IMG/VR virus record: IMGVR_UViG_3300045988_179616
Location: 32,001-96,000 of that record
Length of the DNA stretch: 64,000 bases
Direction: 5' to 3' (one strand)
Origin: a virus
Part shown: positions 1 through 64,000 of the stretch, in pieces
Layout: each line of letters starts with the position of its first letter
Numbering within the stretch: the stretch's first letter is position 1
Position numbers and translations under genes: made by a program
The notes under the pieces: generated by a model
The model's input: the letters and a program-made list of their open reading frames with translations, nothing else
Databases searched by the model: none
What the model was told of the DNA's origin: nothing

Positions 1-1
1 T

Positions 2-100
2 ACATTTGATGTAGACGAGGATATTCGAGACCGGACTTTTGCAATTGATGTATGGGAGGCTGAGGTTCTTGCGAAGCCGGCGCGAGAGGAGGATTACTAA
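2..100 (+). CDS. 3' end of an upstream gene (partial, about 32 codons)
   Basis: The frame is open from the window edge and ends at TAA 98-100. The stop overlaps the next start codon (TAATG). Confidence 0.4.
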   Translation, partial: TFDVDEDIRDRTFAIDVWEAEVLAKPAREEDY

Positions 101-852
101 TGTACCTTTGGGTTGATGATATTAGAACTCCGCCCTGTGATGAATGGCTGTGGGCGCGCTCTGTAAGTGAAGCTATTACAGCTATTAAGTCCTATGAGCA
201 TAACTGGTCTGATGACTCTATTGTTATTAGTCTTGACCATGATGCCGGCGACTTTGAGGTAGATGGAGGAGACTACATTCGCGTTTTGGACTGGCTCGAA
301 CAAGCAGGAAGAAATAGAGCAAGCGATTTAATTGGTCACGTATTTGGTAGATTAACTGTAAAAGCCGATAGCGGAAAGCGAGATAATAAAGGTGGTATTA
401 TTTGGGAATGTGAATGTTCTTGTGGCAATATTGCTTACGTATCTACTTCCAACCTTACAAGATCTAATGGATCTACCATTTCTTGTGGATGTGCCAAATC
501 AAAAGATGAAGAGAGAATTATTTCATCTCTTATTCAGGCACAAATACCATTTATAACCCAAAAACGATTTGAAAGCTGTGTATTTCCAGAAACTGGTCGT
601 CAATTGGTATTTGACTTTTATTTGCCAGAACAAAATATCCCTATTGAGTATGATGGCGAGCAACATTTTCACGAAATTGGTAATGATAGATATGGATATA
701 AAGGCATTGTATCAAGAGATAATTATAAAAATCAGTGGTGTAAAGAAAACAATATTTCATTGATTAGAATACCTTATACAGAATATAGTAATATTGATGA
801 TAATTATATGGAGAGGATTATTAGAAAGAATGGATGGAGGTTAGTCAGATAA
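100..852 (+). CDS. CPR-like receiver fragment fused to a Cys-cluster plus PD-(D/E)XK (Vsr/DUF559-like) homing-endonuclease-like module
   Basis: 250-aa ORF. The N-terminus (YLWVDDIR...ISLDHDAG...GGDYIRVLDWL) looks like a cyclic-phosphate-processing receiver domain but is truncated. The middle has FGRLTV...WECECSCG...SCGC. The C-terminus has FDFYLPEQNIPIEYDGEQH...LIRIPY, a nuclease-core pattern. Confidence 0.55.
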   Translation: MYLWVDDIRTPPCDEWLWARSVSEAITAIKSYEHNWSDDSIVISLDHDAGDFEVDGGDYIRVLDWLEQAGRNRASDLIGHVFGRLTVKADSGKRDNKGGIIWECECSCGNIAYVSTSNLTRSNGSTISCGCAKSKDEERIISSLIQAQIPFITQKRFESCVFPETGRQLVFDFYLPEQNIPIEYDGEQHFHEIGNDRYGYKGIVSRDNYKNQWCKENNISLIRIPYTEYSNIDDNYMERIIRKNGWRLVR

Positions 853-1082
853 TGGTTAAGGCGAAAGTATATCTTAAAACCGGACAAAGTTTTGATGTTG
901 TTGCTAAAAAGATTTGGTGTAAGTACAGCACCATTACAGGGGAACTAACTTCGTTTAAATATGAAGATGGTTTAGAAGTTCCAATCTATCTTGATCTTAC
1001 GCAAGTCGTTGCTGTTGTACAATTTCAGAATGATGAAGGCGAAAATGTGGGCGATACGGGCAAGAACGGGATGGAGGATTAA
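852..1082 (+). CDS. hypothetical protein (76 aa; alternative start at 834)
   Basis: The ATG overlaps the preceding stop (TAATG), GGAGG lies upstream, and it is in the same frame as track ORF 834..1082. Confidence 0.5.
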   Translation: MVKAKVYLKTGQSFDVVAKKIWCKYSTITGELTSFKYEDGLEVPIYLDLTQVVAVVQFQNDEGENVGDTGKNGMED

Positions 1083-1086
1083 TTTA

Positions 1087-1830
1087 ATGATTGAAAGTCT
1101 ATATAAGCCTTTCCAGAAGTGGAGCGAAAAGGGTGCAATTTTCGTTTTTAGCGACCCTCATTTTGAGGATGAGGACCTTGTAAATGTCTATGATGACCGG
1201 CCCTCTGCAGATGAACTGGTGCGCCGTATCAACTCTAAAGTTGGGAAATGTGATACGCTTATTTGTCTTGGTGATGTTGGCGCGCTCTCTTATGTTCCTT
1301 TCTTGAGGGGATATAAGGTTTTGGTTATGGGCAATCATGATGCGGGTAGAACTCTTTATGAGAGAAAGATATATACGGCTCATTATTGCTGTTGGAAATA
1401 TACAAAGGAAGAGGCGCTTAATAAGATGAAGACTCTTTATCCTAATTGTAAGTATACAATTAGACAAGAATTTAATTATCATTATGCCTTTAAGGAATGG
1501 ATAGTAGAAGCTGATAATCAGCTCTTTGATGAAGTATATGAGGGTCCCGTTATGATTTCTCCGAAGCTTTTGTTATCTCATGAACCTATTAACTGCGCCG
1601 GCTGGGCTTTCAATCTCCATGGCCACATTCATGCCCGCGCCCATAAAAACGATGAATGCCACTATAACGTCTGCGCTGATTGCCATGATTATCTTCCTTT
1701 GAATCTGAATCAGTTTTTGAAGTCCGGTGCTTTGTCCAAAGTTTCTTCTATCCATCGTCAGACCATTGATGAGGCTACCGCGCGGTGTAAGAAGCGAGGT
1801 TATCGTCTAACTAGTCCCAAAAATAAGTAA
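1087..1830 (+). CDS. calcineurin-like metallophosphoesterase
   Basis: Motifs SDPHF, LGDVG, GNHD and GHIH are present in order. The ATG at 1087 follows the preceding stop, and a terminator hairpin lies downstream. Confidence 0.75.
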   Translation: MIESLYKPFQKWSEKGAIFVFSDPHFEDEDLVNVYDDRPSADELVRRINSKVGKCDTLICLGDVGALSYVPFLRGYKVLVMGNHDAGRTLYERKIYTAHYCCWKYTKEEALNKMKTLYPNCKYTIRQEFNYHYAFKEWIVEADNQLFDEVYEGPVMISPKLLLSHEPINCAGWAFNLHGHIHARAHKNDECHYNVCADCHDYLPLNLNQFLKSGALSKVSSIHRQTIDEATARCKKRGYRLTSPKNK

Positions 1831-1837
1831 ACGAAAG

Positions 1838-1869
1838 GACTACGCAGATGCCTGCGTAGTCTATTTTTA
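1838..1869 (+). terminator. rho-independent terminator
   Basis: Hairpin gactacgcag-atgc-ctgcgtagtc followed by tattttta. Confidence 0.75.
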
Positions 1870-1873
1870 TAAT

Positions 1874-1902
1874 TTGAAATTTTCCGATATTTATAGTATA
1901 CT
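1874..1902 (+). promoter_or_regulatory. promoter TTGAAA-17-TATACT (conserved class)
   Basis: The sequence is tttgaaattttccgatatttatagtatactatatatagaaagta. It shares an extended conserved block with 3942-3985 and 60385-60436(-). Confidence 0.6.
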
Positions 1903-1936
1903 ATATATAGAAAGTAAGAAAGGAAGATAAAAAAAT

Positions 1937-2155
1937 ATGACTCGTTATCATTACATCAAGAAGGCTATGTACCTCCAGTATCGGCTGGCAATGCTTTCTA
2001 CTACTACGAATCGCCATTATGAGACTTCCTATGCTAAGTGGAACTCCAGGGTTCCTCATCCTCCTTTTGCAAATGGCGCGCAGACTTATCAGGAGAGTTG
2101 GGACATCATTTGTGAAGCACTAAGAAGTATTAAGGGCTTGGAGGATTTGAAGTAA
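1937..2155 (+). CDS. hypothetical protein (72 aa)
   Basis: The ORF follows the conserved promoter at 1874-1902 and an AGGAAG RBS. Confidence 0.5.
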   Translation: MTRYHYIKKAMYLQYRLAMLSTTTNRHYETSYAKWNSRVPHPPFANGAQTYQESWDIICEALRSIKGLEDLK

Positions 2156-2156
2156 A

Positions 2157-2372
2157 ATGAAAAAGTTCACAATCGAAATCACCGACACTAATGTATTTGT
2201 CAATGGAAAACCTTGTGAGTTTGCACATAAAATGGACAAAGAAAATCATAAGGATGATATGAACAAGAGGGCAATTGTTGCTCTTGCAAATGAAATGGGT
2301 TATGAGCCGGTATTCCTGTTTGAAGAAATGGCAGATAGACTTGATGAAATGTTGGATGAGGAGGAATTTTAA
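2157..2372 (+). CDS. hypothetical protein (71 aa, acidic C-terminus)
   Basis: The ORF is tightly packed after the previous stop. Confidence 0.5.
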   Translation: MKKFTIEITDTNVFVNGKPCEFAHKMDKENHKDDMNKRAIVALANEMGYEPVFLFEEMADRLDEMLDEEEF

Positions 2373-2373
2373 T

Positions 2374-2538
2374 ATGAGTATCTGGAAAATCGTCTACGTT
2401 ACAGAAAGTGGATATGAAGGTGAAGTTGAAGTTAGTGCCGTAAATAAATTTATGGCATGGGATATATTTGGAGATATCGCAAAGGATTTTGATGAAAAGG
2501 TAGTTAGTGCGGACTGTTTTTTGGTGGAGGGATATTAA
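2374..2538 (+). CDS. hypothetical protein (54 aa)
   Basis: An internal ATG of track ORF 2275..2538 is preceded by GAGGAGG, and the start abuts the upstream stop. Confidence 0.5.
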   Translation: MSIWKIVYVTESGYEGEVEVSAVNKFMAWDIFGDIAKDFDEKVVSADCFLVEGY

Positions 2539-2539
2539 A

Positions 2540-2749
2540 ATGAATGAAACCGTAAAGAGTTGGCTGGAGGGCCTTATCAATAAAGAGATTGACGAGGCTC
2601 TTGACCATATCAAAAATAGTGAGGCTTGGTGTAGTAAAATTAGTAATAAGGAAACCCTTCAAATGCAATTAGATACCTTATCTTTGTATAATGAGTATCT
2701 TACCGCGCTAAAGACTCTAAAGAATCGTATCGAGAGAGAAGACCTCTAA
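2540..2749 (+). CDS. hypothetical protein (69 aa)
   Basis: The ATG at 2540 is preceded by GGAGGG and is in the same frame as track ORF 2507..2749. Confidence 0.5.
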   Translation: MNETVKSWLEGLINKEIDEALDHIKNSEAWCSKISNKETLQMQLDTLSLYNEYLTALKTLKNRIEREDL

Positions 2750-2858
2750 TTCCATTGGAAAATCTTTACGAGAAGCCTCGATAGAATTTAGAGAGATTAG
2801 ATATTTAGAAGAAAGATAATAATTAGAGTCTGGAAGAGAAATCAGAAGTTCTAATTTA

Positions 2859-3350
2859 TTGAAGAATAGAAAGGAGTTCAGGTTGAAAGCTATTTTAATG
2901 ATTATTTTTTGGACGGCAGTAGTTGGAGGAGGGCTTGCTGGATTTGGATATTTTATATGGCTTCTTTCTAATTATAATGAGTCTCATTACGAAGATGACG
3001 TAAGATTTTCTTTTCAAGATTTTCAAAGAATTTATAGCCTTGCTCCTAATAAATGGGAAAGATCTGGCTATTCTTTTTCTCGAAGAGAGTGGAATGGGAA
3101 AAATGGTTTTGACTGTGTATATATTAAAACTCGAATTTCTATGAAGAGTTTTATTGATTTTATAAAACTTTTTTCTTGGGTAAGTCAAAAAGAAAAAAAG
3201 AAGGAAGAAGAAGAAAGAAATAGAGGTAGATATAAGAATTTAAAGAATTTGAAGATTTTAGTTGAAAGGGACCAAGACGATATATGTAAAAAATTAAAAG
3301 AGGAGGAGAAAAAGCCGAAATGCTTCGGCAGGAAATTATTGATAGATTAG
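2859..3350 (+). CDS. membrane-anchored protein with a Lys/Glu-rich tail (start uncertain: 2859, 2883 or 2898)
   Basis: An N-terminal hydrophobic segment (ILMIIFWTAVVGGGLAGFGYFIWLL) is followed by a charged KEKKKEEEE tail. Confidence 0.5.
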   Translation: MKNRKEFRLKAILMIIFWTAVVGGGLAGFGYFIWLLSNYNESHYEDDVRFSFQDFQRIYSLAPNKWERSGYSFSRREWNGKNGFDCVYIKTRISMKSFIDFIKLFSWVSQKEKKKEEEERNRGRYKNLKNLKILVERDQDDICKKLKEEEKKPKCFGRKLLID

Positions 3351-3363
3351 GAGATAATAAGTA

Positions 3364-3918
3364 ATGGCTATTTTCATCGTAAGTGACCTCCATCTTGGGC
3401 ATTCGAAAGATTTCATCTACGGCGCGCGAGGCTTCGAAAATGTCGAAGATATGAATGAGATTATTATTCGTAAGTGGAATGAGATTGTGGATGAAGAGGA
3501 TGATGTATATGTATTGGGAGATTTGGTGATGGGGCCGGAGACAAATCTTCAAATGCTTCGGAGATTGAAAGGTCAGCTTCATATTGTAAGGGGAAACCAC
3601 GATACGGTTACTCGCTGGGACTTTTATCAAAAGCTTCCAAATATAGTGGAAGCAGAGAATAGTCTTTATCTTCGTTATGACGGATACAAGTTCTATTTGT
3701 CCCATTACCCCACGATTACAACGCGCGCTGACGTTGAGAAACCGTTAAAGAAGTGTTTGGTGAATTTGTGCGGGCACACTCACACAAAAGACCCGTTTGA
3801 AGATTGGGGAATTGGAATGATTTACCATTGTGAGGTAGACGCGCACGACTGCGCGCCAGTTCGGATTGATAAGATTATTGCCGATTTGAAACAAAAGATG
3901 AACAACCGCGCTGAGTAA
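3364..3918 (+). CDS. calcineurin-like metallophosphoesterase (second copy)
   Basis: Motifs SDLHLGH, LGDLV, GNHD and GHTH are present. It is distantly paralogous to 1087..1830. Confidence 0.75.
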   Translation: MAIFIVSDLHLGHSKDFIYGARGFENVEDMNEIIIRKWNEIVDEEDDVYVLGDLVMGPETNLQMLRRLKGQLHIVRGNHDTVTRWDFYQKLPNIVEAENSLYLRYDGYKFYLSHYPTITTRADVEKPLKKCLVNLCGHTHTKDPFEDWGIGMIYHCEVDAHDCAPVRIDKIIADLKQKMNNRAE

Positions 3919-3941
3919 GCACGGTCGTTTTCTTTTTAGAT

Positions 3942-3970
3942 TTGAAATTTTTTATATTTTAGTATATAAT
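3942..3970 (+). promoter_or_regulatory. promoter TTGAAA-17-TATAAT (conserved class)
   Basis: The sequence is tttgaaattttttatattttagtatataatatatatagaaagta. Confidence 0.6.
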
Positions 3971-4000
3971 ATATATAGAAAGTAGGAAAGGAGCTTTTGA

Positions 4001-4270
4001 ATGATTATCTGCTCTGCGTTGAAAGATAGAAATACTAATGCTATTTTTTCTGGTGTTCGACACGCCGATATTTATAAGATGCTTCATAATTTGGATTATA
4101 AAATCGATGCTATCAATGCTATTGAAGGCTTTGTAGATGAAGCAAATAATTTTTACGATCGTAGGGAGGCTTATGCTTATGCTTTGAGACATCATCAGCT
4201 ACCGACAACTGTTGTAGAATACAAAGAGGAATATATGGAAAATGAATTATATTCGGAGGATTTGTACTAA
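4001..4270 (+). CDS. hypothetical protein (89 aa)
   Basis: The ORF follows the conserved promoter at 3942-3970 and a GGAAAGGAG RBS. Confidence 0.55.
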   Translation: MIICSALKDRNTNAIFSGVRHADIYKMLHNLDYKIDAINAIEGFVDEANNFYDRREAYAYALRHHQLPTTVVEYKEEYMENELYSEDLY

Positions 4271-4785
4271 TGGCAAATATAAAGTTTGAGATTGATGGGA
4301 AGGTTTATGATTTTGCTCCCGAGAGTTTTGTAATTGATAATGAGGGGAATATTACTCTAAAGTCGAAGCCATTGGTGGAGGAGAAGAGGAATCCTTTTGA
4401 AAGAGTTAAAGAGGGAGAAAGTTTTTATTTAATTGGTAGTAATGGAGATGTAATGACGCTCAAAGAGAATTCTTTGTGTTTCACTGGGAAATATCATAAT
4501 TGCGCTAATTACTGTACTGATGCAGAGCTTCTTCAACGGCGTGCTCTCTACGAAAAGCTTGAACGGTGTTTGTGGCGTTTTTCTATGGAGAATGGCGGAA
4601 GCGGAGATTATTATCCCGTTTTAGACAAAGCAACTCGCGGATGGTTTGTCTCTTATACTGATTCTCAAAGATTTGGGCCTTCTTTCAAGACTATTGAAGC
4701 TTGCGGGCGTGCAATTGAGGAAGTAATAAAGCCGATGTTAGACGGGATTGCTGAGGAGGAAATTTTTGTGTGGAGAGGAGTCTAA
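4270..4785 (+). CDS. hypothetical protein (171 aa)
   Basis: The ATG overlaps the preceding stop (TAATG), and the product has a protein-like composition. Confidence 0.55.
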   Translation: MANIKFEIDGKVYDFAPESFVIDNEGNITLKSKPLVEEKRNPFERVKEGESFYLIGSNGDVMTLKENSLCFTGKYHNCANYCTDAELLQRRALYEKLERCLWRFSMENGGSGDYYPVLDKATRGWFVSYTDSQRFGPSFKTIEACGRAIEEVIKPMLDGIAEEEIFVWRGV

Positions 4786-4790
4786 GATAG

Positions 4791-4937
4791 ATGACAAAAC
4801 TTGATTGTGCGATAGAACTTTTGAGATTTTTATGTAAGGATGCTTCTGTCAATGGGGCGGTTGCCATAGATAAAATGGAAGCAGTAGCGCGGGCTATTAT
4901 GGAGCTTGGAAGGAATGAAGGAGCCGATGCTAAATAA
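4791..4937 (+). CDS. small hypothetical protein (48 aa, not in the ORF track)
   Basis: The ATG at 4791 lies just after the previous stop. The frame MTKLDCAIELLRF... is open to TAA at 4935-4937. Confidence 0.4.
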   Translation: MTKLDCAIELLRFLCKDASVNGAVAIDKMEAVARAIMELGRNEGADAK

Positions 4938-4984
4938 GAATTGGGAGGACGCTATGAATGGAAGCCAATGGTGAGGAGGAAACT

Positions 4985-5167
4985 ATGAAGTATTGGATTG
5001 ATGAGCAGACTGGTTGTAAGATGTGTGAGCCGGATTGCGCGGACGAGTGGCTATTTGATATTTGGGCAACTGGTTGTGATTATGATGGGGCGAGTACGGT
5101 TGAAGATTTTAAGCTTCTCGTAAAAGAGCTTGTGTATTGCTCTCAAAGAGCAAGAGATTGTTTGTAG
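4985..5167 (+). CDS. hypothetical Cys-containing protein (60 aa)
   Basis: An internal ATG of track ORF 4958..5167 is preceded by GAGGAGG. Confidence 0.5.
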   Translation: MKYWIDEQTGCKMCEPDCADEWLFDIWATGCDYDGASTVEDFKLLVKELVYCSQRARDCL

Positions 5168-5232
5168 GAGGGTAAGTTGTTTGGAGTTCATGGCACGCCG
5201 GATGGAGGTTATTATGGATAATAAAAATTTCT

Positions 5233-5484
5233 ATGATTGGGTTATGTCCCATGAAAAAGTCTATTCATTACTTTATTCACCAACAAAAATTGATAATAAG
5301 TCATAGAAGTTATAGAGTCTGTGATGGGTGTGGTAAACATAGTCCGTATGCAAATAGCTATAATGAAGCTCTTGATAAAGCAAAAGAGGCAGGGTGGATT
5401 CACTATGTAGATGGTAATAGAGATTATTGTCCTGAGTGTGCTAAGAATATTAGGGATTATGAAGAGAGACCTACCTCAAATTGA
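5233..5484 (+). CDS. zinc-ribbon protein (start uncertain)
   Basis: It contains CDGCGK...CPEC. There is no RBS at 5233, while a strong RBS serves an ATG at 5214 in another frame (see findings). Confidence 0.45.
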   Translation: MIGLCPMKKSIHYFIHQQKLIISHRSYRVCDGCGKHSPYANSYNEALDKAKEAGWIHYVDGNRDYCPECAKNIRDYEERPTSN

Positions 5485-5498
5485 GGTAGATCTTTTTT
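5471..5498 (+). terminator. rho-independent terminator at the convergent junction
   Basis: Hairpin ctacctc-aaatt-gaggtag followed by atctttttt. It overlaps the stop codon of 5233..5484. Confidence 0.65.
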
Positions 5499-5845
5499 CA
5501 AAAGTCTTGAGTTATAATTAGGTCTAGTTGGCGCGAGAGCCATTCGGGATTTATGAGAGAGGAATCTGTGTCCCAGATTAGGAGTAGAGGAATTTTATGG
5601 GAAAGGGCATAGTTATCTTTTATAGTATTGACTTGTCGTAGGCGTTGGGGATTAGGAACGCGCGAAATATCATGGTATCGTTCTTCAACTAAAACGATGG
5701 ACTCGCGCCAAGTAAGCCTCAGCTTCCATAGTAATGGATACCCCAAAGGAGACAGGCAATCTCGATAGGATACATTAAGAGAGTATGGGGTTTTTAGTTC
5801 CTCCAAAGTCGTAGTAATTTTTTTCATTAGTTTTGATTGTTTCAT
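5498..5845 (-). CDS. hypothetical protein, possibly a degenerate Vsr/DUF559-like nuclease domain
   Basis: A GGAGG RBS is present. The C-terminal half (VLVEERYHD...KDNYALSHKIPLLLIWDTD) parallels IEYDGEQH...RDNYKNQWCKENNISLIRIP of ORF 100..852. Confidence 0.4.
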   Translation of the reverse strand: MKQSKLMKKITTTLEELKTPYSLNVSYRDCLSPLGYPLLWKLRLTWRESIVLVEERYHDISRVPNPQRLRQVNTIKDNYALSHKIPLLLIWDTDSSLINPEWLSRQLDLIITQDF

Positions 5846-6014
5846 AAAGCCTCCAAAATTTAGTGTTCAAAATTTTATAGAAAGAATAGCTGGAGTTTAC
5901 TTTCCTATTGAAGAGTAAAGGGGAGGAGTAATTATAATAAGTAAAAATTTTGGGAAAATTTTTGGGTACGCTTTGAGCGTACTTATTTTTTTGGGAAAAA
6001 TTTTTCGGAAAAAG

Positions 6015-6053
6015 GTGTACATATTATGTGTACATATTATGTGTACATATAGA
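6015..6053. repeat. tandem 13-bp repeat, 3 copies (GTGTACATATTAT)
   Basis: The sequence reads gtgtacatattatgtgtacatattatgtgtacatataga, and each unit contains the palindrome TGTACA. Confidence 0.9.
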
Positions 6054-6111
6054 GGGGAGAGTAGTAGGGAGTAGGAAGAGAAGGAGTAGGAATAGAGGCG
6101 TAAAAATATAA

Positions 6112-6159
6112 GTACGAGTAAAGGTACGAGTAAAGGTACGAGTAAAGGTACGAGTAAAG
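6112..6159. repeat. perfect tandem 12-bp repeat, 4 copies (GTACGAGTAAAG)
   Basis: Read directly from the sequence. It is embedded in a polypurine tract of about 160 bp (6050-6210). Confidence 0.95.
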
Positions 6160-6420
6160 GAGGAAGATAAGAGGGGTATAAGTAAAAGGGGAGTAAAAAA
6201 TAGGGCGTACATATTAGGTGTACTTATAGAGCGTATAAGTCTTTTGTAGTTATAGGAAGAGACTAGCTATATAAAAACGGTACTGCCAAGTGACGTCCAA
6301 GAACGACATATATGGTAATGGAAAAGTAGATAGGGATTTTTAGAGTTAGTTAGAATTGAAAAAGGGGTTGGTGCAAATTTTATTAGTAAGCAAATTTTAT
6401 ATATAAAAAATATAAATATA

Positions 6421-6478
6421 ATATGTACACATTATGTGTACATATAATACGTACTTATAATGCGTACTTATAGAGCGT
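6421..6478. repeat. cluster of degenerate GTAC-core repeats (TGTACA(C/T)AT, CGTACTTATA)
   Basis: The sequence reads atatgtacacattatgtgtacatataatacgtacttataatgcgtacttatagagcgta. Related copies lie at 5965-5990 and 6205-6240. Confidence 0.8.
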
Positions 6479-6495
6479 AGTTAGCGCGCTGTCAA
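6467..6495 (-). promoter_or_regulatory. candidate promoter TTGACA-17-TATAAG firing into the repeat region
   Basis: The minus strand reads ttgacagcgcgctaactacgctctataag. Confidence 0.35.
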
Positions 6496-6511
6496 ATTTT
6501 TCTTTGATTCT

Positions 6512-6540
6512 ATTCTACCAAATTTTCAGAGCGTTGTCAA
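6512..6540 (-). promoter_or_regulatory. promoter TTGACA-17-TGGTAGAAT firing into the repeat region
   Basis: The minus strand reads aaaatttgacaacgctctgaaaatttggtagaat, with an extended -10. Confidence 0.5.
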
Positions 6541-6561
6541 ATTTTCAGAATAATAAAAAAA

Positions 6562-6598
6562 AGAGGAGTAGGAATAAATCCTACTCCTCTTTTTTTTC
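6562..6598. terminator. bidirectional terminator
   Basis: Hairpin agaggagtagg-aataaat-cctactcctct, flanked by an A-run on one side and a T-run on the other. Confidence 0.75.
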
Positions 6599-6967
6599 TT
6601 AGTGGGCCTTGACGTAGCCGCGCTGAGGACCTTTCTTGCCCTCGACCTTTACATCGACCTTCTCCACAGTACCATCCAGCACAAAGGGCTTCAGGAGGGA
6701 AGGAACAGACGCTACCTTTACCTCATCGGTAAGACCAGCAGCCTCAATGAGCTGAGAAGCGGTCATAGCCTCATCTCCCATCGCATCCAGCAGAGCCTTA
6801 CGAATGGGAGCCTTCTCATCCTCGGCAGCCTGTTTCTTCTCCAGAACCTTCTGAGCCCGCTTTGCGTTGGCCTCATTCATCTTCTCGATAAGCTCAGTGG
6901 CCTTAGCCATCAGCTCATCATTCATCTCACCATTGGAAATAGCAGTGTAGAACTCACGATTAGTCAT
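6599..6967 (-). CDS. early wHTH-like protein, paralogue A
   Basis: 122 aa. It aligns by eye with 9997..10344 (MTNREF.AI...DEL...MTAS...VKV..KG.Q..Y). It uses G/C-ending codons, unlike its neighbours. Confidence 0.6.
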   Translation of the reverse strand: MTNREFYTAISNGEMNDELMAKATELIEKMNEANAKRAQKVLEKKQAAEDEKAPIRKALLDAMGDEAMTASQLIEAAGLTDEVKVASVPSLLKPFVLDGTVEKVDVKVEGKKGPQRGYVKAH

Positions 6968-7125
6968 AAAATATCTCTTTCTGCCCCTTTTGGCCTTATA
7001 AAGATAAAAGAATTTACGGCCTAAAATTTGACAAGTGGCTTGATGTGCCGTAGCCGTTTTCTTTTGGAGCTCATTCCCAGCTTAGGAGCGTTTTATTTTT
7101 TAGTCTTCCTTGACTTTCTGTATAT

Positions 7126-7154
7126 ATTATAGCGTAGAATTGGGAAAATTTCAA
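7126..7154 (-). promoter_or_regulatory. promoter TTGAAA-17-TATAAT for 6599..6967
   Basis: The minus strand reads tttgaaattttcccaattctacgctataat. Confidence 0.55.
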
Positions 7155-7394
7155 ATTTTACGGTCGCTAAAAATGCGTTTTTTTTAAAAGTAAAACTTTC
7201 CCAGCTTTTTTACAGAAATTTGTAGCTTTCCAGCTTTCCAGCTTATTTATAAAATTTGACAAGGGATAGAATTTGACAGTGGCCGGCGCCGAGTAAATTT
7301 AGCACATATAGAAATTTGACTTTAGTGATTTAGTGTGCTAAAGTGGAAGTAGAAAAAAATTCACAAAAATTTCGTACATTTTGACTATTGAAAT

Positions 7395-7422
7395 TTGACA
7401 AAAGGTATTGTATAATTATAAT
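7395..7422 (+). promoter_or_regulatory. plus-strand promoter TTGACA-16-TATAAT, antisense to the early block
   Basis: The sequence is aaatttgacaaaaggtattgtataattataat. A hairpin plus TTTTA follows about 60 nt downstream. Confidence 0.4.
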
Positions 7423-7442
7423 GGGATAAAATTTGACACGCG

Positions 7443-7450
7443 GCCCGGGC
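7443..7450. repeat. GCCCGGGC element, copy 1
   Basis: Context is cgcggcccgggcaattctttactccgctaaag, next to the terminator at 7481-7500. Confidence 0.9.
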
Positions 7451-7470
7451 AATTCTTTACTCCGCTAAAG

Positions 7471-7505
7471 TGAAAAAGAAACGGTGCATTTCTGCACCGT
7501 TTTAT
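7471..7505. terminator. bidirectional terminator
   Basis: Hairpin acggtgca-tttc-tgcaccgt with flanking aaaaagaa and tttta. Confidence 0.65.
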
Positions 7506-7511
7506 ACAACT

Positions 7512-7736
7512 TTACCAATCATAAGATGGTCTAATAAGTCGTTGAGTATTTGACCCACATTCCCATTCTACAAGAGACAGGTCATTTTCACGCATAAAAT
7601 CTACAGCATTACCATATTCTAATTCATAAAATTCTGCGGTCAATCGTTCGATTGCATCTTTTTCCTCTTCATAGATTCCTTTTAACTGTTCGTTACGTCC
7701 TTAGTAATCAGAAATAATGCAATATACTTTTTTCAT
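7512..7736 (-). pseudogene. small early ORF interrupted by an in-frame TAA at codon 12
   Basis: The ATG (7736-7734) overlaps the upstream stop (ATGA). The reading MKKVYCIISDY-TAA(7703-7701) is followed by 62 further sense codons in the same frame, ending at TAA 7514-7512. Confidence 0.45.
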
Positions 7737-7906
7737 TTTTCAAAAGCCGTCCTTTCTTCATCTTCGCAAATATAATCGTCATCTGCGTCCCAAAAATAGC
7801 CAAAATCGTCGCACTCTTTTAGTGGATTCTCAATACCACACTCGCCTTTTTTGTAGTATGGACAATCCCATCCATTGGCAGGACAATAAATCTTTCCTTT
7901 TCTCAT
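7733..7906 (-). CDS. small Cys-rich protein (57 aa, not in the ORF track)
   Basis: An AGGAGG RBS is present. The product is MRKGKIYCPANGWDCPYYKKGECG... Confidence 0.5.
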   Translation of the reverse strand: MRKGKIYCPANGWDCPYYKKGECGIENPLKECDDFGYFWDADDDYICEDEERTAFEK

Positions 7907-7950
7907 ATAGCCTCCTTTTAGTTATGTCGTCTTCTCTTGTTTGTATATAT

Positions 7951-7979
7951 AGTATAACATACTCTTTCATATTTGTCAA
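7951..7979 (-). promoter_or_regulatory. early promoter TTGACA-17-TATACT
   Basis: The minus strand reads ttgacaaatatgaaagagtatgttatact. Confidence 0.6.
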
Positions 7980-8011
7980 TAAGTTTAGATTGTATTTATA
8001 CGAAACTTTTT

Positions 8012-8019
8012 GCCCGGGC
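8012..8019. repeat. GCCCGGGC element, copy 2
   Basis: Context is tatttatacgaaactttttgcccgggccacaagg. It lies 32 nt upstream of the -35 box of promoter 7951-7979. Confidence 0.9.
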
Positions 8020-8037
8020 CACAAGGGGCGACAAAAG

Positions 8038-8688
8038 TCAACCCCAAAGTGCGCCATCAATATTTGGCATTCTACGCAAACATTCCATGAAGATTTCCTT
8101 TTCAATTAAAACATCTTCCAAACCACAATGAACTTCTTCAAAGGAATTGTTGCCAGACAGATAACGATAGAGAATTTCTGCGGTATACCGTCTTTGACCT
8201 CTTTTGGTTAGATAATTGTTATTGTAACAAAATTCACCATAATTTTCATCTTGAGAAAAGACTTCCTTTGCCATTTTTAGACTATCCCAAAGAATAACAC
8301 CACGAGGGAAAAAATAGCGATACTTTGAAGAAGTTAAATATCGCTGAGAGAGGTTGCAACTTCTATTATCAAATCGCATATTATGAGCGCAAATAATTTT
8401 TATATTGTACTGTTTACAAACATCATGGAGAATGAAACGAATCGTTTTCAAACGGTGGAGCTTGCGCTTTCCAGCTTGGATATCTTCCCAATATTGAGGG
8501 ATTTTTTCTTTAAAATAAGCATAACTCATCAGCTCTTTATCAAGAAAAATATCCGCCACTATATAGGAATGAGTTTCTACAGCTTCGCCAGTTTCAGTAT
8601 CAATGACACCAAAGCCAATATCATAAACCAAGGGGTCATCAAGAGAATTAGTGGTTTCAGTGTCAAGAATCAAAACAAATTTATCCAT
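8038..8688 (-). CDS. DEDDh 3'-5' exonuclease (DnaQ/epsilon-like)
   Basis: Exo motifs are LILDTETT (I), CAHNMRFD (II) and HCGLEDV (III). It has its own promoter at 8720-8748. Confidence 0.8.
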   Translation of the reverse strand: MDKFVLILDTETTNSLDDPLVYDIGFGVIDTETGEAVETHSYIVADIFLDKELMSYAYFKEKIPQYWEDIQAGKRKLHRLKTIRFILHDVCKQYNIKIICAHNMRFDNRSCNLSQRYLTSSKYRYFFPRGVILWDSLKMAKEVFSQDENYGEFCYNNNYLTKRGQRRYTAEILYRYLSGNNSFEEVHCGLEDVLIEKEIFMECLRRMPNIDGALWG

Positions 8689-8719
8689 CAGAATCGGCTC
8701 CTCTCTTTACTGTATACAT

Positions 8720-8748
8720 AGTATAACAGATAAAAAGTGAAATGTCAA
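8720..8748 (-). promoter_or_regulatory. early promoter TTGACA-17-TATACT
   Basis: The minus strand reads ttgacatttcactttttatctgttatact. Confidence 0.6.
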
Positions 8749-8794
8749 TAGTTTTCTTGAAAAAGTCATAAACTTATCCGTGCGTGTCATCGGC

Positions 8795-8802
8795 GCCCGG
8801 GC
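8795..8802. repeat. GCCCGGGC element, copy 3
   Basis: Context is gtgtcatcggcgcccgggcacacttcactacgctaaagcgctaaag. Confidence 0.9.
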
Positions 8803-8838
8803 ACACTTCACTACGCTAAAGCGCTAAAGTTTTTTGCG

Positions 8839-8866
8839 AAAAAAAAGGTGACGATTTCTCGTCACC
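8839..8866 (-). terminator. rho-independent terminator
   Basis: Hairpin ggtgacga-tttc-tcgtcacc with a T8 run on the minus strand. Confidence 0.75.
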
Positions 8867-8873
8867 CTTTCGA

Positions 8874-9230
8874 TCACTTGTTATTTACAGTTTCTCGTTC
8901 GGCTTTCTTCGCCTTTGCCTTTTCTCGTGCAAGGCGGTCCTTTTCCATCTTCTTCCGCTTCTTCTCCTCTCGTTCTGCTTTGGCCTTAGCCTTAACTTCA
9001 CTTTCAAGGCGATAGTTTTCGGCTTCCTCGTAGCCATCAAAAAGGTCGCCGTCCCTCGTCCCCTTGGGGACGCTAAAAGTAAGGTTCAAATAGCCCTCAT
9101 CATCATCCAGCGCCCACGGAATCGAATACGTTCCACTCTTAATCTGAAGAACGGTTTCTCCCTCACTTTCGAGAAAATTCTTGACTTTCTGCATGAAATC
9201 AATCTTCACGACTTCGCTTTTCTTTGCCAT
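8874..9230 (-). CDS. hypothetical protein with an acidic core and a Lys-rich C-terminal tail
   Basis: 118-aa ORF with a promoter at 9262-9290 and a terminator at 8839-8866. Confidence 0.55.
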   Translation of the reverse strand: MAKKSEVVKIDFMQKVKNFLESEGETVLQIKSGTYSIPWALDDDEGYLNLTFSVPKGTRDGDLFDGYEEAENYRLESEVKAKAKAEREEKKRKKMEKDRLAREKAKAKKAERETVNNK

Positions 9231-9261
9231 TCAAAGCACTTCCTTTCTTTACTGTATACAC

Positions 9262-9290
9262 AGTATACCACACAATTTTAATTTTGTCAA
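9262..9290 (-). promoter_or_regulatory. early promoter TTGACA-17-TGGTATACT
   Basis: The minus strand reads ttgacaaaattaaaattgtgtggtatact. Confidence 0.6.
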
Positions 9291-9316
9291 TACCTCTTTT
9301 CTGATTTTCTAAAATT

Positions 9317-9345
9317 ATTATAACAAAAATTTTTTTGAATTTCAA
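9317..9345 (-). promoter_or_regulatory. tandem upstream promoter TTGAAA-17-TATAAT
   Basis: The minus strand reads tttgaaattcaaaaaaatttttgttataat. Confidence 0.5.
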
Positions 9346-9381
9346 ATTTTCTTTAGTACTTTAGTGTGATAAAGCGCCGGC

Positions 9382-9389
9382 GCCCGGGC
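9382..9389. repeat. GCCCGGGC element, copy 4
   Basis: Context is actttagtgtgataaagcgccggcgcccgggcaagtttcgtaaaaag. Confidence 0.9.
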
Positions 9390-9398
9390 AAGTTTCGT

Positions 9399-9425
9399 AA
9401 AAAGAAACGGCGCGAAGTGCGCCGT
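9399..9425 (-). terminator. rho-independent terminator
   Basis: Hairpin acggcgc-gaagt-gcgccgt with tttcttttt on the minus strand. Confidence 0.7.
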
Positions 9426-9832
9426 CAGTTATTATAGAAAGTTTCTTCTATTTTACAATCAATCATTGGAGAAAGTCCTTCTTTCTCCAAATCTGATGTT
9501 GAAATATACAAACCTGTTGAAAGATTTACCACACCACTAACTCCGTTTCTATTGCAAACTTTCATGTAGTCATAGACTGAATTGGGGAAATGAAAAATTG
9601 TACCCTCTTTTATAAAACCAATGTGAATTTTCATTTTATTCAATCCCCCCCATTCTTTAAAAAGTCTCAAATCACCATTTTGTTCAATTTCAAAAAGCTC
9701 ATATTCCTTCCCCCAGAAAAGGTTTTTTGCATTTTCAACAGAAGTAATGCAAATAGGGATATAATCGGGACCTTCGGAATTTTTATACGATGGAAAATAC
9801 TTTATGACAAGAATAGATTTTGGGAAGTTCAT
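9425..9832 (-). CDS. hypothetical protein (135 aa)
   Basis: The ORF has an AGGAG RBS, a promoter at 9861-9889 and a terminator overlapping its stop codon. Confidence 0.55.
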   Translation of the reverse strand: MNFPKSILVIKYFPSYKNSEGPDYIPICITSVENAKNLFWGKEYELFEIEQNGDLRLFKEWGGLNKMKIHIGFIKEGTIFHFPNSVYDYMKVCNRNGVSGVVNLSTGLYISTSDLEKEGLSPMIDCKIEETFYNN

Positions 9833-9860
9833 TTTATTTCTCCTTTCTTTTTGTAATTAT

Positions 9861-9889
9861 AGTATAGCAAAAATTTTCTAATTTGTCAA
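9861..9889 (-). promoter_or_regulatory. early promoter TTGACA-17-TATACT
   Basis: The minus strand reads ttgacaaattagaaaatttttgctatact. Confidence 0.6.
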
Positions 9890-9920
9890 CCCCTAAAACC
9901 AATATTTATACGAAACTTCT

Positions 9921-9928
9921 GCCCGGGC
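9921..9928. repeat. GCCCGGGC element, copy 5
   Basis: Context is tatttatacgaaacttctgcccgggcactttcgcgag. It lies 31 nt upstream of the -35 box of promoter 9861-9889. Confidence 0.9.
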
Positions 9929-9962
9929 ACTTTCGCGAGATAGTGTACTAAAGTTTTTCTTT

Positions 9963-9990
9963 AAAAAAGAGTGGCGATTTCTCGCCACTC
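9963..9990 (-). terminator. rho-independent terminator
   Basis: Hairpin gagtggcga-tttc-tcgccactc with a T6 run on the minus strand. Confidence 0.75.
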
Positions 9991-9996
9991 CTATAC

Positions 9997-10344
9997 TCAC
10001 TTACGAACAATGGTATACTGCTTCTGCTTGCCCTTCTTGGGAACCTTCACTTCCTCAACCGTCAGCTTGCCAGCATCCACAAGCTGACGACACAGAGAGC
10101 TAATCTTCTGCGTAGACAGGTTTGCGTCTACCTCATGAATCTCGCTTGCCGTCATAGGCTTGACGGCCAGAACCTCCAGCAGATGGGCCTTAATGGGTTC
10201 GTTCTCAAGCTGGGTCTTGCTGGGCTTAGAGCTGCGCTGGGCGTTCCGCTTATCCAGCTTCTCCAGCTCGGCGGCGGCGTGAGTGGTCAGCTCATCGCTC
10301 ACATTAGCGTTGATGATAGCTTTGAAGAACTCACGATTAGTCAT
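9997..10344 (-). CDS. early wHTH-like protein, paralogue B
   Basis: 115 aa, a paralogue of 6599..6967. It shares the same G/C-ending codon style and has tandem promoters upstream. Confidence 0.6.
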   Translation of the reverse strand: MTNREFFKAIINANVSDELTTHAAAELEKLDKRNAQRSSKPSKTQLENEPIKAHLLEVLAVKPMTASEIHEVDANLSTQKISSLCRQLVDAGKLTVEEVKVPKKGKQKQYTIVRK

Positions 10345-10427
10345 AATAGACTCCTTTCATACGGCGGATAGGTCGCCACCCATTTTTTTATATTCAAAAG
10401 AGGTGTTCCTCTCTTGATTACATATTT

Positions 10428-10456
10428 ATTATACCATAGATTTTAGAGATTGTCAA
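10428..10456 (-). promoter_or_regulatory. early promoter TTGACA-17-TGGTATAAT
   Basis: The minus strand reads ttgacaatctctaaaatctatggtataat. A duplicated weaker copy (TTGATA-16-TATAAT) lies at 10557-10584. Confidence 0.6.
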
Positions 10457-10644
10457 GAGGGAATTTCAAATTTTTTTGAAAACTTGTTAGTTACCGAGTT
10501 GTCGAACAAATCAGGAAACCCTTTCGGGAATTTCCTGTTCCCTCTTGACATTATTTATTATAACAGATTTTAGAAGATTATCAAGTGTCAAAATGCACAA
10601 AGTTTTGCCTTGCTCCTGTTTTGTTTTTATGCAAATCGCCGACG

Positions 10645-10652
10645 GCCCGGGC
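10645..10652. repeat. GCCCGGGC element, copy 6
   Basis: Context is cgccgacggcccgggcacgttgtttcc, abutting the hairpin at 10656-10676. Confidence 0.9.
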
Positions 10653-10655
10653 ACG

Positions 10656-10676
10656 TTGTTTCCTTAGAGGAAACAA
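10656..10676 (-). terminator. hairpin abutting a GCCCGGGC element (no T-run)
   Basis: Hairpin ttgtttcc-ttaga-ggaaacaa. Confidence 0.35.
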
Positions 10677-10684
10677 TACCCAAG

Positions 10685-10843
10685 TCAAGGAGTTCCCCAA
10701 CAATCCATCGCATAAATGTGACTATTTTCATGTTGATTCGCTAATTCTTTTGCTTCCTCATAAGAAAGACAAGGAACGCCAACGAAAGTCCCATCTTCAC
10801 TTACTACCGCCCAAATAGCGTCATCCCAGTCAAAATCTCGCAT
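10685..10843 (-). CDS. small hypothetical protein (52 aa, not in the ORF track)
   Basis: A GAGAGGAG RBS is present. The product is MRDFDWDDAIWAVVSEDGTF... The overlapping + strand ORF 10585..10818 is judged spurious. Confidence 0.45.
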   Translation of the reverse strand: MRDFDWDDAIWAVVSEDGTFVGVPCLSYEEAKELANQHENSHIYAMDCWGTP

Positions 10844-10860
10844 AAAAATTCTCCTCTCTT

Positions 10861-11301
10861 TTATCCCGCTAAAACTTTCAGAACACTTGCCATCGCATCA
10901 GGATGAAAACCACCCATTCCCCAATCAACCAAGTTTCCCGCTTCGTCATCAAATAGAATATCATCAGAAGAAGAACGAAAACTCGTTTTCTTTGTACCAT
11001 ATTTTACAATATGAATTTCATCAAAGGAAACACTTCTCAAATGCTGACGCAACCAGCGCAATTTTTCAGCCTTTACAGCTTCAAGAAATTCGGGGTTTCT
11101 GTCTTTGCTTCCCCATGAAATCACCCCAATCTTTACACCCTTTCGCTGAATTTTGTTCAGCTTGCGCGCCAGCGTATTCATATTACAAAGAGGGCGAGCT
11201 TCTGCATAAATTTTTGCGTCATAAGCTCGCAAGCGAGGCAACCAGTCTTTTGCGCCATATAAGTCGGCAATCGTGCCATCCATATCAAAATAAATAGTCA
11301 T
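10861..11301 (-). CDS. HAD-superfamily phosphatase, 5'(3')-deoxyribonucleotidase-like
   Basis: It has the N-terminal FDMDGTIAD motif, and its size and layout resemble NT5C-type nucleotidases. Confidence 0.6.
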   Translation of the reverse strand: MTIYFDMDGTIADLYGAKDWLPRLRAYDAKIYAEARPLCNMNTLARKLNKIQRKGVKIGVISWGSKDRNPEFLEAVKAEKLRWLRQHLRSVSFDEIHIVKYGTKKTSFRSSSDDILFDDEAGNLVDWGMGGFHPDAMASVLKVLAG

Positions 11302-11332
11302 AATTCTTTCTCCTTTCCTTTACTGTAACTAA

Positions 11333-11361
11333 ATTATAACAGAAACTTTTCTATTTGTCAA
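11333..11361 (-). promoter_or_regulatory. early promoter TTGACA-17-TATAAT
   Basis: The minus strand reads ttgacaaatagaaaagtttctgttataat. Confidence 0.6.
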
Positions 11362-11409
11362 GTATTACTTTTCTTTTTTATTCAACTGCGCCGTGTGTGT
11401 CATTTTTTG

Positions 11410-11417
11410 GCCCGGGC
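11410..11417. repeat. GCCCGGGC element, copy 7
   Basis: Context is gtgtgtcattttttggcccgggcaattctttaacaagataaag. Confidence 0.9.
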
Positions 11418-11611
11418 AATTCTTTAACAAGATAAAGAAAAGATGGGATTCCTCCCACCTTTATTCTTCAGAAATTTTGTTTAATTCTTTTCTCACATTT
11501 TACTTTTTTTATTTGACTTCACCATTTTTTGTGTAAAAAGCAACAGGGGCAAGTTCATAGGCACGAGGATTAGCCCAACCATTTTCTTTTTGGAAAAATA
11601 GTGCCGAAGTG

Positions 11612-11812
11612 CTATCTTTCAAAAAGGTCCTGGATACCTTGAGAAAGAAAACACTCTTTCCAAGAAAAATATTCTCTATTTTCATCAAGGTATCTTTTTA
11701 TTCTTTGATAGCAAGCAGAATATTCGTCTGCCGAATAATCAGAACAGAGATTCAAAAGTAATTCTTCTTCGGTGACAACTTTACAAACAGCTTCATTATA
11801 AAAAAATCTCAT
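11612..11812 (-). CDS. hypothetical protein (66 aa)
   Basis: The ORF lies directly downstream of the 11828..12004 ORF. Confidence 0.5.
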   Translation of the reverse strand: MRFFYNEAVCKVVTEEELLLNLCSDYSADEYSACYQRIKRYLDENREYFSWKECFLSQGIQDLFER

Positions 11813-11827
11813 AAAAATTCCCCTTTC

Positions 11828-12004
11828 TTACCAATTCATAACAAAAATCCAGCCGATGAAAAATACAGCTCCAAGGGCATATATACCAGCTTTCGCCGCA
11901 TAATGCCAATTGTGGCTTTTTGCAAATGAATACATATTCATAAAGGACATACCAGCATACGTCAATCCAGCAAGCAGGACACCCAGTACAGCAACAACAA
12001 CCAT
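11828..12004 (-). CDS. small two-TM membrane protein (58 aa, not in the ORF track)
   Basis: The product is MVVVAVLGVLLAGLTYAG...GIYALGAVFFIGWIFVMNW, and a promoter lies at 12039-12066. Confidence 0.45.
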   Translation of the reverse strand: MVVVAVLGVLLAGLTYAGMSFMNMYSFAKSHNWHYAAKAGIYALGAVFFIGWIFVMNW

Positions 12005-12038
12005 TTCAGAAACCTCATTTCTTTTTTACTGTAATTAA

Positions 12039-12066
12039 ATTATACTATATTTTTCTAAAAAGTCAA
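12039..12066 (-). promoter_or_regulatory. early promoter TTGACT-16-TATAAT
   Basis: The minus strand reads ttgactttttagaaaaatatagtataat. Confidence 0.5.
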
Positions 12067-12123
12067 GTCCTTTTTTGAATTTTTCTGAAAAAATTTTCCT
12101 TTATTACTTTAGTGTGATGAAGT

Positions 12124-12131
12124 GCCCGGGC
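12124..12131. repeat. GCCCGGGC element, copy 8
   Basis: Context is actttagtgtgatgaagtgcccgggcaagttctttagcgagataaag. Confidence 0.9.
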
Positions 12132-12151
12132 AAGTTCTTTAGCGAGATAAA

Positions 12152-12180
12152 GAAAAAAAGAACGGGTAAATTTTACCCAT
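12152..12180 (-). terminator. rho-independent terminator
   Basis: Palindrome gggtaaaattttaccc with a T-run on the minus strand. Confidence 0.55.
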
Positions 12181-12184
12181 TCTT

Positions 12185-12322
12185 TTATTTCATAATCTTT
12201 CGATAGGCTTTCACACTCTTTTCATAGTTTCCTTTTTCTACTGTTCTGAAGAAGGAAATGGTTTCCTTTGTTTCGAAACCATATCTATAAATAACTTCAT
12301 CGCACATCCTTTCAATACTCAT
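12185..12322 (-). CDS. small hypothetical protein (45 aa, not in the ORF track)
   Basis: It has an ATG with a GGAGC-type RBS and reads MSIERMCDEVIYRYGFETKE... A terminator lies just downstream. Confidence 0.35.
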   Translation of the reverse strand: MSIERMCDEVIYRYGFETKETISFFRTVEKGNYEKSVKAYRKIMK

Positions 12323-12340
12323 GGTGTTTAGCTCCTTTTC

Positions 12341-12547
12341 TTAATCATACAGGCTGAAATCTTCATCATAGGCTTCGCCGGCATAGAAGTAGTCAATGCC
12401 GTTTAGTTCAAGGCCGTTATACTTGTGTTCTCCATTCTGAAGTCGTTCATTCATTTCCTTTACGGTAGCTTTGACGTTCATGGGGTGGCAGATAGCATAG
12501 AGCCAATTATGACCATTCTTGTGGTACATACAAGGAATAACCTTCAT
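12341..12547 (-). CDS. hypothetical protein (68 aa)
   Basis: ORF with an AGAGG RBS. Confidence 0.5.
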   Translation of the reverse strand: MKVIPCMYHKNGHNWLYAICHPMNVKATVKEMNERLQNGEHKYNGLELNGIDYFYAGEAYDEDFSLYD

Positions 12548-12602
12548 TTTAGTAACCTCTTTTTTTTATTTGCCCGTCATGCCGATAGCACAGCCGATTG
12601 AT

Positions 12603-12818
12603 TTACAGGTTAATGCCTGCCAGCAGGAGGAACATAGGGCGGACTTCCCTATTCCACCAGTCGAAGAGCTCCCAGTCCCGGCCATTTTCCAGGGTGTAAA
12701 ACTCATAGGCCCCATCCGCCCGAATATAGGCATTCCGTGCGATTTCCTTTGCGTGAGCGCAACCAACGCAATCCAGCGCGGCCTACAACTGCTTGCTGAT
12801 ATAGGTCTTGATATCCAT
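12603..12818 (-). pseudogene. small early ORF interrupted by an in-frame TAG at codon 12
   Basis: The reading MDIKTYISKQL-TAG(12785-12783) is followed by 59 protein-like sense codons (AALDCVGCAHAKEIARNAYIRADGAYEFYTLENGRDWELFDWWNREV...) ending at TAA 12605-12603. Confidence 0.4.
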
Positions 12819-12861
12819 ATTTTTTTCCCTTCTCCCCGTATCGCCGTTAGGTCAGCGTTTT

Positions 12862-13329
12862 TTACTTATTGTCTTTTGCCATCAGTCGGAACAGCTGTCC
12901 CTCGGACAAGAAACTTGCTTTCTGATACTTGATTTGATAGGGCTTGCCGTCAATCTCGATATCTCCGGCTTCTGTAAATGGGATATTATCGGCTTTCCAT
13001 TTCTGCCCATAGAATTCAGTGACCAGCTTTTCAAACATCTGTCCCCGGTTGTATTTGCTATTAGCTACCAAATTTTCAAGGTAACTAACGGAACATAGCG
13101 GAATGGACTCACCATTGGCTATTAGCTCTATTTTTTGGGCTGTTGTGGGGGCAAATTTTAATGTTTGTCCCTGTCCCCGGCTTGCGGTTTGTGTGGTCAA
13201 GTAGTGTTCCATATCCGCCATATTACAGGCTTTTTTTACCATGTAGACCGTTCCCCGAACAGCTACACCAAAAATGTAGTTATGAGTAAAAGCATGATTA
13301 TAATAGCATTCAATCAGGTTTTTTTTCAT
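12862..13329 (-). CDS. possible PD-(D/E)XK (Mrr-like) nuclease, first gene of the leftward early operon
   Basis: 155 aa. GQMFEKLVTEFYG...AGDIEIDGKPYQIKYQK fits the E...D...(Q/E)xK restriction-endonuclease core. A promoter lies at 13347-13376. Confidence 0.35.
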   Translation of the reverse strand: MKKNLIECYYNHAFTHNYIFGVAVRGTVYMVKKACNMADMEHYLTTQTASRGQGQTLKFAPTTAQKIELIANGESIPLCSVSYLENLVANSKYNRGQMFEKLVTEFYGQKWKADNIPFTEAGDIEIDGKPYQIKYQKASFLSEGQLFRLMAKDNK

Positions 13330-13346
13330 TATAAGAACCTCCCTTC

Positions 13347-13376
13347 ATTATCAGAATTTTTTTATTGACTTGTCAA
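13347..13376 (-). promoter_or_regulatory. leftward early promoter TTGACA-18-GATAAT
   Basis: The minus strand reads ttgacaagtcaataaaaaaattctgataat. It lies in the divergent control region. Confidence 0.5.
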
Positions 13377-13538
13377 GGTACATCGGTCTGCTGCCGGATT
13401 GCTTTTCCATGGTCTTATGTTACCATATCCCGAGCCAGAAGTCAACATTTTTAAGCTAAAAACCTGCACAAAAATAGCCGGGGGTTATTTTCTAAAATTG
13501 TGCATTTTGACGAACGCCTCCCAAAACGGGTCTGGAAC

Positions 13539-13644
13539 ATTTTCTCACCGAGATTAAAAATCGAAAACAAAACTCATAAATTTTCTCACCGAGATTAAAA
13601 ATCGAAACTCCTACTTCCTCTTTTTCTCACCGAGATTAAAATTT
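13539..13644 (+). repeat. three direct repeats (ATTTTCTCACCGAGATTAAAAATCGAAA) spaced exactly 41 bp apart
   Basis: Copies lie at 13539-13566, 13580-13607 and 13621-13644 (the third is shortened). A partial TTCACCGAAAA lies at 13648-13658. All are upstream of the late promoter. Confidence 0.9.
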
Positions 13645-13674
13645 AGCTTCACCGAAAATTTCCTCCCCAAAAAT

Positions 13675-13704
13675 TTGACTCCAACCTTTCTCCCATGGTA
13701 TAAT
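13675..13704 (+). promoter_or_regulatory. rightward (late operon) promoter TTGACT-18-TGGTATAAT
   Basis: The sequence is aaatttgactccaacctttctcccatggtataat. Three phased 28-bp repeats lie upstream. Confidence 0.55.
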
Positions 13705-13759
13705 AAAAATAGAAACTAAGAGCCAATCACACTTTGGCTTATACATAAGGAGCGTATTA

Positions 13760-15079
13760 ATGAATCGTCTAAATCTCGACTTCTCACTTTCCAGTGATGA
13801 AGCCCGCGCCGAATACGTCCAAACCTATATCCAAAACTTCGACGCAGAAAAACCTCTCACAAGTTCCGAACTCGAAAAAATCGCCGACTATCTCCTATGG
13901 GGCAAAAATTCCGAAGGCCTCTCCTCAGACAAAAGCGCAAATATCGAACTAAAGTCTACATGGTCATCTCATCCATTAGTCTCTCTCGACGAATTACGTG
14001 AAAGTCCCGCCTTTAATGAAGACTCAATCCGCCCCATAAGCGACACCCCAACCAAAACTTCGAAACAAAAATTCTCACGCCAACTCGCGCGCAAAAACGC
14101 CCCGCCTCACATACTCGCCCTATTGGAACCACTCTGGCGTGAAATTGACGAAATCGACTTCCAGCTCTCAACCTACGAAGTTCGAACCGGTAAAAAAGAA
14201 AAAGTTCGCGAAGACCTGCGCGCCCAGTTTACTCCTTCCGAACTCCAAAGCCTCGAAGAAAAATCAAAACTCCTAAATCCCTACTCCTACCTAAAACAAA
14301 AACGTCTCCTAATCGAAAAACGACGTGAACAATTCACTCTCCAAGATTTCTACCAGACAAAACTCCAACGCTTTATCCCTCACACCTATAACCCACTCGA
14401 AACCCCAATCTTCGATGCTGATATCCCCATCTATCCACTCGGCCTAAAAGGACCTTCAAATTTAGCACGGGCTCTCTTCCCCGAAGGAAGATTTCCAATT
14501 CCCTCAGACTTAAAAAGTGAAAAAGACCAGCGCGCCCTCTCAACTCAAATCTGGACCCCTCGTTCCTCTCGCTACTTTGACTTTGAGGATTTGGCACATC
14601 TTCAAGCTTTGGTAAAAATTTGGGATTCCCTAGAAGAAGGACTAGACTCTTTACCTCTCGAAAGTACATTGCGAGCCCTCTTTGAAACTTTTGAATGGTA
14701 TAAATCCCTAGCTGACCTGACCCCCCTCGAAGAAGATATCTTCCAACTAAAAATGGCCCACCAACAAAACCAGCCAATCGTTGAATACATCAACAAAAAA
14801 TACAACAAAACCTATAACTCAAACTATATCTCCACTATTTTCCACCAAAAAGCCCTCTCAAAAATTTGCGCGGCTGCCGCAACCCATCGTGAGCACGCCG
14901 AAAATTTATTTTTCCCTGAAAATTTCAAACGTTGTAAAGATTGTGGAAGAACCTTACTTCTGGATAGTAAGTATTTTATGAGGAGACAAAGTTCTCGTGA
15001 TGGATATTCTTGTCGGTGTAAGAAGTGCGACCGGCTATTACGATATAAAAGAGAAGGGCGTGAAGCCCCCTTGGTATAA
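13760..15079 (+). CDS. sigma-region-4-like HTH protein with a C-terminal zinc ribbon (candidate late transcription factor)
   Basis: 439 aa. LTPLEEDIFQLKMAHQQNQPIVEYINKKYNKTYNSNYISTIFHQKALSKI resembles a sigma70 region 4 / LuxR HTH. The C-terminus has CKDCGR...CRCKKC. It is the first gene after the late promoter. Confidence 0.4.
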   Translation: MNRLNLDFSLSSDEARAEYVQTYIQNFDAEKPLTSSELEKIADYLLWGKNSEGLSSDKSANIELKSTWSSHPLVSLDELRESPAFNEDSIRPISDTPTKTSKQKFSRQLARKNAPPHILALLEPLWREIDEIDFQLSTYEVRTGKKEKVREDLRAQFTPSELQSLEEKSKLLNPYSYLKQKRLLIEKRREQFTLQDFYQTKLQRFIPHTYNPLETPIFDADIPIYPLGLKGPSNLARALFPEGRFPIPSDLKSEKDQRALSTQIWTPRSSRYFDFEDLAHLQALVKIWDSLEEGLDSLPLESTLRALFETFEWYKSLADLTPLEEDIFQLKMAHQQNQPIVEYINKKYNKTYNSNYISTIFHQKALSKICAAAATHREHAENLFFPENFKRCKDCGRTLLLDSKYFMRRQSSRDGYSCRCKKCDRLLRYKREGREAPLV

Positions 15080-15090
15080 AGGAGAAAACT

Positions 15091-15360
15091 ATGGATAAAA
15101 ATAATCGTACAAAAATTTTTATGGAGCTATTAGTAGGACTAGAGGCTATTGAGTTTGTGGGCCTTTGTAAGTTTTTGGGCGTCCGACTCGTTGAGAAAAA
15201 GAGCGAGCCGGCGCCAACTACGCCCAATGATGAAGCTCCTAAAAAATCCGAAACCCGTGATTTTTCAGACTTATTTAGTGATTTGCTCCAAAAATTTTCA
15301 AACCTATCTCGGCCTCGTCAGCGCGAACTCATAAAAATCCTCAAAAAAGTCAACAAATAA
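15091..15360 (+). CDS. hypothetical protein (89 aa)
   Basis: ORF with a GGAG RBS and the same C-rich codon style as 13760..15079. Confidence 0.5.
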   Translation: MDKNNRTKIFMELLVGLEAIEFVGLCKFLGVRLVEKKSEPAPTTPNDEAPKKSETRDFSDLFSDLLQKFSNLSRPRQRELIKILKKVNK

Positions 15361-15378
15361 AAAGGAGGATTAGTAGTA

Positions 15379-16368
15379 ATGCCACTACAACCGAATATAC
15401 CAAAACAAAAACGCTCATTTCTTACAAAAGAATGCCCGCGTTGTAAGCAACAACAACTAGAAGAAGATTTCACAAAAACTCACTCGATTTTCTACCCAGA
15501 TGGAGTACTTCCCATCTGTAATGATTGTATTACTCATTACCTCAAACAGAATGAGTTTAGTTGGCGCGCAGTTGATAAAGTCTGTCAATGGGCCGATATC
15601 CCCTTCATTGTGAAAGAGTTTGAGAGGCTAAGAGATTTGAATTCTGATGATACTGTTTGGGGCGTTTATGCAAAAGTCTTTGCAACAGAAGAATATAAGA
15701 ATTTAGGATGGGACAGTTATAACTCCCAATATCTCGAACTAAAAAAAGTTGGACTTATTGAGGATGAGATTCCATTAGTAAAGGAAAAGCATTTTGAGGA
15801 ATTGCGCCGACGCTGGGGAGGCAACTATGATGATGATGAACTCTATTACTTAGAGGACCTCTATAAAGGCTTGCTTCTTTCTCAAAACGTATCTGGCGCG
15901 CTAGCGATTGACCAAGCTCAAAAGCTCTGTAAGCTTTCGTTAGAAATAGATAAACGAATCCGTGCCGGCGACAAAGACGTCGATAAATTCCTCTCATCTT
16001 ATGATAAGATTGTGAAGACAGCAGATTTTACTCCTAAGTCAGTCAAAAACGCAACCGACTTTGATAACATTGGAGAACTGATGCTCTGGCTCGAAAAGCG
16101 CGGGCACCAAAACAAATTCTATGATAATACTACTAGAGATGTTATCGATGAGACTTTGAAAAATATTGAAGCTTGGAATCAGCGTTTATATATAAATGAA
16201 GGTGGTCTTGGAGATGAGGTGACCGCGCGACTTCAGGCTCTTCAAAATGTCGCTCAAACAGATAACTTTTATGACCTCCAAGCAGACAACTTTGATGCGG
16301 ATGTCTATGAGGCCGAAGCTTTCAAAGAGGATGAAAGTGAGGAGTTCGATGCGGGAGGAACCCTCTAA
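15379..16368 (+). CDS. zinc-ribbon protein, possible small terminase subunit
   Basis: It contains CPRCKQ...CNDC. It sits immediately upstream of, and overlaps, the large terminase gene (ATG within TAATG). The call rests on position only. Confidence 0.3.
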   Translation: MPLQPNIPKQKRSFLTKECPRCKQQQLEEDFTKTHSIFYPDGVLPICNDCITHYLKQNEFSWRAVDKVCQWADIPFIVKEFERLRDLNSDDTVWGVYAKVFATEEYKNLGWDSYNSQYLELKKVGLIEDEIPLVKEKHFEELRRRWGGNYDDDELYYLEDLYKGLLLSQNVSGALAIDQAQKLCKLSLEIDKRIRAGDKDVDKFLSSYDKIVKTADFTPKSVKNATDFDNIGELMLWLEKRGHQNKFYDNTTRDVIDETLKNIEAWNQRLYINEGGLGDEVTARLQALQNVAQTDNFYDLQADNFDADVYEAEAFKEDESEEFDAGGTL

Positions 16369-18155
16369 TGGCTGTAATTACTTTGCGCGACCCTACTTCA
16401 ATTTATAACTCCCAAAATCGTCTTTTTAGAGAAGGGATCGAATTAGAAAAAGGAGTTGTTATAACTGAGGAATTCTTAGAGCGAAATGAGAAGTTTCTGG
16501 AAGAGGAGCTTCAACTTTATACAGTTTATCCTGACATCTATTTAGATACAATAAAACCCATTGACTCCCAATTTGATTTGTTTCCTTATCAACGCTTATT
16601 TCTGCGCGCGCTTATGCGTTATAATCAAATCTATATTACCGCAACTCGCGCAGCTTCAAAGTCATTTCTAAGCGTCCTTGGGCTCTATCTTCAGTGTGTC
16701 TTTATCCCTAATCATAGATGCTCGATTGTCGCCCCTGTCAAGACGCAAGGCGTAAAGATTATGAGACAGAAAGTAGAAGAAATCATAAAGATTTGGCCTT
16801 TATTAGAGAAAGAGCTTGAAGTTTTTATGGGGAAGCCTCATATGAACTTTTCAAAAGATGTGGCCGAGCTTTACTTCAAGAATGGCTCCAAATTTACTTG
16901 CGAGGGCGCTACGGACTCATCACGTGGTCTCAGACTTCACTCAACATTCCTCGACGAGGTACGTGATGCTGATGGAGATATTATTTCCGAAGTTATACTT
17001 CCTCAACTAAATGTTTCTCGGCGTGACGCAAATGGTCTAGTAAATCCTTATGAAGTTTGTAACCAGCAAGTTATTGCTGGAACTTCAGCAGGTATGAAGT
17101 CTTCTTATGCTTATTCACTTCTAATAGAAACAATGATACAAGCAATAATTGACCCAAAAAGAGCCTTTGTTATGGGTCTAGACTATCGTATTCCTGCCCA
17201 GCATGGCTTGGTTGATAAAAAACACGTTGAGAAATTGAGGATGTCTTCAGCCTATAACGAAATGACATTCGCATCAGAGTTCATGGGGACTTGGAGTGGA
17301 GGAAGCGAGGAATCTTGGTTTGATTTTGAGAAACTTTCTAAATATCGAACAAAGAAAAATCCAGAATTTACTCAGAAATTTAGAAACCAGCAGAATTGTT
17401 TCTACTTTATCAGTGTAGACGTAGGACGCCTACAAGACTCAACAATTGCTTGTATCTTTCGAGAAAACATCAAGAATGACAAATACTACTCAACTCTCGT
17501 CAATATTGAGGTTCTTGGAAGACAAGCAGAAACAAAAACCTTTACACAACAAGCAATTGATTTGAAGCTTCTGATTGAGAGATATAATCCTCGAGAAGTT
17601 TTGATCGACTGCAATGGTTTAGGTTTAGGCCTCGCAGATGAGATGATAAAAACTCATACAGATGCGCGAGGTCGTGAGCTTCCTGCATACGGCTTTTTCA
17701 ATAACGATGATTACAAAAAAATCCAACCTAAAGACTCTATTCCTATTTTATATTCTATGAAAGCAAATGGCCCCCTAAAATCAAAAATCAATGGTAATGC
17801 CTATTCTCGTTTGAGTGGCGGATTGGTTCGGTTCTTGATTAGTGAGCAGGAGGCGCGCAATGCTCTTCTTGGAACGAAAGTTGGTCAAAAAATGACAATG
17901 CGCGAGCGAGTCCAACGGCTACTTCCTCATGAGCAGACAACAAAACTTTTTGAAGAAATGGGTAATCTTCGCGTCAAAAATGTAGGTATAGATATAGTCC
18001 TTGAAGCGATAAATAAACGGTTCCATGATGACCGCTATTATGCTTTTGCTTATGGGTTATGGCGTATCAAAGAGATTGAAGAGGCTCAAATGAAAAAACA
18101 ACGAAGACGGGGCGCTGGAAAACGCAACCTAATATTCTTTACGGGAGGGGCATAA
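16368..18155 (+). CDS. terL: terminase large subunit
   Basis: 595 aa. It has a Walker-A-like ITATRAASKS, Walker B STFLDEV, and RNaseH-like nuclease motifs ISVDVGR and LIDCNGLGLGLADEM. Confidence 0.85.
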   Translation: MAVITLRDPTSIYNSQNRLFREGIELEKGVVITEEFLERNEKFLEEELQLYTVYPDIYLDTIKPIDSQFDLFPYQRLFLRALMRYNQIYITATRAASKSFLSVLGLYLQCVFIPNHRCSIVAPVKTQGVKIMRQKVEEIIKIWPLLEKELEVFMGKPHMNFSKDVAELYFKNGSKFTCEGATDSSRGLRLHSTFLDEVRDADGDIISEVILPQLNVSRRDANGLVNPYEVCNQQVIAGTSAGMKSSYAYSLLIETMIQAIIDPKRAFVMGLDYRIPAQHGLVDKKHVEKLRMSSAYNEMTFASEFMGTWSGGSEESWFDFEKLSKYRTKKNPEFTQKFRNQQNCFYFISVDVGRLQDSTIACIFRENIKNDKYYSTLVNIEVLGRQAETKTFTQQAIDLKLLIERYNPREVLIDCNGLGLGLADEMIKTHTDARGRELPAYGFFNNDDYKKIQPKDSIPILYSMKANGPLKSKINGNAYSRLSGGLVRFLISEQEARNALLGTKVGQKMTMRERVQRLLPHEQTTKLFEEMGNLRVKNVGIDIVLEAINKRFHDDRYYAFAYGLWRIKEIEEAQMKKQRRRGAGKRNLIFFTGGA

Positions 18156-18156
18156 T

Positions 18157-19674
18157 TTGGAACAACAAAATACCGAGTTCAAAAGAAATTTTGACCTTGC
18201 CTCCTTTAAAAGAGCATCAAGCGGAATGGTTTCCAAAAATAATGAGGTTTATGGAGACTACGACTATCTCTCTTGGCGCTCTAGGTCCCGCACTCTAAAA
18301 GATTACAAACCTGAAGAAATTGATAATATCATTAATTCGGGTTCTTTATCAGAACAAAGAGAAGTTTCAAGGAATTATTTCCTAAAAGATGGCTTATATC
18401 GTGCTATCATCCTCTATTATGCTAATCTTCTAAAGTGCGCGAACCTTTTGATTCCAAAAGTAAGTTTTGGGAAAAAACTTTCTGACAAGACCACTCAGAA
18501 AAGATACTATAAAGCTTTAGATTATTTAGATGAAATAAATCCCCCAATTTTATATAATAAAATCGTGACACGAGCCCTAACCGATGGCGCATACTTTGGA
18601 CTAATTTCATCTTTGGATAAGGAATCTTTTGTCTTGATTGACCTACCTGCCTCTTACTGCCAGTCTAGATTTAGAGACATTTATGGTAGAGATATTATTG
18701 AATTCAATGTCAATTATTTTGACCATTTTACCGATGAAGATACTCGAAATCAAGTTCTAGAGATTTATCCCAAAGAAGTTATAAGTTTTTATCGTCGATA
18801 TCAAAAAGGTAAAACTAAAACTTCTTGGATAAAATTATCTACTGATAGTACTCTTTACTTTAGTATTCTTGAAGAGGGGAATCCGACTTTTTTGAATGTC
18901 ATTCCTGCTACAATTCAATATGATGAAGCAGTAGATACTGAAAGAGAAAGAGACTTGGAAGAAATCCGTAAGATTCTCATTCAGAAAATACCTCACTTGC
19001 AGGATGGGTCGCTTCTTTTTGAACCAGATGAGGCTCTCGAAATGCACACTGGCGCGGTGGGCATGATGAAAGGAAATAAAAATCTTTCTGTTTTAACTAC
19101 TTACGCTGATGTAGATAGTATTGTCTCAAAAACTTCATCTGATGCTGTTTCAAACAATCTAGAGAAGATGCTTCAAAATGTTTATGCTGAAGCTGGCGTC
19201 AGTGGTCAACTCTTTGCACCAACTGGTTCTCAAGCATTATCTACTTCTATCCTAAATGATATAAGCTTTATGATGCCAATTACTAATAAAATTTCAAAAT
19301 TTATTAGTGAACTTCTAACCCAACTTTTTGGAAATTCTAATATAAAATTTACTTATAAAATTCTACCGGTTTCTATTTATAACCAAAGTGATTATTTAAC
19401 CGATGCTTTTAAATTAGCTCAAAGTGGATATAGTTTCTTCTTACCGGGCGCCGTTATGGACTTAAATCAACGAGAACTCCTAAGCATGAAAGAACTTGAA
19501 AATGAAGTTGAAAAACTTCAAGAAAAGTTAGTGCCTCTAAATTCAGCTTATACTCAAAGTGGAACTTCTGGAGACCCTGGACGCCCAGAAATGAAAACAG
19601 AAGAAAAAGCACAAACTACTATTGAACAAGAAGCATCAACAGACAAACAAGGAGGCTTGAATATAGATGAATAA
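18157..19674 (+). CDS. portal protein (TTG start as tracked; true start uncertain)
   Basis: 505 aa, directly after terL, with an acidic C-terminus. The call rests on position and size. Confidence 0.65.
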   Translation: MEQQNTEFKRNFDLASFKRASSGMVSKNNEVYGDYDYLSWRSRSRTLKDYKPEEIDNIINSGSLSEQREVSRNYFLKDGLYRAIILYYANLLKCANLLIPKVSFGKKLSDKTTQKRYYKALDYLDEINPPILYNKIVTRALTDGAYFGLISSLDKESFVLIDLPASYCQSRFRDIYGRDIIEFNVNYFDHFTDEDTRNQVLEIYPKEVISFYRRYQKGKTKTSWIKLSTDSTLYFSILEEGNPTFLNVIPATIQYDEAVDTERERDLEEIRKILIQKIPHLQDGSLLFEPDEALEMHTGAVGMMKGNKNLSVLTTYADVDSIVSKTSSDAVSNNLEKMLQNVYAEAGVSGQLFAPTGSQALSTSILNDISFMMPITNKISKFISELLTQLFGNSNIKFTYKILPVSIYNQSDYLTDAFKLAQSGYSFFLPGAVMDLNQRELLSMKELENEVEKLQEKLVPLNSAYTQSGTSGDPGRPEMKTEEKAQTTIEQEASTDKQGGLNIDE

Positions 19675-21022
19675 ATTTGAGTTTCCGGTCGCTGTTTATG
19701 GCAACATAGAAAAATATAATGATGTATTATCAAAGGCGCGGTGCCGAATTTTCTATAAATATGGTAATAGAAACGGTACTTATATAACGGATGAGTTTGC
19801 AGAAAAACTTCTACAAACTCTTCCTTACGCGCCGGTCAAAGGCATCTATGAATATGATGACTACACCGACCATGGAAGTCGAAGAAGCGAGGGAAGAATT
19901 TATGGAATTGTTCCCGAAAATCCTAATGTCAGCTGGGAGCCTCATCTTGATGAAGACGGAGTAGAAAGAACCTACGCTTGCGCAGATGTTCTAATTTTTA
20001 CTGCGCTTTATGCTGAAGCTGGAGACATCGTAGGGAAATCTCAATCAATGGAACTTTATGAGCCATCTTTGAAATATCATCAGGCAATTTATGATGGACA
20101 AAAGTTCATTGTGTTTGATGAAGGATGCTTTTTAGGTCTCCAAGTTTTAGGAGATGATGTCGAGCCTTGCTTTGAGGGCGCGAGCTTCTTCGAACTTCAA
20201 ACTAGTATTGATAAAGTTATAAAGAAGATTCAAGAGATTGAAGCTATTTATACTAAAAATGGAGGAACAGAGACTATGGAAATAAATTTCAAACTTTCCG
20301 ATGGCCAAAAGCATGATGCTCTTTGGTCTCTCTTGAACACCGAGTATAATGAGGAAGGAAACTGGACAGTTAGCTATGCTATTTGTGAAGTTTTTGATGA
20401 CTATGCTCTAGCCTATAATTATGAGAGCGGTAAGTATGAGCGAGTTTATTATACGAAGAATGATGAGACTGATAGTGTTGAGCTAGGCGAACGTATCCAA
20501 GTTTATATTATTGATGTAACCGAAAATGAAAAGCAGACTGTTGATACTTTGCGTCAATTGAATGGCGGTACTTATGAACTTGTAAATGAGGATTTGACAA
20601 ATGCTGAAACTCTAAAAGAAGAAAATTCTAATTTTAGTTCCAAAATTGAAGAACTAAATGGTGAGATTTCTACTTTACAAGCAGAGAAGGCTGGTATTGA
20701 GGCTCAATATACTGAGGCTCAGGCCCAGGTCCAGACACTAACAGAAGAAAACAGTTCTCTAAATGAGTATAAAGCTCAGATTGAAAAAGAGCAGAAAGAT
20801 GCTGTATTCGCTGAGTATGAAGGACATCTAAGTGAAGAAATTCTAAATACTTATCGCGAGAATAGCGCTAACTATTCTGTATCTGATTTGGATAAAGAGC
20901 TAGCTTATGAGTTGAAGAAGACTGGTTTTTCTGCTTTTTCTAAAAACGACCGTCAAGGTCTAATTCCTAAGGACGTGCCTCTACAAGGTCTAGATGCCGT
21001 CTTAGCTAAATATGTTAAGTAA
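19667..21022 (+). CDS. scaffolding protein, with a possible prohead-protease-like N-terminal domain
   Basis: 451 aa. The C-terminal half is a coiled coil (EELNGEISTLQAEKAGIEAQYTEAQAQVQTLTEEN). It sits between the portal and capsid genes. Confidence 0.45.
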   Translation: MNKFEFPVAVYGNIEKYNDVLSKARCRIFYKYGNRNGTYITDEFAEKLLQTLPYAPVKGIYEYDDYTDHGSRRSEGRIYGIVPENPNVSWEPHLDEDGVERTYACADVLIFTALYAEAGDIVGKSQSMELYEPSLKYHQAIYDGQKFIVFDEGCFLGLQVLGDDVEPCFEGASFFELQTSIDKVIKKIQEIEAIYTKNGGTETMEINFKLSDGQKHDALWSLLNTEYNEEGNWTVSYAICEVFDDYALAYNYESGKYERVYYTKNDETDSVELGERIQVYIIDVTENEKQTVDTLRQLNGGTYELVNEDLTNAETLKEENSNFSSKIEELNGEISTLQAEKAGIEAQYTEAQAQVQTLTEENSSLNEYKAQIEKEQKDAVFAEYEGHLSEEILNTYRENSANYSVSDLDKELAYELKKTGFSAFSKNDRQGLIPKDVPLQGLDAVLAKYVK

Positions 21023-21036
21023 TTGGAGGAAATAAA

Positions 21037-21591
21037 ATGGCTGCAAAAAGACTAGTAATTAGTGGCTATGGTCAAGTTGAGCTAAATAATGTTGCCTTCC
21101 GTCGTGATGGTCGTATTGAGGCTCAGTGCGCTCCTAATGCCACCGATTTCGCAGATATTCCTGTTGAGAATGGTATGCTTTTGGCTGTTGATGATACTAA
21201 TCATTGTGTAAAGCTACCTAAAGATGATTCTCTACCCATCGCTCTAGTTTATTCTACTGAGCATATGTATGATGAGCGGACTCCTGGTCTAAAGAACTTC
21301 AAGCTAAATGGTTCTGATGACTTCTTCCCCCGTTTAGGCTACCTATCTGTTGGCGACAAGTATCGTACCAATTGCATTTGCTATGATAGTACCGAATTTG
21401 CCACTGAGGAAGCTCTAATTACCGCTCTAAAGGCTTGTGCTACCACGCCTGTATATGGTATGGCTGATGCTTCTGGTGCTACTAAGCTATCTGCTACTGC
21501 AGGTACTTTTGGCCCCAAGCTAAAAGTTGTTGCTTTTGACACTATGCCTGATGGCCAAAAGGGCGTCAAGCTACAAGTGCTAGCTGACTAA
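21037..21591 (+). CDS. capsid accessory or decoration-like protein
   Basis: 184 aa, immediately upstream of the capsid gene (lambda-like order B-C/Nu3-D-E). It has the same extreme CTA-Leu codon style as the capsid gene. Confidence 0.3.
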   Translation: MAAKRLVISGYGQVELNNVAFRRDGRIEAQCAPNATDFADIPVENGMLLAVDDTNHCVKLPKDDSLPIALVYSTEHMYDERTPGLKNFKLNGSDDFFPRLGYLSVGDKYRTNCICYDSTEFATEEALITALKACATTPVYGMADASGATKLSATAGTFGPKLKVVAFDTMPDGQKGVKLQVLAD

Positions 21592-21611
21592 TAAAAGGAG
21601 GGTAAATTATA

Positions 21612-22664
21612 ATGACTATTAAAGAGCTACAAGAAATTGCCCTTCATTGCGCTAAGGGTACTGTTCCTGCCACCTATGCTAATCAGAATGTAGATATGGA
21701 TTCTGCTTTCCTAGATGGTCTAAAGGAGCTAGCTGGTTCCGTAAACCAGTTTATGAAGAATCGTTATGATATTTATGATATCGTAATTAAGACTGCCGAT
21801 GAGGTTATGCCTAAGAAGGTAATTGATGCTATCGGTATGTTCGCTGAGGTTCAGATTGTTCCTCAAAGTCAGAAGGCTATCTTTAAGCGTCGTCTAGGCA
21901 AGATGCGCGCCAAGAAGTTCCTAACTCAGGTTGGTCTATCTGGTGTGTATGAGACCTTCCGTCTAGATAGTGATACCTTTGAGCTAGCTGGCCATGCTGT
22001 CGGTGGAGGTGCCACTATCGACTTTGAGCGTATGCTAGATGGTGCCGAGACCATGGCTGAGGTTATGCAGGTTCTAACTGATGGTCTAACTGATGCCGTA
22101 TTCTATGAGGTCCATAAGGCTCTTCGCGCTGCCGTAAATGCTTCTGCTCGTCCCGATGCTAATAAGGTAGTTTCTAACACCTTTGAGACTGATAAGATGG
22201 TAAAGCTAATCAATACTGTTCGTGCTTATGGTAACGGTGTTGTAATTTTTGCCCCTCCCGAGTTTGTAGGTGCTATGGGTGCTGACGCCATTGTAAATGG
22301 TATTGCTAATAATACTAATGGTATTTATCATCCTCAGGATATTGACTCAATTCATAACACTGGGTATATCAATATTTTCCGTGGAGCCCCTGTTGTTCAG
22401 ATTCCTCAGTCCTTTATTGATGAAACCAATACTAAAACTTGGATTGACCCTCAGCTAGCTTATGTTCTACCCACCGGTGGAGAGAAGGTAGTAAAGGTTG
22501 TTCTAGAAGGCAATACTCAAATCAATGACTTCAAGAATCGTGATAATTCTCTAGAAGTCTATGCTTATAAAAAGATGGGTTGCGCTATTCTAGCTCATCA
22601 TAACTGGGGTATTTATCAGAATACGGGGATTACCCAGACTTTTGAGAATCCTTATAATTTTTAA
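21612..22664 (+). CDS. major capsid protein
   Basis: 350 aa with a strong AAGGAGGG RBS, highly biased codon usage and a very strong terminator at 22716-22752. The call rests on position in the head module. Confidence 0.6.
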   Translation: MTIKELQEIALHCAKGTVPATYANQNVDMDSAFLDGLKELAGSVNQFMKNRYDIYDIVIKTADEVMPKKVIDAIGMFAEVQIVPQSQKAIFKRRLGKMRAKKFLTQVGLSGVYETFRLDSDTFELAGHAVGGGATIDFERMLDGAETMAEVMQVLTDGLTDAVFYEVHKALRAAVNASARPDANKVVSNTFETDKMVKLINTVRAYGNGVVIFAPPEFVGAMGADAIVNGIANNTNGIYHPQDIDSIHNTGYINIFRGAPVVQIPQSFIDETNTKTWIDPQLAYVLPTGGEKVVKVVLEGNTQINDFKNRDNSLEVYAYKKMGCAILAHHNWGIYQNTGITQTFENPYNF

Positions 22665-22715
22665 TAAATAAATAACGTATTTAGAGATACGCTAACCAAA
22701 GATAATTAAATCTCT

Positions 22716-22752
22716 TCGAGGGAGGGACAAACTCCCTCCCTCGATTTATATA
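22716..22752 (+). terminator. strong terminator after the capsid gene
   Basis: 12-bp stem tcgagggaggga-caaac-tccctccctcga followed by tttatat. Confidence 0.8.
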
Positions 22753-22785
22753 TAAAAATTTTTAGGAGTAAAAGGAGTATTTTAA

Positions 22786-23259
22786 ATGGAGAAGATTAGA
22801 GTAGTTAGTAAGCATCAAGGTCCTATCAGCGTGAACATTCCCGACTTGCGTTTCAAGCGCGAGTGGCCCAATAAGGGTGCCAGCATTCCTATCGAAAGAG
22901 AGACTCTGGAAGAAATGATGTATGATAGTGGCTTTAAGTATATGATTGATACTGGGATGCTTTATATTGAAGACTTAGAGGTAAAGAAGGAGCTAGGCCT
23001 TGAACCTGAAGACGCTACCGAACCTGTTAATATTATTGTTTTGAGCGATAATGATATGAAGCGAATGATGACTGCCATGCCACAGTTTGAGTTTGATGCT
23101 AAGCTAAAGACCTTGAACTATGAGCAGATGTTAGCGTTGGCTGATTTTGCTATCAAAAATGAACTAGGAGATTTCGGTAAGTGTGATGCTATAAAAAAGG
23201 CTTGTGGGAAAGATATTCTAACTGCTATTAAGTTGAATAGAGAGGATAAGGAGGGCTAA
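22786..23259 (+). CDS. head-tail joining region protein (157 aa)
   Basis: ORF with an AGGAG RBS, located after the capsid terminator. Confidence 0.4.
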   Translation: MEKIRVVSKHQGPISVNIPDLRFKREWPNKGASIPIERETLEEMMYDSGFKYMIDTGMLYIEDLEVKKELGLEPEDATEPVNIIVLSDNDMKRMMTAMPQFEFDAKLKTLNYEQMLALADFAIKNELGDFGKCDAIKKACGKDILTAIKLNREDKEG

Positions 23260-23261
23260 TA

Positions 23262-23702
23262 ATGGGAACCCCCTTAGAGAAAGTTTATTCTGCCTTCCTG
23301 TCTAAGATGCTCGAAGATGAATGGCTGAACTGGACACAGGAAGAAGTAGAAGAGGACTTATTAACTATCTTAGACGGCGCGCTACCTTGGTTCAAGTTCC
23401 CGCGCAAGTCTCTTGAACATGACGAACAATGCTTTTTTGAAGAATTAGATAATGAAGAAATCCAAATTATTGCCTGCTATATGAAATGTGAGTGGTTGAA
23501 TCGAACCATTCTAACTTGGGAAAATGTAAAGCCTTTATATGAGGAAAGGGATTTTTCTCAGGCTAATCTTATTGGTAAATTTACTGAACTTCTAAGAAAG
23601 GAAGAGGAAAAAGTCCATCGTCTAGAAGGAGTTTACTATCGCGCGCCAAAGCGCAAGCCATTTTCATATAGACTACTTGCGGAGCAGTATCAGGATGTCT
23701 GA
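23262..23702 (+). CDS. head-tail connector/adaptor candidate (146 aa)
   Basis: Tightly packed ORF. The call rests on position only. Confidence 0.35.
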   Translation: MGTPLEKVYSAFLSKMLEDEWLNWTQEEVEEDLLTILDGALPWFKFPRKSLEHDEQCFFEELDNEEIQIIACYMKCEWLNRTILTWENVKPLYEERDFSQANLIGKFTELLRKEEEKVHRLEGVYYRAPKRKPFSYRLLAEQYQDV

Positions 23703-23961
23703 TTTTACTGAAGGATATAGTAATAAATTGAAAAATAAACTTTTTGGACTTTTGTGTGAGTTTGAAAAGAAAGGTGAATGGGAGAAGTTTTTGGATAGTA
23801 TTCTAACAGAATTATTAGGAATTCCAGAAGCTTCTCGAACTATCAATTACTATATTCTGTATTATAAGATTTCTTCATTACGTTATCTCAGATATGATTA
23901 TTTTCGTAGTACGGTTTTTAGCTGTATGACGTTATTGGGAAAATCAGATGAGTTATTTTGA
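23695..23961 (+). CDS. hypothetical structural-module protein (88 aa; track start 23677)
   Basis: An internal ATG overlaps the upstream stop (ATGTCTGA). Confidence 0.4.
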   Translation: MSDFTEGYSNKLKNKLFGLLCEFEKKGEWEKFLDSILTELLGIPEASRTINYYILYYKISSLRYLRYDYFRSTVFSCMTLLGKSDELF

Positions 23962-24685
23962 TATATATGAAAAGCGCTTAAATAGATACGGACTAGATTA
24001 CCAATCTCGTATCCAAGGTAAGCGCGAGCAGAATTTTGACCTTTATCTTCAAAAAAGTATTTATCGAGTAGATTTTGAGTATAATGATGAGTATATAAGT
24101 GGAAGTTTTGAACGATACAAACAGGACGACAGCAAAACTCTTCATTATTTACTCGTAAAAATTGATGTTGAGTTCGCGCCAGGTACAATTTTGATGATAC
24201 CGGATAAAAATGATGAACTCAAGCCTTGGATGGTTTATTATCTTGAGGAAATAAAGGCTAGTGGTTATAATCGCTATGTAATGCTTCGTATGACGCATTA
24301 TCTAATTTGGCATTCTCGTGATGGTTCTGAGCAAGAAAGTTGGGCATATATGTATGGTCAAGAAAACAATATGCTTAGAGATGAAATCAGATCTCGAAGT
24401 CGTATGGATACTGTTTACGCCGAGAATCTCAAAGAAAGTTTCTTTGTTATGCCTTTGACACAATATCTAAAAAAAGATGATTACTTTATTATAGGTGAAG
24501 AACCATATCGAGAGTTCTATCGAGTAACTGGTTATGATATACAATCTTCACCTGGCGTAGAATATGTAACTGTTGATCCGATTTATGAGTTTGATTTGAC
24601 GCCTCCTCCTCAAAAGGAGGAAAGCGATAATGAAGAAGATTACTTCTGGCTACAAGGAGGAAGTGCTGATGGTAAGAAACCTTGA
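23948..24685 (+). CDS. hypothetical structural-module protein (245 aa)
   Basis: ORF in the head-tail region. Confidence 0.45.
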   Translation: MSYFDIYEKRLNRYGLDYQSRIQGKREQNFDLYLQKSIYRVDFEYNDEYISGSFERYKQDDSKTLHYLLVKIDVEFAPGTILMIPDKNDELKPWMVYYLEEIKASGYNRYVMLRMTHYLIWHSRDGSEQESWAYMYGQENNMLRDEIRSRSRMDTVYAENLKESFFVMPLTQYLKKDDYFIIGEEPYREFYRVTGYDIQSSPGVEYVTVDPIYEFDLTPPPQKEESDNEEDYFWLQGGSADGKKP

Positions 24686-25157
24686 AGAGCTAGGACCTTT
24701 TCTTCAGAAAATAATGGTTAGATTAACAACTAACCAAAATTTACTAAAGTTGTTGTACTATAGTGATAAAGCTCCTTTGGAAAAAAAAGACCTTACACAA
24801 GACCAAATTATAAATGAAGTTTTTGATAAACTTATAAAAATAGTCCCTAGAATGGGCCCGAAGGAAGATGCAAAGAGTCTTATTTCATTACGAGTCGTTG
24901 GTGGCGCGCGTCTTTCTTCTAATATTGAATTTCAAAGAATAGTTTTAGCTATTGAAATTTTTGTTCCTTTGACTCAATGGAAAATAAAGGGAACAAATCT
25001 TCGTCCTTTTAGTATAATGGGTGAAATTCAAAAAAGTCTAAATGGAAAAGTCATTGATGGAATGGGCAAGCTTCAGGGAGGAGATTTTGAAATAAACTTT
25101 CTAACTGATGAAATGTCTTGTTATGAAATGACTTTTGACTTGACCGCTTATGATTGA
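24669..25157 (+). CDS. hypothetical structural-module protein (162 aa; track start 24630)
   Basis: The ATG at 24669 is preceded by GGAGGA. Confidence 0.4.
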   Translation: MVRNLEELGPFLQKIMVRLTTNQNLLKLLYYSDKAPLEKKDLTQDQIINEVFDKLIKIVPRMGPKEDAKSLISLRVVGGARLSSNIEFQRIVLAIEIFVPLTQWKIKGTNLRPFSIMGEIQKSLNGKVIDGMGKLQGGDFEINFLTDEMSCYEMTFDLTAYD

Positions 25158-25893
25158 TTGCCATTTTGTGATAAATGAACCAGCGAATTTCCAAAAGATT
25201 TGTAAAGTCTATTCTCCTACTATTCGCCAGGTTATTACAGAAGAGAACTTTTTAGTTTATCGAAAACTTTTGACCCTATCCCAAGAAGAAATTGAAGATG
25301 AGTACATGGAAAAAGAAATGGAATTATCAAATGTTCTAACTCCATTAGAGTATCTTTTGAATTCTTCTTTTAATAATAAACAAGTAGAGGCCCTTTCTAT
25401 TAAAGCTTTTGAGTTTTTTATTCACGAACCAGTTTCTTTCATTTATGAAGAAAAAAAGATTTTAGTTGGAGATTTGAAAAAAGTCTTAGAGAGCGCGCAG
25501 TCATTAGACGATTTGCGCTTTTTGACCAGTGAAAATTTTTTTGACTTTCAAAATCTTATCAGAAATAGCGTAGGAGAAGACAGTATTGAGCCTCCCAATC
25601 CTAATGAACATCCAAAGATCAAAAAAATGAAGGCAAAGGCGCGGTATCGTGATAAAGTAAAAGCGAAAAAGGAAGGACTAACACTTGATACTTTACTCAT
25701 TTCAATTTGTTGTATGGGTATTGGAATTACTCCACTTACAGTTGGAGAGTTGAGTTATGCTACTTTTTCCAAGTTGATAGGTGTATATCAAGAAAAGGAA
25801 AAATATGAAGTTGATATAAGAAGCTTATTAGCTGGAGCGAGTAGTAAAGATGTAAAACCAAAATATTGGATACATAATTCTGATAAAAAATAG
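25150..25893 (+). CDS. hypothetical tail-module protein (247 aa)
   Basis: ORF overlapping the upstream stop. Confidence 0.4.
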   Translation: MIDCHFVINEPANFQKICKVYSPTIRQVITEENFLVYRKLLTLSQEEIEDEYMEKEMELSNVLTPLEYLLNSSFNNKQVEALSIKAFEFFIHEPVSFIYEEKKILVGDLKKVLESAQSLDDLRFLTSENFFDFQNLIRNSVGEDSIEPPNPNEHPKIKKMKAKARYRDKVKAKKEGLTLDTLLISICCMGIGITPLTVGELSYATFSKLIGVYQEKEKYEVDIRSLLAGASSKDVKPKYWIHNSDKK

Positions 25894-25907
25894 GAGGAAA
25901 TACGGTA

Positions 25908-26684
25908 ATGGCAATAAATATTCTAGACCGTTATGGTATCAAGGAAGTTTGCGACTTTACCTTTTATCAAATTGATAAGGATGAAAGTGGTAACACTACG
26001 CCTGGTGCCCCAGTCTTATATCTTGATACACTAAAAGTTTCTACTACCGAGCAGACTGCTGAAAATACTTCTGCCCGTGGAGGAAAGGGAAATCCAGAAC
26101 TTATTACTTGGGACTATGGTAAGGAAATCAATGTAACTCTAGAAGATGCTTTATTCTCCGCCAAGTCTATGGCTATCATGTTTGGTTCTGTAAATTCTAC
26201 TGGAGAGGCTGATGTTGATACTACTAATGCGACTATTTGGCGTACAGTTTCTAAGGCTAATGTACTAGCTGCTGAAGCGGCTGCTTGTAATGTTGAAATT
26301 CGTGGCTCCAAGTATGCTCTATCTGATGTAAAGTATTATAAGGCAGATGGCACAGTTGCTACTGCAAGTGGCAGCGCACCTACTGACTATGCTTATGCTG
26401 TTGGTAAGATGAATGTGAAAGAGTCTGCTACTATTGATATTAGTCCGGAAACCTTCCCTGGTACTTATTATTGTACTGGTGACACTTATGCTCGTCGTGA
26501 AGATAATGGAGAGGATGAGTTCTTCCAGTTGGTAATTCCTAAAGCAAAGATAACTTCTGAAAATACTCTAACTATGGAAGCTGAGGGTGACCCCTCTACT
26601 TTCAACATGAATCTAAAGGTCCTACGTCCTGCAAATGGTCCTATGATGAAGCTTATCAAGTATTCTTTGACCACTAGCAAATAA
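25908..26684 (+). CDS. major tail (tube) protein candidate
   Basis: 258 aa with an AGGAGG RBS, capsid-like CTA-rich codon bias and a strong terminator at 26699-26735. Confidence 0.5.
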   Translation: MAINILDRYGIKEVCDFTFYQIDKDESGNTTPGAPVLYLDTLKVSTTEQTAENTSARGGKGNPELITWDYGKEINVTLEDALFSAKSMAIMFGSVNSTGEADVDTTNATIWRTVSKANVLAAEAAACNVEIRGSKYALSDVKYYKADGTVATASGSAPTDYAYAVGKMNVKESATIDISPETFPGTYYCTGDTYARREDNGEDEFFQLVIPKAKITSENTLTMEAEGDPSTFNMNLKVLRPANGPMMKLIKYSLTTSK

Positions 26685-26698
26685 TTAAATAAAACTGA

Positions 26699-26735
26699 AA
26701 CGGAGGAGGGAGGACCTTCTCCGTTTTCTTTTTTA
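26699..26735 (+). terminator. terminator after the tail tube gene
   Basis: Hairpin aacggaggagg-gagga-ccttctccgtt followed by ttctttttt. Confidence 0.75.
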
Positions 26736-26744
26736 GGAGGAAAT

Positions 26745-27524
26745 ATGAACGAGTTTTCTTTCAAAGAATTGGAACAGTGTTATCTAAAAGCTACTTATCC
26801 AATAGAGATTGGGAATAGAATCATTGAAGCAAAAGAAATCCTTGCAAAATTTGATAAAATTCAAATTGCTGGTCTTGATGAAATCAAACGATGGGTCAGC
26901 GCTAATGGCGGATTTGATAACCGCCCCCATATCTTTTGGGAAACCACGAAAGAAATTGACCTAAGTTTTTCTCAAGGTGTATTCTCAAAAGACCAGTTCG
27001 CGCTTATGACGAATTCTAAACTTTTTGAAATTGAGGAAGAAAAACCAGTTTTGGTAACTAAAATGGAAACTTTGGAAAGTGATGAAGAGAACAAAATTCA
27101 CTTGAAAGAAATTCCGGTAGATTTATTTATCTATGAAAAAGAAACTGGAAAGAAAATTTTACCTCTATCCAAAGAAGAAAAAGTTATAGAAATTAGTGAG
27201 CCTTATAAAGAAGTTGTGGTATCTTACACTTATAATTACTTGGGAGGCGCGAAGGTCGTAAAGGTTGGTAATAGGCTTTTCAATGGTTTTGTTGAATTAG
27301 AAGGAAGAACAAGAGTAAAGGATGATACTACTGGTCAGGTAGTTACGGGGCTTATAAAAATCCCAAAGCTAAAATTGATGACTGGCTTATCTATAAGGCT
27401 GGGCGCGCAAGCTACACCTGTCGTAGCCAATTTCAAAGGAGTTGGCGTTCCAGTGGGGTCAAGAGGAAATTCATATGTTAGTGAGTTTTACTTTTTGAAC
27501 AATGATATAGATAGTGATTTCTAA
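26745..27524 (+). CDS. tail protein or assembly-chaperone candidate (259 aa)
   Basis: It lies between the tube candidate and the tape measure gene, and is followed by a terminator at 27531-27566. Confidence 0.35.
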   Translation: MNEFSFKELEQCYLKATYPIEIGNRIIEAKEILAKFDKIQIAGLDEIKRWVSANGGFDNRPHIFWETTKEIDLSFSQGVFSKDQFALMTNSKLFEIEEEKPVLVTKMETLESDEENKIHLKEIPVDLFIYEKETGKKILPLSKEEKVIEISEPYKEVVVSYTYNYLGGAKVVKVGNRLFNGFVELEGRTRVKDDTTGQVVTGLIKIPKLKLMTGLSIRLGAQATPVVANFKGVGVPVGSRGNSYVSEFYFLNNDIDSDF

Positions 27525-27530
27525 TTGTAG

Positions 27531-27566
27531 TCAGCATTAGTTTTTAGCTAATGCTGATTATTTTTT
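27531..27566 (+). terminator. terminator or attenuator before the tape measure gene
   Basis: Hairpin tcagcattag-tttttag-ctaatgctga followed by ttatttttt. Confidence 0.7.
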
Positions 27567-27579
27567 AGGAGGAAAAGGA

Positions 27580-30500
27580 ATGGCGGATAAGAAAATTAGA
27601 ATATCTCTTGATATTAATGCTGAGCTTGGAAATGTCCAATCAAAAGTATCTCAGTTGCAACAGCAATTAAATAAAATACAATTGACTGGACTAAGCGGAC
27701 AAGCTTTGATTTCAGATTTTAATAATGTACAAAATAGAATAAAAAAACTTCAAGAATTATCTGAGAAGCCGCTAACTGTAAAATCCGATTTTACTAAAAT
27801 AGAAAAAGAGGCTTCTTCAATTCAAGTAGCTGTAGAAAAACTTTTTAGAGAAATTGAACAATTACAAACTAGTTCAAATAAAAAGAAGCTAGAGCTTTTG
27901 CCTAATAGTCAAAAACAGAAAATAGATAAAGCAAATTCAGCTTTAGGCGCTTATGAAAAAACTATCGGAAAGACAATTAGCAAAACAAAAGAACTTAAGA
28001 AAGCTGAAAAAGATTTGTCTAGTATTCAAACACAATTATCCAAAGAGCAAAAAAAGACTATAGTTTCTCAATCAGATATAGAAATTAAATCAACTAACCT
28101 AGAAAATGTAAGAAGGCAACTAAAAGAAGCTAGGAGATTGAAACAGGCAACTGCTGAAGTCTACGAAAAAAATAGATGGTCAACAGAGGTTACTGGTAGA
28201 AAATATCAAAGCTCTACTAAAGTAGACGTCAATGGGCAAAAAGTTGCTCTAAAAGATATTACAGAAAAAGTAATTAGACTCAAAGAGGAAGAAACAAAAC
28301 TAATAAGTGATCTAAACAATCTAACAACTCAAGAAAAATTAGATGCAATCAACCAAAAATTAAAAGCTCAAAATGAAATTATTGAAGCTTTAAGTATTCA
28401 ATGGAAAGGATTGGATCTAGCAGAAAAGAGTAAAGCTTTTGAAACTTTAAAAGAAACAGCTCAACAATTAGGAGTTAGCTTAGAAGGGATTGCAAACATT
28501 GAGGACGTAGGGACACTTATAAATCGTCTTCAGCAACTAGAAAAAAATGGAGTTAATGCTGTTGATATCGCTTTACAGCAACTAAAAACTGAAATTAAAA
28601 GTACAGAGCCGCCTCTTGAACAGATTTCTGATAAAGTTAGTCAAGTTGGAAATGAATTCAATTTGGCTTCCCAAAGAGCTCAAGAATTTGCTAATCTTAA
28701 ATCTCAAGTCCTAAGCTTCTTTACAATTACTGGCGCAATTCAACTTTTCCGACGCGCAATTGACAGCGCTTTTGAAACTGTAAAAGAACTAGACGAAGCA
28801 ATGACTGAAATTGCCGTTGTTTCTGATTTCTCAGTTGGAGATATGTGGAAGCAGCTGCCTCGATTCACCGAGCAAGCTAACCAATTAGGAAAATCTATTA
28901 GAGATGTCTATGGTGCGACTACTCTTTATGTCCAACAGGGTCTAGACCTCGATAATTCACTAAAACTGGCCAATGAAACTCTAAAGATGGCCGCCGTAGC
29001 TGGAATGGATGCTGCGGACGCTACCGATGCTATGACGAGCGCACTTCGTGGTTTCAATATGGAATTAAGTGAAACATCTGCTCAAAAGGTCAACGATGTT
29101 TATTCTGAGTTGGCTGCGATTTCGGCTGCCGACACTCAAGAAATTTCTACTGCTATGAGTAAGGTAGCATCTTTGGCTCATAACGTCAATATGGAGTTCG
29201 AAACAACCGCTTCATTCCTAACTCAAGGTATTGAAGCTACTCGCGAAGCTCCTGAGACAATTGGTACAGCCCTCAAAACTATCATCGCCAGATTTGCTGA
29301 AGTAAAATCCCTTTATACGAAAGGCCAATTAAGTGGAACAGATGAAGAGGGTGAAACGGTTGATGTAAATAAAGTTCAAACAGCTCTTCGTTCTGCTGGT
29401 ATTTCAATGAATGCCTTCCTAAAAGGCGAAGAGGGTCTTGACCAAGTTTTACTAAGACTGTCTAGTCGTTGGAATGACTTAGATGTTCTTACCCAGCGCT
29501 ATATAGCGACGATGGCATCTGGTAGCCGTCAGCAATCTCGTTTTATTGCTATGATGGACAACTATGCAAAGACAACGGAGTTTGTCAATTCTGCATATAA
29601 TAGTGCTGGTTCTGGTCAACGTCAGTTTGAAAAGACTCTAGAAAGCTTACAGGCTAAACTAACTAAGTTGAAAAATGCTTGGGATGAGTTTGCTATGGGT
29701 CTCACTAATAATGTAATTATCAAGGGTGCAGTTGATACTTTGACAGTTTTATTAACTGCTGTAAATAAGTTGATTGATGGCTTATCTGGTGGTCATGGAC
29801 TCATCAAAAGTGTTATGACACTCGGAGCTGTATGGGGCGGACTCAAGCTTGGTGGAAACTTGGTTGATAAAGCCTTAGCGTCTAATTGGGTTCAGAATAA
29901 GATAAAGCTATCAAAAGGTGACCCAGAGACAGTTGCCAATGTTCGAGGGACCAATGCAGAGAGAACTTCTTATTTCCAAAAGGGAGTAAATATGGCAAAG
30001 GAGTTCCAGAAAGGCTTCAAGTCTTTTAAAGCCTTTAATGGAAAAGGTGGCTTCTTTTTGGAAAATGTCCTTGGAATAGATACTAAAAAAAATCAAATAA
30101 GAAAAGATTTGGCCAAAAATGCAGAAGATATAAAACAAGACATAGCAGCAAGTCAAGAAGATTATACTATGGGATATATGGCAGTTTCAGAAGACCTTGA
30201 TGCTCAATTGGCGGGATTAGATAAAAAATATAAAAAAAATATTATATCTGTTGAAGAATATATAAATAGTTTAATCTCTTTAGGAGCCTCTCAAGAAACT
30301 GCCGAAGTTCGAATAGAGTCTTTTAATGAAGAACAGAAAAAAGTTCAGTTAAATGCTGAAAAACTTGGAACTACAGTAACCGCAGTAGGTGGAGCTTTTA
30401 TGGCACTTGCTGGTATTTTCTCAATGTTTGGAGACGAAGGAGAAAAAGTAGCTTCAACACTCGCAACAATTGGCGGAGTTTTAGTAGGAATTGGACAAAT

Positions 30501-33500
30501 TATTCCAGTAATAAGCAAAGCTTATCTATCTTTGAAGGCAACTAATCCTGAACTTCTTGCTATTTCCGCTGCATTAGCTGTTATTGCTGGATTAGTGGCA
30601 GCAACACTAATCTCTATGAAAAATAATAGCCCCAAAGCTCAACTTGAAAAAGCCTCTAAAGCAACTGAAAAAGCAAAAGAGATGGCAGAAGGGGCATCTC
30701 AGGCTTATGACGAATTACTGAGTAAAAAATCTGAATTCGATAAGCTTACTACTTCTCTCGAAACCCTAACCCAAGGAACATTTGAATGGCGCAAAGCTCT
30801 GGCTGAAGCGAATAATGAAGTTATTAACCTCCAAAAGGAATTTCCTGAGTTAGAAGTATCGGTAGATAAGGCGACTGGACAATTGAAAATTGATAATTGG
30901 GGAGATGTTCTAAAGGCTCAAGCGGAAAGAATTGAAGCAACTAATAAACAATTGGCTATGGCACAAGTCAATGAGAATAATAAGCAATTAGAAGTAACTA
31001 GGGCAGATATCTCAAGTGATAATGAACTAACTCCTAATGAAAAAGCAAATAAAAAAGAGGTAGAAAAACTAAAGACAGAAAGTACTAATGTTGCTTTGAT
31101 TAGTAGTCTAATTAGTAAATATCAGACCAAGGCTAACGAAGCTGTTTTACAAAATTTGGCAGAAACAATCTTTAAAGATATAACTTATGAAGTTGAAGTT
31201 AAAGATGTGGCAGGTAATGGAAATAATAGACATAGAACAAATACTACACATAAAGAAACAAAAATTTCGAATATCTATGATAGTAAGATCAATGCTGAAG
31301 CCAATAAAGCAGTTAATTCTCTTTCAACCTCTCGAAGAAAAACAAAAGCAGAAGAAATTTTTGGAAAAGATGCTGTAGCAAATATGAAAGATGAAGAAAT
31401 CAAAGAAGCTCTAAGAAACTACGAAAAAGGCGTAGCAATAGAGAATATAACTAAACAGATAGCTAGTCTTACTCCTGACCAACAAGAACTTTTAAAAAGA
31501 ATTCAAGGAACTTATACTGGCACCAAGAGTGGTTGGAATACTGCCAAAGAAAAAATTTTTAGTGATGAAGATGCTAATGTTATAAAAGATATTTTAGGAT
31601 TAAATAATATTCAAACTGTTTTTGATATGGCCGAAAGTGGAACAGAAGCCATTTCTACGAATATTGACAATATTGAATCTCAATTTGAAGATTTTGGTGA
31701 AAAATATACTGGTTCTTTCTTAGACCAATTTTCAGCAGATAATCTTTCAAATATTGCTTCTCAGGTTAAAGAGATGTCAACAGAGAGTGCAAAAGCTTAT
31801 CTTGATGCTTATAGTGAGGCTTTGAATGGCGTAGAAAAAGAAGATAGAACACGCTTGGATAACTACCTCTCCTCAATCGACCTATCAGATGCCGTCCAAG
31901 TCCTCGATGCAAAAGAATTCATGAAGAACCTAGGAATGGACGAGACACAAATTGCGAAGTTTTGGGCCACTGCCAATGCCGCTGTTGAACCTTATATTAC
32001 CAGTTTAGAACAAGTACAATCTTTGAATGAGAGAATTTCTAAGCTTGGTGAAGTCCGGAATCTGGTTGAGAATGGAGAGAAAACTTTTAGCTCTAGTAAT
32101 AAAGAAAGCCTAGTAAGTGCTGGCTTTGCAGATAGTGACTTCTTACAGACTGGGATTGATGAATGGACTTATATTGGAAAAGATAGCAATGATTTACTAA
32201 GACAGATAAATGAGAAAGTTGCACAGATTGGAGAACATATTGTTGTAAATCTACAAGATAGTGGTGAGAAGGGGAAAGAATACGGTACAATAATTGAAAA
32301 TAATGACAAATTAGGGAAGAGCCTTGCTACCCTTGCTGAAAACGGGTATGAAGGAACAAGTTTCGAGTCTGCCGAACTGAAAGAAATGGCCGAAACTTTA
32401 GGAATTGCAGTAGAGAATTTATCAGATGAAGGTATTGCAAAAAAACTCATTGATGCCTATAATATGTATAAAAATTTGGGAGAGAATGAAGAAGCAGTAA
32501 GAAAAGAACTTGTTAATAATGCCTCAAGACAATATGATTTAACAGGAAATTTTGGAACTTTCACTGGAAGTATAACTGAAGATGAACAAATAACAATAAT
32601 GACTGCTCAATTGAATAAATATAATGGGGCAATGGAATATTATGAAAAGTTAAAAGCAGAAGCTGGAGTTGACAGTGATAAGTTCAATCTGAAATTAGCA
32701 AACGAAGCTGTTCAACTTTTTAAATTGCAAAATCAATACAAAAAAACTGCTGAAAGTATTGATGATTATAAAGACGCCTTACTTCAAGGTAAGAGTGCTG
32801 GCACTGACTACTATAATGCTTTAGCTACAACTAAAACAGACTTGAGCACCTTATTTAATGTTGATAAGGGACTAATTACTGATAATTTTATTCAACAGTA
32901 TACTCAAGATATTTATAATTTGGCTGAAGGCGGAGAAGTCGGCACACAAGCTTTTAATCACTTGAGAGATGCCTTATTGAATATTCAAAAAACGGAATTA
33001 TCACAAACACTTTCACAATATGGTCTTGAAATAACAGATTATTCTAATTGGATTGAGAATTTAGATCCAACTCTAACAGTTCAAACTGATGACACCCAAC
33101 TTAAAGGACTTTTGCAAAATGTCGTTATTGCTGCTCAGGCAGTTGGGAAAAACGCAGAAGAAGCCTTAAAACCAGTCGTAAAATATCTTGAAGCAATAAC
33201 TGGAACACATATTGAATTCCAATGGGAATATGAGTATTCAGGAGCTTTTAAAAGTGAGGATGCTGCCTTACATGCTGGTTGGGAAAAAGTCGGTGGAGGA
33301 ATTTATAGACATCCAAAAGCTCTAAAAACTGTCTCCATTAGTGGAGGAAATGGTGGAGGGTTGTATAATAGAGCTTTTACTGCTCCAATTTTAGGTAATA
33401 ATGGTGGTTCTACTGGAGGCTCTTCATCAGAAAAGAAAGAATCTACATGGGAAAACCCCTATGACAAACTTTACAATCTAACCGAAGAAATAAATGAAGC

Positions 33501-35289
33501 TCTCCGCCAGCGCGAAAAGCTCGAAAGAGAATATGACCGCATCCTAGAACGCCGTGGCTCTACATTCCGAGAACTCCGTAAGAATTATAACGCTCAGCTT
33601 CAATCTCTTCAAAAAGAAATTGCACTCCAAAATCAACTGCGCGCAGGCCGTCTCGCGCAACTAAATGCTCTATCTTCCGAAACTTACAAAGGGCAAGATA
33701 GTGAAGGAAATGAACTTATAAAGTCCTTTGCTGATTGGGGTGTTACAAAATATGGTAGCTATAATCCTAATACTGGACTTCTTCAGATTGATTGGAATGC
33801 AATTGATCGAGTAAAAGATGAAAATACTGGTGGAGCGATTGAAGCCTATATTAATCGTTTGGAAGAGCTTCAAGGCCAAATTGAAGATATAGACAGTCAA
33901 ATTGAAGACTTTCAAGACAAAATAACCGAACTTCAAAAAGAAGGAATGCAAGGATATCTTGATTTCGAGCAAAAAGTCTATGATGCTATCGTAAATCAAC
34001 AACAAGAATTGATTGATAGTTATCAAAATTTATCTGATGAACTGACAGAATCAAATCAAAGAATTCTTAATAGTATTCAAGATTCAATTGACCTTCAACG
34101 ACAAATTCGAGATAATACTAAAACCGAAGATGATTTAAATGAAAAAGAAGCTCGTTTAGCTTATCTTCGCCGGGACACTTCTAATGCAAATCTTCTAGAA
34201 ATAAAACAATTAGAGGATGAATTAGCAAATAGTCGTCAAGATTATGAGGATAATTTAATTGACCAGCAATTAGAACGTCTTTCAAAGCAAAATGACGATG
34301 CCCAAACGGCCCGAGAGAAACAAATTGAATTGATGCAAGCTCAGCTCGACTACTCAGAAAAAAGTGGTGAATTTTGGGATAAAACCTATGAATTAATAAT
34401 GGAAGGCTTTTCCGAAACTGGAGATTATAGTATGTCTTCTAATCTTTGGAATCTTCTCCAAAAAGACGAAGGCTGGAAGGGAATGAGTAAATTTGGACAG
34501 TTAAATTGGCAAGAAGAGATCTCAAAAGCTATTTTAGCAGCAAGTCATGGATATGCTAACTGGAATATGTATAAGGCTAAAGAAATTGATAAAAGTTTAA
34601 CTACTGGTGATGGTCAACAACTTACCTATGATGGAAAACAATGGAAAGATAGTAATGGAAATATTTATAGCGGAGTTGACTATGATTCTTCAATTGGGCA
34701 ATTTATATATTCTGGAATGATTCCTGCAAAAAAGCCAAGTCCTTCTGGTGCAGATGGAGGCGGTCATGGCTCAGTTGGTATTGGAAGTCGTGTTCGTGTT
34801 GATAGTAAAACTCCAATCTATTCCAACTCTTATGGCGGAGGCGCGGGTAGACAATATTATGCTAATGACCCAATCTATAACATTCTTGATGAAAAAAATG
34901 GATACTATTTAGTAAGACATCATAAGTTAAGTTCTGGTTATACTGGTTGGTTTAAAAAGAGCGATGTTAAAGCTTATAAGAAGGGCGGTCTTGCTGATTT
35001 TACTGGACCAGCATGGTTGGATGGAACAAAATCTAGCCCAGAACTTATTTTGAATGCTCGCGATACTGAAAACTTTATTGAATTAAAGAATATTCTTGGA
35101 TCTTTAATGAAATCAGGAATTACTGAAACTACTTCAAGTTCTGTTGGCGATATGTATTTCGATATAGATATAAATGTTGATGAAATTAGTAACGATTACG
35201 ACGTTGAACAGCTCAAGAAAAAGATAAAGGAAGATATAACAAATGATGCAATGTATCGAAATGTGAATCTAATAAATCTGATTAGATAA
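27580..35289 (+). CDS. tail tape measure protein (2569 aa)
   Basis: It has a TP901-type TMP core (AMTEIAVVSDF...TDAMTSALRGF...ISTAMSKVASLA...IGTALKTIIARF), long coiled coils, central hydrophobic segments and an SH3b-like region near the C-terminus. Confidence 0.9.
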   Translation: MADKKIRISLDINAELGNVQSKVSQLQQQLNKIQLTGLSGQALISDFNNVQNRIKKLQELSEKPLTVKSDFTKIEKEASSIQVAVEKLFREIEQLQTSSNKKKLELLPNSQKQKIDKANSALGAYEKTIGKTISKTKELKKAEKDLSSIQTQLSKEQKKTIVSQSDIEIKSTNLENVRRQLKEARRLKQATAEVYEKNRWSTEVTGRKYQSSTKVDVNGQKVALKDITEKVIRLKEEETKLISDLNNLTTQEKLDAINQKLKAQNEIIEALSIQWKGLDLAEKSKAFETLKETAQQLGVSLEGIANIEDVGTLINRLQQLEKNGVNAVDIALQQLKTEIKSTEPPLEQISDKVSQVGNEFNLASQRAQEFANLKSQVLSFFTITGAIQLFRRAIDSAFETVKELDEAMTEIAVVSDFSVGDMWKQLPRFTEQANQLGKSIRDVYGATTLYVQQGLDLDNSLKLANETLKMAAVAGMDAADATDAMTSALRGFNMELSETSAQKVNDVYSELAAISAADTQEISTAMSKVASLAHNVNMEFETTASFLTQGIEATREAPETIGTALKTIIARFAEVKSLYTKGQLSGTDEEGETVDVNKVQTALRSAGISMNAFLKGEEGLDQVLLRLSSRWNDLDVLTQRYIATMASGSRQQSRFIAMMDNYAKTTEFVNSAYNSAGSGQRQFEKTLESLQAKLTKLKNAWDEFAMGLTNNVIIKGAVDTLTVLLTAVNKLIDGLSGGHGLIKSVMTLGAVWGGLKLGGNLVDKALASNWVQNKIKLSKGDPETVANVRGTNAERTSYFQKGVNMAKEFQKGFKSFKAFNGKGGFFLENVLGIDTKKNQIRKDLAKNAEDIKQDIAASQEDYTMGYMAVSEDLDAQLAGLDKKYKKNIISVEEYINSLISLGASQETAEVRIESFNEEQKKVQLNAEKLGTTVTAVGGAFMALAGIFSMFGDEGEKVASTLATIGGVLVGIGQIIPVISKAYLSLKATNPELLAISAALAVIAGLVAATLISMKNNSPKAQLEKASKATEKAKEMAEGASQAYDELLSKKSEFDKLTTSLETLTQGTFEWRKALAEANNEVINLQKEFPELEVSVDKATGQLKIDNWGDVLKAQAERIEATNKQLAMAQVNENNKQLEVTRADISSDNELTPNEKANKKEVEKLKTESTNVALISSLISKYQTKANEAVLQNLAETIFKDITYEVEVKDVAGNGNNRHRTNTTHKETKISNIYDSKINAEANKAVNSLSTSRRKTKAEEIFGKDAVANMKDEEIKEALRNYEKGVAIENITKQIASLTPDQQELLKRIQGTYTGTKSGWNTAKEKIFSDEDANVIKDILGLNNIQTVFDMAESGTEAISTNIDNIESQFEDFGEKYTGSFLDQFSADNLSNIASQVKEMSTESAKAYLDAYSEALNGVEKEDRTRLDNYLSSIDLSDAVQVLDAKEFMKNLGMDETQIAKFWATANAAVEPYITSLEQVQSLNERISKLGEVRNLVENGEKTFSSSNKESLVSAGFADSDFLQTGIDEWTYIGKDSNDLLRQINEKVAQIGEHIVVNLQDSGEKGKEYGTIIENNDKLGKSLATLAENGYEGTSFESAELKEMAETLGIAVENLSDEGIAKKLIDAYNMYKNLGENEEAVRKELVNNASRQYDLTGNFGTFTGSITEDEQITIMTAQLNKYNGAMEYYEKLKAEAGVDSDKFNLKLANEAVQLFKLQNQYKKTAESIDDYKDALLQGKSAGTDYYNALATTKTDLSTLFNVDKGLITDNFIQQYTQDIYNLAEGGEVGTQAFNHLRDALLNIQKTELSQTLSQYGLEITDYSNWIENLDPTLTVQTDDTQLKGLLQNVVIAAQAVGKNAEEALKPVVKYLEAITGTHIEFQWEYEYSGAFKSEDAALHAGWEKVGGGIYRHPKALKTVSISGGNGGGLYNRAFTAPILGNNGGSTGGSSSEKKESTWENPYDKLYNLTEEINEALRQREKLEREYDRILERRGSTFRELRKNYNAQLQSLQKEIALQNQLRAGRLAQLNALSSETYKGQDSEGNELIKSFADWGVTKYGSYNPNTGLLQIDWNAIDRVKDENTGGAIEAYINRLEELQGQIEDIDSQIEDFQDKITELQKEGMQGYLDFEQKVYDAIVNQQQELIDSYQNLSDELTESNQRILNSIQDSIDLQRQIRDNTKTEDDLNEKEARLAYLRRDTSNANLLEIKQLEDELANSRQDYEDNLIDQQLERLSKQNDDAQTAREKQIELMQAQLDYSEKSGEFWDKTYELIMEGFSETGDYSMSSNLWNLLQKDEGWKGMSKFGQLNWQEEISKAILAASHGYANWNMYKAKEIDKSLTTGDGQQLTYDGKQWKDSNGNIYSGVDYDSSIGQFIYSGMIPAKKPSPSGADGGGHGSVGIGSRVRVDSKTPIYSNSYGGGAGRQYYANDPIYNILDEKNGYYLVRHHKLSSGYTGWFKKSDVKAYKKGGLADFTGPAWLDGTKSSPELILNARDTENFIELKNILGSLMKSGITETTSSSVGDMYFDIDINVDEISNDYDVEQLKKKIKEDITNDAMYRNVNLINLIR

Positions 35290-35296
35290 TTAGAAA

Positions 35297-35360
35297 GCCA
35301 TAGCGGTTTTTCTACTTAATCTTAGAAGAAATTCGAGAAAAGGAGGAAAACCGCTATGGC
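35297..35360 (+). promoter_or_regulatory. 14-bp perfect inverted repeat that sequesters the Dit start codon
   Basis: gccatagcggtttt (35297-35310) pairs with aaaaccgctatggc (35347-35360). The loop contains the AAGGAGG RBS, and the right arm contains the ATG at 35356. Confidence 0.5.
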
Positions 35361-36288
35361 TATTGCGTTAAAAGGAGATTTTATTAGTTTTTCCTTTAAT
35401 GGATACCGTTCCGAAGATTTAGGAATTGTGCGTGTTAGCGATGGTAGTAGATATAGTGAAAACTTAATTCCTACCCCTCAAGATAAAACCGTACAGGTTC
35501 CTGGAGGGGACGGTTTTTATTATTTTGGGAGTGATAATACTCAAAGAACGTTTAATATAAATATTGCCTTTGGTGAACTAACTGAGGAACAATTTCGAAA
35601 GTTGCGACAGGTTTTTGGAACAAAGGAACTCGGTAAGTTAATTTTTGATGAAAGACCTTATAAATATTATATGGTTAAAGCTGGAGAACCACAATTAAAA
35701 TATATTTGTTTTACAGTAAAAAATAGTGATGGAACCAACTCTCGTATTTATAAAGGAGAAGGAACAATTACTTTTACAGCATATTATCCTTATGCAAAAA
35801 GTGTTTATAAATATCTAAATGAATATTCTAATACAAATAAGGATGAATGGAGTGCCTCAAGTCGAATGATAGCAGCCGAAGATAACACTTTCTCAGTTGA
35901 GGGAAATTCAAGTCCTTATTCTCTTAGAGTTTATAATGCTGGAGATCTTGAAGCAGACTTTATTTTAAAATTAAATTTTGGTACAGTTGGAGACATTTCT
36001 TTAATAAAAAAAGATAGTAAAGAAAACACAGTAGCAATTTTACAGCTATCTTCTTTTTCAGCAAAAGGTTCTGATGTTAGATGTCAAATAAATACAAAAA
36101 CAAATCTTATTGAAGGAATAGATTCAAATGGAAAACCAACTGGTAATCTTTATAATGAATATATTATCGGAGGAGATTTTTTTAAAATTCCAACAATGAG
36201 TTCTTCAGATGAGTTTTGGAAAATTAAATTCTCTTGTGATGGAGTCCCTTCAAAAAAAGATTTAGTTTATGATTATATTTATTATTAA
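35356..36288 (+). CDS. distal tail protein (Dit-like)
   Basis: 310 aa. FSFNGYRSEDLGIVRV is an N-terminal pattern typical of siphovirus tail-family proteins, and the gene sits directly after the TMP gene. Confidence 0.65.
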   Translation: MAIALKGDFISFSFNGYRSEDLGIVRVSDGSRYSENLIPTPQDKTVQVPGGDGFYYFGSDNTQRTFNINIAFGELTEEQFRKLRQVFGTKELGKLIFDERPYKYYMVKAGEPQLKYICFTVKNSDGTNSRIYKGEGTITFTAYYPYAKSVYKYLNEYSNTNKDEWSASSRMIAAEDNTFSVEGNSSPYSLRVYNAGDLEADFILKLNFGTVGDISLIKKDSKENTVAILQLSSFSAKGSDVRCQINTKTNLIEGIDSNGKPTGNLYNEYIIGGDFFKIPTMSSSDEFWKIKFSCDGVPSKKDLVYDYIYY

Positions 36289-36299
36289 GGAGGCTTATT

Positions 36300-39200
36300 A
36301 TGATAAAAAACAAATATGAAATAAGCCTGTGGAACGATAAATTTATTAAATCAACCGAGACAATTCCAGCTCATTACGAGGAAGAAAAGATTTGTATTCT
36401 TGGTTCTGATTCTATGACTTCGCAGGCAAGAGTAGTTGAACCAAAACTCGTACAAAATGTCAATGGAACTAATATTTTAACTTTTAAACTTTTTTATTAT
36501 TATATTGATAATGAAACTGGAGAAAAAGTTAGAAATCCCTTTTTATCTCTTTTAGTTAATGAGCGAAAAATAAAATGTAGATGGGATAATAAATGGTATG
36601 ATTTTGTAATTAAAGGCATCCAAGAGGATAGTAGTGGGAAATCTATTACCTACACCTGTTCTGATTTATTTGTTAATGAACTAAGTAAGACAGGTTTTAA
36701 TTTAGAATTTAATACTGATTTGAATAATAATCAGGGAACGGCGCAAGAATTAGCCGAAAAAGTTCTTGAGGGAACTGATTGGAAATTAGATATTCAAAAA
36801 AGCGATCATATTCTTCAAACAATAGAAGAGCCTCTTTATAAAACAATAACGACTCAAGTTATAGACACTCTTGAAGGAACAAAAATTGGTGAAAATTCTG
36901 AAATTTATCTATTTTATTCTGTTGTGTCAGAGAAAGAGACCTTTATTCAGTTTATCTACAATGAAAAAGGATATGAAACAGAAGCAAATAGTCAATTATT
37001 AAAAGAGAATAACTGTTTTTCTATTGAGGTTGCAGACTACGATAAATGGTTAGAAAAATATACCACAGGTATTGGCTCTACTCTTTCTGATTATCGTGGG
37101 AAAAGATTAGTACGTCAACAACTTCAAGAATTTAATGATGCAGTAGGAAGAAATTGCTATGTTTTTAATAAATCAAATACTGATAAAACAAAAGTTTTAG
37201 GTTATTCGACCATTGAGTATAAAGATCCGACTGTCATTTTAAATTTAATTTCTAATTCAAAAGATTTTGTTGATACTAATGGATGGCTAGGTAATTTAGA
37301 ATGGCAACTTTATCCTCTTTTTTATAACTCTGAAAATATCCCAATAGATTATGAAGGAAAAACTTATCTTTTAACGAGTGGGGAGCAAGATTCTAAAAAC
37401 AATTATCTTCCTATTTTTAATTCTGGCTTACAAAATTCTGCCATATATTTAGAAAACGGCTTACAAACTGGTCAAAAATATATTGTAAGAATTAAAGCTT
37501 ATACTGATGATAATGGTAAGCCATCAAACACTTTAATTGCCCCAACTGATGTTTCTTTCCAAATTCTAGATTATTTCAACAGTTTGGGCGCGGGAAGTGA
37601 TGGTGTTCCGGAGCACAACTCTGATAGTTATTGTAATTTTACAACCCCATTAATAAAAAATACTTATGTTTCTACAAAAGATACTACTCCTTCGCCCGAA
37701 AAGACCTATTATATTTGGGAGAATAAAGAATATACTATTCAAAAAAATTTAGATTCTTTTTCTGCTGACTTAAAATATTATGAATTAGGTGACAAAGTAA
37801 TTGAATTTGAAGTTGAAATATTGAAATCAATTCCTAGAGCTGATATAACAGCAGGATATTTGAAGGAGGCGGAGAAAGATAATAGTCAGCATATTGCAAA
37901 GCCAGGACTTTTTATTTATTTGCCTAAATGTTGGTTAGAAGAAATTCAATTTTATCAAAAAGTTGAAGGTTATAATGGACAGGTAATTCATATCGGTGAT
38001 TTGGACACCCAATCTGTTGGGACTACTTATTATAAATATTTTATTCCTAATAATTCTTATAAGAATGAAGATGACATAAAATTTCTTTATTCTGGAACAG
38101 AAAAGCAAACTGATTATGTAAAACTTTATAAAGATGACACAAAAGTTTTATATGAAAAAATTCGGAGTATAAATAAAAAGCAGTCAAATCGTTTTAATCT
38201 TCTTCAATCAATAGCTGAAACCTTTGAATGTTGGGTACGCTTTAATATAGATCATGATAGTAGTGGTAAGATAATTTATGATAATGGCTTTCCAAAGAAA
38301 ACTGTCTATTTAAAAGAAAAGATTGGAAATGAATTAGGATATGGTTTTAAGTATGGAATTGACTTAAAAACCATTTCTCGTTCAATTGATAGCAATCAAA
38401 TTACTACAAAAGTAATTGTTTCTCCGAATATAAATGAACACGCTGAAGAAGGAATCTGTGAAATAGCTAAAAGTTTATATAGTGAAACAGGAGAAAATTA
38501 TATTTACGATTTTGGATATTATATTTCTCAAGGACTTCTAAATAGTGGAGAATTAAATAAGTATTTTTATTTGCCTGAAGATGGAACATCCGGTTTTTAT
38601 ATCCAACTAAAACAACTAAATACTGAGTATAATGCTCGTGTGCAAAAAATTGCAGCAAGAAAAATCGAATTATCGAAGCAAACAAGCTTACAAACAGTTT
38701 ATGATCAATATGTCTCATCTGCTCAAGAAGAGATAATAAGTTTGAGAAGTCAATTAGCGCAGCTTGCTGGTTTAAAAAATTATAATATTGAAAAAGTTTT
38801 AGCGTACATTTCTAATCATCAAGATAATGAAAAAGCGATAAATTTATTAACAACATTAACCACTGCTGAGCATAATTTAGAAAATTATAAAAATTCTTTA
38901 TTCTTAATTGAAAGAAGCGTATCCAATCTTACTTCTTTTATTGATACAGAAGAAGAAAAAAACAAGAAAATTCTCGATAAGAAAAAAAATCTTGAAGAAA
39001 ATTTTTATAAAAGATTTTCTCGCTTTATTCAGGAAGGAACATGGACTTCTCAAGATTATATAGATGAAAATTTATATTATCTTGATGCAAAAAGCGTAGC
39101 ATATACGAGTTCTCGACCAAAAGTTTCTTATAATATTTCGGTAATTCGACTCAATGCTCTTCCTGAATTTGCAGGAAAAATCTTTAATGTTGGAGATATA

Positions 39201-42200
39201 TCCTACATTGAAGATACAGAGTTCTTTGGGTATGTAATTGGAAAGAATGGATGGAAAACGCCATACCGTGAACGAATTCTTATAAGTGAAAAAACTATTA
39301 ATTTTGATAGTCCAGAAAAAGATACTTTTACTGTTCAAAATTATAAAACTCAATTTGAAGATTTATTTCAACGTATAACCTCAACAACTCAATCTCTTCA
39401 ATACTCAACTGGTGAATATAACAGGGCCTCGAATGCTATTGAGGGGAAGGGAGTTATAAATAGTGAAACTCTTCAAAATAGTATAAATATAAATAATGAA
39501 TTAGTTTTTAAATCTCAGAATGAAGCGATTTTTCAAGATTCAACAGGTTTAACTTTAAGTGATACAACAGACCCGTCAAAGAAGACCAAATTGACTTCTG
39601 GAGGATTATTTATCTCAGTAGATGGCGGTGTAACTTGGAAAAATGCAGTAAGAGGAGAAGGAGTTTCAACTCAATATTTAACTTCTGGTTCCATTAATAC
39701 TGAGAACATTTCTATTTTAGATGGTCAATTTCCAACTTTTAGATGGGACAAATATGGTCTAAATGCCTTTGAAGCGGTATATGAAAACGACACCTTGGTT
39801 GGCATTGTCGATAATAATTATATTCGTTTTGACCAGTTTGGTATTTATGGGGTAAACCAAAGTGGCAGCAATACTCCTTTAAATCCAAAAAGTTTAGATG
39901 AAGTAAAAGAAAATGCTTTTTTCGGTTTAATTAGAAATGGATTCTTTTTAAAATCAGAAGAAGAGAATGGAATAGTTGAAATTTCTAGCGAAAATAATAT
40001 TTTAGTAAAGACAGATGAAATTGAAAGAATTAAAATAGGAAAACTTAGTGAAAGTCAATATGGATTAAGAATTAAAGATAAGAACAATATTATTTCCCTT
40101 GAAACTGATGATAATGGAAAACTTTGGTTAAAAGATAGTTTAAATATTTATAACACAACTGAGACATATGTTCTTTCCACTGATACAATAGTAGACGATA
40201 CCAAAACTTATTATCAATTAGATAAAGAAAATAATACTTATATTAAAGTTATCACCCCTTATGGAAATCCATCAGAAAATGGTTATTTTGAAAAATATAA
40301 TTATGATATTAAAATTGGAAATATTGAAACTTCAGTTGGTCAATTAAATCAAGTTTTTAATGCCAACAATAATTTTATAGTATATGAAGATGGCTCTATA
40401 AAAGCAACTACTGGTAGTTTTTCAGGAGATATTACTGGTTCAACAGGAACTTTTTCTGGAAAAATATTTGCTTCTAGTGGACGCATTGGAGGCTTAGAAA
40501 TTAATGGTGATTTTACCCGTGAGCCAATTGCAGAAATAAGAGAAGATAAATTAGTAATTAAAGGAACCGGTTTAGAAGTTAGAAATAATAATGGAGACTT
40601 GTCATTAGGAGCACTTTCTAATGGGGATTTGATTTTTTCGGGAGAACTGCAGGGTGCTACTGGAACTTTTTCAGGTGATATTAGCGCCGCATCAGGTACA
40701 TTTTCTGGAGGTTTACTTGCCAGTTCAGGAAAAATTGGAGGATTTAAAATCTCTTCGGATTATTTATATAAAGAAATATACAAGTTATCTGAAGATACTT
40801 CCAGAGATATTAATAAAAAATATTATGCACTTGAAAATGGAGAATATGTTGAAGTTATTTTTTCTAATGAAAATTCTGTAGAAATAAATCCAAAAGAAAA
40901 AGGATATTATGAGGATGATATAAATAACAGTCCTCTGATTCTCTTTGGAACAGAAGGGAAAATAAAAACAACTAATATTGAATTAGGTTCTGGTGCTAAA
41001 ATTGTTGATAAAATTGTTCTTTCTTCTGGGGTCGGAAAACCAGAAGCATATATTTATAATCCAGAAAAATATTCAGATGTATTTTTAAAAGCTGGAAATT
41101 TAGAATTAAAAACTAATGGTCTTTTTGAGATTGGTGACATTATAATTGATGGCTCTGCTGAAGGGCCTAGTATTCGATCAACAAAATGGGCAATTACACC
41201 AGATACTGCAACTTTTAAAAATGTAATTGCTCAAGGCGGAACAATTGAAAATGTTGTTTTTTCAAATTCTTCTACTCAGAGCGCCGGAGGTATAATGATT
41301 TTTAAACCTTCGGGCACTTGCTCCTATGATTCAACTCAAGTAACAGAAGGAAAAAATATTTATTATTATCTTTTAGATAAAAATAGCAATTTAGAATTAG
41401 AACAAGGAACCCAAGTTTTGCTTCAAAAATATGAAGCTAATGTTGAAATAGTTGAAGAATTAGGAGATTCTTTCAAAAAAGTTGGACTTTGTTTTTCTAA
41501 GAGCTACAATGAAGAAGATATTATTAACCCACAAATCACTTATACTCTCACAACTCTTTATGGTTTTAAAGAAGGAGAATTAGTTGATAGTCTTTTAATA
41601 GGAATAAATTCATCTAGTGTTGCTCAGTTTAATCTTAAACCAAAAGGAATAACTTTAATTTCACCAAAATTAATTGATGGAGAAGTTGTTTATCCTGATG
41701 AACCAGGTCTTTTTATTGGCGATTTATCAAGTATAGATTTAAGTGGAAGATATAAAGGATATGGCCTCATTGGAGACAATGTTTATTTAAATGGGACCTT
41801 GACAACAAAAGTTAAAGGGGTTTCTAATTCAACTTATGCGGGAGTAAATACTACTACCGGTGTAGCTTCTAAGAAATTTGGTGATTTTGAAAAAATTGTT
41901 TTTTGGGCAGGAGCAGAGAATGAAAAAGATACTTCAATTCAAGAAGCGCCCTTCCAAGTAACAGATTACGGTAATTTATATGCTTCACAAGGAAAATTCT
42001 CTAATTCAATTTTTACCGATAGCTCAATTTATGGTGGAGATATCTATACTGCAAGAATTCATGGATATGAAAATGATACTTCTTCAGCTTTAAGTATTTA
42101 TAATACTGGAAATGAGAAAGGAATTACCTTTTTTGAAGGAGATAAGGTTCTTACAGGAGAAGAAGAGAAAGTCACTCTTCAAATTAATAAAAACGGTTTA

Positions 42201-42536
42201 AAATTTAGAAATACTGAATTTATTAGTTTAAATGAAGAAGATTCTAAGTTAAAAATAGCTTTCAAGACTGTACCTCAAGAAAATAGTTATTTGGAACTTT
42301 CAGATTTTACTCTTCAAAGAATAACCAAAAGCCTAGAAGAAGAGAAAATTATCTCTAGCCTCTTTTTTGGAAAGGATGAAATCCAAGGAACTATCGGAAC
42401 TGAAACACTTCTTTCTATTTCTAATCAGTCAGTTAAAGCGTTAAAAGACTTAGAAGTTTTTAACGATGTTAGATTTTCTAGATTTCTAGAATATAGAAAG
42501 GTAGATAATGGATATGACTTATACATATCTGAGTAA
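36300..42536 (+). CDS. tail-associated (Tal-like) minor structural protein or tail fibre, 2078 aa
   Basis: The N-terminus YEISLWNDKF... is typical of Firmicutes phage minor structural protein N-terminal regions. It follows Dit and contains internal GTFSG.I.ASSG.IGG repeats. Confidence 0.7.
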   Translation: MIKNKYEISLWNDKFIKSTETIPAHYEEEKICILGSDSMTSQARVVEPKLVQNVNGTNILTFKLFYYYIDNETGEKVRNPFLSLLVNERKIKCRWDNKWYDFVIKGIQEDSSGKSITYTCSDLFVNELSKTGFNLEFNTDLNNNQGTAQELAEKVLEGTDWKLDIQKSDHILQTIEEPLYKTITTQVIDTLEGTKIGENSEIYLFYSVVSEKETFIQFIYNEKGYETEANSQLLKENNCFSIEVADYDKWLEKYTTGIGSTLSDYRGKRLVRQQLQEFNDAVGRNCYVFNKSNTDKTKVLGYSTIEYKDPTVILNLISNSKDFVDTNGWLGNLEWQLYPLFYNSENIPIDYEGKTYLLTSGEQDSKNNYLPIFNSGLQNSAIYLENGLQTGQKYIVRIKAYTDDNGKPSNTLIAPTDVSFQILDYFNSLGAGSDGVPEHNSDSYCNFTTPLIKNTYVSTKDTTPSPEKTYYIWENKEYTIQKNLDSFSADLKYYELGDKVIEFEVEILKSIPRADITAGYLKEAEKDNSQHIAKPGLFIYLPKCWLEEIQFYQKVEGYNGQVIHIGDLDTQSVGTTYYKYFIPNNSYKNEDDIKFLYSGTEKQTDYVKLYKDDTKVLYEKIRSINKKQSNRFNLLQSIAETFECWVRFNIDHDSSGKIIYDNGFPKKTVYLKEKIGNELGYGFKYGIDLKTISRSIDSNQITTKVIVSPNINEHAEEGICEIAKSLYSETGENYIYDFGYYISQGLLNSGELNKYFYLPEDGTSGFYIQLKQLNTEYNARVQKIAARKIELSKQTSLQTVYDQYVSSAQEEIISLRSQLAQLAGLKNYNIEKVLAYISNHQDNEKAINLLTTLTTAEHNLENYKNSLFLIERSVSNLTSFIDTEEEKNKKILDKKKNLEENFYKRFSRFIQEGTWTSQDYIDENLYYLDAKSVAYTSSRPKVSYNISVIRLNALPEFAGKIFNVGDISYIEDTEFFGYVIGKNGWKTPYRERILISEKTINFDSPEKDTFTVQNYKTQFEDLFQRITSTTQSLQYSTGEYNRASNAIEGKGVINSETLQNSININNELVFKSQNEAIFQDSTGLTLSDTTDPSKKTKLTSGGLFISVDGGVTWKNAVRGEGVSTQYLTSGSINTENISILDGQFPTFRWDKYGLNAFEAVYENDTLVGIVDNNYIRFDQFGIYGVNQSGSNTPLNPKSLDEVKENAFFGLIRNGFFLKSEEENGIVEISSENNILVKTDEIERIKIGKLSESQYGLRIKDKNNIISLETDDNGKLWLKDSLNIYNTTETYVLSTDTIVDDTKTYYQLDKENNTYIKVITPYGNPSENGYFEKYNYDIKIGNIETSVGQLNQVFNANNNFIVYEDGSIKATTGSFSGDITGSTGTFSGKIFASSGRIGGLEINGDFTREPIAEIREDKLVIKGTGLEVRNNNGDLSLGALSNGDLIFSGELQGATGTFSGDISAASGTFSGGLLASSGKIGGFKISSDYLYKEIYKLSEDTSRDINKKYYALENGEYVEVIFSNENSVEINPKEKGYYEDDINNSPLILFGTEGKIKTTNIELGSGAKIVDKIVLSSGVGKPEAYIYNPEKYSDVFLKAGNLELKTNGLFEIGDIIIDGSAEGPSIRSTKWAITPDTATFKNVIAQGGTIENVVFSNSSTQSAGGIMIFKPSGTCSYDSTQVTEGKNIYYYLLDKNSNLELEQGTQVLLQKYEANVEIVEELGDSFKKVGLCFSKSYNEEDIINPQITYTLTTLYGFKEGELVDSLLIGINSSSVAQFNLKPKGITLISPKLIDGEVVYPDEPGLFIGDLSSIDLSGRYKGYGLIGDNVYLNGTLTTKVKGVSNSTYAGVNTTTGVASKKFGDFEKIVFWAGAENEKDTSIQEAPFQVTDYGNLYASQGKFSNSIFTDSSIYGGDIYTARIHGYENDTSSALSIYNTGNEKGITFFEGDKVLTGEEEKVTLQINKNGLKFRNTEFISLNEEDSKLKIAFKTVPQENSYLELSDFTLQRITKSLEEEKIISSLFFGKDEIQGTIGTETLLSISNQSVKALKDLEVFNDVRFSRFLEYRKVDNGYDLYISE

Positions 42537-42550
42537 AAGGAGGAAAATAA

Positions 42551-45517
42551 ATGAGTTGGTTATCTTTTACCTATAGCAACGGTCGCCCCAATATTATTTT
42601 TAATATAGATTATTCTAAAAAAAGAATCAGTAACGCTACTATGCGCTATACTTTTACAGTAAAGTGGAATTTAAAATATAGTGATTCTTATCTTTATAGT
42701 GGCTATTTTCTCAAAATAAAAGCGACCTGTGAAAATTCTTCCAGCGGTTGGCAAATTATGCGAAATTATAGTGATTCAACGACAGGGACAACCGTACATA
42801 CTTTGACCTTCTCTTTAGATGTTCCAAGTACAGCTGGTGGAACTTCACAGACAATTACTTTTACTGGATTAAATGACAGTTCCTATGATTCAAACTATAT
42901 GAACTTTTCGCGAAGTGGGACTGTTATAACGGATGCTCTTCTTTGGACAAATTGTTCTTCAGCATCTAATATTCTAATTCCTTCTGTTTTTACCCCAAAA
43001 GACGGACTAGAAGTAACTTGGACCAAAGGTAGTGGAGGAACTAATAATCCTATAATTGGTTATGATGTTTATTTATGGGGCTCAGCCTCTGGAACCTATC
43101 CCTCGACTTCACGATATGATTATAAAATTTCTACTACATCTACTAGTGTTACTTTTTCATCTCCTGAATATCAAAGTTTTTTTGATAAATATCGTGGATA
43201 TTTTTTCTATATAGGAATAGTAACAAAAAGTCAATATAATACAACTTCTATGGCTTATAGCAATAGGGCAGTACTAAATGTACTGCCCCCTGCTCCAACT
43301 TCTCCAGTCCGGGAAAAAACAATTAGTTCAAATTCTACCGGGGCCACTTTAACTATAACCCCTGGGACCAAAACCCCAAATCAAGGATATACTACTACAT
43401 CTGTTTATTATAGTACTTCAGCCAATTCTAATTATCAAAAATTTACATCTGACTCGACCCTCTTACCTAGTGGAGCAACTTATTATTTTAAGACTTATGA
43501 TGGAAAAGAATATAGTAAAAATTATATCGAAGTACAAATTTTAAAAAATATCGCTCCAACAGTAGCTCTTTCTTTTAATAGTAGTAATTCAACCAAAACA
43601 ACAGTTTATAAAAATGGAGTTTTACAAGATAACTACTATGAAAGTTTAAATTTTTCTTTTACAACGAATAAATCTTCTGGAACCATTAAATTGTATCAAA
43701 AAGGAGAAAATTCAGATAATTTAGTTACTTCTTATTCAATAGCTTCGACCTCAACCCAAAAAAATTTAAATCTTAGAAATTGCGGTTTTCTTTCTAATGT
43801 CTCTCTAGAATTTTATGCTATTTTTAATGACGGAATAGAAGATTCATCCGAATCTATTCATACTACCAACATAATTATGATATCCGCTCCTCCAAGTTTT
43901 TTGACTACATACAATCAATTTGCTCTTTCAGATATAGTTGGAACAACCAAAGGACATTTTTATGATAAGGTTCGTTTTGTATATGATTATGATAGCTATT
44001 ATTACAATGGGACTTTTACTTCTAATCTTTCTAATAATTTTATTAATATTACAAAAGATAAAAGTGAAAAACAAATGTGGTGGGATGTAACTTTTAGTAC
44101 TGCCTCTTTTTCAAATGGCGAGACTGTTTCATTTTCAAACGTTTTAAGTCAAGAAGAATCAATAACTTCTTTAGGAAATTTAATACGTGCTCAAGAAATT
44201 AAGTTTGTAAATGATACTTTAAAGAGAACTATAAAACCTTTTTCATCTGAAGATAGTTTTTCTCTCTCTCCCTTTTATCTTAGTACAGAAAAAACCTTAG
44301 AGGCTTTTTACGCTGAAAAAGATTTAAACAAAAATGGAGCAGACATAAAATTAGTTTTTAATTCAATAATTTATAATGAGATAAAAGAATCTGTAGAATG
44401 GGAAGAGGGAAATAACGATAGTGTTGCCGTTAAATTTAATTTTTCTGGAAAAGGTTTTTATGAAAAAATTAAAAATCTTATTCCTCCTTCTCGAAGCGGG
44501 AAAATTTCTTGTTCCTTGCAAGTTATTATTACAAATCTTTTTGGACAGAATTTTTCGAATAGCTACCCATTAATTTTAGATTATGATGAACCTATTAATG
44601 TTTCTAATTTTTCAATTTCAAAAGGAATTTATGGTTCTAATTCCTTTAATTTTTCTAATGGAGATAGAATCTGCGAAGGAATTAAATTAAACTTTGAACC
44701 ACTTATATCTATTTACAATGGCAATTCTTTTGACTATATGATTCAGATAAAAAGAGGTTCTGGAAATTTTATTGACTATTTAAATGATTGGCAAACAATT
44801 GAAACTCAGAATTTGGTTGTAGGACACAAGTCTCCAATGTCAATAAAATTATCAATTACTACTCCGACAGTTCAAGAAATCAGCTCAGGAGAAAACTGTG
44901 TTTTTCGTCTTTTAATTAGAGTAACAAATCAAACTTTTATATTTGATTCTCAAAGCTATGAAAGAATTAAATATATACCATCGGAAATTTCTTTTATCAA
45001 AGGAGAGTATTCAAAAGGAACTGGCTATTCTTTAGTTTATAAAATTACAGAAGGATATGAAACATTATCCTCCCCTCTACCAGAGGTAAAAAAAGTATAC
45101 GCTATTGGAGTAGAGAAAGAAAAGACAGAACTGCCTTCTGAAGCTTGGGAAAAAACCAATATAGTATATTCTGGAAGTCCGATGGGAGAACACGAAACTT
45201 TTAAAGAGGTTTCGTTGCAGACAGAAACTACCTTAACTGTAACTTTTGGGACGGTAAAGGTTCAATTAACAAAAAGTGCCACTTCTAATTCTATTTTAAT
45301 TTATTCTTTGGCTCCAACAATTTCTTATAGACAAAATAACTTAGGATTAAATACTTTCCCAAACAAAACAGATTCTGTTTTAGAAATTTCTCCTTATAAA
45401 ACTAGAGATAAAATTTATTTAATTCCTCCTACTGAGAGTATTCCTACAGTAGCCTTTGATTTAACAAAAGGGACTTTTTTAAATTTGATAATTGATTGCG
45501 GAGAAATTACTATTTAA
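42551..45517 (+). CDS. Ser/Thr/Asn-rich baseplate or receptor-binding candidate (988 aa)
   Basis: Large ORF after Tal with beta-rich, low-complexity composition. The call rests on position. Confidence 0.45.
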   Translation: MSWLSFTYSNGRPNIIFNIDYSKKRISNATMRYTFTVKWNLKYSDSYLYSGYFLKIKATCENSSSGWQIMRNYSDSTTGTTVHTLTFSLDVPSTAGGTSQTITFTGLNDSSYDSNYMNFSRSGTVITDALLWTNCSSASNILIPSVFTPKDGLEVTWTKGSGGTNNPIIGYDVYLWGSASGTYPSTSRYDYKISTTSTSVTFSSPEYQSFFDKYRGYFFYIGIVTKSQYNTTSMAYSNRAVLNVLPPAPTSPVREKTISSNSTGATLTITPGTKTPNQGYTTTSVYYSTSANSNYQKFTSDSTLLPSGATYYFKTYDGKEYSKNYIEVQILKNIAPTVALSFNSSNSTKTTVYKNGVLQDNYYESLNFSFTTNKSSGTIKLYQKGENSDNLVTSYSIASTSTQKNLNLRNCGFLSNVSLEFYAIFNDGIEDSSESIHTTNIIMISAPPSFLTTYNQFALSDIVGTTKGHFYDKVRFVYDYDSYYYNGTFTSNLSNNFINITKDKSEKQMWWDVTFSTASFSNGETVSFSNVLSQEESITSLGNLIRAQEIKFVNDTLKRTIKPFSSEDSFSLSPFYLSTEKTLEAFYAEKDLNKNGADIKLVFNSIIYNEIKESVEWEEGNNDSVAVKFNFSGKGFYEKIKNLIPPSRSGKISCSLQVIITNLFGQNFSNSYPLILDYDEPINVSNFSISKGIYGSNSFNFSNGDRICEGIKLNFEPLISIYNGNSFDYMIQIKRGSGNFIDYLNDWQTIETQNLVVGHKSPMSIKLSITTPTVQEISSGENCVFRLLIRVTNQTFIFDSQSYERIKYIPSEISFIKGEYSKGTGYSLVYKITEGYETLSSPLPEVKKVYAIGVEKEKTELPSEAWEKTNIVYSGSPMGEHETFKEVSLQTETTLTVTFGTVKVQLTKSATSNSILIYSLAPTISYRQNNLGLNTFPNKTDSVLEISPYKTRDKIYLIPPTESIPTVAFDLTKGTFLNLIIDCGEITI

Positions 45518-45569
45518 ATTTGACTTTTTCTTTAGAATGAATTATAATAAAAGAAAAGGAGGGGAAAAA

Positions 45570-45953
45570 ATGAAAATTAGTTTATATAATTTAATAAACG
45601 TGCTGGCTATAGAAGATAAGCTTTCTGCACAAAAACTTCCAATAAAAGTTACTTATCGTCTTTCAAAGATTTTCTCATGCGCTCATGAGGAAGCAAATTT
45701 TTATCAAGAAAAACTTTTAGAAATTTTAAAAAACTATGGTGAGAAAGATTCTAATGGAGAAATCATTACCTCTGAAAATGGAACTGTTTCAATTCAAAAA
45801 GATAAGATAGATGAGTGTTCTAAGGAGTTAAGCGAGCTTCAAAATTTAGAATTAGAAATTCCAGATTATTTTATTTCTTTAGATAGCTTAGAAACTATAA
45901 AAATTTCTCTCGATGAAATTTCAGTATTACTACCATTTATTTGCGAAAAGTAA
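45570..45953 (+). CDS. hypothetical protein (127 aa; track start 45492)
   Basis: The ATG at 45570 is preceded by GGAGGGG, and a strong terminator lies downstream. Confidence 0.45.
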   Translation: MKISLYNLINVLAIEDKLSAQKLPIKVTYRLSKIFSCAHEEANFYQEKLLEILKNYGEKDSNGEIITSENGTVSIQKDKIDECSKELSELQNLELEIPDYFISLDSLETIKISLDEISVLLPFICEK

Positions 45954-45964
45954 ATAAAGACCCA

Positions 45965-46017
45965 AGCCCGTTTTCGATTTGTTATTAGAACTTATCGAAA
46001 GCGGGCTCTTTTTATTT
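45965..46017 (+). terminator. terminator
   Basis: 14-bp stem agcccgttttcgat...atcgaaagcgggct (one G-T pair) followed by ctttttatttt. Confidence 0.75.
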
Positions 46018-46071
46018 TGGAGTAAGATTCTTTTATTCGCTTATAAATAGAGGAGAAAAAGGAGGGATAAA

Positions 46072-46413
46072 ATGGCAGGATATAATCCATATGCTACAAA
46101 TTCATATCAGGGAACTCAAATGTTCCCACAACCTCAAGGAAATGTTTATACCCTAAATAACTCAATGGAAATTGCTAATATACCCGTTAGTGGTGGTATT
46201 TCAGTTGGCATCTGTCCAAGTGAAAATCTTATGTATATAAAAGCTATGGTCAATGGCGCTCCATCTTTGATGGTATATACAATCACTCCTTGTGAAACGA
46301 AACAAAACTTACAAAATGATGAAGTTTCTTCAAGACTAGAAAGACTTGAAGGTCAAATTGAAGAAATCAAAAAACTATTAGGCGGAGGAGGCAAGTTAAA
46401 AAATGAACTCTAA
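46072..46413 (+). CDS. hypothetical protein (113 aa)
   Basis: ORF with an AAGGAGGG RBS. Confidence 0.5.
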   Translation: MAGYNPYATNSYQGTQMFPQPQGNVYTLNNSMEIANIPVSGGISVGICPSENLMYIKAMVNGAPSLMVYTITPCETKQNLQNDEVSSRLERLEGQIEEIKKLLGGGGKLKNEL

Positions 46414-46621
46414 TATGTTATCAGCTTTAATGAATATGGGCCACAATCAAACTCAAACTCCGACTCAAATAACTCCTCCAATTGATCCTGAAAAGATGAA
46501 ACAAATGATACCGAATTTAACAAAAGAAAACCTTGTCCAATTAGTTCAACGGGCTCGTTTGCAAGGAATACCCGAAGACCAAATCGAACAAGGTCTCAAC
46601 TTTATATTAAGTTTAAAATAA
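46403..46621 (+). CDS. hypothetical protein (72 aa)
   Basis: ORF overlapping the upstream gene. Confidence 0.45.
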   Translation: MNSNMLSALMNMGHNQTQTPTQITPPIDPEKMKQMIPNLTKENLVQLVQRARLQGIPEDQIEQGLNFILSLK

Positions 46622-46669
46622 CTTTTGCGTCCGGGGCATAAGTTATAATAAATAAATGGAGGAATAAAA

Positions 46670-47359
46670 ATGATGAATGAAGGACTATCAGTAGGTGATA
46701 TCCTAGCTCTAACTCGCGACCAAGATGGAATGAGTAATGCATGGAACAACCCCTTTATCTATCTTGTCTGGCTTGTATTACTTGGAGGTAATGGAGGTCT
46801 ATTCGGAAATCGTGACAGCAATGCCTTACAGGGTGCGCTAACTCGCTCAGATATGTTTGAAGGATTTAATAACCAAGACATCAATAGTCAGCTCCGTGGA
46901 ATTACAAATGAACTCTGTGATGGTTTTTATGCTGTCAATAATGGATTGAAAGATGGCTTCTATGGTAATCAAGGCACTATGAAAGATGGCTTCTATGGCG
47001 TCCAGGGCGCGCTAGCTGAGAACCGTTTTGCTCAACAAAATTGTTGCTGTGAAATTAAGGGTGGTATTAAAGACCTTTCTGCCGAAGGTTATCGTAATAC
47101 CTGCGAAATCACAACCGCTATTCATGCTGAAGGTGAAGCCACTCGCGCTCTAATCAATAGCAATACTATGCAGGAACTACGAGATAAATTAACTGAAAAG
47201 GATCGAGAGGTCCAGGCCCGTGACTTCCAGCTATCTCAAATCGCGCAGACTAATAATATTGTAGGCCAGATTAGACCATGTCCTGTTCCTGCATATGTTA
47301 CCTGTAACCCTTGGGGAAGCAACCATAACTATAATAATGGTTGCGGTTGTGGAATTTAA
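46670..47359 (+). CDS. Cys-rich single-pass membrane protein with KDGFYG repeats
   Basis: 229 aa. It has a TM segment FIYLVWLVLLGG, a repeated LKDGFYGNQG/MKDGFYGVQG motif, and CCC plus a C-terminal GCGCG Cys cluster. Confidence 0.5.
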   Translation: MMNEGLSVGDILALTRDQDGMSNAWNNPFIYLVWLVLLGGNGGLFGNRDSNALQGALTRSDMFEGFNNQDINSQLRGITNELCDGFYAVNNGLKDGFYGNQGTMKDGFYGVQGALAENRFAQQNCCCEIKGGIKDLSAEGYRNTCEITTAIHAEGEATRALINSNTMQELRDKLTEKDREVQARDFQLSQIAQTNNIVGQIRPCPVPAYVTCNPWGSNHNYNNGCGCGI

Positions 47360-47402
47360 GCTTTTTACCGTGAATACATATCCGTATCGGAGGTAAATAA
47401 AA

Positions 47403-47819
47403 ATGATTGATAGCTATTCAAATACTTCTCAAGAGGTTGTGGCTGGAGGCAATATCTCCTTTGCTATAAACAGTATCCAAACTGGATGTACCGTAACTCA
47501 CAGCGCCGGTAGTACCACTTTCTCACTAAACAAGCCTGGTTTCTACTTTATAACATTCAATGGGACTGGTGCTATTACTGGAGCAACTGCGGGTACAATA
47601 ATTGTCTCCATGTTGAATAATGGAACTTTGGTTCCTGGAGCAACTGCTAGTGTTTCTTCCGCTTCAACAACTGATGTGCGTAGCTTAGCATTCTCTAAAC
47701 TCATCCAAGTAAAACCTTCTTGTTGTGCCGTAAATAATACCACTAACCTAACCTTCAACAATGCTGGTTTAGCTGCGACTTTTACTAATGTAAATATTGT
47801 AATAACTAAAATAGCATAA
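47403..47819 (+). CDS. BclA-C-terminal/C1q-like (TNF-fold) small protein candidate
   Basis: 138 aa. It is Ser/Thr/Asn/Gly-rich and all-beta in pattern, with LNKPGFYFITFNGTG reminiscent of C1q/BclA-CTD jelly rolls. Confidence 0.35.
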   Translation: MIDSYSNTSQEVVAGGNISFAINSIQTGCTVTHSAGSTTFSLNKPGFYFITFNGTGAITGATAGTIIVSMLNNGTLVPGATASVSSASTTDVRSLAFSKLIQVKPSCCAVNNTTNLTFNNAGLAATFTNVNIVITKIA

Positions 47820-47831
47820 GGAGGCACAATT

Positions 47832-48137
47832 ATGGTAAAATTCAAAGCACTATATAAGGGAATGAACGACGACCTAAAAGATGCAGAAATGATGATTGAC
47901 TATGCTTGCGAAATCAGTAAACACGAAGAAGATAAAGCGTTAGCAGATGAAATCGCAAAATACGCTCAATACCGACTAGAACATTTCATGAATTTTCACA
48001 AATTATTTGAAAACGAGGCTTCTAAAGAAAAGAATGTAGATAAAGAAACTGTCTCAGGGTGTATGTGGCATGAAACCCATGAAATGTTCCAGCATTGGTA
48101 TGATGATATTGAACGAAAAATAAAGAAATATTCCTAA
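47832..48137 (+). CDS. hypothetical protein (101 aa)
   Basis: ORF with a GGAGG RBS. It is the last gene of the rightward block. Confidence 0.5.
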   Translation: MVKFKALYKGMNDDLKDAEMMIDYACEISKHEEDKALADEIAKYAQYRLEHFMNFHKLFENEASKEKNVDKETVSGCMWHETHEMFQHWYDDIERKIKKYS

Positions 48138-48141
48138 TTAT

Positions 48142-48173
48142 AAGAGAGAAGGGCTTTATTGCTCTCCTCTCTT
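48142..48173. terminator. bidirectional terminator at the late/replication convergent junction
   Basis: Hairpin aagagagaagggc-tttatt-gctctcctctctt followed by ttatt. Confidence 0.65.
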
Positions 48174-48902
48174 TTATTCCCAATTTACGACTTCAACTTT
48201 TTTATAACAAGTTTCACTTATATATTTTCCGATTCCAACAGCGTCAGCTTCATCTTCAGTAAGACTTACATCAAACCAATCCTTTGCCAGTTGGCGCATT
48301 GAACGCTTTTTATCAGACCTTGAGCGCCCCTTTACCCCACAATGCGCGCGCCAGGTATTTGTTGGAGCAATTTTGAAGGGAACTCCTAAATCAAAACAGG
48401 TTTCCATCAGAATTCCTTGAAGTCGCGCCAGAGTCTCAAAAGTAGTCACGCCCATCTTTTCTTGATACTGAATACCCTCAATTCCGACAAAATCTATACC
48501 AAAAGTTTTTATAATTGAAACTAACCATTCTTTTATGATGTGGTCTCTAGCAATTTCTTCTAAATCAACGGGGGCACTAAAAATGCCATATTTGATAAGC
48601 TTTTTATCATCATAGATTGAAAAGCCAGAAACTTTTGTTGCTTGGTCTAATCCCAATACCCGAAAAGTGTCTTTCTTTTTAGGAATAGTTTTCAAAGTTG
48701 AAGAGACTAGTGGATTTTCTTTACACAAAGGGCAATCGCGCCGAGTACGAATTTTTTTCCAAGGAGCGAAAACATGGTGTCCTTCATTACAGGTATATTC
48801 GAGAATTTCGTCTAAATTATGATACTCAGTAGAAATTAAATTCCACCCATCTTTAGACAATTCTGCTTTTATATCTTCTATTTGAATTTTTGCCAATTTC
48901 AC
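48174..48902 (-). CDS. RuvC-like Holliday junction resolvase with an N-terminal Cys-containing domain
   Basis: Contains VLGLDQATKVSGFSIYD (first catalytic Asp), FVGIEGIQYQ (Glu) and LTEDEADAVGIGKY (C-terminal acidic residues). Confidence 0.7.
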   Translation of the reverse strand: MKLAKIQIEDIKAELSKDGWNLISTEYHNLDEILEYTCNEGHHVFAPWKKIRTRRDCPLCKENPLVSSTLKTIPKKKDTFRVLGLDQATKVSGFSIYDDKKLIKYGIFSAPVDLEEIARDHIIKEWLVSIIKTFGIDFVGIEGIQYQEKMGVTTFETLARLQGILMETCFDLGVPFKIAPTNTWRAHCGVKGRSRSDKKRSMRQLAKDWFDVSLTEDEADAVGIGKYISETCYKKVEVVNWE

Positions 48903-48912
48903 CCACTTCCTA

Positions 48913-49815
48913 TTATTTTAGCCCAGTAGAACCGAAGCCTCCATCAGCCCTTTCTGTATCTTTCATAACTTTATCTACCAGATAGAAATTAGCTTTGGGA
49001 ACTTCAGCGAGGACTAACTGGGCAAATTTCTCACCCTTATGAATGTAATGGTCCGTGCCATGTAGGATAGAAGTAATAATAGGATGGCCATTATTATCGA
49101 ATTCATAAGTAATATCTTGAATAGGTGCTTCCACATTTTCAACAATAACACAGACTTCTCCACGGAACCCAGCATCAATAGTTGCGGGGGTATTCGCGAC
49201 TCTTAACTTTGTCTTTAGACAACGACCACTCTTAGGACGAATCTGTAACTCATAACCATTAGGAATAGCAAACTTTAAGCCAGTAGGAATTAATTTTGTC
49301 TCTCCGGGATGGATAGTATAATCTTGTAGTGCATACAAGTCCATTCCACTATCATCTATATGCGCATATTCAGGCATCCGGGCCCCTTTTCGGCATTTCT
49401 CATAAGGAATTTGGATGTATTTCTTAGCAACTCCTTGAGTTTCACTGATACAGTTGGCTAGCCCATTAGCTAGTTGCTTCAGGAAATCTTTCTTTTGAGC
49501 AGAGAAGCCTTTTAGTGTATCAATCTTTTGACCTAATTGGACAAAATTTTGAACCATATCTTCGACAGTGGCGCCATTAGCATTTATCGCTTGGGCAAGG
49601 AACAAACGAGTATTTGCATTATTCAAACTCCGTAAGTAGCTATCCAAAACTCCAGGAGCTAACAAAGTGAATTTATCTTCGGGGAGGTCTAGTAATCCCC
49701 CAATTGCTTCAAGTGTATCTTCTTTGCCAGAAAGCTCTCCCATTAGAGAAGATAGTTGATGGACATCTTCTTTAGTAATTTCCTCTTGAGTAGAAAAATC
49801 AAATATCTCAGCCAT
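48913..49815 (-). CDS. dut: dUTPase with a roughly 150-aa N-terminal extension
   Basis: The C-terminal half carries trimeric dUTPase motifs: DSGMDLY, IRPKSG, IDAGFRGEV and GGFGSTG. Confidence 0.85.
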   Translation of the reverse strand: MAEIFDFSTQEEITKEDVHQLSSLMGELSGKEDTLEAIGGLLDLPEDKFTLLAPGVLDSYLRSLNNANTRLFLAQAINANGATVEDMVQNFVQLGQKIDTLKGFSAQKKDFLKQLANGLANCISETQGVAKKYIQIPYEKCRKGARMPEYAHIDDSGMDLYALQDYTIHPGETKLIPTGLKFAIPNGYELQIRPKSGRCLKTKLRVANTPATIDAGFRGEVCVIVENVEAPIQDITYEFDNNGHPIITSILHGTDHYIHKGEKFAQLVLAEVPKANFYLVDKVMKDTERADGGFGSTGLK

Positions 49816-50032
49816 CTAATTCCTCCCATAGCTCTCCAAAAATTTCAGTTATCTTGACTAACCATAGCTCACCGATAATCTCACCTTTGGCCTTTTTCGT
49901 TTTATAGGTGTATCCTGCTGAACCAATAGTAAATCCTTTTTCACAAGCATCTTTTCGATAATTTTCAATTACTTGCTTGGCTTCTTCTTCAGTAAAACAG
50001 ATAATTTCTGTTTTTTCTTTATAAGTTCTCAT
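49808..50032 (-). CDS. hypothetical protein (74 aa)
   Basis: ORF overlapping the dut start. Confidence 0.5.
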   Translation of the reverse strand: MRTYKEKTEIICFTEEEAKQVIENYRKDACEKGFTIGSAGYTYKTKKAKGEIIGELWLVKITEIFGELWEELDG

Positions 50033-50041
50033 ATATTCTCC

Positions 50042-50281
50042 TTAGTCTTTTACATCAATATTTAGAGAATCAAGATTATTTTTATCAATTGATGTTGATG
50101 AATTGCTTGTAGTAATTGTAGAATAACAGTTAGGTGTAGTTGTAATATTAGAACCATAATAAATAGTATAGCTATCTATTTTACCTTCATTATAAACCTC
50201 ATTCAGTAGTTTTTGAAGCTCTTCTTTCGTAAATTCTATCTTACCCTTTTCGTTATGAGGAAATACTCTAATTTTTGTCAT
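50042..50281 (-). CDS. hypothetical protein (79 aa)
   Basis: ORF in the operon. Confidence 0.5.
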   Translation of the reverse strand: MTKIRVFPHNEKGKIEFTKEELQKLLNEVYNEGKIDSYTIYYGSNITTTPNCYSTITTSNSSTSIDKNNLDSLNIDVKD

Positions 50282-50282
50282 A

Positions 50283-50882
50283 TCAATTCTCCTTTTGTGT
50301 CAATTCCATAAATCTTGGTAGTGTCTCAATCCAATCACAAATCATCTGCCAATCAGGTAGGCGATGATGACGTCGTTGTTGATAAATTGTTTTTAGTTGT
50401 TGATAGTTTGTTGTCATTCCGGCTGTTAGCTCAAAACCCATTGGAATATTATAAAGAATTTCAAGATACTTTTCATTCATAAGTTTATGAGTTTCTTCTG
50501 TTTTTTTCTCTAAAGAAGATAATCTATTATATTCATCAATTTTTTCCTGACAAATATCAATAATTCTTCTATCAACATAAACATTACATTGTTTAGTTAG
50601 AGAAAATTTTAAAACCTTATGCATTTTGCTTTGGCTTGAAATGGGCTCCATCCAATGATACCGTTCCGCTTGCATCCAAGCATTTTGACTAATTGTTAAA
50701 TCAAATTGGACAATAATTCCTTTTAGAGCATTATCATGTCCTTGACCAGTCGGGCAAGTAAGACAATTCCTAATACCAGGAGTAAGCTCACTATTCAAAT
50801 TTTCAATATTGACAGCCTTTGGATATTTAGCAGTTTTAATTGCTCGTTCAAGGCCATACACTTCAGTATTTTCAATCTTCAA
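50283..50882 (-). CDS. divergent ThyX-like (flavin-dependent thymidylate synthase fold) protein
   Basis: 199 aa. GQGHDNALKGIIVQFDLTISQNAWMQAERYHWMEPISSQSKMH aligns by eye with the ThyX gH.S.lEh..f.f.i.gvSR....ql.RHR..s.qqSqRY block. The C-terminal IPMGFELTAGMTTNYQQLKTIYQQR matches LP..t.t.i.....N.R.l.hf..lR. The canonical RHR, SQRY and R..LP residues are substituted. Confidence 0.45.
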   Translation of the reverse strand: MKIENTEVYGLERAIKTAKYPKAVNIENLNSELTPGIRNCLTCPTGQGHDNALKGIIVQFDLTISQNAWMQAERYHWMEPISSQSKMHKVLKFSLTKQCNVYVDRRIIDICQEKIDEYNRLSSLEKKTEETHKLMNEKYLEILYNIPMGFELTAGMTTNYQQLKTIYQQRRHHRLPDWQMICDWIETLPRFMELTQKEN

Positions 50883-51295
50883 ATATATCTCTCCTTTACA
50901 AAATCTCCATCTTCATCTATATAATAAACATTCTTGATTCCCAAATTTTTTATAAGCTTACTACAAGCAGGACAAGGTTTGCTACAAGCCCTTTCTCCTG
51001 TTTTACGTTCTCTAAAAGTAAAAATGGAAACTTTATCCCATTCTATCTCTTTTCCAATTAAAGGAGATAGAGCAGAAATTTCCGCGTGTTCACAAGAATT
51101 GGAATTTTTATAATCTTCAAAATTACGATACTTATTATAGTAAAATTGAAGAGGACGAGTTTTTGTAGAGTTGCAAGAAGCAGATAAAATTCTTTTTCCA
51201 CTAACAACTACTGCGCCGACTCTTGCTCTATCAAAATTAGAAAGCCGACACATTTGTTTAGCGATATTGAAGAAACTTTTTTCTCTGTGGGTCAT
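50879..51295 (-). CDS. dCMP deaminase
   Basis: Contains the zinc motifs CEHAEISAL and PCPACSKLI, and has the right size for a deoxycytidylate deaminase. Confidence 0.85.
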   Translation of the reverse strand: MTHREKSFFNIAKQMCRLSNFDRARVGAVVVSGKRILSASCNSTKTRPLQFYYNKYRNFEDYKNSNSCEHAEISALSPLIGKEIEWDKVSIFTFRERKTGERACSKPCPACSKLIKNLGIKNVYYIDEDGDFVKERYI

Positions 51296-51329
51296 TCTAT
51301 CAACGCATCCTTTTCTTTTTACTATAATA

Positions 51330-51358
51330 AGTATATCATAAAATTATTCTTTTTTCAA
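51330..51358 (-). promoter_or_regulatory. internal promoter TTGAAA-17-TATACT upstream of dCMP deaminase
   Basis: The minus strand reads ttgaaaaaagaataattttatgatatact, overlapping the 3' end of glyA. Confidence 0.4.
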
Positions 51359-52624
51359 ATTTTTCCTTTTATCCAACTCTTTTATAATTTGGTCTATTCG
51401 GCGCGCGCACTCTCTAAATTCAACCGATGTCCACCCTTTTGTAGTCATAGCTGGTGTTCCAATTCGTAAACCAGAAGTCTCCATCGGACTTCGATTTTCA
51501 TTAGGGATACAATTCTTATTTAGAGTAATATTATGCTTATCAAGTTCTTCTTGAACTTCGCGCCCTGTAAGATTAGGATAGTTATAAGTGAGATCAATTA
51601 GGAATAGGTGATTATCTGTTCCTCCACTTACAATTTTATATCCAAGGCTCTGAAATTCGTTGCACATTGCTTTGGAATTCAAAACTACTTGCTTAGCATA
51701 ATCTCTAAATTCAGGAGTTAGGGCCTCTTCAGCGCAGACTGCTTTTCCTGCAATGACGTGCATCAAAGGCCCTCCCTGATTACCCGGGAAGACCGCGCCG
51801 TCTACCTTCTTCGCTAGTTCTGGCTTACAAAAGATTAGTCCGCCACGTGGCCCGCGCAGAGTCTTATGAACAGTAGTAGTAATAATATCAGCCAAACCAA
51901 AAGGAGAAGGATGACATCCACTGGCTATCAATCCTGCAATATGTGCCATGTCAACCATAAAATATGGTCGATAATTATCATTTCTTTCAATCATCCCTTC
52001 AAGTTGAATCACATCAATTATTTCTTTCATTCTCTTGAAATCAATAATGCGACTATAGGCACTTGCGCCAGCTAAGACTAGTTGTGGATGGTAAAAACGA
52101 ATTTTTTGTTCAAAATCCTTATAATCAATAAATCCATTTTTATCTACTCCATACTCAATATGATTGAAAATTTTACCACTAATATTGACAGGAGAGCAAT
52201 GTGATAAGTGGCCTCCATTCGCCAAGGACATGGAAAGAATTGTATCTCCTGGTTTTAGAACTGCCATATATGCCGAAATATTAGCTTGAGTTCCACTATG
52301 AGGCTGGACATTTACATGATAGTCAGTATTGAAAACTTCTCTCCACTTATTACAGCAATATTCTTCTATTTGGTCTACTACTTGACATCCACCATAATAG
52401 CGTCCTTGACGTCCAGAATATCGTGAACATTCAGGATATCCCTCAGCGTATTTAGCTGTAAGACAAGAAGCCATAGTAGCTCGAACTGCATCACTAGGAT
52501 AGTTTTCACTAGCGATGAGCTCGATATTTTTTTGTTGGCGTTCTGCTTCAATTCTAATTAGATTAGCTACCGTTGGAGAATGGTCATTTACAAAATTATA
52601 AACTATTGGATCTAAAGAACTCAA
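51344..52624 (-). CDS. glyA: serine hydroxymethyltransferase
   Basis: 426 aa. Contains ELIASENY, AEGYP..RYYGGC and the PLP-lysine block TTTVHKTLRGPRGG. Confidence 0.9.
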   Translation of the reverse strand: MSSLDPIVYNFVNDHSPTVANLIRIEAERQQKNIELIASENYPSDAVRATMASCLTAKYAEGYPECSRYSGRQGRYYGGCQVVDQIEEYCCNKWREVFNTDYHVNVQPHSGTQANISAYMAVLKPGDTILSMSLANGGHLSHCSPVNISGKIFNHIEYGVDKNGFIDYKDFEQKIRFYHPQLVLAGASAYSRIIDFKRMKEIIDVIQLEGMIERNDNYRPYFMVDMAHIAGLIASGCHPSPFGLADIITTTVHKTLRGPRGGLIFCKPELAKKVDGAVFPGNQGGPLMHVIAGKAVCAEEALTPEFRDYAKQVVLNSKAMCNEFQSLGYKIVSGGTDNHLFLIDLTYNYPNLTGREVQEELDKHNITLNKNCIPNENRSPMETSGLRIGTPAMTTKGWTSVEFRECARRIDQIIKELDKRKNLKKE

Positions 52625-52809
52625 CTTTCTTCCTCCTTTGCTTCTAAATAGCCTCTCATATGTTCATCTTTTAGGGCTTGTTGAATGTTCTTCCAAGCAT
52701 CGGGAAAAAGAGAACCAATCAAAAAACTAAAACTAATTTCTTCGCTATCAAAATTTTCAATAACTTTTGAAATTTTTTGAAAACGCTCTTTTGAAACTGT
52801 CATTTCCAT
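52621..52809 (-). CDS. hypothetical protein (62 aa)
   Basis: ORF overlapping the glyA start. Confidence 0.45.
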   Translation of the reverse strand: MEMTVSKERFQKISKVIENFDSEEISFSFLIGSLFPDAWKNIQQALKDEHMRGYLEAKEEES

Positions 52810-52821
52810 AACTAATTCTCC

Positions 52822-55080
52822 TTATCCACATCTACTCCAACCACAAGATTTACATATGACGCATCCGCCCTCTTGTATAAGCTCAGAACCGCACCCTGGA
52901 CATTTTGCGCCATTATCGGTCTCTGGATTGGATGAGGGTATGCTCTCAGAGCCTAGTGTTTGAGAATTGGAATTTGCCAAGGCAATAATTGAATTTCCTT
53001 TTTCAATTCTTTCTTTCATCTCCTTCCACATTTCCATAAGAGCATTGCCTACTGCCATAGGACAACAGGCGCCTTTTGAGGTATCATGCTTTGTGGCAGT
53101 CCGGGAGGCATAACTTGGACAGACGCCAGTGCTTTGAAGCTGGTCAGCAATATCTTCAATTTTTACACCGCCACGACAAGCTAGAGAAATCATTCGAGAA
53201 AGACCAACCATAAAGTTAGCACATCCGCCAGCACTTCCTTTATTTAGATAAATCTCCATCAAGTCACCAGTATGCGGGTCAAACCAGGCAGTACAATGGA
53301 GAGAACCACAACCAGTAGTTAAACGTCGTTTCATTCCAATTAGATTATCAGAACAGCTAATGATTTCTCCACGAGATAGACCTTTTTCCTCTTCTTTTTC
53401 TTGAGAGTTGTTAGTTGTTAGAATCCCAAGTCGCTTACAGCCATTTCTAAAAACAGTAATACCCTTTAGTCTTTCTGTCCAGGCATTTAGATAAATCTCT
53501 TCAACATCCTTAATAGTTGCTTCTTCTGGAAGATTTACGGTGCTACTAATAGAAGCGTCAATGTGTTTTTGCCATACTCCTTGCATTAGCACTCTATTTA
53601 GAGGAGAAATTGTCGATGAAGTACAAAACCAATTAGGAAGTTCAGTTTCATCTTTTATTCCATGTTCATCCATATATTCTTTTACAATTGGAGTATATAC
53701 CTTATAATATTCATCATGACCATGAAGAGATTCAGTTTTTCGAGTATAGGAATTAGCAAAAATTGGTTCAATCCCTCCACTAATTCCTAACATTGTAGAA
53801 ATAGTACCAGTCGGCGCGATTGTCAGCAATTGACTATTACGAAGACCATAAGCCTCTATCGCTTCTCTTGTACTTTCGCAAGTATTATTTTTTAGGAACT
53901 CACTTTTTTGGACACAAGATTTATAATTGTTATAAGAGCCAGCGTGTCCGGCAAGAAAAGCTGAAGTATATAAAGCCTGGTCGGCCATTACTAAGCCAAT
54001 TTCTTCACATAACTGTCGGGCCTGTTCTGAATCATAAGGAAGCTCCATTTTTATAAGCATATCAGCCAGCCCCATAATTCCAAGACCTATTTGACGCCAA
54101 TCTGCTACTGATTGCCTTTGTTCTTCTAAGGGATGCAAAGAAAGTCCTTCTTCCAGTACTTCGTTTAGATAGATGACACCATTAGCTACCGTTTCACTAA
54201 AATCATCAAAATCAAACTCTTTATCTTTTACAAAAGCAGAGAGATTTATACTTGACAAGAGACAAGACCCTCCCGCAGGAAGAGGCTCCTCCGCGCAGGG
54301 GTTGACTCCTGCATATTCAAAAGTATCGTCAAACTCAAGTAGATTATATTCTTTAATATTATCCCAGAATAGAATTCCAGGTTCTCCCCAATCCCAATTA
54401 TTTTTACATAGTTTTTCAAAAATATCCCTAGCCTTAGCACTTTTTGTAATGGTCTCTCCAGTTTCTGGACGAGTAAAAGACATGACCCAATTCTCGTCAT
54501 TGATTACGGCTTCCATAAAATCATCAGTTACTCGAACAGAAATGTTTGCTTTAGTAACAGCATCCGGAGAAGTCTTTGCATCAATAAAGTCCAAAAGGTC
54601 AGGATGATGACAGTCCAAACTAATCATCAATGCTCCGCGCCGGCCAGCTTGACCAATCTCTTCAGTCGTTTGACTATATCCTTGCATAAAACTTACTGCG
54701 CCGGTAGTTTGTTCTGCTTGATTATGAACCTTTGCGCCTGCGGGAGCTAATTTAGAAAGGTCAATTCCACAACCACCACCATAAGAATAGGTTCTAGCTA
54801 GTTTCTTACGACTTTCAAAAATAGATTCAATATTATCTTCTGGAGGAGTAATAACATAACAATTACTATAAGTTACTCGTGTATCAGTGATTCCCCGATT
54901 GCTAAGAATTCGTCCGCCGGGAATGAATTTTTTTTCAATAATTAGTTCTTTTATTGCTTCGTTATTTCCACTAACTCTATCTAGCCATTCGTCAAAAGTT
55001 TCGTTATTCTTTTTATACTTTCGATTCCATATATCTATACCCAAGCTATTATCTTTTCCTAGCCATTGTTCTACTGTCAT
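52822..55080 (-). CDS. nrdJ: class II (adenosylcobalamin-dependent) ribonucleotide reductase
   Basis: 752 aa in a single chain. It has the NPCAEEPLPAGGSCLLSSINLS active-site loop, TIAPTGTIS, and a C-terminal CPGCG...CVICKSCGWSRCG zinc ribbon. Confidence 0.85.
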   Translation of the reverse strand: MTVEQWLGKDNSLGIDIWNRKYKKNNETFDEWLDRVSGNNEAIKELIIEKKFIPGGRILSNRGITDTRVTYSNCYVITPPEDNIESIFESRKKLARTYSYGGGCGIDLSKLAPAGAKVHNQAEQTTGAVSFMQGYSQTTEEIGQAGRRGALMISLDCHHPDLLDFIDAKTSPDAVTKANISVRVTDDFMEAVINDENWVMSFTRPETGETITKSAKARDIFEKLCKNNWDWGEPGILFWDNIKEYNLLEFDDTFEYAGVNPCAEEPLPAGGSCLLSSINLSAFVKDKEFDFDDFSETVANGVIYLNEVLEEGLSLHPLEEQRQSVADWRQIGLGIMGLADMLIKMELPYDSEQARQLCEEIGLVMADQALYTSAFLAGHAGSYNNYKSCVQKSEFLKNNTCESTREAIEAYGLRNSQLLTIAPTGTISTMLGISGGIEPIFANSYTRKTESLHGHDEYYKVYTPIVKEYMDEHGIKDETELPNWFCTSSTISPLNRVLMQGVWQKHIDASISSTVNLPEEATIKDVEEIYLNAWTERLKGITVFRNGCKRLGILTTNNSQEKEEEKGLSRGEIISCSDNLIGMKRRLTTGCGSLHCTAWFDPHTGDLMEIYLNKGSAGGCANFMVGLSRMISLACRGGVKIEDIADQLQSTGVCPSYASRTATKHDTSKGACCPMAVGNALMEMWKEMKERIEKGNSIIALANSNSQTLGSESIPSSNPETDNGAKCPGCGSELIQEGGCVICKSCGWSRCG

Positions 55081-55271
55081 TAGCTCTCCTCCATGTCACA
55101 AAATTCACAATATCCTCCAACAAAATGATGTTGGCATTGAGATTGATAGTTTTTATTCTCTCGCAAAAGGCGCGCGACCTCATTATTTAGAGTGAACTGA
55201 TTAGGCGTGAGAAGCGTATTGATAAGTTGATTATTCAAATCAATAGCTTTTCGAATTTCAATTTGAGTCAT
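55080..55271 (-). CDS. small Cys-containing protein (63 aa)
   Basis: ORF overlapping the nrdJ start, with C..H......C..C at the C-terminus. Confidence 0.45.
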   Translation of the reverse strand: MTQIEIRKAIDLNNQLINTLLTPNQFTLNNEVARLLRENKNYQSQCQHHFVGGYCEFCDMEES

Positions 55272-56409
55272 TTATAATTTTCCTCCCATCAAAAATTACT
55301 TTTCTCCATTCATAAAACATTCTAAAGGCTTCATAGTTATTGAATCTAACATATTGAAAAGCATCTCTGGCTTCTTGTGTAGAAGGCCACCTTCGTTGAT
55401 ATTTTGCTCGCCAGCATTTCCAAGGGTCTTGATGTTTAGCTATCCATTTGCAATAATCAACAATTCTATCTGCTTTATAATTATAGTATTTTGACCTTAT
55501 AAACCAATTCAAGACCTCAAAAAGATTTTGTAATTCAGGAGTTGTGATTAGTGTGTCATCATATACAAGTGAAATTTTTATCCAATGTCTATGGAAAAAT
55601 AGAACTTGAGGAATAATTAAGGGTAAACGATTCATTAAAAAGTCATTCTCATCCTTGCATCCCTCGTCAACTTTATAAGACATTTGACTTGTTCCTAAAT
55701 CCCATAAATATCTCATTTTGTCACATAAGACGTCATCCATAAAATTATTATATTGTATTCCAAAAACATCTTCCATAATAGGTAGCCGTAACCATTTTAG
55801 TAGTTCTTCCTCTGAAGATACTTGTATAGGAAATTTAGTTCCAAGCGAATATGGTTTTACAGTATTGCTGTTCAAATTATTTCGAGAATACAACCACTCT
55901 TTTATGAAATCATAAGCACCATCAATGGCACCTACATCGTAATCATGAAGAATGAGGCATCTTGTATTTTGAAACATATAGTCCTCTTTTTTTAGCCAAG
56001 GGTCTATATTTTTCCCATCAATTGAAAGACGAATATGCGCGCTCCATAAAATTCTCTTGAATAGACGGGCGTCATCTTTTATACGACAAAAATTAGGAGA
56101 ATGACGCTCATAGATTGAAAAATCAGGAATGGTTTGTTCAATTTCAAGAGGAAGAGGTTTATATGGACCTGGTTGTATTGCACGTCCTCCAAGAATTATC
56201 TTATCATCAAATAATTCTCGTGGATAAATTCCATCATCATAATCTTTTCTTACATAAAGAGTAGAGAAGCGTTCTGGCGCCAACTCTGGTGCCAGAACAG
56301 AAATTTCTCTTTTTTTCTTATGATAAGCACAAAGCTTCGCGCACTCAAGATTGGGGAGGACATTTTGGTAAGTAAAGAAATCGTAATCATGTACCCCAAT
56401 TATTCCCAT
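55258..56409 (-). CDS. hypothetical protein of unknown function (383 aa) within the replisome operon
   Basis: Long ORF that is translationally overlapped with the dnaE stop. I recognised no motif. Confidence 0.6.
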   Translation of the reverse strand: MGIIGVHDYDFFTYQNVLPNLECAKLCAYHKKKREISVLAPELAPERFSTLYVRKDYDDGIYPRELFDDKIILGGRAIQPGPYKPLPLEIEQTIPDFSIYERHSPNFCRIKDDARLFKRILWSAHIRLSIDGKNIDPWLKKEDYMFQNTRCLILHDYDVGAIDGAYDFIKEWLYSRNNLNSNTVKPYSLGTKFPIQVSSEEELLKWLRLPIMEDVFGIQYNNFMDDVLCDKMRYLWDLGTSQMSYKVDEGCKDENDFLMNRLPLIIPQVLFFHRHWIKISLVYDDTLITTPELQNLFEVLNWFIRSKYYNYKADRIVDYCKWIAKHQDPWKCWRAKYQRRWPSTQEARDAFQYVRFNNYEAFRMFYEWRKVIFDGRKIINDSN

Positions 56410-59400
56410 TACTGTTCGGTCCTCCCCTGACTTTCTACTGTGCCATCTTCATTTATTTTTGTGATTAGCTCAATGCCATGATAAGGAGTATTTTTGTACT
56501 TTTTCATGACAAATTCGTTCTCTCTTCTGATGCCTGTGATAATGATTTTGTTTCCTCTACTGAAGATACTTTTCTCAATGACGTGTTTTTTGCCATCGGC
56601 GCCTCGTTCGCTAATTTGCTTGTCATAATAAGAAAAAACTTCACCAAAAACTCTTACATTCACAACGCCCTCTCTAGTCAAAACCGTTACCATTTTTTTA
56701 CTCTTATCTCTATCAAGGACAGTACCACAAATGCGATGAATCTTGAAAAGTGGGATTTTCTTTCCTTTTATTTCAATTATTCTATTAATTTCAGGCTGTT
56801 CGTTTAGTTCAAAGAAATTTGAAAAACCGCATAGCCGATAATTAACATCTTGAAGTTCATGCTGATGGAAATAACAAGAAACACTATCCATCTCCCATTT
56901 ACTAATAGAACCAAGACAGTATTTATTCCAAACATCAGACATTAGCCTATTATTTACATCATTTAGTAATAATTGGTTATTATCTTTTATGAAAGGACGA
57001 ATAATATCCATCTGAGCCTTATAAATTTTATCCCACTTGGTTTGAAGAATCGCAAATCCGCTTTCAGTATCATAAGGTTCTAGAAAGTCAACATCGAAGT
57101 TCTTTTCGTAAAAGCTCATTGCAATGTTATCTAATCCATAATATTGAGTCCCTATCTTCATCTTCTTTAGATATTTATTGAAATTAAAGACTCGTCTTTG
57201 AAGGTCGTACTCATCAGGAATCAAACCAAAATTAATCAACATCTTCATATTTTGGAGAGTTATCCGCTTTTTCGTATCACTAATTTCTGAGACATAATAT
57301 CGCATTAAGCTCTCTCTATCGCCAAATTCATCAAAAGCACCAGCTTTTATAAGATTTATCATTTGAGGCTTATTGATTTTTACTTTTGAGAGAAAATCAT
57401 CAATTGAGGAGTAAGGACGATTTTCGATTATGGATTTTACAATATCTTCGCCTACTTTTACAATTCCGCTCATACCAAAACGAATTATTGATTTTTCTAC
57501 ATCGGGAGAGAAGGTATAGGTAGACTTATTTATATCTGGGGGAGCAACATCAATTCCCGACATCTTCATTTTTCCAATGGCAGAACTAATTTTTCCATAA
57601 TTTGTAGTTTTAGCTTTTTTCTTTTTCTTTTTCTCTTTTATGACTTCTTCATCATCATCTTCATCATCATCGTTATCATCCTCAAATTCTTCTACGCAAT
57701 CAACATAAGTTTCTTCAATAGTATCGTCTTCCTCATCTTCTTCTGCTCCCTCATTTCCTCCACTGTCACTAATAAGACAAGCACAATTCCAGAAAATAAT
57801 CGGAAAGCAATAAGCCAGATTCATTTCTTGAAGAGCGATTAATGAGTAAGCTAAGGTATGCGATGCATTAAAGCCATAACCTTTACTCATACAAACCAAT
57901 ACATTCCAAACATACTTACAAAATTTCTCATCCAATCCTTTTTCTTTTATGACCCTAAAATATTCATCTTGTAGTTCAAGGAAAGCTTTAGGATTTTTCT
58001 TTGCGATAGATTTTCTTAGTTTATCTGCCCAGGTAAGATTGAAACCTCCACATTCAGGCAACTGAACCAATTCCATAAATTTCTCTTGAGACTCACAGAT
58101 ACCATAAGAAATCTTTACTACTGGTTCAAGAATTTTCATTTCTTCTTTTGTAAGACCGTAATTCTCCATTTCTTTATACCACAAAGAAATATCATTTTTA
58201 AAACGAGCAAACTTATTTAGAGGTTGCTCAGCTCCTTTTTCTTGAGCCATCAAACGAATTACAGAGTTCAAAACAGCTAAATCATCTACTGATTGAGGAT
58301 GAGTCAGTGCAATACCATTAATTCCACTTTGCTTTTCCATTTGAAACAAACTTGTGATTTTGTGGTCCCATACCATTTTCCACATATCCGGCGCTGTCCG
58401 CTCCAAATTGTAAATACCAATGATGCTTTCATAGGTTTCTTTTAGAGTATCTCTTTTTTTGACATATCCATAATCAACTAGTAAATCTAGGCAGTTATGG
58501 ATTTTATCCAGAGCTTCTACTGATAACAAGTCATACTTGATAAGCGACACATCCTCGCACGCATGGAGGTCAAAAGCTGTAATGATAGTTCCATCTGGCG
58601 CACGCATTAGTCCGGTTGAATTGGTAAAAGGCTCATCTACAAAGATTACTCCGCCGGCATGGATTCCGTACCCACAAATCAATCCCTCAATTTTTTGGGC
58701 AACTTTCCAAACTTCGGGATAGTTTTCGGTCATTTCATATACGAATTGTTTGATTGGTTTCCAATCATTTTCGGTATCACCATACATACATTGAGATAAG
58801 GTTCGTAATAATCCTCGGTCAGAGGGTATCAACGAGGCTAAATATGAGGCAATATCAACATCTATCCCTAGACCACGACAGGCGGTAAGGATTGCTGATT
58901 TAGATTTTTCTTGACGAAAAGTCGCAACATTTGAAACTCGATTATCTCCATAGACTTTTCGTAAATGGTTTAAGACCTCTGCGCGCCGACCACCCTCAAT
59001 ATCTACATCCACATCAAGTACAGAAACTCGGTCTGGATTTAGGAATCTCCATCTAAAAGTCTTAGTGGTTTCTTGCAGAGGATTGATTTGAGTTATATTC
59101 AAAAGATAAAGTAGGATAAAGCCTACTCCAGAGCCTCTTCCTGGCCCGACTAATGTACCAGCTTTCCAACATTCCTCAATAATTCTTTGAAGATTTAGAT
59201 AGTAAGCTGACCAATGGGCTTTGTTTACATTGGAAGAAATCCAAGTCATTTCAAGGCAGGCATTGACTTCATCCCAGGTCTTCTGATTCCACAATTCTTG
59301 AGGTCCATCTTCTAGTGCCTCAACAATCATACAAGCCAAAACTTGGTCTCCAACATAATCAGACTCCATGAATGTTTTCAGATAAGGAATTCTTTCTATC

Positions 59401-60377
59401 CAACAATTCTGAACATATTTAATTTTAGATTCTTTCCAAGGGAGTTGTGGAATATATAAAGGCTTTAGGAGACTATAATCCTCACACAAGTCCTTTATTT
59501 TTAGGATATTTCTATATGCTATTTGTAACTGCTCTTGTGAGAAATATCCAAAATAACTTTCAAGCTCTTCTGTATCCATTAGATAAGTTGTAGCGTAGAA
59601 ATCATCAACCTCTCTATCACCATTTTGAGCGTTTAGATAAGCCTTATGAATTGCTCTGTCTTCTTTTTTGAGATAATGAGTATCTGTTGTGATAATATAA
59701 GGAATTTCAAACTCATTTGATAATTCAAAAAGTTTTTTATTGACATAAATTTGTTCTTTATTATTACTGGGTTGCATTTCAAAAAAGAAATTTCCATGGC
59801 CGAATAGGTTGTCCATTTGTTTTATCCAGTTATGAATTTTTGGCATCAACTCTGGATTATCTTTTGCTTTTAGAAGCTGGGTAGAAAGGCATCCTCCAAG
59901 ACAAGCAGTTGAACCAATTACGTGGCCAGGATTCGCTCCAATAATTTCAAATAAGTCATTATAATAAGTTGGAACTCGACGCATTCCTCGCGCCATATAA
60001 CTTCTCAACCAAGCATGAGTAGAAATTTCACGAATCTGCTTATGACCGATGGCATCTTTGGCCAATAAGATAAAGTGATAATATTTGTCCTGTCCAGCTT
60101 TATAATTAGAAGCGTTTAGTCCATTTCGACAAAGATAAATTTCGTTTCCTTGGATGACTTTGAAGTTGGGATGGTTTTCTTTTATCTTTTTATAATATTT
60201 TTCAACTCTAACAGCTCCAGAGATACAATCATGGTTAGTAATGGCTACTACTTCATGTCCCAGCTCAATAGCATAATCAATCAAATCTTCGACTTTTATG
60301 ATACAGTCGCGCAGTCGAAGATTTGAGAACTCATCGTGGTTATGCAACGAGCCCGGATATGGGATTCTTTCACTCAT
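56409..60377 (-). CDS. dnaE: DNA polymerase III alpha subunit-like replicative polymerase (DnaE type, PHP domain)
   Basis: 1322 aa. It has a PHP N-terminus (SLHNHDEFSNLRLRD...ITNHD), GIHAGGVIF and KYDLLSVEAL, plus an acidic/Lys insertion near residues 870-920. Confidence 0.9.
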   Translation of the reverse strand: MSERIPYPGSLHNHDEFSNLRLRDCIIKVEDLIDYAIELGHEVVAITNHDCISGAVRVEKYYKKIKENHPNFKVIQGNEIYLCRNGLNASNYKAGQDKYYHFILLAKDAIGHKQIREISTHAWLRSYMARGMRRVPTYYNDLFEIIGANPGHVIGSTACLGGCLSTQLLKAKDNPELMPKIHNWIKQMDNLFGHGNFFFEMQPSNNKEQIYVNKKLFELSNEFEIPYIITTDTHYLKKEDRAIHKAYLNAQNGDREVDDFYATTYLMDTEELESYFGYFSQEQLQIAYRNILKIKDLCEDYSLLKPLYIPQLPWKESKIKYVQNCWIERIPYLKTFMESDYVGDQVLACMIVEALEDGPQELWNQKTWDEVNACLEMTWISSNVNKAHWSAYYLNLQRIIEECWKAGTLVGPGRGSGVGFILLYLLNITQINPLQETTKTFRWRFLNPDRVSVLDVDVDIEGGRRAEVLNHLRKVYGDNRVSNVATFRQEKSKSAILTACRGLGIDVDIASYLASLIPSDRGLLRTLSQCMYGDTENDWKPIKQFVYEMTENYPEVWKVAQKIEGLICGYGIHAGGVIFVDEPFTNSTGLMRAPDGTIITAFDLHACEDVSLIKYDLLSVEALDKIHNCLDLLVDYGYVKKRDTLKETYESIIGIYNLERTAPDMWKMVWDHKITSLFQMEKQSGINGIALTHPQSVDDLAVLNSVIRLMAQEKGAEQPLNKFARFKNDISLWYKEMENYGLTKEEMKILEPVVKISYGICESQEKFMELVQLPECGGFNLTWADKLRKSIAKKNPKAFLELQDEYFRVIKEKGLDEKFCKYVWNVLVCMSKGYGFNASHTLAYSLIALQEMNLAYCFPIIFWNCACLISDSGGNEGAEEDEEDDTIEETYVDCVEEFEDDNDDDEDDDEEVIKEKKKKKKAKTTNYGKISSAIGKMKMSGIDVAPPDINKSTYTFSPDVEKSIIRFGMSGIVKVGEDIVKSIIENRPYSSIDDFLSKVKINKPQMINLIKAGAFDEFGDRESLMRYYVSEISDTKKRITLQNMKMLINFGLIPDEYDLQRRVFNFNKYLKKMKIGTQYYGLDNIAMSFYEKNFDVDFLEPYDTESGFAILQTKWDKIYKAQMDIIRPFIKDNNQLLLNDVNNRLMSDVWNKYCLGSISKWEMDSVSCYFHQHELQDVNYRLCGFSNFFELNEQPEINRIIEIKGKKIPLFKIHRICGTVLDRDKSKKMVTVLTREGVVNVRVFGEVFSYYDKQISERGADGKKHVIEKSIFSRGNKIIITGIRRENEFVMKKYKNTPYHGIELITKINEDGTVESQGRTEQ

Positions 60378-60407
60378 TTACAAACCTCCTTTTTATTTTC
60401 TATATAT

Positions 60408-60436
60408 ATTATATACTAAATTCCAAAAAAATTCAA
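60408..60436 (-). promoter_or_regulatory. promoter TTGAAT-17-TATAAT (conserved class) upstream of dnaE
   Basis: The minus strand reads ttgaatttttttggaatttagtatataatatatatagaaaataaaaaggagg. Confidence 0.55.
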
Positions 60437-60439
60437 CTA

Positions 60440-62158
60440 TTAAAAAGCAAACCTTCCATCTTGAACTTCCATATCTACAATAAAAAGTTGAGGGGTTTTG
60501 TGCCCCATCCATTCGTTAATATTAGGTCTACCAACTAAGGTAATTTCCATTTCATTTGAAAAACTTTTTAGTTCTTCTATCAAATCTTTTGCTCTGAACT
60601 TGATATAGGTAATTCCATTTTTCTCAATTCGTAATGTATCTTTATTTTTCCCTATAACTTTTATCTCATTAGGCGAAATTATTAAATTAGTAATAGCTAT
60701 CATAGCTTCAGGATTTTGCTGTCCAAATACTTGCTCATACGGCGCGACATCAAGAATTATGGCTTCTATGTCTTTATCATTAGCTCTTCGAACAAAATTT
60801 ACATCATAAATATTTTCTCCAAAATCAATTTGGGAGAGTTCTTTATTTGCTATTTCATGGAGTTTTGAAAGATTCTTGTCAAAAACACTAACTCCGAATG
60901 CTTGGTCGTGGCCAAGAGTATATTCAAAAAGACCCGTCCCCGATAGAAAATCTTTGAAAGAAGTTAGCTCCGTATTACTTGGCGCGCGAGCGCTACCTCT
61001 GTCATAGCCTTCGGAATTTCGTCTAGCCAATATAGTGGGTTTATGATATTTCGCTGATAATACCATAGCAACTAATCCATTCAACTCAGCAGGGAAATCG
61101 TCATCATCATCAAGTCTTACAAATAAAACCTGATTTTCTAACAAATCTTGCTTGAAGATTTTTACTTCTAATTCCTGGACTATCTTTTCTTTCATCTTAT
61201 CTTGGTGAGCTTTTGCATTCGTACATTCACGCGCGCTCTCTATGCAAAGTCTTTCCATTGTTCCTTTAGCTCCGCGCTTATGACACTCTACCATTTCATT
61301 TGGTTCAATAAAACTACGATAAAGTCGATATTTTTCTTCCATTGACCCTACTCGAATCATAGCATTTATAAGAGGAACAATATAAAAAGCAACAGTTGTT
61401 GGGTTTATCTTTCCACCCATTGAATAGTCCTGTTTATCTAATAGAACTCGTAGCATTGTATTCTTGATATTTTGAAAACCAGTTTGAACCAAATATTGAT
61501 TTTCATATTCAAGCATACTCATCATATCTCCAACTAATGAGATTGCACAAAGGTCAATATAGTCATAAGCCCAGTCTCTCAAAAAATAGTCATCTAGGGC
61601 TCGGCAAAATTGCCAAACAACGCCTCCACCACAAAGGTTTTTATTTCTATAATTTTTAGAAGTTTGGTTATTTATAAGTATCATATTGGGTGGAATTTCG
61701 CTTTCTGCTTCTTTTAGGTGGTGGTCTAAAACGAGAACAGGACAGGTAAACTCCTTTATATATTGTCCGTCATTTGTGGCGCTATCTGGCGCGATAATAA
61801 GGCTCCATTCTTTTTCCTCTAGCTGGTCCATCATATCAGAAAAACCATGCTGTTTTCCCTCATGAATAAAAAATTCAATTTCTTTATCTGGATTCCATCT
61901 TTTTAGATATTGATAAATTATAGCAAAAGAACAAATTCCATCGCAATCGCAATCTGCAATAATGGCGTAAGGCTTTTTATCAGAAATCGTCTTTTCAATA
62001 GCCTTTATTCCCATCTGATAATTATCCAAATCTTCAAAACTTTGTAAGCATTCTTTCGTTGGATGAAGAAAGGTTTGAATGTCCTGAATACCTCGCGCGC
62101 GAAGTAAGTTCTTTCCATAGTCTTCTTTTATCTCTTGATTTACTAGTCGATATTTCAC
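60440..62158 (-). CDS. DHH-family RecJ-like exonuclease
   Basis: Contains DHH motifs IIADCDCDGI and VLVLDHH, and a DHHA1-like TLGHDQAFGV. Confidence 0.7.
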   Translation of the reverse strand: MKYRLVNQEIKEDYGKNLLRARGIQDIQTFLHPTKECLQSFEDLDNYQMGIKAIEKTISDKKPYAIIADCDCDGICSFAIIYQYLKRWNPDKEIEFFIHEGKQHGFSDMMDQLEEKEWSLIIAPDSATNDGQYIKEFTCPVLVLDHHLKEAESEIPPNMILINNQTSKNYRNKNLCGGGVVWQFCRALDDYFLRDWAYDYIDLCAISLVGDMMSMLEYENQYLVQTGFQNIKNTMLRVLLDKQDYSMGGKINPTTVAFYIVPLINAMIRVGSMEEKYRLYRSFIEPNEMVECHKRGAKGTMERLCIESARECTNAKAHQDKMKEKIVQELEVKIFKQDLLENQVLFVRLDDDDDFPAELNGLVAMVLSAKYHKPTILARRNSEGYDRGSARAPSNTELTSFKDFLSGTGLFEYTLGHDQAFGVSVFDKNLSKLHEIANKELSQIDFGENIYDVNFVRRANDKDIEAIILDVAPYEQVFGQQNPEAMIAITNLIISPNEIKVIGKNKDTLRIEKNGITYIKFRAKDLIEELKSFSNEMEITLVGRPNINEWMGHKTPQLFIVDMEVQDGRFAF

Positions 62159-63204
62159 TTCACAATTACTCTCCTTTTCAATAACTCTTCAAATTTTTCT
62201 TGTCCCTCATCTACCGGAGAGTCCTTCTTTTTTGTAAGATTTTCTCTATCATAGATAAAAGAAAAATTTGAATAATTCTTATATTTACTACACATCTTCC
62301 ATAATTTTTGAAAATAGTCTTCACTTCCGGGCTTTTCTTCATTATCAAAGCAGATAACAATTTCTTTTGGTTGGGCATAACGCATCAAAATATCAAGTTG
62401 ATATTTATTGAATTGACTTCCACAAGAAGCAACTGCACAATTAGGAAATGAAAAATTTTCACACATAAGAACGCTTTTCTCTGCTTCAAAGACATAGCAA
62501 ATTCCATAGCGTTTGATATTTTCCAAATTTTTATCTAAACCATAGAGATTCAAACTTAATGGATGAGAATACCACTTACCCTCAATTTGAACTGGCATAT
62601 ACTTTCCTACGTTTTCTACTTCCCACTGATTGAGCGCGCGCCCTCTAATTCCAACTAATCCGCCCCTAACATTATAATGAGGAATTATGATTTTATTTTG
62701 ACCAATAGAAAAACGAATATTGAATTTATCCATAGCCTTATGAGAAATTCCTTCCTCTTCCCAATCAGCAGGATACTCCTTTATGAAAACATCCAAAATA
62801 CCTTTCTCATAAGTTGGAAGCTCTCGTCTTTCTTTTTTGGGCATAAACTCGTTTCTTTTTGATTTATAGCTTTCGTTGATTTCTGTTTCAGTAAATCTTT
62901 TCTCACCATAACTCCGTACAAATTCTAAAACATCTTCATGCCAGTCATAAGTGATTCCTCTCGTTTCATAATAATGCTCAATAAAACGAAAGATATTTTG
63001 CGCGCCACATTCACTATAACACATAAAAATATGTGTATTCTTATAGTAATAAAGTTTCCAAGATGCTTCATCTAAATTAGTATTATGACACGCAGTTTTA
63101 CATAAAAGAAAATCTCCCTTATCTTGCCAAGGAATCTCCAATTTATCCAAAATTTTCTCTACTATTTCATCAGTAAGATTTTCAATTATTTCTCTATAAT
63201 CCAA
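62155..63204 (-). CDS. dnaG: DNA primase (zinc finger plus TOPRIM)
   Basis: Has an N-terminal Cys/His cluster (CKTACHN...CYSECG), TOPRIM-like VFEAEKSVLM and CFDNEE, and sits adjacent to the helicase gene. Confidence 0.6.
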   Translation of the reverse strand: MDYREIIENLTDEIVEKILDKLEIPWQDKGDFLLCKTACHNTNLDEASWKLYYYKNTHIFMCYSECGAQNIFRFIEHYYETRGITYDWHEDVLEFVRSYGEKRFTETEINESYKSKRNEFMPKKERRELPTYEKGILDVFIKEYPADWEEEGISHKAMDKFNIRFSIGQNKIIIPHYNVRGGLVGIRGRALNQWEVENVGKYMPVQIEGKWYSHPLSLNLYGLDKNLENIKRYGICYVFEAEKSVLMCENFSFPNCAVASCGSQFNKYQLDILMRYAQPKEIVICFDNEEKPGSEDYFQKLWKMCSKYKNYSNFSFIYDRENLTKKKDSPVDEGQEKFEELLKRRVIVK

Positions 63205-63218
63205 AGAAATCTCCCTTC

Positions 63219-64000
63219 TTACTTATTTATCTCCTCTAAGAACTTTTGTTCTTTTTCATCTAATTCCCATTCAACCTTTTGCTGAGTATCATAAAAATCA
63301 AGAATAGGATTCATCCTATCATCAGTTACGAATAAATCGGTAAGTCTTAGCGTCCCTGTATTGAAATAACTCCAAATACGGACTTGAGTCCAGCGACCTG
63401 ACCGAACTTTGAACACATCAAAGACTCGATTTGGAATCATACCACCCATCAAATTTCCATCTTTTTGAAGTATATCTATTTCATCTTTCGTAGGTCGCGC
63501 GCCAATTATACCATTATCAGCTTTATTGATTGTTGCCCGACCACCAGCTAAACTCGCTTCATTTCGTATTTCTGAATTATCATCTGCTTTGGCATTTACT
63601 TGAGTTGAAGTAAAAATTGAGACATTTTGCTCAATAGCTAAATCTTTTAGAGCTGTTGCCATCAATGATAGAATTTCATCATTTCTAAGATTGTGTCCTC
63701 GAAACTCATTCAAAACTCCAGGAGAAATAAAAATATAATCAAAAAAGACATAACGTCGTTGAGAAAGAATTACTTCCTCTCTAACACTTAGTTTTATTTG
63801 CTCAATAGAAGGATTTGGTATTCTCATTAGTTTTAAAGTTTTATAGGTCTTGATTATATGACGCGCGACCTCAACTCTTTTTCTTTCATCATCAGTAAGG
63901 GTATTGAACTTAAATTTAGATTCTTCTACTCCACTAAGATATGCCAAAATCATTTTTATTATTTGCTCTGGTTTTTGCTCTGTCATAATAAAAAGAACTG
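63219..64000 (-). CDS. dnaB: DnaB-like replicative helicase (partial; the N-terminus lies beyond the window)
   Basis: Contains a RecA-fold C-terminal domain with Walker-B-like YVFFDYIFI and VSIFTSTQVNAKAD. The frame stays open upstream of the tracked ATG (63986) to the window edge (..VLFIMTEQ.. resembles v.fSlEMs). Confidence 0.65.
   Translation of the reverse strand, partial: VLFIMTEQKPEQIIKMILAYLSGVEESKFKFNTLTDDERKRVEVARHIIKTYKTLKLMRIPNPSIEQIKLSVREEVILSQRRYVFFDYIFISPGVLNEFRGHNLRNDEILSLMATALKDLAIEQNVSIFTSTQVNAKADDNSEIRNEASLAGGRATINKADNGIIGARPTKDEIDILQKDGNLMGGMIPNRVFDVFKVRSGRWTQVRIWSYFNTGTLRLTDLFVTDDRMNPILDFYDTQQKVEWELDEKEQKFLEEINK

Follow-up and report, generated by a model that had tools for sequence, protein, structure and literature searches.

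A GCGCG word over-represented across a lineage of AT-rich gut and rumen phages, with a phage primase as its candidate reader

It is rare for a short word to be over-represented, and informative when it is: Chi, the DNA uptake sequences and KOPS each led to a DNA-tracking machine. Other words are read by primases, the T7 site being 5'-GTC-3', extended to pentamers; enrichment of such sites over a whole genome is, as far as we know, without precedent. Primases of the T7 type recognize short template words via a zinc motif, with Okazaki fragments of 1–6 kb (PMC8599759). Chi-rich phages also have an enriched word, and the modules that they import are Chi-free (PMC12315714, PMC3784561); known examples carry Chi in orientation ratios of 20:3 and 32:0, and in lambdoid phages a high Chi density accompanies a missing recombination module (PMC12315714). 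The Lactobacillales Chi is GCGCGTG (PMC5959072). The major nicks of phage T5 lie in R/GCGCRGG, and known nick systems comprise 5–14 sites on one strand only (PMC3517423). Gyrase cleaves at GxxC cores, GATC being preferred in S. pneumoniae (PMC12630141).

The DNA analysed here, referred to below as the window, is a stretch of 64,000 nt from the virus record IMGVR_UViG_3300045988_179616 (record positions 32,001–96,000; 35.9% G+C). Dispersed along it is the pentanucleotide GCGCG/CGCGC (Table 1).

Table 1 Coordinates of the word, of word-rich sites, of word-poor modules and of replication genes in the window
Feature	Position	Strand	Remarks
Dispersed word GCGCG/CGCGC	1..64000	both	73 copies (+), 76 copies (-)
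Leftward early genes, word-poor	6000..13400	-	40% G+C; 2 copies; 4.5% of compatible sites
GCGCGCGC, 8-nt run in terL	16604..16611		CTG CGC GCG CTT (Leu-Arg-Ala-Leu); codons CGC and GCG
GCGCGC in major capsid gene	21905..21910		ATG CGC GCC
Tape-measure gene, word-poor	27580..35289	+	6 copies; 5.8% of compatible sites
Dit-Tal-adhesin tail-tip module, word-poor	35356..45517	+	one copy, at 37588; 0-2% of compatible sites
GCGCGCGC run in RuvC-like resolvase gene	48344..48351		
GCGCGCGC run in serine hydroxymethyltransferase gene	51401..51408		
Phage's own replication genes	56409..64000	-	DnaE, RecJ-like, primase, DnaB-like
DnaE-type Pol III alpha	56409-60377	-	
RecJ-like exonuclease	60440-62158	-	
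CGCGCGCG run in RecJ-like gene	62094..62101		
Primase, candidate reader	62155..63204	-	349 aa; N-terminal zinc-ribbon motif (CKTACH...CYSEC) and Toprim domain (Toprim_2 match); putative link to the word
GCGCGCGC run in primase gene	62634..62641		
DnaB-like helicase	63219 onward	-	truncated where the window ends; length in relative L166, 514 aa

The enriched word and the level at which it acts

An earlier note on this DNA, made from its letters alone, had reported a strong over-representation of alternating C and G. This is confirmed, and it is robust. Against a first-order Markov model, GCGC is observed 202 times in the window (67.5 expected), CGCG 125 times (47.5), GCGCG 73 times (9.9), CGCGC 76 times (9.4), GCGCGC 38 times (2.0) and CGCGCG 19 times (1.4). 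The GCGCG/CGCGC pair thus amounts to 149 copies where 19.3 are expected, 7.7-fold over the dinucleotide model, and is the top 5-mer of the window and of every subclade. The stated word was present at each coordinate quoted in the note, and its hand count of about 16 copies in the first 5.7 kb agrees with the 16 distinct runs of at least 5 nt found there.

Enrichment begins with the pentamer, situated within alternating C/G runs of 5–8 nt, and the unit is not a restriction-type tetramer or hexamer: isolated GCGC is not enriched (ratio 0.3–1.6), and CGCG outside the pentamer is depleted, with just 14 copies. Maximal alternating runs of 5, 6, 7 and 8 nt number 54, 24, 9 and 5, respectively, forming a shoulder at 5–8 nt with a sharp cut-off after 8–9 nt. 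All hexamers containing the pentamer are 3–19-fold enriched except GCGCGT (0.5-fold, a single copy); at the sixth position T is favoured least, and GCGCGTG was seen once. None of the other dinucleotide repeats, CA/TG alternation included, is enriched. Depletion affects nearly every other palindrome of 4 bp, ACGT and TCGA among them, and GATC is nearly eliminated from the window; CCGG, GGCC and CCGC stay near a ratio of 1.

Codon-preserving shuffling within genes did not reproduce the counts, giving 89.9 copies of GCGC against 184 real ones (z 12), 18.6 against 74 for GCGCG, and 6.1 against 37 for GCGCGC, for which the highest count among 300 shuffles was 14. When dinucleotides were preserved as well, in a stricter (dicodon) shuffle, 42 copies of GCGCG were obtained against 74 (z 8.5). 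The three codon phases show the excess to about the same degree, it is found in coding and non-coding DNA alike, and the non-palindromic copies are divided 26 to 28 between the strands with no regional flip, so that neither phase nor strand is preferred. Because the excess survives the shuffles, is about equal in the three phases and extends to non-coding copies, the signal acts on DNA and not on protein, as the earlier note had argued; it works at the level of double-stranded DNA, whatever proteins are encoded. The accompanying claim of a switch to rare codons is borne out in the capsid gene, where both CGC codons lie inside the word and CGT, GCT and GCC are used elsewhere. This is also a warning that translation is not what makes the 'rare' codons of these phages rare.

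Distribution, turnover and relatives

Mean spacing of the word is 886 nt on the plus strand and 849 nt on the minus strand, against about 6.6 kb per strand by chance. It fills 23–26% of the synonymously compatible sites in head, rightward early and replication genes, and the densest part of the window, at 60–64 kb, holds 14 palindromic hexamers in 4 kb. Both strands have word-free gaps of 9–13 kb, so the word is no strict requirement. The distribution given in the earlier note, high in early, head and replication modules with one copy in 36300–45517, stands for the tail region and for the head, rightward early and replication genes, but the leftward early genes and the tape-measure gene are poor too, the former despite their G+C content. 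The leftward early region bears a repeat of its own, GCCCGGGC.

The tail-tip module is word-poor because of a mosaic history, as had been suggested: its G+C content is 29–30%, it is common to 2 of about 15 near relatives, and the tail genes of another relative, L222, do contain the word. The module was probably exchanged recently, and modules newly imported from other phages are without the word. The tape-measure gene is a core gene, the central part of which is word-free in all relatives examined.

At four-fold sites, G/C conservation is 0.826 within the word and 0.64–0.68 outside it, and copies already in place change at about half the rate seen at other synonymous G/C sites. At sites that vary among near relatives the word is mostly the majority allele, with a major/minor ratio of 1.69 against 0.27 for comparable words. 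Among distant relatives the odds ratio for site sharing, 4.1, is ordinary (control words range from 1.4 to 10), and the base rate at compatible sites, 0.18–0.23, is the highest among all words tested. Number matters and position does not, copies coming and going between relatives. The four-fold conservation could, however, arise through lower mutability of the word and not through selection.

This bears on a neutral reading, in which the lineage's own replication or repair makes or keeps C/G runs by hypomutability or biased repair, with no function and with new modules not at equilibrium. We consider it fairly improbable. The excess is clade-wide while its sites turn over, the word-poor modules match likely recent imports, the slower four-fold change fits low mutability as well as it fits selection, and a DnaE polymerase and repair-type genes are encoded by the phage itself, all of which the neutral reading would accommodate. 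It is at odds with the transition neighbours GTGCG, GCACG and GCGTG, which stand at 0.9–1.5 in the window and two subclades; because these donor words are not depleted, there is no Vsr-type signature. Nor does it sit well with the restriction of the enrichment to a single dinucleotide repeat, with the sharp limit on run length, or with a core gene, the tape measure, that is word-poor in all relatives examined. Sister lineages, moreover, enrich the non-repetitive TGCGG at similar density, a pattern that resembles recognition words and not slippage or stacking. Vsr-type repair as a specific candidate is disfavoured, the mismatch products not being depleted and no vsr or C5-methyltransferase gene being found in the roughly 95 kb scanned.

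Of the relatives identified by their TerL or DnaB, nearly all have the excess, down to about 45–55% protein identity, though their avoidance of GATC and TTAA differs. No enrichment was seen in three distant cultured relatives or in most other large gut and rumen phages, and a lactococcal relative, Lactococcus phage PMBT69, has zero GCGCG in 50 kb. A few phages at 28–35% DnaB identity have CGCGC as top word as well, which could instead reflect a shared host factor. In sister lineages whose replication genes are homologous, TGCGG/CCGCA is enriched 6–7-fold, one per 0.6–0.9 kb per strand, with roughly equal strand counts in three of four loci and about 2:1 in the fourth (L254).

In 65 Bacillota chromosomal loci the word is depleted (median ratio 0.4; ratio 0.52–0.59). 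One clade member was binned with a genome of the Erysipelotrichaceae, which are absent from the bacterial sample. Amelioration towards the host, which the earlier note had named as an outcome contrary to its claim, is thus unsupported by the bacterial loci sampled. The broader possibility that the word is a by-product, either of host-like composition or of palindrome avoidance pushing codons to GCG and CGC, is largely refuted and has hardly any probability left. Depletion of ACGT, TCGA and others would indeed remove alternatives for CpG contexts; yet the bacterial loci are depleted and not enriched, rumen relatives without TTAA avoidance and with weak GATC avoidance keep the excess, CCGG, GGCC and CCGC show none, and the excess grows with word length to 19–34-fold. 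The word is tied to the phage lineage and not to environment or host chromosomes, although its reader might yet be host-specific.

Candidate readers of the word

DNA-level selection maintains the word, whose role is probably that of a dispersed signal read by a DNA enzyme of the phage, and we infer that this enzyme belongs to the phage lineage rather than to the host. Tentatively, GCGCG may be the lineage-specific recognition word of a phage-encoded enzyme, most plausibly the candidate primase. A primase signal, mentioned in passing in the earlier note, is the role that fits best among those considered, and it is one that we infer. The zinc-ribbon/Toprim primase would read the word together with the DnaB-like helicase and the DnaE polymerase. 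At 36% G+C, chance alone would place a G+C-rich priming word only every 6.6 kb or so per strand; about one word per kb on both strands would provide lagging-strand starts at Okazaki spacing for either fork direction. The word's density is about one copy per 0.3–0.9 kb on each strand, some 8-fold over chance. GCGCGC and CGCGCG would be the most enriched forms because a palindromic hexamer serves both strands. The zinc-ribbon motif is largely kept in six homologues, the first Cys missing in three of the six. Among seven primases, identity to the one in the window shows no clean split by word (40, 39 and 32% for GCGCG-type phages; 34, 36 and 33% for TGCGG-type).

A Chi-like signal, one of the roles originally proposed, would attenuate a helicase-nuclease of AddAB/RecBCD type (host or phage), shielding permuted or concatemeric DNA from either end and stimulating recombination-dependent replication. 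We regard this as unlikely. Its attractions are that the Lactobacillales Chi starts with the five bases of the word, that the word also resembles AGCGG (PMC5959072), that density is selected and position is not, and that imported modules in Chi-rich phages are Chi-free, as the tail module here is word-free but for one copy; the Erysipelotrichaceae bin also points to a group beyond the bacterial sample. It is disfavoured because orientation bias (26 versus 28) and enrichment in the sampled bacteria (0.52–0.59-fold in the 65 loci) are both missing. In addition, T, which follows the pentamer in GCGCGTG, is the base least favoured there, PMBT69 lacks GCGCG entirely even though its host's Chi is GCGCGTG, and the phage has recombination genes of its own (RecJ-like, UvrD, AAA_24 and RuvC-like).

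That a methyltransferase, base-modifying enzyme or nickase acts at GCGCG, also among the early proposals, is distinctly unlikely. The word overlaps the restriction-type palindromes GCGC, CGCG and GCGCGC, and the depletion of CGCG outside GCGC together with its tolerance when embedded would be expected if GCGC-type methylation shields it; modification protection, however, accounts for tolerance and not for an 8-fold excess. Pfam and PHROGs scans, which covered about 95 kb of a genome type of roughly 115 kb, detected no methyltransferase, Vsr or base-modification gene, which disfavours a DNA-modifying enzyme; a gene of this kind could still lie in the other 20 kb or so, or among the many small ORFs beyond the screen. 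T5 nick sites share the GCGC core, but nicking of the T5 type is disfavoured because the word is equally frequent on both strands, about 150 sites in all against the few one-strand sites of known systems. Nicking of palindromic hexamers would moreover break the DNA, and the sole GIY-YIG protein resembles a homing endonuclease.

A role in DNA topology, with the runs preferred by a phage-encoded gyrase or acting as Z-DNA-prone sinks for negative supercoils, is very unlikely. Near relatives do encode GyrA and GyrB just past the window, GATC is almost gone, so that GCGC could stand in as gyrase core, and the only alternation enriched is CG, the best Z-DNA former. Yet isolated GCGC, itself a GxxC core, is not enriched, phage gyrase genes occur also in sister phages without the word, and the sister word TGCGG is non-alternating. 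Z-DNA favours longer tracts, and runs of 5–9 nt are too short for it; the Z-DNA role put forward in the earlier note is disfavoured because the runs, mostly of 5–6 nt, end at 8–9 nt.

Returning to a phage-encoded reader, AT-rich large phages of gut and rumen with a DnaE–DnaB–primase replisome might each keep a private lineage 'genome word' (GCGCG here, TGCGG in the sisters, about one per kb per strand), read by the phage primase or by a word-sparing helicase-nuclease and serving as a self-signal that the word-depleted host DNA does not carry; we advance this generalization as a possibility. If true, no recognition word that is private to phages and selected genome-wide would have been described before it. 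Enrichment of a restriction-like palindrome family extends across a clade of abundant uncultured gut and rumen phages in which nearly all other 4-bp palindromes are avoided. Were the reader a phage primase or nuclease, constraints of replication or self-recognition would reshape synonymous codon choice genome-wide, the word would be a signature by which metagenomes could be sorted for such phages, and its synonymous removal would give a handle on function once a host is found.

Comparison with known systems

Vsr repair at CCWGG in E. coli is similar in that a palindromic methylation-type word is over-represented, and differs in that depletion of the T:G mismatch product is missing here. The restriction palindromes GCGC (HhaI), CGCG (BstUI/FnuDII) and GCGCGC (BssHII) are the same sequences, and CGCG is avoided, as other palindromes are, where it lies outside the pentamer; restriction pressure depletes sites, whereas the embedded forms are 8–19-fold enriched here, and no cognate methyltransferase was found in about 95 kb. 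T5-type nicks share the GCGC core but are few and on one strand, whereas the roughly 150 sites here occur on both. A G+C-rich oligomer that lies in genes far above chance, is selected for its number and is missing from imports is likewise found in Chi-rich phages (E. coli phage LLS, Pseudomonas phage MD8 and lambdoid phages). In the known ones, however, the oligomer is the Chi of the host, whose own DNA is enriched in it too, its orientation is strongly one-sided and the phage has no recombination genes of its own, whereas in the present phage orientations are equal, palindromes are favoured, the sampled bacteria are depleted and recombination genes are present. With respect to primase sites of the T7 or DnaG type, the word stands apart in being G+C-only and often palindromic, and agrees with them in being short, in lying on both strands at Okazaki spacing and in occurring in a phage that encodes a zinc-ribbon primase.

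Gene content and relatives of the phage

The window (35.9% G+C) covers about half of a tailed phage genome with a full size of roughly 115 kb. Its packaging and head genes encode the terminase large subunit (TerL), the portal and the capsid protein, and its tail genes a tape-measure protein (2569 aa) and a Dit–Tal–adhesin tail tip. Nucleotide metabolism is represented by serine hydroxymethyltransferase (SHMT), dCMP deaminase, dUTPase and a ribonucleotide reductase (RNR), and replication and recombination by a DnaE-type Pol III alpha, a RecJ-like exonuclease, a Toprim primase, a DnaB-like helicase and a RuvC-like resolvase. Located to the right of the window in near relatives are the rest of DnaB, an AAA_24 protein, the phages' own GyrA and GyrB (1948–6212 in relative L166), a GIY-YIG homing-type endonuclease, a UvrD helicase, an ATP-dependent ligase, RNase H, PhoH and ClpP.

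Relatives are numerous in IMG/VR, from human-gut and rumen samples (TerL identity of 46–98%, contigs of 107–121 kb). Cultured phages are all distant, Geobacillus virus E3 coming nearest by TerL with 39% identity; an exact look-up of TerL and a near-identity DNA search with the window across the phage collection gave no match.

Coordinates of features in the window
Feature	Position	Strand	Remarks
Rightward early genes	100–852, 991–1830, 3364–3918		One cREC_REC (cyclic-phosphate-processing receiver) domain protein and two metallophosphoesterases
Leftward early genes	~6000–13400	−	
GCCCGGGC, 8-bp palindrome	7443–12131; copies at 7443, 8012, 8795, 9382, 9921, 10645, 11410, 12124		8 copies versus 0.06 expected
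439-aa protein upstream of terminase	13760–15079		Matches phage sigma-factor family PHROG 5767; C-terminus weakly matches Lar-like restriction-alleviation family
terL	16368–18155		
Dit–Tal–adhesin module	35356–45517		29–30% G+C
229-aa product, lysis region	46670–47359		Low-identity matches to uncultured gut and Clostridium perfringens phages only
Nucleotide-supply module	48174–56409		SHMT, dCMP deaminase, dUTPase, RNR and a weak ThyX-like protein
Primase	62155–63204	−	

The first gene of the window is not conserved in near relatives, and the domain of the first early protein is common in unrelated large gut phages. This protein and the other two tabulated early products may have counter-defence functions. 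Every copy of GCCCGGGC lies in a gap between retained leftward early genes, with a common flank on the gene strand (...aaaga(a/c)(t/g)tGCCCGGGC), and the palindrome is probably an operator or other regulatory repeat of the early region. The nucleotide-supply module is large and includes a weak ThyX-like protein besides SHMT, dCMP deaminase, dUTPase and RNR; no base-modification enzyme was recognised alongside it. The TerL match spans 2.0–2.6 kb rather than 1.8 kb in five near relatives (L007, L044, L052, L053 and L058), where an intron, intein or homing element missing from the window seems to interrupt terL. Relative L222 (IMGVR_UViG_3300018475_000104), whose tape-measure and tail genes form long open frames only with TAG as a sense codon, appears TAG-recoded; Phass-1, a distant relative, is filed under 'code 15 clade'.

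The excess of GCGCG/CGCGC

The excess of the pentamer GCGCG/CGCGC, referred to here as the word, is real, strong and clade-wide, and acts at the DNA level. Against a first-order Markov model of the window, all alternating C/G words are over-represented (GCGC, 202 observed versus 67.5 expected; CGCG, 125 versus 47.5; GCGCG, 73 versus 9.9; CGCGC, 76 versus 9.4; GCGCGC, 38 versus 2.0; CGCGCG, 19 versus 1.4), and each position at which the earlier note had placed such words proved correct on the sequence. Shuffling synonymous codons within each gene accounts for 89.9 of 184 GCGC (z of 12) and for 6.1 of 37 GCGCGC, the highest of 300 shuffles reaching 14, and a shuffle keeping codons and all dinucleotides for 42 of 74 GCGCG (z of 8.5). 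GCGC is enriched about 2-fold in each codon phase, longer words 3–10-fold in nearly every phase, and non-coding DNA (8.5% of the window) holds about 8% of the copies. The atypical codon use that the earlier note described in the capsid gene is borne out: the gene relies almost wholly on CGT and GCT/GCC, and both of its CGC codons fall within the word. The shuffles, the equality of phases, the non-coding copies and the capsid codons therefore place the signal at the level of DNA, as that note had argued; a codon or protein artefact is ruled out by the phase analysis together with both kinds of shuffle (codon and dicodon).

Neither GCGC nor CGCG is the enriched unit, both being ruled out by flank tables. 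With non-extending flanks GCGC is at chance (AGCGCA 1.3, AGCGCT 0.8, TGCGCA 0.3), CGCG occurs just 14 times outside GCGC, and ACGCGT, ACGCGA, CCGCGG and CCGCGA have zero copies. Hexamers containing the pentamer are all enriched 3–19-fold except GCGCGT (0.5-fold, a single copy), and T is the least favoured base after GCGCG in all subclades; highest are the two that carry the pentamer on both strands (GCGCGC 19-fold, CGCGCG 14-fold). Hexamers made of G and C alone stand out only if built on alternating cores. A general excess of G+C runs is rejected because enrichment is confined to hexamers with GCGC-type cores, and dinucleotide-repeat slippage because alternations of other dinucleotides show no enrichment. 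Maximal alternating C/G runs fall off geometrically up to length 4 (ratio of 0.15–0.2), form a shoulder at lengths 5–8 (ratios of 0.4–0.6) and end at 8–9 nt; in non-enriched phages the decay is 0.11–0.2 throughout.

These run lengths and flanks bear on DNA topology, with the word as a gyrase site or a Z-DNA former, which is highly unlikely. Gyrase of S. pneumoniae cleaves GxxC cores and prefers GATC (PMC12630141), and the near-elimination of GATC here would agree with a gyrase role, but isolated GCGC is not enriched; the runs, which are capped in length, are not long enough for Z-DNA. An association with phage gyrase is rejected, as sister phages that lack the word also encode gyrase genes.

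Distribution and maintenance of the word

The share of synonymously compatible sites carrying the word is 0.26 in replication genes, 0.23 in both rightward early and head genes, 0.16 in nucleotide metabolism genes, 0.09 in lysis genes, 0.06 in the tape measure, 0.045 in leftward early genes, 0.02 in Tal, and 0 in Dit and the adhesin. The central tape-measure region is word-free in all four genomes examined. Of about 15 near relatives just 2 have this Dit; one further contig encodes it at 49% identity, and the tail genes of that contig contain the word. Given the low G+C of the module, the patchy occurrence of Dit and these word-bearing tail genes, a recent module swap is the best reading of the tail-tip deficit, for which the earlier note had suspected a mosaic history, and Dit–Tal–adhesin resembles a host-range module that has been exchanged. 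Cultured phages contain no match to the adhesin.

Copy number is maintained; positions are not. In distant relatives (about 45–65% protein identity) the odds ratio for a window copy being shared at the same site is 4.1, which is ordinary beside control words (1.4 to 10), and conserved functional sites are rejected on this ground. At compatible sites the word has a base rate of 0.18–0.23, above that of every other word tested. Across 15 near relatives (89–97% nucleotide identity), conservation of four-fold degenerate G/C sites is 0.826 inside the word and 0.64–0.68 outside it, and that of A/T four-fold sites is 0.863. Polymorphic word sites have a major/minor ratio of 1.69, versus 0.27 for other G/C-only or CpG-containing words, in a rare-gain versus rare-loss test that compares between words only, the relatives being too diverged for an absolute reading. 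Four-fold conservation and the majority-allele bias thus indicate that existing copies are shielded from the AT-ward drift eroding other G/C sites. Purifying selection may account for this protection, low mutability being the less likely alternative.

A neutral sequence-context bias is an unlikely origin of the excess. A Vsr-type repair drive is rejected, the transition neighbours of the word (GTGCG, GCACG and GCGTG) not being depleted, and neither a C5-methyltransferase nor a Vsr gene was found in the roughly 95 kb screened of this genome type. That the excess is a by-product is scarcely credible. The word is best filed as a 'dispersed selected oligomer'.

Beyond the window, GCGCGC lies 5–20-fold over expectation in nearly every relative found via TerL, and the word is the top 5-mer of each subclade (3.3–6.8-fold). 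Among loci found via DnaB, the excess is present at a DnaB identity of about 47% or more and absent at 41%; it recurs in isolated cases at greater distance (phages L200, L201, L206 and L273). Phass-1, Geobacillus virus E3 and Enterococcus phage H1 do not show it, and most of 67 other large gut or rumen phage loci lack it. The cultured relative Lactococcus phage PMBT69 (L326, 70001–120000) avoids the word and does not accumulate it (0 GCGCG in 50 kb versus 5.1 expected); the same 50 kb holds no copy of its host's Chi, GCGCGTG. A literature search for GCGCGC enrichment in phages found no report.

Nearly all 4-bp palindromes are avoided in the window and in relatives L001–L078; in the window GATC (29 versus 246 expected) and TTAA (286 versus 726) are strongly depleted. 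Unlike the GCGCGC excess, avoidance of these two varies sharply by subclade. Depletion of TTAA is seen in human-gut subclades but is missing from the rumen subclade, suggesting that phages of a single clade face hosts with different restriction repertoires.

A single genome scan with SHMT as query yielded bacterial controls and one apparently mis-binned phage contig. The chromosomal surroundings of glyA in gut and rumen Bacillota (65 loci) have a median word ratio of 0.40 and pooled ratios of 0.52–0.59. Amelioration to a host with the same bias, an alternative raised in the earlier note, is therefore unsupported by these Bacillota loci. The sole outlier is L104 (CACZGA010000005.1; MAG RUG12586), a 47-kb contig that belongs to a phage of this clade and is collinear with 45.5–63 kb of the window. 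Its placement in the rumen genome of an uncultured Erysipelotrichaceae bacterium reflects a binning error or else hints weakly at the host.

Candidate readers of the word

Best fitting as reader of the word, though tentatively so, is the phage's own primase, favoured by strand symmetry, kilobase spacing per strand, lineage specificity and absence of the word from sampled host-type chromosomes. The two orientations have 73 and 76 copies (26 and 28 without palindromic forms), with no regional switch along the window, and the pentamer recurs every 0.85–0.89 kb per strand versus about 6.6 kb by chance, with word-free gaps of 9–13 kb on each strand. The primase (349 aa) combines a zinc-ribbon motif (CKTACH...CYSEC) with a Toprim domain. 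T7-type primases read short template words via their zinc motif, and their effective sites exceed three bases (PMC8599759). In a seven-sequence primase alignment, GCGCG-type phages do not separate from those enriched in TGCGG. We know of no precedent for a primase reading of this kind. The probability left over from the readings weighed here falls to readers outside them.

Sister large AT-rich phages have DnaE, RecJ-like, primase and DnaB proteins in common with this one (about 30–36% identity). GCGCG is not enriched in them; TGCGG/CCGCA is, 6–7-fold, with the extended forms TGCGGC, TGCGGGA and TGCGGA (TCCCGCA/TGCGGGA, 9 and 12 copies versus 0.2–0.5 expected). Copies of TGCGG occur once per 0.6–0.9 kb per strand, in roughly equal strand counts in three of four loci (35/33, 28/34 and 25/19) and at about 2:1 in L254 (43/21); bacterial loci are only 1.2–1.4-fold enriched. 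The over-represented G+C-rich words of these sister lineages come from loci L248, L254, L269, L281 and L212, the L212 type having a strand-biased AGGCGG (8–10 copies versus 0–1 on the opposite strand). Different words at similar density and strand distribution thus indicate that related lineages maintain G+C-rich pentamers of their own on both strands, with copies roughly a kilobase apart. Judged from sequence, each pentamer looks like a recognition word co-evolving with a lineage-specific reader.

Among known systems, the accumulation of Chi in phages offers a likeness. Chi-rich phages exist, with imported modules likewise free of Chi (PMC3784561, PMC12315714), and the word resembles the Firmicutes Chi sequences GCGCGTG and AGCGG (PMC5959072). 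A Chi-like signal is nevertheless doubtful, as the word, while alike, fails defining tests of Chi: its orientation is unbiased, and the phage carries its own recombination genes. It is also depleted in the sampled bacteria and avoided by the lactococcal relative, and GCGCGTG has only one copy in the window. Quite unlikely, too, is a target of a phage modification or nicking enzyme. The nick site of T5 is R/GCGCRGG, and known nick systems have 5–14 sites on one strand (PMC3517423), whereas the word here forms about 150 sites on both strands.

Follow-up and report, generated by a model that had tools for sequence, protein, structure and literature searches.

What is the function of GCCCGGGC, a perfect 8-bp palindrome made up entirely of G and C that stands between the minus-strand early cassettes of this uncultivated gut or rumen phage? 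In the window, that is, the whole 64-kb stretch of DNA that was analyzed, an exact search finds eight copies, starting at 7443, 8012, 8795, 9382, 9921, 10645, 11410 and 12124 and spaced by 569, 783, 587, 539, 724, 765 and 714 bp. The search finds none anywhere else in the window, which confirms the confinement to 7443-12131 given in the preliminary description. It was also claimed there that an all-G/C octamer should be far rarer by chance, and dinucleotide shuffles bear this out with an expectation of 0.06 copies (0 of 100 shuffles reach 8). One-mismatch matches number 6 in the window, all of them outside the array, with 3.8 expected. Each gap between the minus-strand cassettes holds a single copy, again as first described. 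A generic intergenic repeat of the REP/BIME type was considered and rejected, because the copies are not evenly spread: none lies outside the array in the 64 kb, and 165 of 175 sites at the loci of relatives lie downstream of the gene that heads the array. The statement that no element with this core has been described was not contradicted. The features of the region are as follows.

12862..13329 (-): head-of-array ORF of 155 aa, first gene of the leftward early region; candidate site-specific protein of an unannotated family
13347..13376 (-): sigma-70-like promoter of the head operon, TTGACA-18-GATAAT, with no GCCCGGGC upstream
12124..12131: copy 8, the site that comes first after the head operon; promoter 12066-12039(-) lies downstream of it
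11410..11417: copy 7; promoter 11361-11333(-) has its -35 box 48 nt downstream
10645..10652: copy 6, followed on the minus strand by a GATTTGCATAAAA box and then by promoter 10584-10557(-)
9921..9928: copy 5; promoter 9889-9861(-) has its -35 box 31 nt downstream
9382..9389: copy 4, upstream of promoters 9345-9317 and 9290-9262(-); flank boxes inverted relative to copy 5
8795..8802: copy 3; promoter 8748-8720(-) has its -35 box 47 nt downstream
8012..8019: copy 2; promoter 7979-7951(-) has its -35 box 32 nt downstream, and the stop of ORF 8038..8688 lies 19 nt before the site
7443..7450: copy 1, array end; 13-20 nt downstream of the predicted start of the plus-strand consensus promoter 7395-7422
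12066-12039, 11361-11333, 10584-10557, 10456-10428, 9889-9861, 9345-9317, 9290-9262, 8748-8720 and 7979-7951 (-): near-consensus sigma-70-type cassette promoters
12186-12156, 11462-11439, 10537-10512, 9426-9406 and 7502-7479 (-): intrinsic terminators closing cassettes
near 9968-9990 and 8848-8870 (-): two more hairpins with T-runs, read by eye
7328, 7455, 8806, 9359, 11422, 12107 and 12137 (range 7328..12152): second repeated box, CTTTA-N6-TAAAG, beside the sites
7999-8006, 9392-9399 and 9909-9916: GTTTCGTA/TACGAAAC boxes adjoining copies 2, 4 and 5
8778-8789 and 11391-11402 (plus strand): one TGACACNCACGG box each at copies 3 and 7, on the promoter side of the site

Each cassette has its own promoter and terminator, and the linkers are composites of an early promoter and a terminator that flank accessory ORFs. 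The preliminary description placed the octamer between the intrinsic terminator of one cassette and the -35 box of the next. This placement stands for six copies and fails at 8012, where no terminator separates the site from the stop of ORF 8038..8688, and at 7443, which is the array end beside a plus-strand promoter. The distances to TTGACA reported for copies 2, 5, 3 and 7 were reproduced on the minus strand (32, 31, 47 and 48 nt), and the sub-families of flanks are all present as first described: AAGTTTCGTA at 9382(+), 8012(-) and 9921(-), AATTCTTTA at 7443 and 11410, ACTTTAGTGTGATRAAG before 9382 and 12124, and TGACACNCACGG adjoining 8795 and 11410. Outside the 8-bp core the information content of the linkers is at most 0.5 bit, and the octamer is the sole sequence that all linkers have in common.

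The linkers fold no better than their shuffles (z-scores -0.3 to +0.3), so that the site is expected to work as a duplex sequence and not as a hairpin. Rfam gave no match. That the octamer acts in RNA, within short transcripts of either sense or antisense kind, is very improbable, and the earlier suggestion of antisense RNAs found no support. Copy 1 does have a plus-strand consensus promoter just before it and a two-way hairpin after it, but the other seven copies have no plus-strand promoter nearby and are placed after terminators (absent at copy 2) and before promoters; the linkers also show no excess folding, and their flanks vary freely.

Arrays of GCCCGGGC with up to 18-19 copies are found in a large clade of SPbeta-like gut and rumen phages, whose structural genes are SPbeta-like (Pfam YonB, YonD_N and YonG_N, with a YonF-like terminase). 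The exact octamer occurs 391 times in 326 kb of arrays, versus 140 times for all 24 one-mismatch variants together, the rarest variants being changes in the central CCGG. Judged by these counts, all eight positions of the octamer are under strong purifying selection. A strong sigma-70-type promoter fires away from the site at 334 of 431 distinct sites in the fetched loci (~77%), and promoters are present on both sides at only 9 of the 431. The distance between site and promoter varies among loci. For 176 non-redundant pairs, the distances from site to -35 box have modes at 31-32, 41, 51 and 60-62 nt, which by our own arithmetic place the site centres near -72, -82, -92 and -102. Their 10-11 bp periodicity is weak but significant (R = 0.19, p = 0.006 against a jitter null), and kinship of the sequences may inflate it.

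Close relatives of the phage were found via the neighbouring 439-aa gene (14 relatives, 93-99% amino acid identity), 12 of which have usable upstream sequence. GCCCGGGC is absent from all 12. The same linkers carry TTAGACGA-N3-TCGTCTAA instead, and the head slot is occupied by a 182-aa ORF (called as 182-204 aa) unrelated to the 155-aa ORF. The CTTTA-N6-TAAAG box is kept in relatives with either palindrome type, and cassette order differs among close relatives. The other palindrome falls into sharp spacing classes of 12, 22-23, 31-33 and 42, many of those promoters being related; in a comparison with class I (CRP-like) activators, the helical-step spacing is weak for GCCCGGGC and sharp for this second palindrome with its related promoters. 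Since both the palindrome and the protein found at the same places differ in near-identical phages, a docking site of a phage protein is the most likely function of the octamer.

Which protein would dock there? The preliminary description regarded the site as an operator of a dimeric phage regulator and named two wHTH proteins as candidates. The kind of explanation is the best supported one, while the proteins were wrongly chosen and are rejected, as neither covaries with the site type. The wHTH protein of 6599..6967 is equally close (97% identity) to its counterparts in an other-palindrome relative and in the sole other GCCCGGGC-bearing relative, and that of 9997..10344 has 86-90% identity to other-palindrome relatives versus 76% to the GCCCGGGC-bearing relative. 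It is 12862..13329 that tracks the site: in the covered parts of the window, which is about half of the genome, so that another covarying gene may lie elsewhere, no other real ORF occurs in the single GCCCGGGC-bearing relative while being missing from all 10 other-type contigs.

The association extends well beyond these relatives. A homologue of the 155-aa protein is present in 80 IMG/VR loci, with at least one GCCCGGGC in 54 and at least three in 35; where both flanks are available, the count is 165 sites on the downstream side of the gene and 10 on its upstream side. In GTDB contigs, 3-6 sites follow the homologue in 7 of 10 loci. Searches seeded with the protein recover arrays nearly always downstream of the gene, which leads the array in many distant phages. 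GCCCGGGC is absent in 26 of the 80 homologue loci, and one subgroup is without any G/C octamer array. Some homologue loci have arrays of other G/C octamers (GGCCGGCC in 19, 8 and 8 copies; GCCGCGGC in 5 copies), and GGCCGGCC is the partner of all three homologues that have RGKGY in a conserved loop. Downstream of homologues that share 48% identity with the other head protein, TTAGACGT-N3-ACGTCTAA is repeated 10 and 15 times. Across loci, the site consensus thus covaries with the phage's own head gene.

Both head families are unannotated, and Pfam, PDB profile searches and Foldseek detect no fold relatives. The best Pfam match, PDDEXK_9 for one member of the other head family, is not significant (E = 0.03), and the PDB profile and Foldseek searches came back empty. 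Neither head protein has a recognizable DNA-binding domain. The invariant columns include E100, D123, Q132, I133, K134 and E143 in the 155-aa family and E35, D55 and E68-x-K70 in the other, and in confident models these residues sit on an alpha-beta-beta pattern in both. The shared E...D...(E/Q)xK recalls the active site of a nuclease rather than a classic motif for DNA binding. The 155-aa protein shows no integrase or recombinase domain, and the scanned ORFs of the window include neither an integrase-like ORF nor a methyltransferase or other means of self-protection.

We give about an even chance to the reading that GCCCGGGC is the operator of the 155-aa head protein and also a joint for module exchange. 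The protein would bind the duplex octamer at one site per inter-cassette linker, presumably as a homodimer because the site is a perfect palindrome. Binding would take place ~60-100 bp upstream of the start points of near-consensus host-type promoters, preferentially on one face of the helix. Such far-upstream binding is known for phi29 p4, a small protein that acts on an inverted repeat (centred at ~-82 and -71) of the A3, A2b and A2c promoters. Its effect depends on promoter strength: a weak promoter is activated, a strong one repressed as the protein holds RNA polymerase there. The site sequence and the protein differ from those of phi29, which has few sites and no array. Here the protein would most likely repress or shut off these already strong promoters, as p4 does at A2c or MrpR of phage SPbeta at its SPBRE sites, with activation of the cassette promoters as the alternative; the sign and timing of regulation we infer. 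Several points stand against an operator. The covariation of gene and site could reflect physical linkage and not recognition, consensus promoters need no activator, -70 to -100 is an unusual position for a simple steric repressor, and the phasing is weak. Further points are the nuclease-like invariant residues of both head proteins, their lack of a recognizable DNA-binding domain, the 26 homologue loci without GCCCGGGC and the subgroup with no G/C octamer array.

The SPbeta system is a close parallel. SPBRE is a 15-bp motif at ~10 promoters of this Bacillus phage that was first found in silico and was later established as the target of a single phage-encoded protein, the master repressor MrpR (YopR), which has a tyrosine-recombinase fold (PMC10516654). 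The likeness lies in a short conserved element, discovered in silico and repeated at promoter regions of early or accessory genes of an SPbeta-type phage. The differences are the all-G/C 8-bp palindrome, the covarying 155-aa protein with no detectable fold relative, and the swap of the pair for an unrelated palindrome and protein in near-identical phages. A MrpR-like binder with a tyrosine-recombinase fold was rejected, since the head protein has no such domain and none occurs among the scanned window ORFs.

The main rival, which we regard as doubtful, is that the product of the head gene is a site-specific PD-(D/E)xK-type endonuclease, which by cutting or nicking GCCCGGGC drives cassette exchange. 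Repair of breaks in the linkers from sister or co-infecting genomes would then add, remove, invert and reshuffle cassettes and regulatory boxes, in a nuclease-driven analogue of integron or T4 PeSL shuffling. The predicted placement of the invariant residues of both head proteins and the polar order of head gene and array speak for it. So does a cassette indel: the window has site-cassette-site (9382...9921) where a relative (L007) has a single site, the indel being bounded exactly by the two sites. Moreover, in 16 independent cases of flank-homology loss the change-over lies within 5 nt of the site in 12, with 3.5 expected; identical boxes recur on both sides of the site and in both orientations, site-box-site doublets exist, and close relatives vary in cassette order. 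The earlier proposal of a cassette-boundary recombination site keeps real support from the indel and the change-overs. HSP ends give a less clear picture: they fall at sites in 9% versus 5%, an only ~2-fold enrichment in a test that the conserved octamer biases. The motif and secondary-structure order fit a PD-(D/E)xK nuclease by eye, but Pfam, PDB profiles and Foldseek do not confirm the fold, no methyltransferase or self-protection is seen in the window, the phage would cut itself at least 8 times, and cleavage does not predict the phasing of site and promoter. GCCCGGGC is the SrfI site, and a type IIP restriction endonuclease would resemble this system in its small, possibly dimeric protein with an E...D...xK pattern and its 8-bp palindrome; it differs in that there is no fold match or methyltransferase and that the sites are enriched in their own genome, not avoided. 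An integron is likewise called to mind by a gene at the array head followed by a polar row of single-gene cassettes split by palindromic sites. Integron attC sites are long imperfect palindromes acting as folded single strands, and integron cassettes are promoterless, whereas here the site is 8 bp and non-folding and the cassettes carry promoter and terminator. The integron reading was rejected, as no IntI was found beside the array and the linkers show no excess folding of the attC kind.

Two further rivals are improbable. The protein-bound octamer may be a roadblock or insulator between transcription units that does not act on initiation and either halts read-through from the upstream cassette or isolates neighbouring strong promoters. 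This would suit the position between terminator and next promoter at most linkers, the 8012 site directly after a terminator-less gene and the variable distance to the promoter. The stoperators of Cluster A mycobacteriophages provide a precedent, with many repressor sites per genome and a lineage-specific sequence (PMC6550527). They resemble the present sites as dozens of copies of a short intergenic site whose lineage-specific consensus tracks the repressor sequence; however, they are 13-bp, asymmetric, oriented with transcription and active on elongation (PMC6550527, PMC9283540), whereas GCCCGGGC is a perfect palindrome, upstream of promoters and confined to one array. Good intrinsic terminators are already present at most linkers, and a pure roadblock leaves the 10-11 bp phasing with the -35 box unexplained. 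There is a similarly slim chance that no dedicated phage protein is involved, the octamer being a host-factor site or a conserved linker core spread by homologous recombination and the head gene merely another linked cassette. Linkage alone can yield the gene-site association, the site is missing in 26 of 80 homologue loci, and the PeSLs of T4-type phages are conserved regulatory linkers that mediate shuffling without a dedicated enzyme (PMC4122927). PeSLs share with the array the single-gene accessory cassettes, the composite terminator/promoter linkers, the hyperplastic regions and, probably, the use of linkers as exchange points between otherwise unrelated sequences. They are conserved over the whole promoter and stem-loop and act via homologous recombination (PMC2839356, PMC4122927), whereas here only 8 bp are constant, the flanks are mixed boxes and a dedicated gene covaries with the core. 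Also against this reading, eight conserved bp are too short for ordinary homologous recombination, yet purifying selection on them is strong. In near-identical phages whose hosts are probably the same, a different palindrome is paired with a different head gene, and the gene heads the array in many distant phages.

If the octamer is the operator of the head protein, the 155-aa protein would control all the accessory single-gene cassettes of the row together. As the only sequence common to all linkers, the octamer would also be the spot where terminator-side and promoter-side modules join and exchange.

The octamer GCCCGGGC is a genuine element whose occurrence is strongly non-random and which is conserved widely. 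Exactly eight copies are present in the window (at 7443, 8012, 8795, 9382, 9921, 10645, 11410 and 12124), where dinucleotide-preserving shuffles give an expectation of 0.06, and the six one-mismatch matches in the window all lie outside the array. The preliminary description had placed one copy in each gap between minus-strand ORFs, which is borne out for every copy, and its flank sub-families and distances to TTGACA proved correct on re-examination. The minus strand from 7.4 to 12.2 kb consists of successive cassettes of one or two genes, every one having a near-consensus sigma-70-type promoter and most having an intrinsic terminator. Read with transcription, the usual linker leads from the terminator, often through a CTTTA-N6-TAAAG box, to GCCCGGGC and then, sometimes past a second box (GTTTCGTA, TGACACNCACGG or GATTTGCATAAAA), to the -35 box. 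Because the GCCCGGGC linkers fold no better than shuffles, the octamer acts as a duplex sequence, and a hairpin or cruciform function was ruled out on the same ground. A search for RNA genes found no tRNA and no Rfam family. The following non-coding features were observed within the array or to its left:

5990-6470: dense non-coding repeats, with GTGTACATATTAT three times in tandem, four tandem units of GGTACGAGTAAA and several CGTACTTATA; this may be an origin or packaging region.
6490-7438: repeat AAATTTGACA, four copies on the plus strand (7024, 7252, 7391, 7429) and two inverted (6490, 6535), enriched also in relatives of both palindrome types.
7395-7506, plus strand: promoter matching the consensus at 12 of 12 positions, firing into the first GCCCGGGC copy and a two-way hairpin (7479-7502); it could yield an RNA of ~75 nt containing the site.
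10512-10584, minus strand: near-consensus promoter TTGATA-16-TATAAT with an intrinsic terminator ~20 nt later and no ORF between; the pair may specify a small RNA of 40-50 nt, and the unit is framed by inverted TTTGCA(C/T)AAA and TTTGTGCA boxes (10626-10638 and about 10590-10605).

The window is part of the genome of a large siphovirus encoding a 2569-aa tape measure protein, a 1322-aa DnaE-type polymerase, a ribonucleotide reductase and a RecJ-like exonuclease. No near match to the region was found among known phages by megablast against INPHARED. The virus is assigned to a distant SPbeta-like clade because the Pfam families YonB, YonD_N and YonG_N are found in relatives and because the terminase shares 34-39% identity with terminases of SPbeta-like phages; MAG titles suggest that the hosts are rumen and gut Bacillota. 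Phass-1, which is recoded and poorly annotated, is a distant cultured-era relative. It is noted that a minus-strand nucleotide-metabolism block (48913-55080) contains a dUTPase-like gene, a dCMP deaminase, a serine hydroxymethyltransferase and the ribonucleotide reductase; together with an NT5C-like deoxynucleotidase cassette in the array (10861-11301, minus strand), these genes may hint at a modified pyrimidine in the phage DNA. Left of the array, plus-strand genes at 100-852, 991-1830 and 3364-3918 encode a protein with a cyclic-phosphate processing receiver (cREC_REC) domain and two calcineurin-like phosphoesterases, which are candidate signalling-nucleotide-degrading enzymes.

A pattern scan of IMG/VR with the composite of CTTTA-N6-TAAAG and GCCCGGGC returned 38 stretches, spread over many contigs of roughly 10-190 kb, with up to 17 octamers per array at a spacing of 0.6-1 kb. 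These arrays share with the window the cassette families of the NT5C-like nucleotidase, the DEDD exonuclease, the wHTH protein and ORF 8874..9230. In 326 kb of array sequence, the exact octamer occurs 391 times against 140 copies for all 24 one-mismatch variants together, the rarest changes being those in the central CCGG, which implies purifying selection on all eight positions; the flanks carry almost no information. A strong sigma-70-type promoter fires outward within 150 nt at 334 of the 431 distinct GCCCGGGC sites in all fetched loci. For 176 non-redundant site-promoter pairs, the distance from the site to the -35 box has a 10-11 bp periodicity (R = 0.19, p = 0.006 against a jitter null), with modes at 31-32, 41, 51 and 60-62 nt that place the site centres, by arithmetic, near -72, -82, -92 and -102.

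On either side of the site stand small palindromes: CTTTA-N6-TAAAG, GTTAG-N6-CTAAC, CGAAC-N4-GTTCG (the Firmicute LexA box), GATTTGCACAAAA and AATTGTCAGACAATT. Boxes of the LexA type adjoin a G/C octamer, on either side, in four related loci (L019, L021, L074 and L099; for example L021:5335-5375 and L099:19313-19399), and none is found in the window. The arrangement of boxes around the promoter-terminator unit at 10512-10584 is seen again, as GATTTGCACAAAA ... TTTGTGCAATTTGCC..TAGACA, next to G/C octamers in many relatives, including those without octamer arrays. Site-box-site doublets and triplets with a period of 37-49 nt (L038:6385-6500, L042:10760-10806, L074:10780-10870) are 'empty' units, consisting of the octamer and one box with no gene between.

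Close relatives of the window are represented by 14 IMG/VR contigs, in which the 439-aa gene that adjoins the array on its right is 93-99% identical. Only one of them, the record ending in _180318 (loci L007 and L054), carries GCCCGGGC, in nine copies; the octamer is absent from all twelve others that contain the upstream region. In these other-type relatives (among them the records ending in _179427 and _179000), a different palindrome, TTAGACGA-N3-TCGTCTAA, occupies the same linker positions, with an outward promoter at 96 of its 111 distinct sites, at 12, 22-23, 31-33 or 42 nt. The cassettes, from -35 box to terminator, are still 80-94% identical; homology breaks at the linkers, and the order of cassettes differs. 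The window backbone is nearer to an other-type relative, L014 (99% aa, 91.8% nt), than to the sole close relative bearing GCCCGGGC (93% aa, 88% nt). The conversion of all linkers between two palindrome types, with the cassettes nearly unchanged, is accounted for by none of the explanations considered here. Two other-type relatives (L014:6030-6230 and L002:8302-8400) also show half-sites TTCGTCTAA alternating with TGTGA-N6-TCACA palindromes (the CRP-type consensus), three in tandem.

One gene tracks the type of site. ORF 12862..13329 (minus strand, 155 aa) stands at the head of the leftward region, adjoining the divergent junction with the 439-aa gene; both the window and L007 have it. The same slot in the other-palindrome relatives holds an unrelated 182-aa ORF (called as 182-204 aa), and no homology between the two head proteins was found by profile comparison with hhalign. 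All window ORFs were compared with ten other-type contigs and three stretches of the contig carrying GCCCGGGC. ORF 12862..13329 alone was present in the latter and missing from all ten of the former; the single exception is a plus-strand ORF that is spurious and consists of linker sequence. The two wHTH paralogues, put forward earlier as the binding proteins, do not covary with site type. The DEDD exonuclease at 8038..8688 was also rejected as a type-specific gene: its family occurs in both types, the other-type copies being only 29% identical.

The association was also approached from the protein. At least one GCCCGGGC was found in 54, and three or more in 35, of the 80 IMG/VR loci that encode a 155-aa homologue, where about 0.02 per locus is expected. 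Most sites lie downstream of the gene (165, against 10 upstream, in the 24 loci having both 10-kb flanks), and 3-6 downstream sites were found at 7 of 10 homologue loci in GTDB contigs. Some homologue loci have arrays of other all-G/C octamers, namely GGCCGGCC (19 copies in L056, eight each in L091 and L153) and GCCGCGGC (five copies in L126 and L127). Three homologues have RGKGY in a conserved loop that otherwise reads RGAGY or RGQGY, and all three go with GGCCGGCC. In other assemblies, homologues of the 182-aa protein (48% identity) are followed by 10 and 15 copies of a variant, TTAGACGT-N3-ACGTCTAA. Since an octamer array is missing from one subgroup of the 155-aa homologues, the association of gene and site is strong and not absolute. 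In a distant relative (L015; 37% aa identity in the 439-aa gene), ~18 copies of TTAGACGT-N3-ACGTCTAA lie at 780-6670, and neither head protein has a homologue in the 21 kb fetched.

Both head proteins belong to sizeable families, with 358 hits for the 155-aa protein (567 cluster representatives at 50% identity) and 179 homologues for the 182-aa protein. Neither has a name in its source or an annotation in Pfam, NCBIfam, PHROGs or PADLOC; PDB profile searches and Foldseek against PDB and BFVD were empty, tblastn of both head proteins against known phages gave one weak, unannotated match, and a library-wide profile search returned just further standalone proteins of ~150 aa. The AlphaFold models are confident (pLDDT 92 and 91), and both display an invariant pattern of acidic residues and lysine, carried on an alpha-beta-beta core (E100, D123, Q132-I-K134 and E143 in the 155-aa family; E35, D55 and E68-x-K70 in the other). 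By eye, this pattern resembles a PD-(D/E)xK nuclease site, which we regard as no more than a lead.

The reading that needs the fewest assumptions makes GCCCGGGC the operator of the head-of-array protein, which, bound upstream in phase with the cassette promoters, would coordinate them. Repression is the favoured effect, since these promoters are near consensus; phi29 p4 is a case of a protein bound upstream that can repress strong promoters. Among known systems, SPBRE/MrpR of SPbeta comes closest, and stoperators offer another precedent for pairs of site and regulator that are specific to a lineage. The main rival, which the catalytic-looking residues, the polar arrangement of head gene and array, and the junction data keep in play, is that the head proteins are endonucleases and the array a nuclease-driven cassette-exchange system. 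The earlier proposal of a cassette-boundary recombination site retains support. A site-cassette-site segment of the window (9382 to 9921) corresponds to one site in L007. Site pairs with homologous left flanks were taken from all loci: homology continues past the site in 47 of them, and the right flanks are unrelated in 16. A change-point test that masked the site and applied a gapped filter put the change-over no more than 5 nt from the site in 12 of these 16, against 3.5 expected. An HSP-end test, cruder and biased by the conserved core, gave only 9% against 5%. From the L007 difference, the change-over positions and the doublets, the octamer behaves like a joint that connects modules assorting independently of one another, similar to the PeSLs of T4-type phages.

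In its fullest, integron-like form, the rival would have a small head endonuclease of a new family recognise the 8-bp palindrome (19-bp in the alternative module) flanking every single-gene cassette and every regulatory box; breaks at the joints would lead to gain, loss, inversion and exchange of what would be anti-host cassettes, and the specificity module, nuclease and all joints, would be swapped between near-identical phages. We consider this form unlikely. The nuclease reading finds no fold support at all, no self-protection was seen in the window, and the phasing of site and promoter speaks against it. Ranked lower still are roadblock function, action as a host-factor site or passive linker, and a role in RNA. 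In kind, the element would be a repeated phage operator, served by the head protein; what is new is the core, the two candidate partner families and the natural swap between near-identical phages. A literature search for GCCCGGGC with phage returned only primers and adaptors.

If the operator reading is right, a single short sequence together with a single small protein would make up the circuit that controls the accessory early genes, which probably serve host takeover and anti-defence, across a large clade of SPbeta-like phages of gut and rumen that is entirely uncultivated, and two sizeable protein families without annotation or fold relatives would gain functions. Should the head proteins be nucleases instead, they would represent a novel means of cassette shuffling in phages. 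The exchange of palindrome and protein between ~90% identical phages is a natural specificity swap and shows a route by which one immunity or regulatory type can give way to another.

Follow-up and report, generated by a model that had tools for sequence, protein, structure and literature searches.

A divergent ThyX homologue, possibly a thymidylate synthase, in the deoxynucleotide module of a gut-type phage

The 199-amino acid (aa) protein encoded within the nucleotide metabolism module of a gut-type phage is a genuine, very divergent ThyX homologue. The DNA analyzed here (the window) is a stretch of 64,000 nucleotides, which is only about 57% of the ~110-114 kb phage genome. The protein is no one-off, as it belongs to PHROG 6721, a family that falls into about 3,800 clusters when grouped at 50% identity and whose entry is annotated as "unknown function" and carries no structural annotation; the present analysis adds to this entry the link to ThyX, a motif and a genomic context. 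We regard it as moderately probable that the family represents a divergent ThyX filling the thymidylate synthase slot of phage deoxynucleotide modules, with dTMP as its most probable product.

Organization of the nucleotide metabolism module

All ORFs of the minus-strand module were recovered in the ORF list at the coordinates and on the strand of the original prediction (Table 1), and the predicted gene order, i.e., NrdJ, a 62-aa ORF, serine hydroxymethyltransferase (SHMT), dCMP deaminase, the 199-aa ThyX-like protein, two small ORFs and a dUTPase fusion, was also right. The operon itself is longer than claimed and stretches further in both directions, with genes of PolIII-alpha, a 383-aa protein and a 63-aa ORF located upstream, and a gene of a RuvC-like resolvase downstream. 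Every enzyme of the predicted module, except for the 199-aa protein, scored above a curated Pfam or NCBIfam cut-off. SHMT, pointed out earlier as unusual phage cargo, is indeed rare, being carried by 49 of the 50,697 phage records, and its translation contains the PLP-Lys motif TTVHKTLRGPRGG, T-T-V-H-K-T-L-R-G-P-R-G-G. The deaminase retains the zinc ligands HAE and PCxxC ("CEHAEISAL" and "KPCPACSKL"); the matching profile is that of the cytidine/deoxycytidylate deaminase zinc-binding family, and the specificity toward dCMP (versus dCTP or cytidine) is a prediction. Within the fusion protein, the dUTPase domain constitutes the C-terminal ~170 aa, while the N-terminal ~130 aa had no match in the PHROG search. 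Judging from the junction of the two genes, with its strong Shine-Dalgarno sequence, the ThyX-like gene is predicted to be translationally coupled to the dCMP deaminase gene.

Table 1. Features of the analyzed phage DNA (positions within the 64,000-nucleotide window).
Feature	Coordinates	Strand	Evidence and remarks
NT5C-type HAD 5'(3')-deoxyribonucleotidase, 146 aa, separate early operon, speculatively linked to the module	10861..11301	-	Pfam NT5C 28 bits vs 24.8; phrog_2643 3.7e-11
RuvC-like Holliday junction resolvase, N-terminal zinc ribbon, downstream in operon	48174..48902	-	phrog_159 7.7e-23
dUTPase fusion, 300 aa, trimeric-type, dUMP supplier	48913..49815	-	TIGR00576 118 bits vs 102.6; phrog_135 4.8e-51
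74-aa ORF, 8-nt overlap with dUTPase start	49808..50032	-	ORF list; no family match; kept in 16 related loci
79-aa ORF	50042..50281	-	ORF list; no significant family match; kept in 14 related loci
ThyX-fold protein, 199 aa, TTG start, PHROG 6721	50283..50882	-	PHROG 6721 3.6e-47; AlphaFold2; Foldseek; hhalign
Coupling junction: AAGGAG Shine-Dalgarno, 8-nt spacer, TTG start overlapping deaminase TGA stop (TTGA)	50880..50897	-	Read from sequence
Predicted dCMP deaminase, 138 aa, dUMP supplier	50879..51295	-	Pfam dCMP_cyt_deam_1 45.3 bits vs 25; phrog_174
SHMT, 426 aa, inferred CH2-THF supplier	51344..52624	-	Pfam SHMT E = 3e-138, 461 bits vs 27; NF000586 513 bits vs 335
62-aa ORF, 4-nt overlap with SHMT start	52621..52809	-	ORF list; no family match; kept in 16 related loci
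NrdJ, class II (B12-dependent) RNR, C-terminal TSCPD domain and zinc ribbon	52822..55080	-	TIGR02504 495 bits vs cut-off 400; Pfam Ribonuc_red_lgC 7.6e-102; TSCPD 3e-12
383-aa protein, upstream in operon	55258-56409	-	No Pfam/PHROG/NCBIfam match; kept in relatives
PolIII-alpha, 1322 aa, upstream in operon	56409-60377	-	Pfam PHP, DNA_pol3_alpha, finger, HHH_6

Outside of this operon, the early gene described as HAD 5'-deoxynucleotidase-like turned out to be of a genuine NT5C type, with HAD motif I intact ("DMDGT", residues 6-10). For the other early gene (12862-13329), a putative PD-(D/E)XK nuclease, Pfam and PHROG gave no match, and the D-x10-Q-I-K pattern was recognized by eye only. The link to host-DNA degradation, drawn solely from this putative nuclease and NT5C, the latter being common in phages, is speculative.

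Fold and homology of the 199-aa protein

The suggested ThyX relationship was upheld by structure prediction and by profile comparison. ThyX enzymes are FAD-containing homotetramers in which neighbouring subunits contribute to each active site. The AlphaFold2 model of the 199-aa protein (a monomer without ligands) reached pLDDT of 92.3 and pTM of 0.83, and shared its fold, over the whole length, with ThyX (PF02511; TM0449 1O26, 3AH5; TM up to 0.66). Foldseek found 155 PDB matches at E <= 1e-3, the best of which were all ThyX chains, including those of Helicobacter pylori (3ah5, TM 0.65) and Thermotoga maritima (1o26), at an identity of 11-16%. Homology was also detectable by profile-profile comparison: with hhalign, an alignment of 138 family sequences matched canonical ThyX over 166-176 columns (probability 88.6%, E = 2.7e-6). 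The 199-aa protein itself reached 17.1 bits (E = 0.005) against Pfam Thy1, which is below the gathering cut-off of 24.8, had no ThyX match in NCBIfam, was missed entirely by a small canonical ThyX HMM and found nothing in profile searches against PDB sequences. Some other members of the family exceed the Thy1 cut-off (e.g., P0284, 26.2 bits). The match of the 199-aa protein to PHROG 6721 is full-length (residues 1-196 versus profile positions 8-216 of 218).

Active-site motif and conserved residues

The ThyX-like peptide blocks quoted in the original prediction are present in the protein, and the claimed substitutions are real: RHR is replaced by R74-Y75-H76, the S..RY region by S83-Q-S85-K-M87-H88, and T. 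maritima R147 ("R..LP") by L143, a position occupied by K in 57% of the family. The whole stretch, R74-Y-H-W-M-E-P-I-S-S83-Q-S85-K-M87-H88, does not conform to the signature RHRxxSxxxxSxR(Y). The same is true of the family, which has S-x-S-x-M-H where canonical ThyX has E-x-S-x-R-Y (E86, S88, R90 and Y91 being its invariants), and, in place of RHR, (R/T)-Y-(H/K), with (T/R)Y(K/R) as the consensus. The catalytic loop thus shows Glu86 changed to Ser, Arg90 to Met and the lid residue Tyr91 to His. The register of this loop relative to ThyX is ambiguous by sequence methods, and whichever of the two registers is taken, the Ser is retained and Arg90 and Tyr91, which like Ser88 count among the critical residues of the signature, are gone. 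In ThyX, Tyr91 and its partner Arg90 were described as strictly conserved and critical (PMC11940539), the RHR motif binds the FAD phosphate (PMC6514825), and the lid Tyr91 keeps solvent from C5/N5 (PMC6514825; PMC11940539). As the loop has been rewritten, the detailed chemistry of the family (acid catalyst, flavin contacts, reductant) must differ from that of canonical ThyX.

The core of the family comprises H49, W69, Y75, S83-x-S85-x-M87-H88, P147, N159, R170, H173 and W178. R170, which aligns with the uracil-activating R174 of T. maritima, is conserved in 100% of 138 diverse members; S85 is likewise conserved in 100%, H88 in 94% (with Tyr in 4%), and Y75 and H173 in 94% or more. Further positions shared with ThyX are N159 (N163), H49 (H53) and Q/E71 (Q75), as well as the Ser loop following helix 3, whereas Y75, H173 and W178 are family-specific invariants with no conserved canonical counterpart. 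Position 74, the counterpart of R78, or else position 154 is occupied by Arg or Lys in 457 of the 458 sequences, and Arg appears to be required at one of these two positions. The intein of P0322 is inserted exactly before S85, and active centres are known to be favoured by phage inteins (PMC5050341).

The loss of the phosphate- and FAD-binding arginines R74, R80, R90 and R147 would also be expected if the ThyX fold had been kept for a role other than synthesis, i.e., as a nucleotide-binding regulator, as a subunit poisoning or retuning host ThyX in mixed tetramers, or as an enzyme acting on another substrate (a ribonucleotide or a nucleic-acid base). We consider such a role improbable, given the strong conservation of the polar ThyX active-site positions and the either-or pattern of Arg at 74/154, which points to a functional site for catalysis or ligands.

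Distribution and genomic context of the family

Where hosts of the family-bearing phages are known, they are strict anaerobes only. Among the carriers are ProddE, a small temperate phage with integrase and repressor genes, XP41-N3, whose 38.6 kb genome encodes antirepressors, and Clostridioides difficile phages that are plasmid prophages (PMC5786514). Neighbouring genes were counted over 160 loci (79 and 80 family loci plus the window). The commonest neighbours encode NrdD/NrdG, dUTPase and dNMP kinase (GK-like kinases being recurrent): NrdD/NrdG lies within 10 kb of the family gene in 55 of these loci, and a dUMP-producing enzyme in 82. This is the niche of ThyX, which is also found beside RNR, dUTPase and dCMP deaminase and does not require DHFR. 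A fusion of a family member with dCMP deaminase was seen in a single case, which may be an artefact, and one member of the family is named "ThyX" by JGI.

Canonical thymidylate synthases are almost wholly missing from the vicinity of the family genes. Within 10 kb, ThyX was found in one of 159 loci from viral contigs (L272), and ThyA and DHFR in none. The window contains neither ThyA, ThyX nor DHFR (for ThyA, tblastn gave only matches with E > 0.9 and there were no motif matches), and of the ~112 kb genome, about 99 kb was covered, including about 35 kb of flanks read in relatives, and is free of these canonical enzymes, as are three whole phage records. This absence, the predominance of NrdD/NrdG, dUTPase and dNMP kinase among the neighbours, and the probable coupling to dCMP deaminase in the window argue further against a non-synthase role. 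In its favour, some phages have recombination and replication genes (Erf, Gam, SSB) or DNA C5-methyltransferases, and not nucleotide enzymes, next to the family gene, P0263 is a tandem duplicate with one degenerate half, resembling pseudo-dimeric regulators, and L272 carries a canonical ThyX together with a family member. The last observation, along with the replacement of Tyr91/Arg90 and the loss of RHR and Arg147, weighs against the reading of the family as ThyX-like synthases, as do the negative results with the small ThyX HMM and the PDB profile searches, the ambiguous loop register, and the single, possibly artefactual deaminase fusion.

Proposed pathway and alternative C5 chemistry

According to the proposed scheme, NrdJ would provide deoxynucleotides, dCMP deaminase and dUTPase would yield dUMP, and SHMT would load a serine-derived methylene onto tetrahydrofolate (THF). 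The ThyX-like enzyme would then use this methylene carbon to modify dUMP at C5, with dTMP as the most probable product and with THF going back to SHMT; since THF, and not DHF, would be returned, no DHFR would be needed. We infer dUMP as the substrate from the invariant counterpart of R174 and from the coupling to the deaminase, and folate as the carbon source from the adjoining SHMT gene; flavin use and the dTMP product are likewise predictions. The predicted convergence of the pathway on the ThyX-like gene holds for the clade of the window phage, where the dUMP and CH2-THF suppliers are encoded together (the TTGA junction being that of the window phage itself); it is not family-wide, as the linkage with SHMT and dCMP deaminase is limited to about 15 close relatives.

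The original prediction offered a second reading, in which the fold serves another C5 chemistry on dUMP or dCMP and virion DNA contains a non-canonical pyrimidine. In the form considered here, a neofunctionalised ThyX fold would transfer the folate methylene to C5 of dUMP without reduction, and 5-hydroxymethyl-dUMP or another adduct would give rise to that pyrimidine. This reading is possible, albeit unlikely, and a divergent dTMP synthase is favoured over it. The family-wide replacement of the lid Tyr91 by His and of Arg90 by Met is consistent with altered chemistry, and the ThyX route includes an exocyclic methylene intermediate that can be trapped by nucleophiles (PMC8989533), although the known 5-hmdUMP synthases are all of the ThyA fold (PMC8989533). 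The absence of DHFR would suit a hydroxymethylase as well, and the GK-like dNMP kinases recurring beside the family genes point in the same direction. The dUTPase of the window phage carries an additional domain, and dCMP deaminase, NT5C deoxynucleotidase and SHMT are encoded as well. The gene sets of hmU phages are similar to this combination; NT5C, however, is found near the family gene in just 7 of the 160 loci.

Known hydroxymethylases of the ThyA fold (SPO1-type dUMP hydroxymethylase and T4 gp42) also use CH2-THF on pyrimidine dNMPs, are co-encoded with dCMP deaminase and dUTPase, and, as proposed here, release THF rather than DHF without a need for DHFR, but they differ in their unrelated fold, Cys nucleophile (PCH motif) and lack of flavin. 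No sign of an enzyme of this kind, acting on dUMP or dCMP, was found in the window, where the 199-aa protein has the ThyX fold and ThyA similarity is lacking. Hydroxymethylase phages possess dedicated kinases, enzymes for exclusion or genes for modification at the DNA level. No such genes were found in the window phage: a screen of non-structural genes, covering the window plus several segments that flank it, revealed neither a hypermodification kinase nor a glycosyltransferase, aGPT-Pplase or any further enzyme of hypermodification. The whole genome of XP41-N3 lacks the accessory enzymes needed for base replacement, and genes for dTTP exclusion or a dedicated kinase were seen neither there nor in ProddE, for which the 24 kb of non-structural genes was checked. 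The FNU1 paper makes no mention of restriction resistance. The family is also carried by a T7-like phage that has an integrase, and by phages maintained for years as plasmid prophages (PMC5786514), which likewise speaks against a non-canonical pyrimidine.

A ThyX fold can change its substrate while keeping the folate/flavin chemistry, as exemplified by PolB of polyoxin biosynthesis, a ThyX paralogue responsible for another C5 methylation. Paralogues of the PolB type are enzymes of bacterial secondary metabolism and retain the canonical ThyX motif.

Given the small temperate or plasmid-like carriers and the absence of hypermodification genes from the screened regions, a divergent thymidylate synthase fed by SHMT is therefore the most likely interpretation. 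A stand-alone thymidylate synthase would benefit temperate phages, plasmid prophages and phages as small as 38.6 kb. Either ThyX chemistry bears far more change than has been thought, or the phages carrying this family make a product other than thymidylate.

Composition of the nucleotide-metabolism operon

The ORFs originally predicted to form a minus-strand operon (NrdJ, SHMT, dCMP deaminase, a 199-aa ThyX-like protein and a dUTPase fusion, with small ORFs between them) were exactly matched in the ORF list, and the identities of the four enzymes were each borne out by curated profiles (see the feature table). The true operon is nevertheless longer at both ends, nrdJ being preceded by genes for PolIII-alpha and a conserved 383-aa protein and by a 63-aa ORF, and the dUTPase gene being followed by one for a RuvC-like resolvase. 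The N-terminal 130 aa of the dUTPase fusion had no match in profile searches. The ThyX-like gene starts with TTG, which overlaps the TGA stop codon of the deaminase gene (TTGA) and is preceded, 8 nt upstream, by the Shine-Dalgarno sequence AAGGAG; this arrangement couples the two genes translationally. Rfam and tRNA scans of the window were empty, so no riboswitch was found upstream of nrdJ or the SHMT gene, and megablast of the operon against phage records gave no nucleotide match.

The same operon is retained in close relatives of the phage, all of which also keep the 383-aa protein, which has two HDYD motifs and no Pfam, NCBIfam or PHROG match. Three genes intact in the window are split in close relatives, i.e., those for SHMT (by a free-standing NUMOD4/HNH homing-endonuclease ORF), PolIII-alpha (by a GIY-YIG ORF) and NrdJ (by a LAGLIDADG ORF), a pattern suggestive of group I introns or inteins that are polymorphic within the lineage.

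Features of the window and of related viral loci (L-numbers)
Feature	Position	Strand	Remarks
cREC_REC receiver-like domain (cyclic-phosphate processing) fused to HNH homing-endonuclease-like domain	100-852	+
Calcineurin-like metallophosphoesterases	991-1830; 3364-3918		two, after the preceding gene
Segment of ~69 nt	1866-1932		counterparts: L234:19328-19396 and equivalent sites in L238, L240, L242, L243, L246
439-aa protein	13760-15079	+	heads structural block; C-terminal region sigma-factor-like (phrog_5767, 2.5e-10)
Giant ORF	27580-35289		2569 aa
Low-GC block	36000-46000		29-31% vs 34-42% elsewhere
Giant ORFs in low-GC block	36300-42536; 42551-45517		2078 aa; 988 aa
Operon as predicted	48913-55080	-
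ThyX-like 199-aa protein	50283-50882	-
NrdJ		-	TIGR02504, 495 bits vs cut-off 400; C-terminal TSCPD domain
SHMT		-	Pfam E = 3e-138; NF000586, 513 bits vs 335
dCMP deaminase		-	45 bits vs 25; HAE and PCxxC motifs
dUTPase fusion, 300 aa		-	TIGR00576, 118 bits vs 102.6, in C-terminal ~170 residues
383-aa protein	55258-56409	-	between PolIII-alpha and NrdJ
SPbeta-like replication module	60440-63986	-	also in L107-L109
Split genes (SHMT, PolIII-alpha, NrdJ)	L008:7456-9540; L107:12828-17902, 19231-21050; L109:12828-17901		close relatives
Family gene and canonical ThyX together	L272:10001-10501, 20089-20493		opposite strands, 10 kb apart
Annotated phosphoadenosine phosphosulfate reductase	L249:23656-24624		phage XP41-N3

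Relationship of the 199-aa protein to ThyX

By sequence, the 199-aa protein is only marginally ThyX-like: Pfam Thy1 gave E = 0.005 (17.1 bits, under the 24.8 cut-off), an NCBIfam search returned nothing relevant, phmmer and family-profile hmmsearch against PDB sequences found no ThyX, and a small canonical ThyX HMM did not detect the ORF. By predicted structure the likeness is clear. The AlphaFold2 model (54 homologues; pLDDT 92.3, pTM 0.83) had 155 Foldseek matches in the PDB at E ≤ 1e-3, and the top ones were all ThyX chains, of Helicobacter pylori (3ah5/3n3y, TM 0.64-0.66) and Thermotoga maritima (1o26 and mutants), with alignments of ~210 columns at an identity of 11-16%. In a viral structure library, the best two matches were uncharacterised proteins and the remainder were annotated as ThyX. 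HMM-HMM comparison with a canonical profile, built from T. maritima ThyX (the sequence used is 100% identical to PDB 1kq4) and viral ThyX sequences, gave E = 1.4e-4 for a 54-sequence family alignment, and a probability of 88.6% with E = 2.7e-6 over the full length for a 138-sequence one. The predicted ThyX relationship was thus confirmed, and it is visible only by fold comparison and HMM-HMM alignment.

The protein matches PHROG 6721 ('unknown function') at 3.6e-47 and has 4,341 homologues in a 90%-clustered protein collection, with no Pfam annotation among the best 120 of them. Searching 1.84 billion 50%-cluster representatives with a family profile yielded 3,831 members (3,107 at E ≤ 1e-10), and PHROG 6721 is therefore a discrete family, far smaller than ThyX. 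Because it has thousands of members, the protein is no oddity of one phage, and the 4,341 homologues, together with strong residue conservation, rule out a pseudogene or chance ORF. About one fifth of the members listed for the other of the two subfamilies carry a precomputed Pfam Thy1 match, one tested member reached 26.2 bits, and one is named 'thymidylate synthase ThyX' by JGI; annotation as ThyX thus reaches only part of the family, and the window's clade is beyond its limit. In GenBank, the family occurs in 25 phage records and is, where annotated, always 'hypothetical'. Four of these come from faecal metagenomes, and the 21 with named hosts (Clostridium, Clostridioides/Peptoclostridium, Fusobacterium, Enterocloster and Desulfovibrio) all belong to strict anaerobes. 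Literature searches found no description of the family.

Conserved residues and the putative active site

Conservation was scored over 138 diverse family representatives, and equivalences to T. maritima ThyX were taken from the HMM-HMM alignment. Residues are numbered from the TTG start (M1); in alignments A1 and A2 and in the structure model, whose reference lacks the start codon, numbers are one lower.

Conservation of residues of the 199-aa protein and their T. maritima ThyX equivalents
Residue	Conservation in 138 representatives	T. maritima equivalent
H49	77%, Glu in 23%	H53
W69	96%
Q71		Q75
R74-Y75-H76	Y75 99%	R78-H79-R80
S83	99%
S85	100%
M87	89%
H88	94%, Tyr in 4%
L143		R147
P147	99%	P151
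N159	86%	N163
R170	100%	R174
H173	99%
D177		E182
W178	99%

These equivalences show that the three substitutions originally proposed (in RHR, in the SQRY motif and at the R..LP arginine) were read correctly. Invariant in the canonical alignment were E86, S88, R90, Y91, R147, R174, Q180 and E182; RHR itself was not, some viral ThyX having KHV. The family motif S83-x-S85-x-M87-H88 has the spacing of canonical E86-x-S88-x-R90-Y91 and comes after the equivalent beta-strand in the AlphaFold2 model. In this strand-matched register the four residues pair with E86, S88, R90 and Y91, whereas hhalign treats EPISSQS as an insertion; Arg90 and Tyr91 are kept in neither register. Pairing of H173 with T. maritima H178 was dropped, as the two are offset by one position in the alignment and H178 varies among canonical ThyX sequences.

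In ThyX, Ser88 and Tyr91 are described as 'strictly conserved' and critical, and were proposed as acids for loss of the carbinolamine hydroxyl, with Arg90 hydrogen-bonding Tyr91 (PMC11940539). Uracil C5 and flavin N5 are covered by the Tyr as by a lid, and the R174 equivalent keeps the uracil in place; RHR binds the FAD phosphates and ribityl, its first Arg also touching the isoalloxazine ring and dUMP (PMC6514825). The family thus has the same fold as canonical ThyX but differs in Tyr to His, Arg to Met and loss of RHR; it retains the uracil-activating Arg and a Ser, whereas the lid and the flavin-phosphate contacts are rewritten.

Among 458 family sequences, Arg/Lys occurs only at position 74 (the RHR position) in 203 and only at position 154 in 242, at both in 12 and at neither in one. 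The split tracks two clades and so represents roughly one evolutionary event with intermediates; the pattern still implies that one Arg is required, which in the window's clade (≥42% identity) is supplied from the canonical position. This clade has lost several residues common to the rest of the family and canonical ThyX, namely A64-P65 and K143 (the R147 position), and is the more derived branch. In the 521-aa family member P0322, a LAGLIDADG-containing intein lies directly before the invariant Ser of S-x-S-x-M-H (KQSG/C...N/STMH, slashes marking the junctions), and in a canonical viral ThyX (locus L024) the remnant of an intein is located within the same motif, five residues further upstream. 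Active centres of nucleotide-metabolism proteins are favoured sites of phage inteins (PMC5050341). In another member, P0263 (456 aa), the ThyX-like domain is duplicated in tandem, possibly forming a pseudo-dimer; copy 1 has lost S-x-S-x-M-H and copy 2 keeps it.

Given such a conservation pattern, a non-synthase role of the protein would be unlikely.

Genomic neighbourhood and other thymidylate synthases

The loci compared, each with 10 kb flanks, were 79 from the window's subfamily and 80 from the other one; with the window itself, counts for the former are out of 80. Neither ThyA nor DHFR was found within 10 kb in either subfamily, and canonical ThyX in 0/80 and 1/80 loci, respectively. The exception (L272), the sole one of 159 family loci with both genes, has its canonical ThyX at the locus edge. 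Any dUMP-producing enzyme (trimeric dUTPase, MazG-like NTP-PPase or dCMP deaminase) occurred in 51/80 and 31/80 loci, and NrdD/NrdG in 28 and 27. Neighbouring genes in 36 dereplicated groups of the window's subfamily were clustered de novo, and representatives were confirmed with Pfam; this gave NrdD (16 groups), dUTPase (15), NrdG (9), guanylate-kinase-like dNMP kinase (7), DUF3310 and DNA C5-methyltransferase (6 each), nucleoside-deoxyribosyltransferase-like proteins (5) and NT5C (3). SHMT and dCMP deaminase co-occur with the family gene almost only in ~15 close relatives of the window phage, and the deaminase, where present, is immediately adjacent in 12/16 cases. A fusion of the ThyX-like domain to dCMP deaminase (P0357) at first looked like a strong argument but was downgraded to weak support, since the cluster is a singleton from a single 4.7 kb contig and further fused homologues were not found.

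Canonical ThyX, ThyA and DHFR were also absent from three whole family-bearing records (XP41-N3, 38.6 kb; Clostridioides phage ES-S-0173-01, 113 kb; MT835485, 70.6 kb) and from the first 24 kb, i.e., the whole non-structural part, of the temperate T7-like ProddE; the window and its syntenic relatives, covering about 99 of ~112 kb of the genome, contained no canonical thymidylate synthase. A gene among the structural genes of XP41-N3 is annotated as phosphoadenosine phosphosulfate reductase, a family sometimes tied to DNA modification. For the big 'plasmidial' phages of C. difficile, the published nucleotide-metabolism genes are those for RNR, guanylate kinase and dUTPase, a thymidylate synthase not being among them (PMC5786514).

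Four observations agree: the ThyX fold, the conserved uracil-activating Arg, coupling to dUMP producers, and other thymidylate synthases being almost entirely missing. Most economically, PHROG 6721 would serve these phages as their thymidylate synthase. For the 199-aa protein, we lean, with moderate confidence, towards a ThyX-family thymidylate synthase that is highly divergent and belongs to an SHMT-coupled module specific to the clade. In this clade, SHMT would recharge the THF given back by a ThyX-type, non-oxidising reaction, so that DHFR would not be needed. Carriers of the family include an integrase-bearing phage, plasmid-prophage phages and the small XP41-N3 (with antirepressors), and these lifestyles favour a self-sufficient benefit such as dTMP supply.

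The original prediction also considered a different C5 chemistry leading to non-canonical pyrimidines. PHROG 6721 would then comprise the first ThyX-fold enzymes making a non-thymine C5-substituted deoxyuridylate, e.g., a redox-neutral, flavin-mediated dUMP hydroxymethylase with His88 in place of the solvent-excluding Tyr lid. Chemically, the methylene intermediate could well be trapped instead of reduced, with 5-hydroxymethyl-dUMP or another adduct as the product, and the Tyr to His change at the lid makes this attractive; but it would be awkward for phages persisting as plasmids and has no supporting downstream genes among those screened. No accessory enzymes were seen in the whole XP41-N3 genome or the non-structural part of ProddE, and literature searches on FNU1 and phiCD211-like phages turned up neither DNA modification nor restriction resistance. 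We therefore consider a non-thymine product unlikely; of the original interpretation, the placement of a ThyX-like enzyme amid dUMP producers and SHMT was upheld, whereas downstream genes for a non-canonical pyrimidine were not found among those screened.

Other features of the phage genome

Two early genes had been linked to host-DNA degradation and nucleotide recycling. The NT5C-type deoxynucleotidase gene is real by profile matches and motif; the proposed PD-(D/E)XK nuclease gene lacks profile support (Pfam, PHROG). Many phages have NT5C-type genes, and only 7/160 loci have one near the family gene, so the link is still speculation.

The 439-aa protein heading the structural block also carries a Lar-like zinc-ribbon signal. 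The ~69-nt segment is 84-89% identical to a differently placed segment in relatives, possibly a repeated element with a regulatory role. In its replication module, the phage is similar to SPbeta (DnaB helicase, primase, RecJ-like DHH exonuclease, PolIII-alpha, YorF/YorH domains). Outside the window, the genome, ~110-114 kb as a whole, encodes DnaB, SPbeta-like YorF/YorH proteins, its own gyrase A and B subunits, RNase H, DNA ligase, UvrD, ClpP, PhoH and an AAA_33 kinase. Leftward, the window was extended by locus L110 only (6.6 kb), and a walk with a WDGH-domain protein ended in unrelated phages.

Significance of the family

ThyX is an antibacterial drug target whose mechanism is still debated. 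Here, thousands of natural sequences keep the fold, the uracil-activating Arg and the Ser, yet systematically have His for the Tyr and Met for the Arg, and drop RHR. If they are thymidylate synthases, the family is a ready-made test of the residues that ThyX chemistry needs, possibly an anaerobe-adapted solution. If their product is not thymine, the family is a new pyrimidine-modifying enzyme, and modified pyrimidines would have gone unrecognised in the DNA of a widespread group of phages that infect gut and sediment anaerobes, among them cultured phages of Clostridium, C. difficile, Fusobacterium and Desulfovibrio. The pair of SHMT and the ThyX-like protein would also constitute a self-contained, DHFR-independent one-carbon cycle in a virus. 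Whichever product is made, a 'hypothetical protein' of C. difficile, C. perfringens, Fusobacterium and Desulfovibrio phages, so far annotated without a thymidylate synthase, gains a testable function, which can be addressed directly in four cultured phages.
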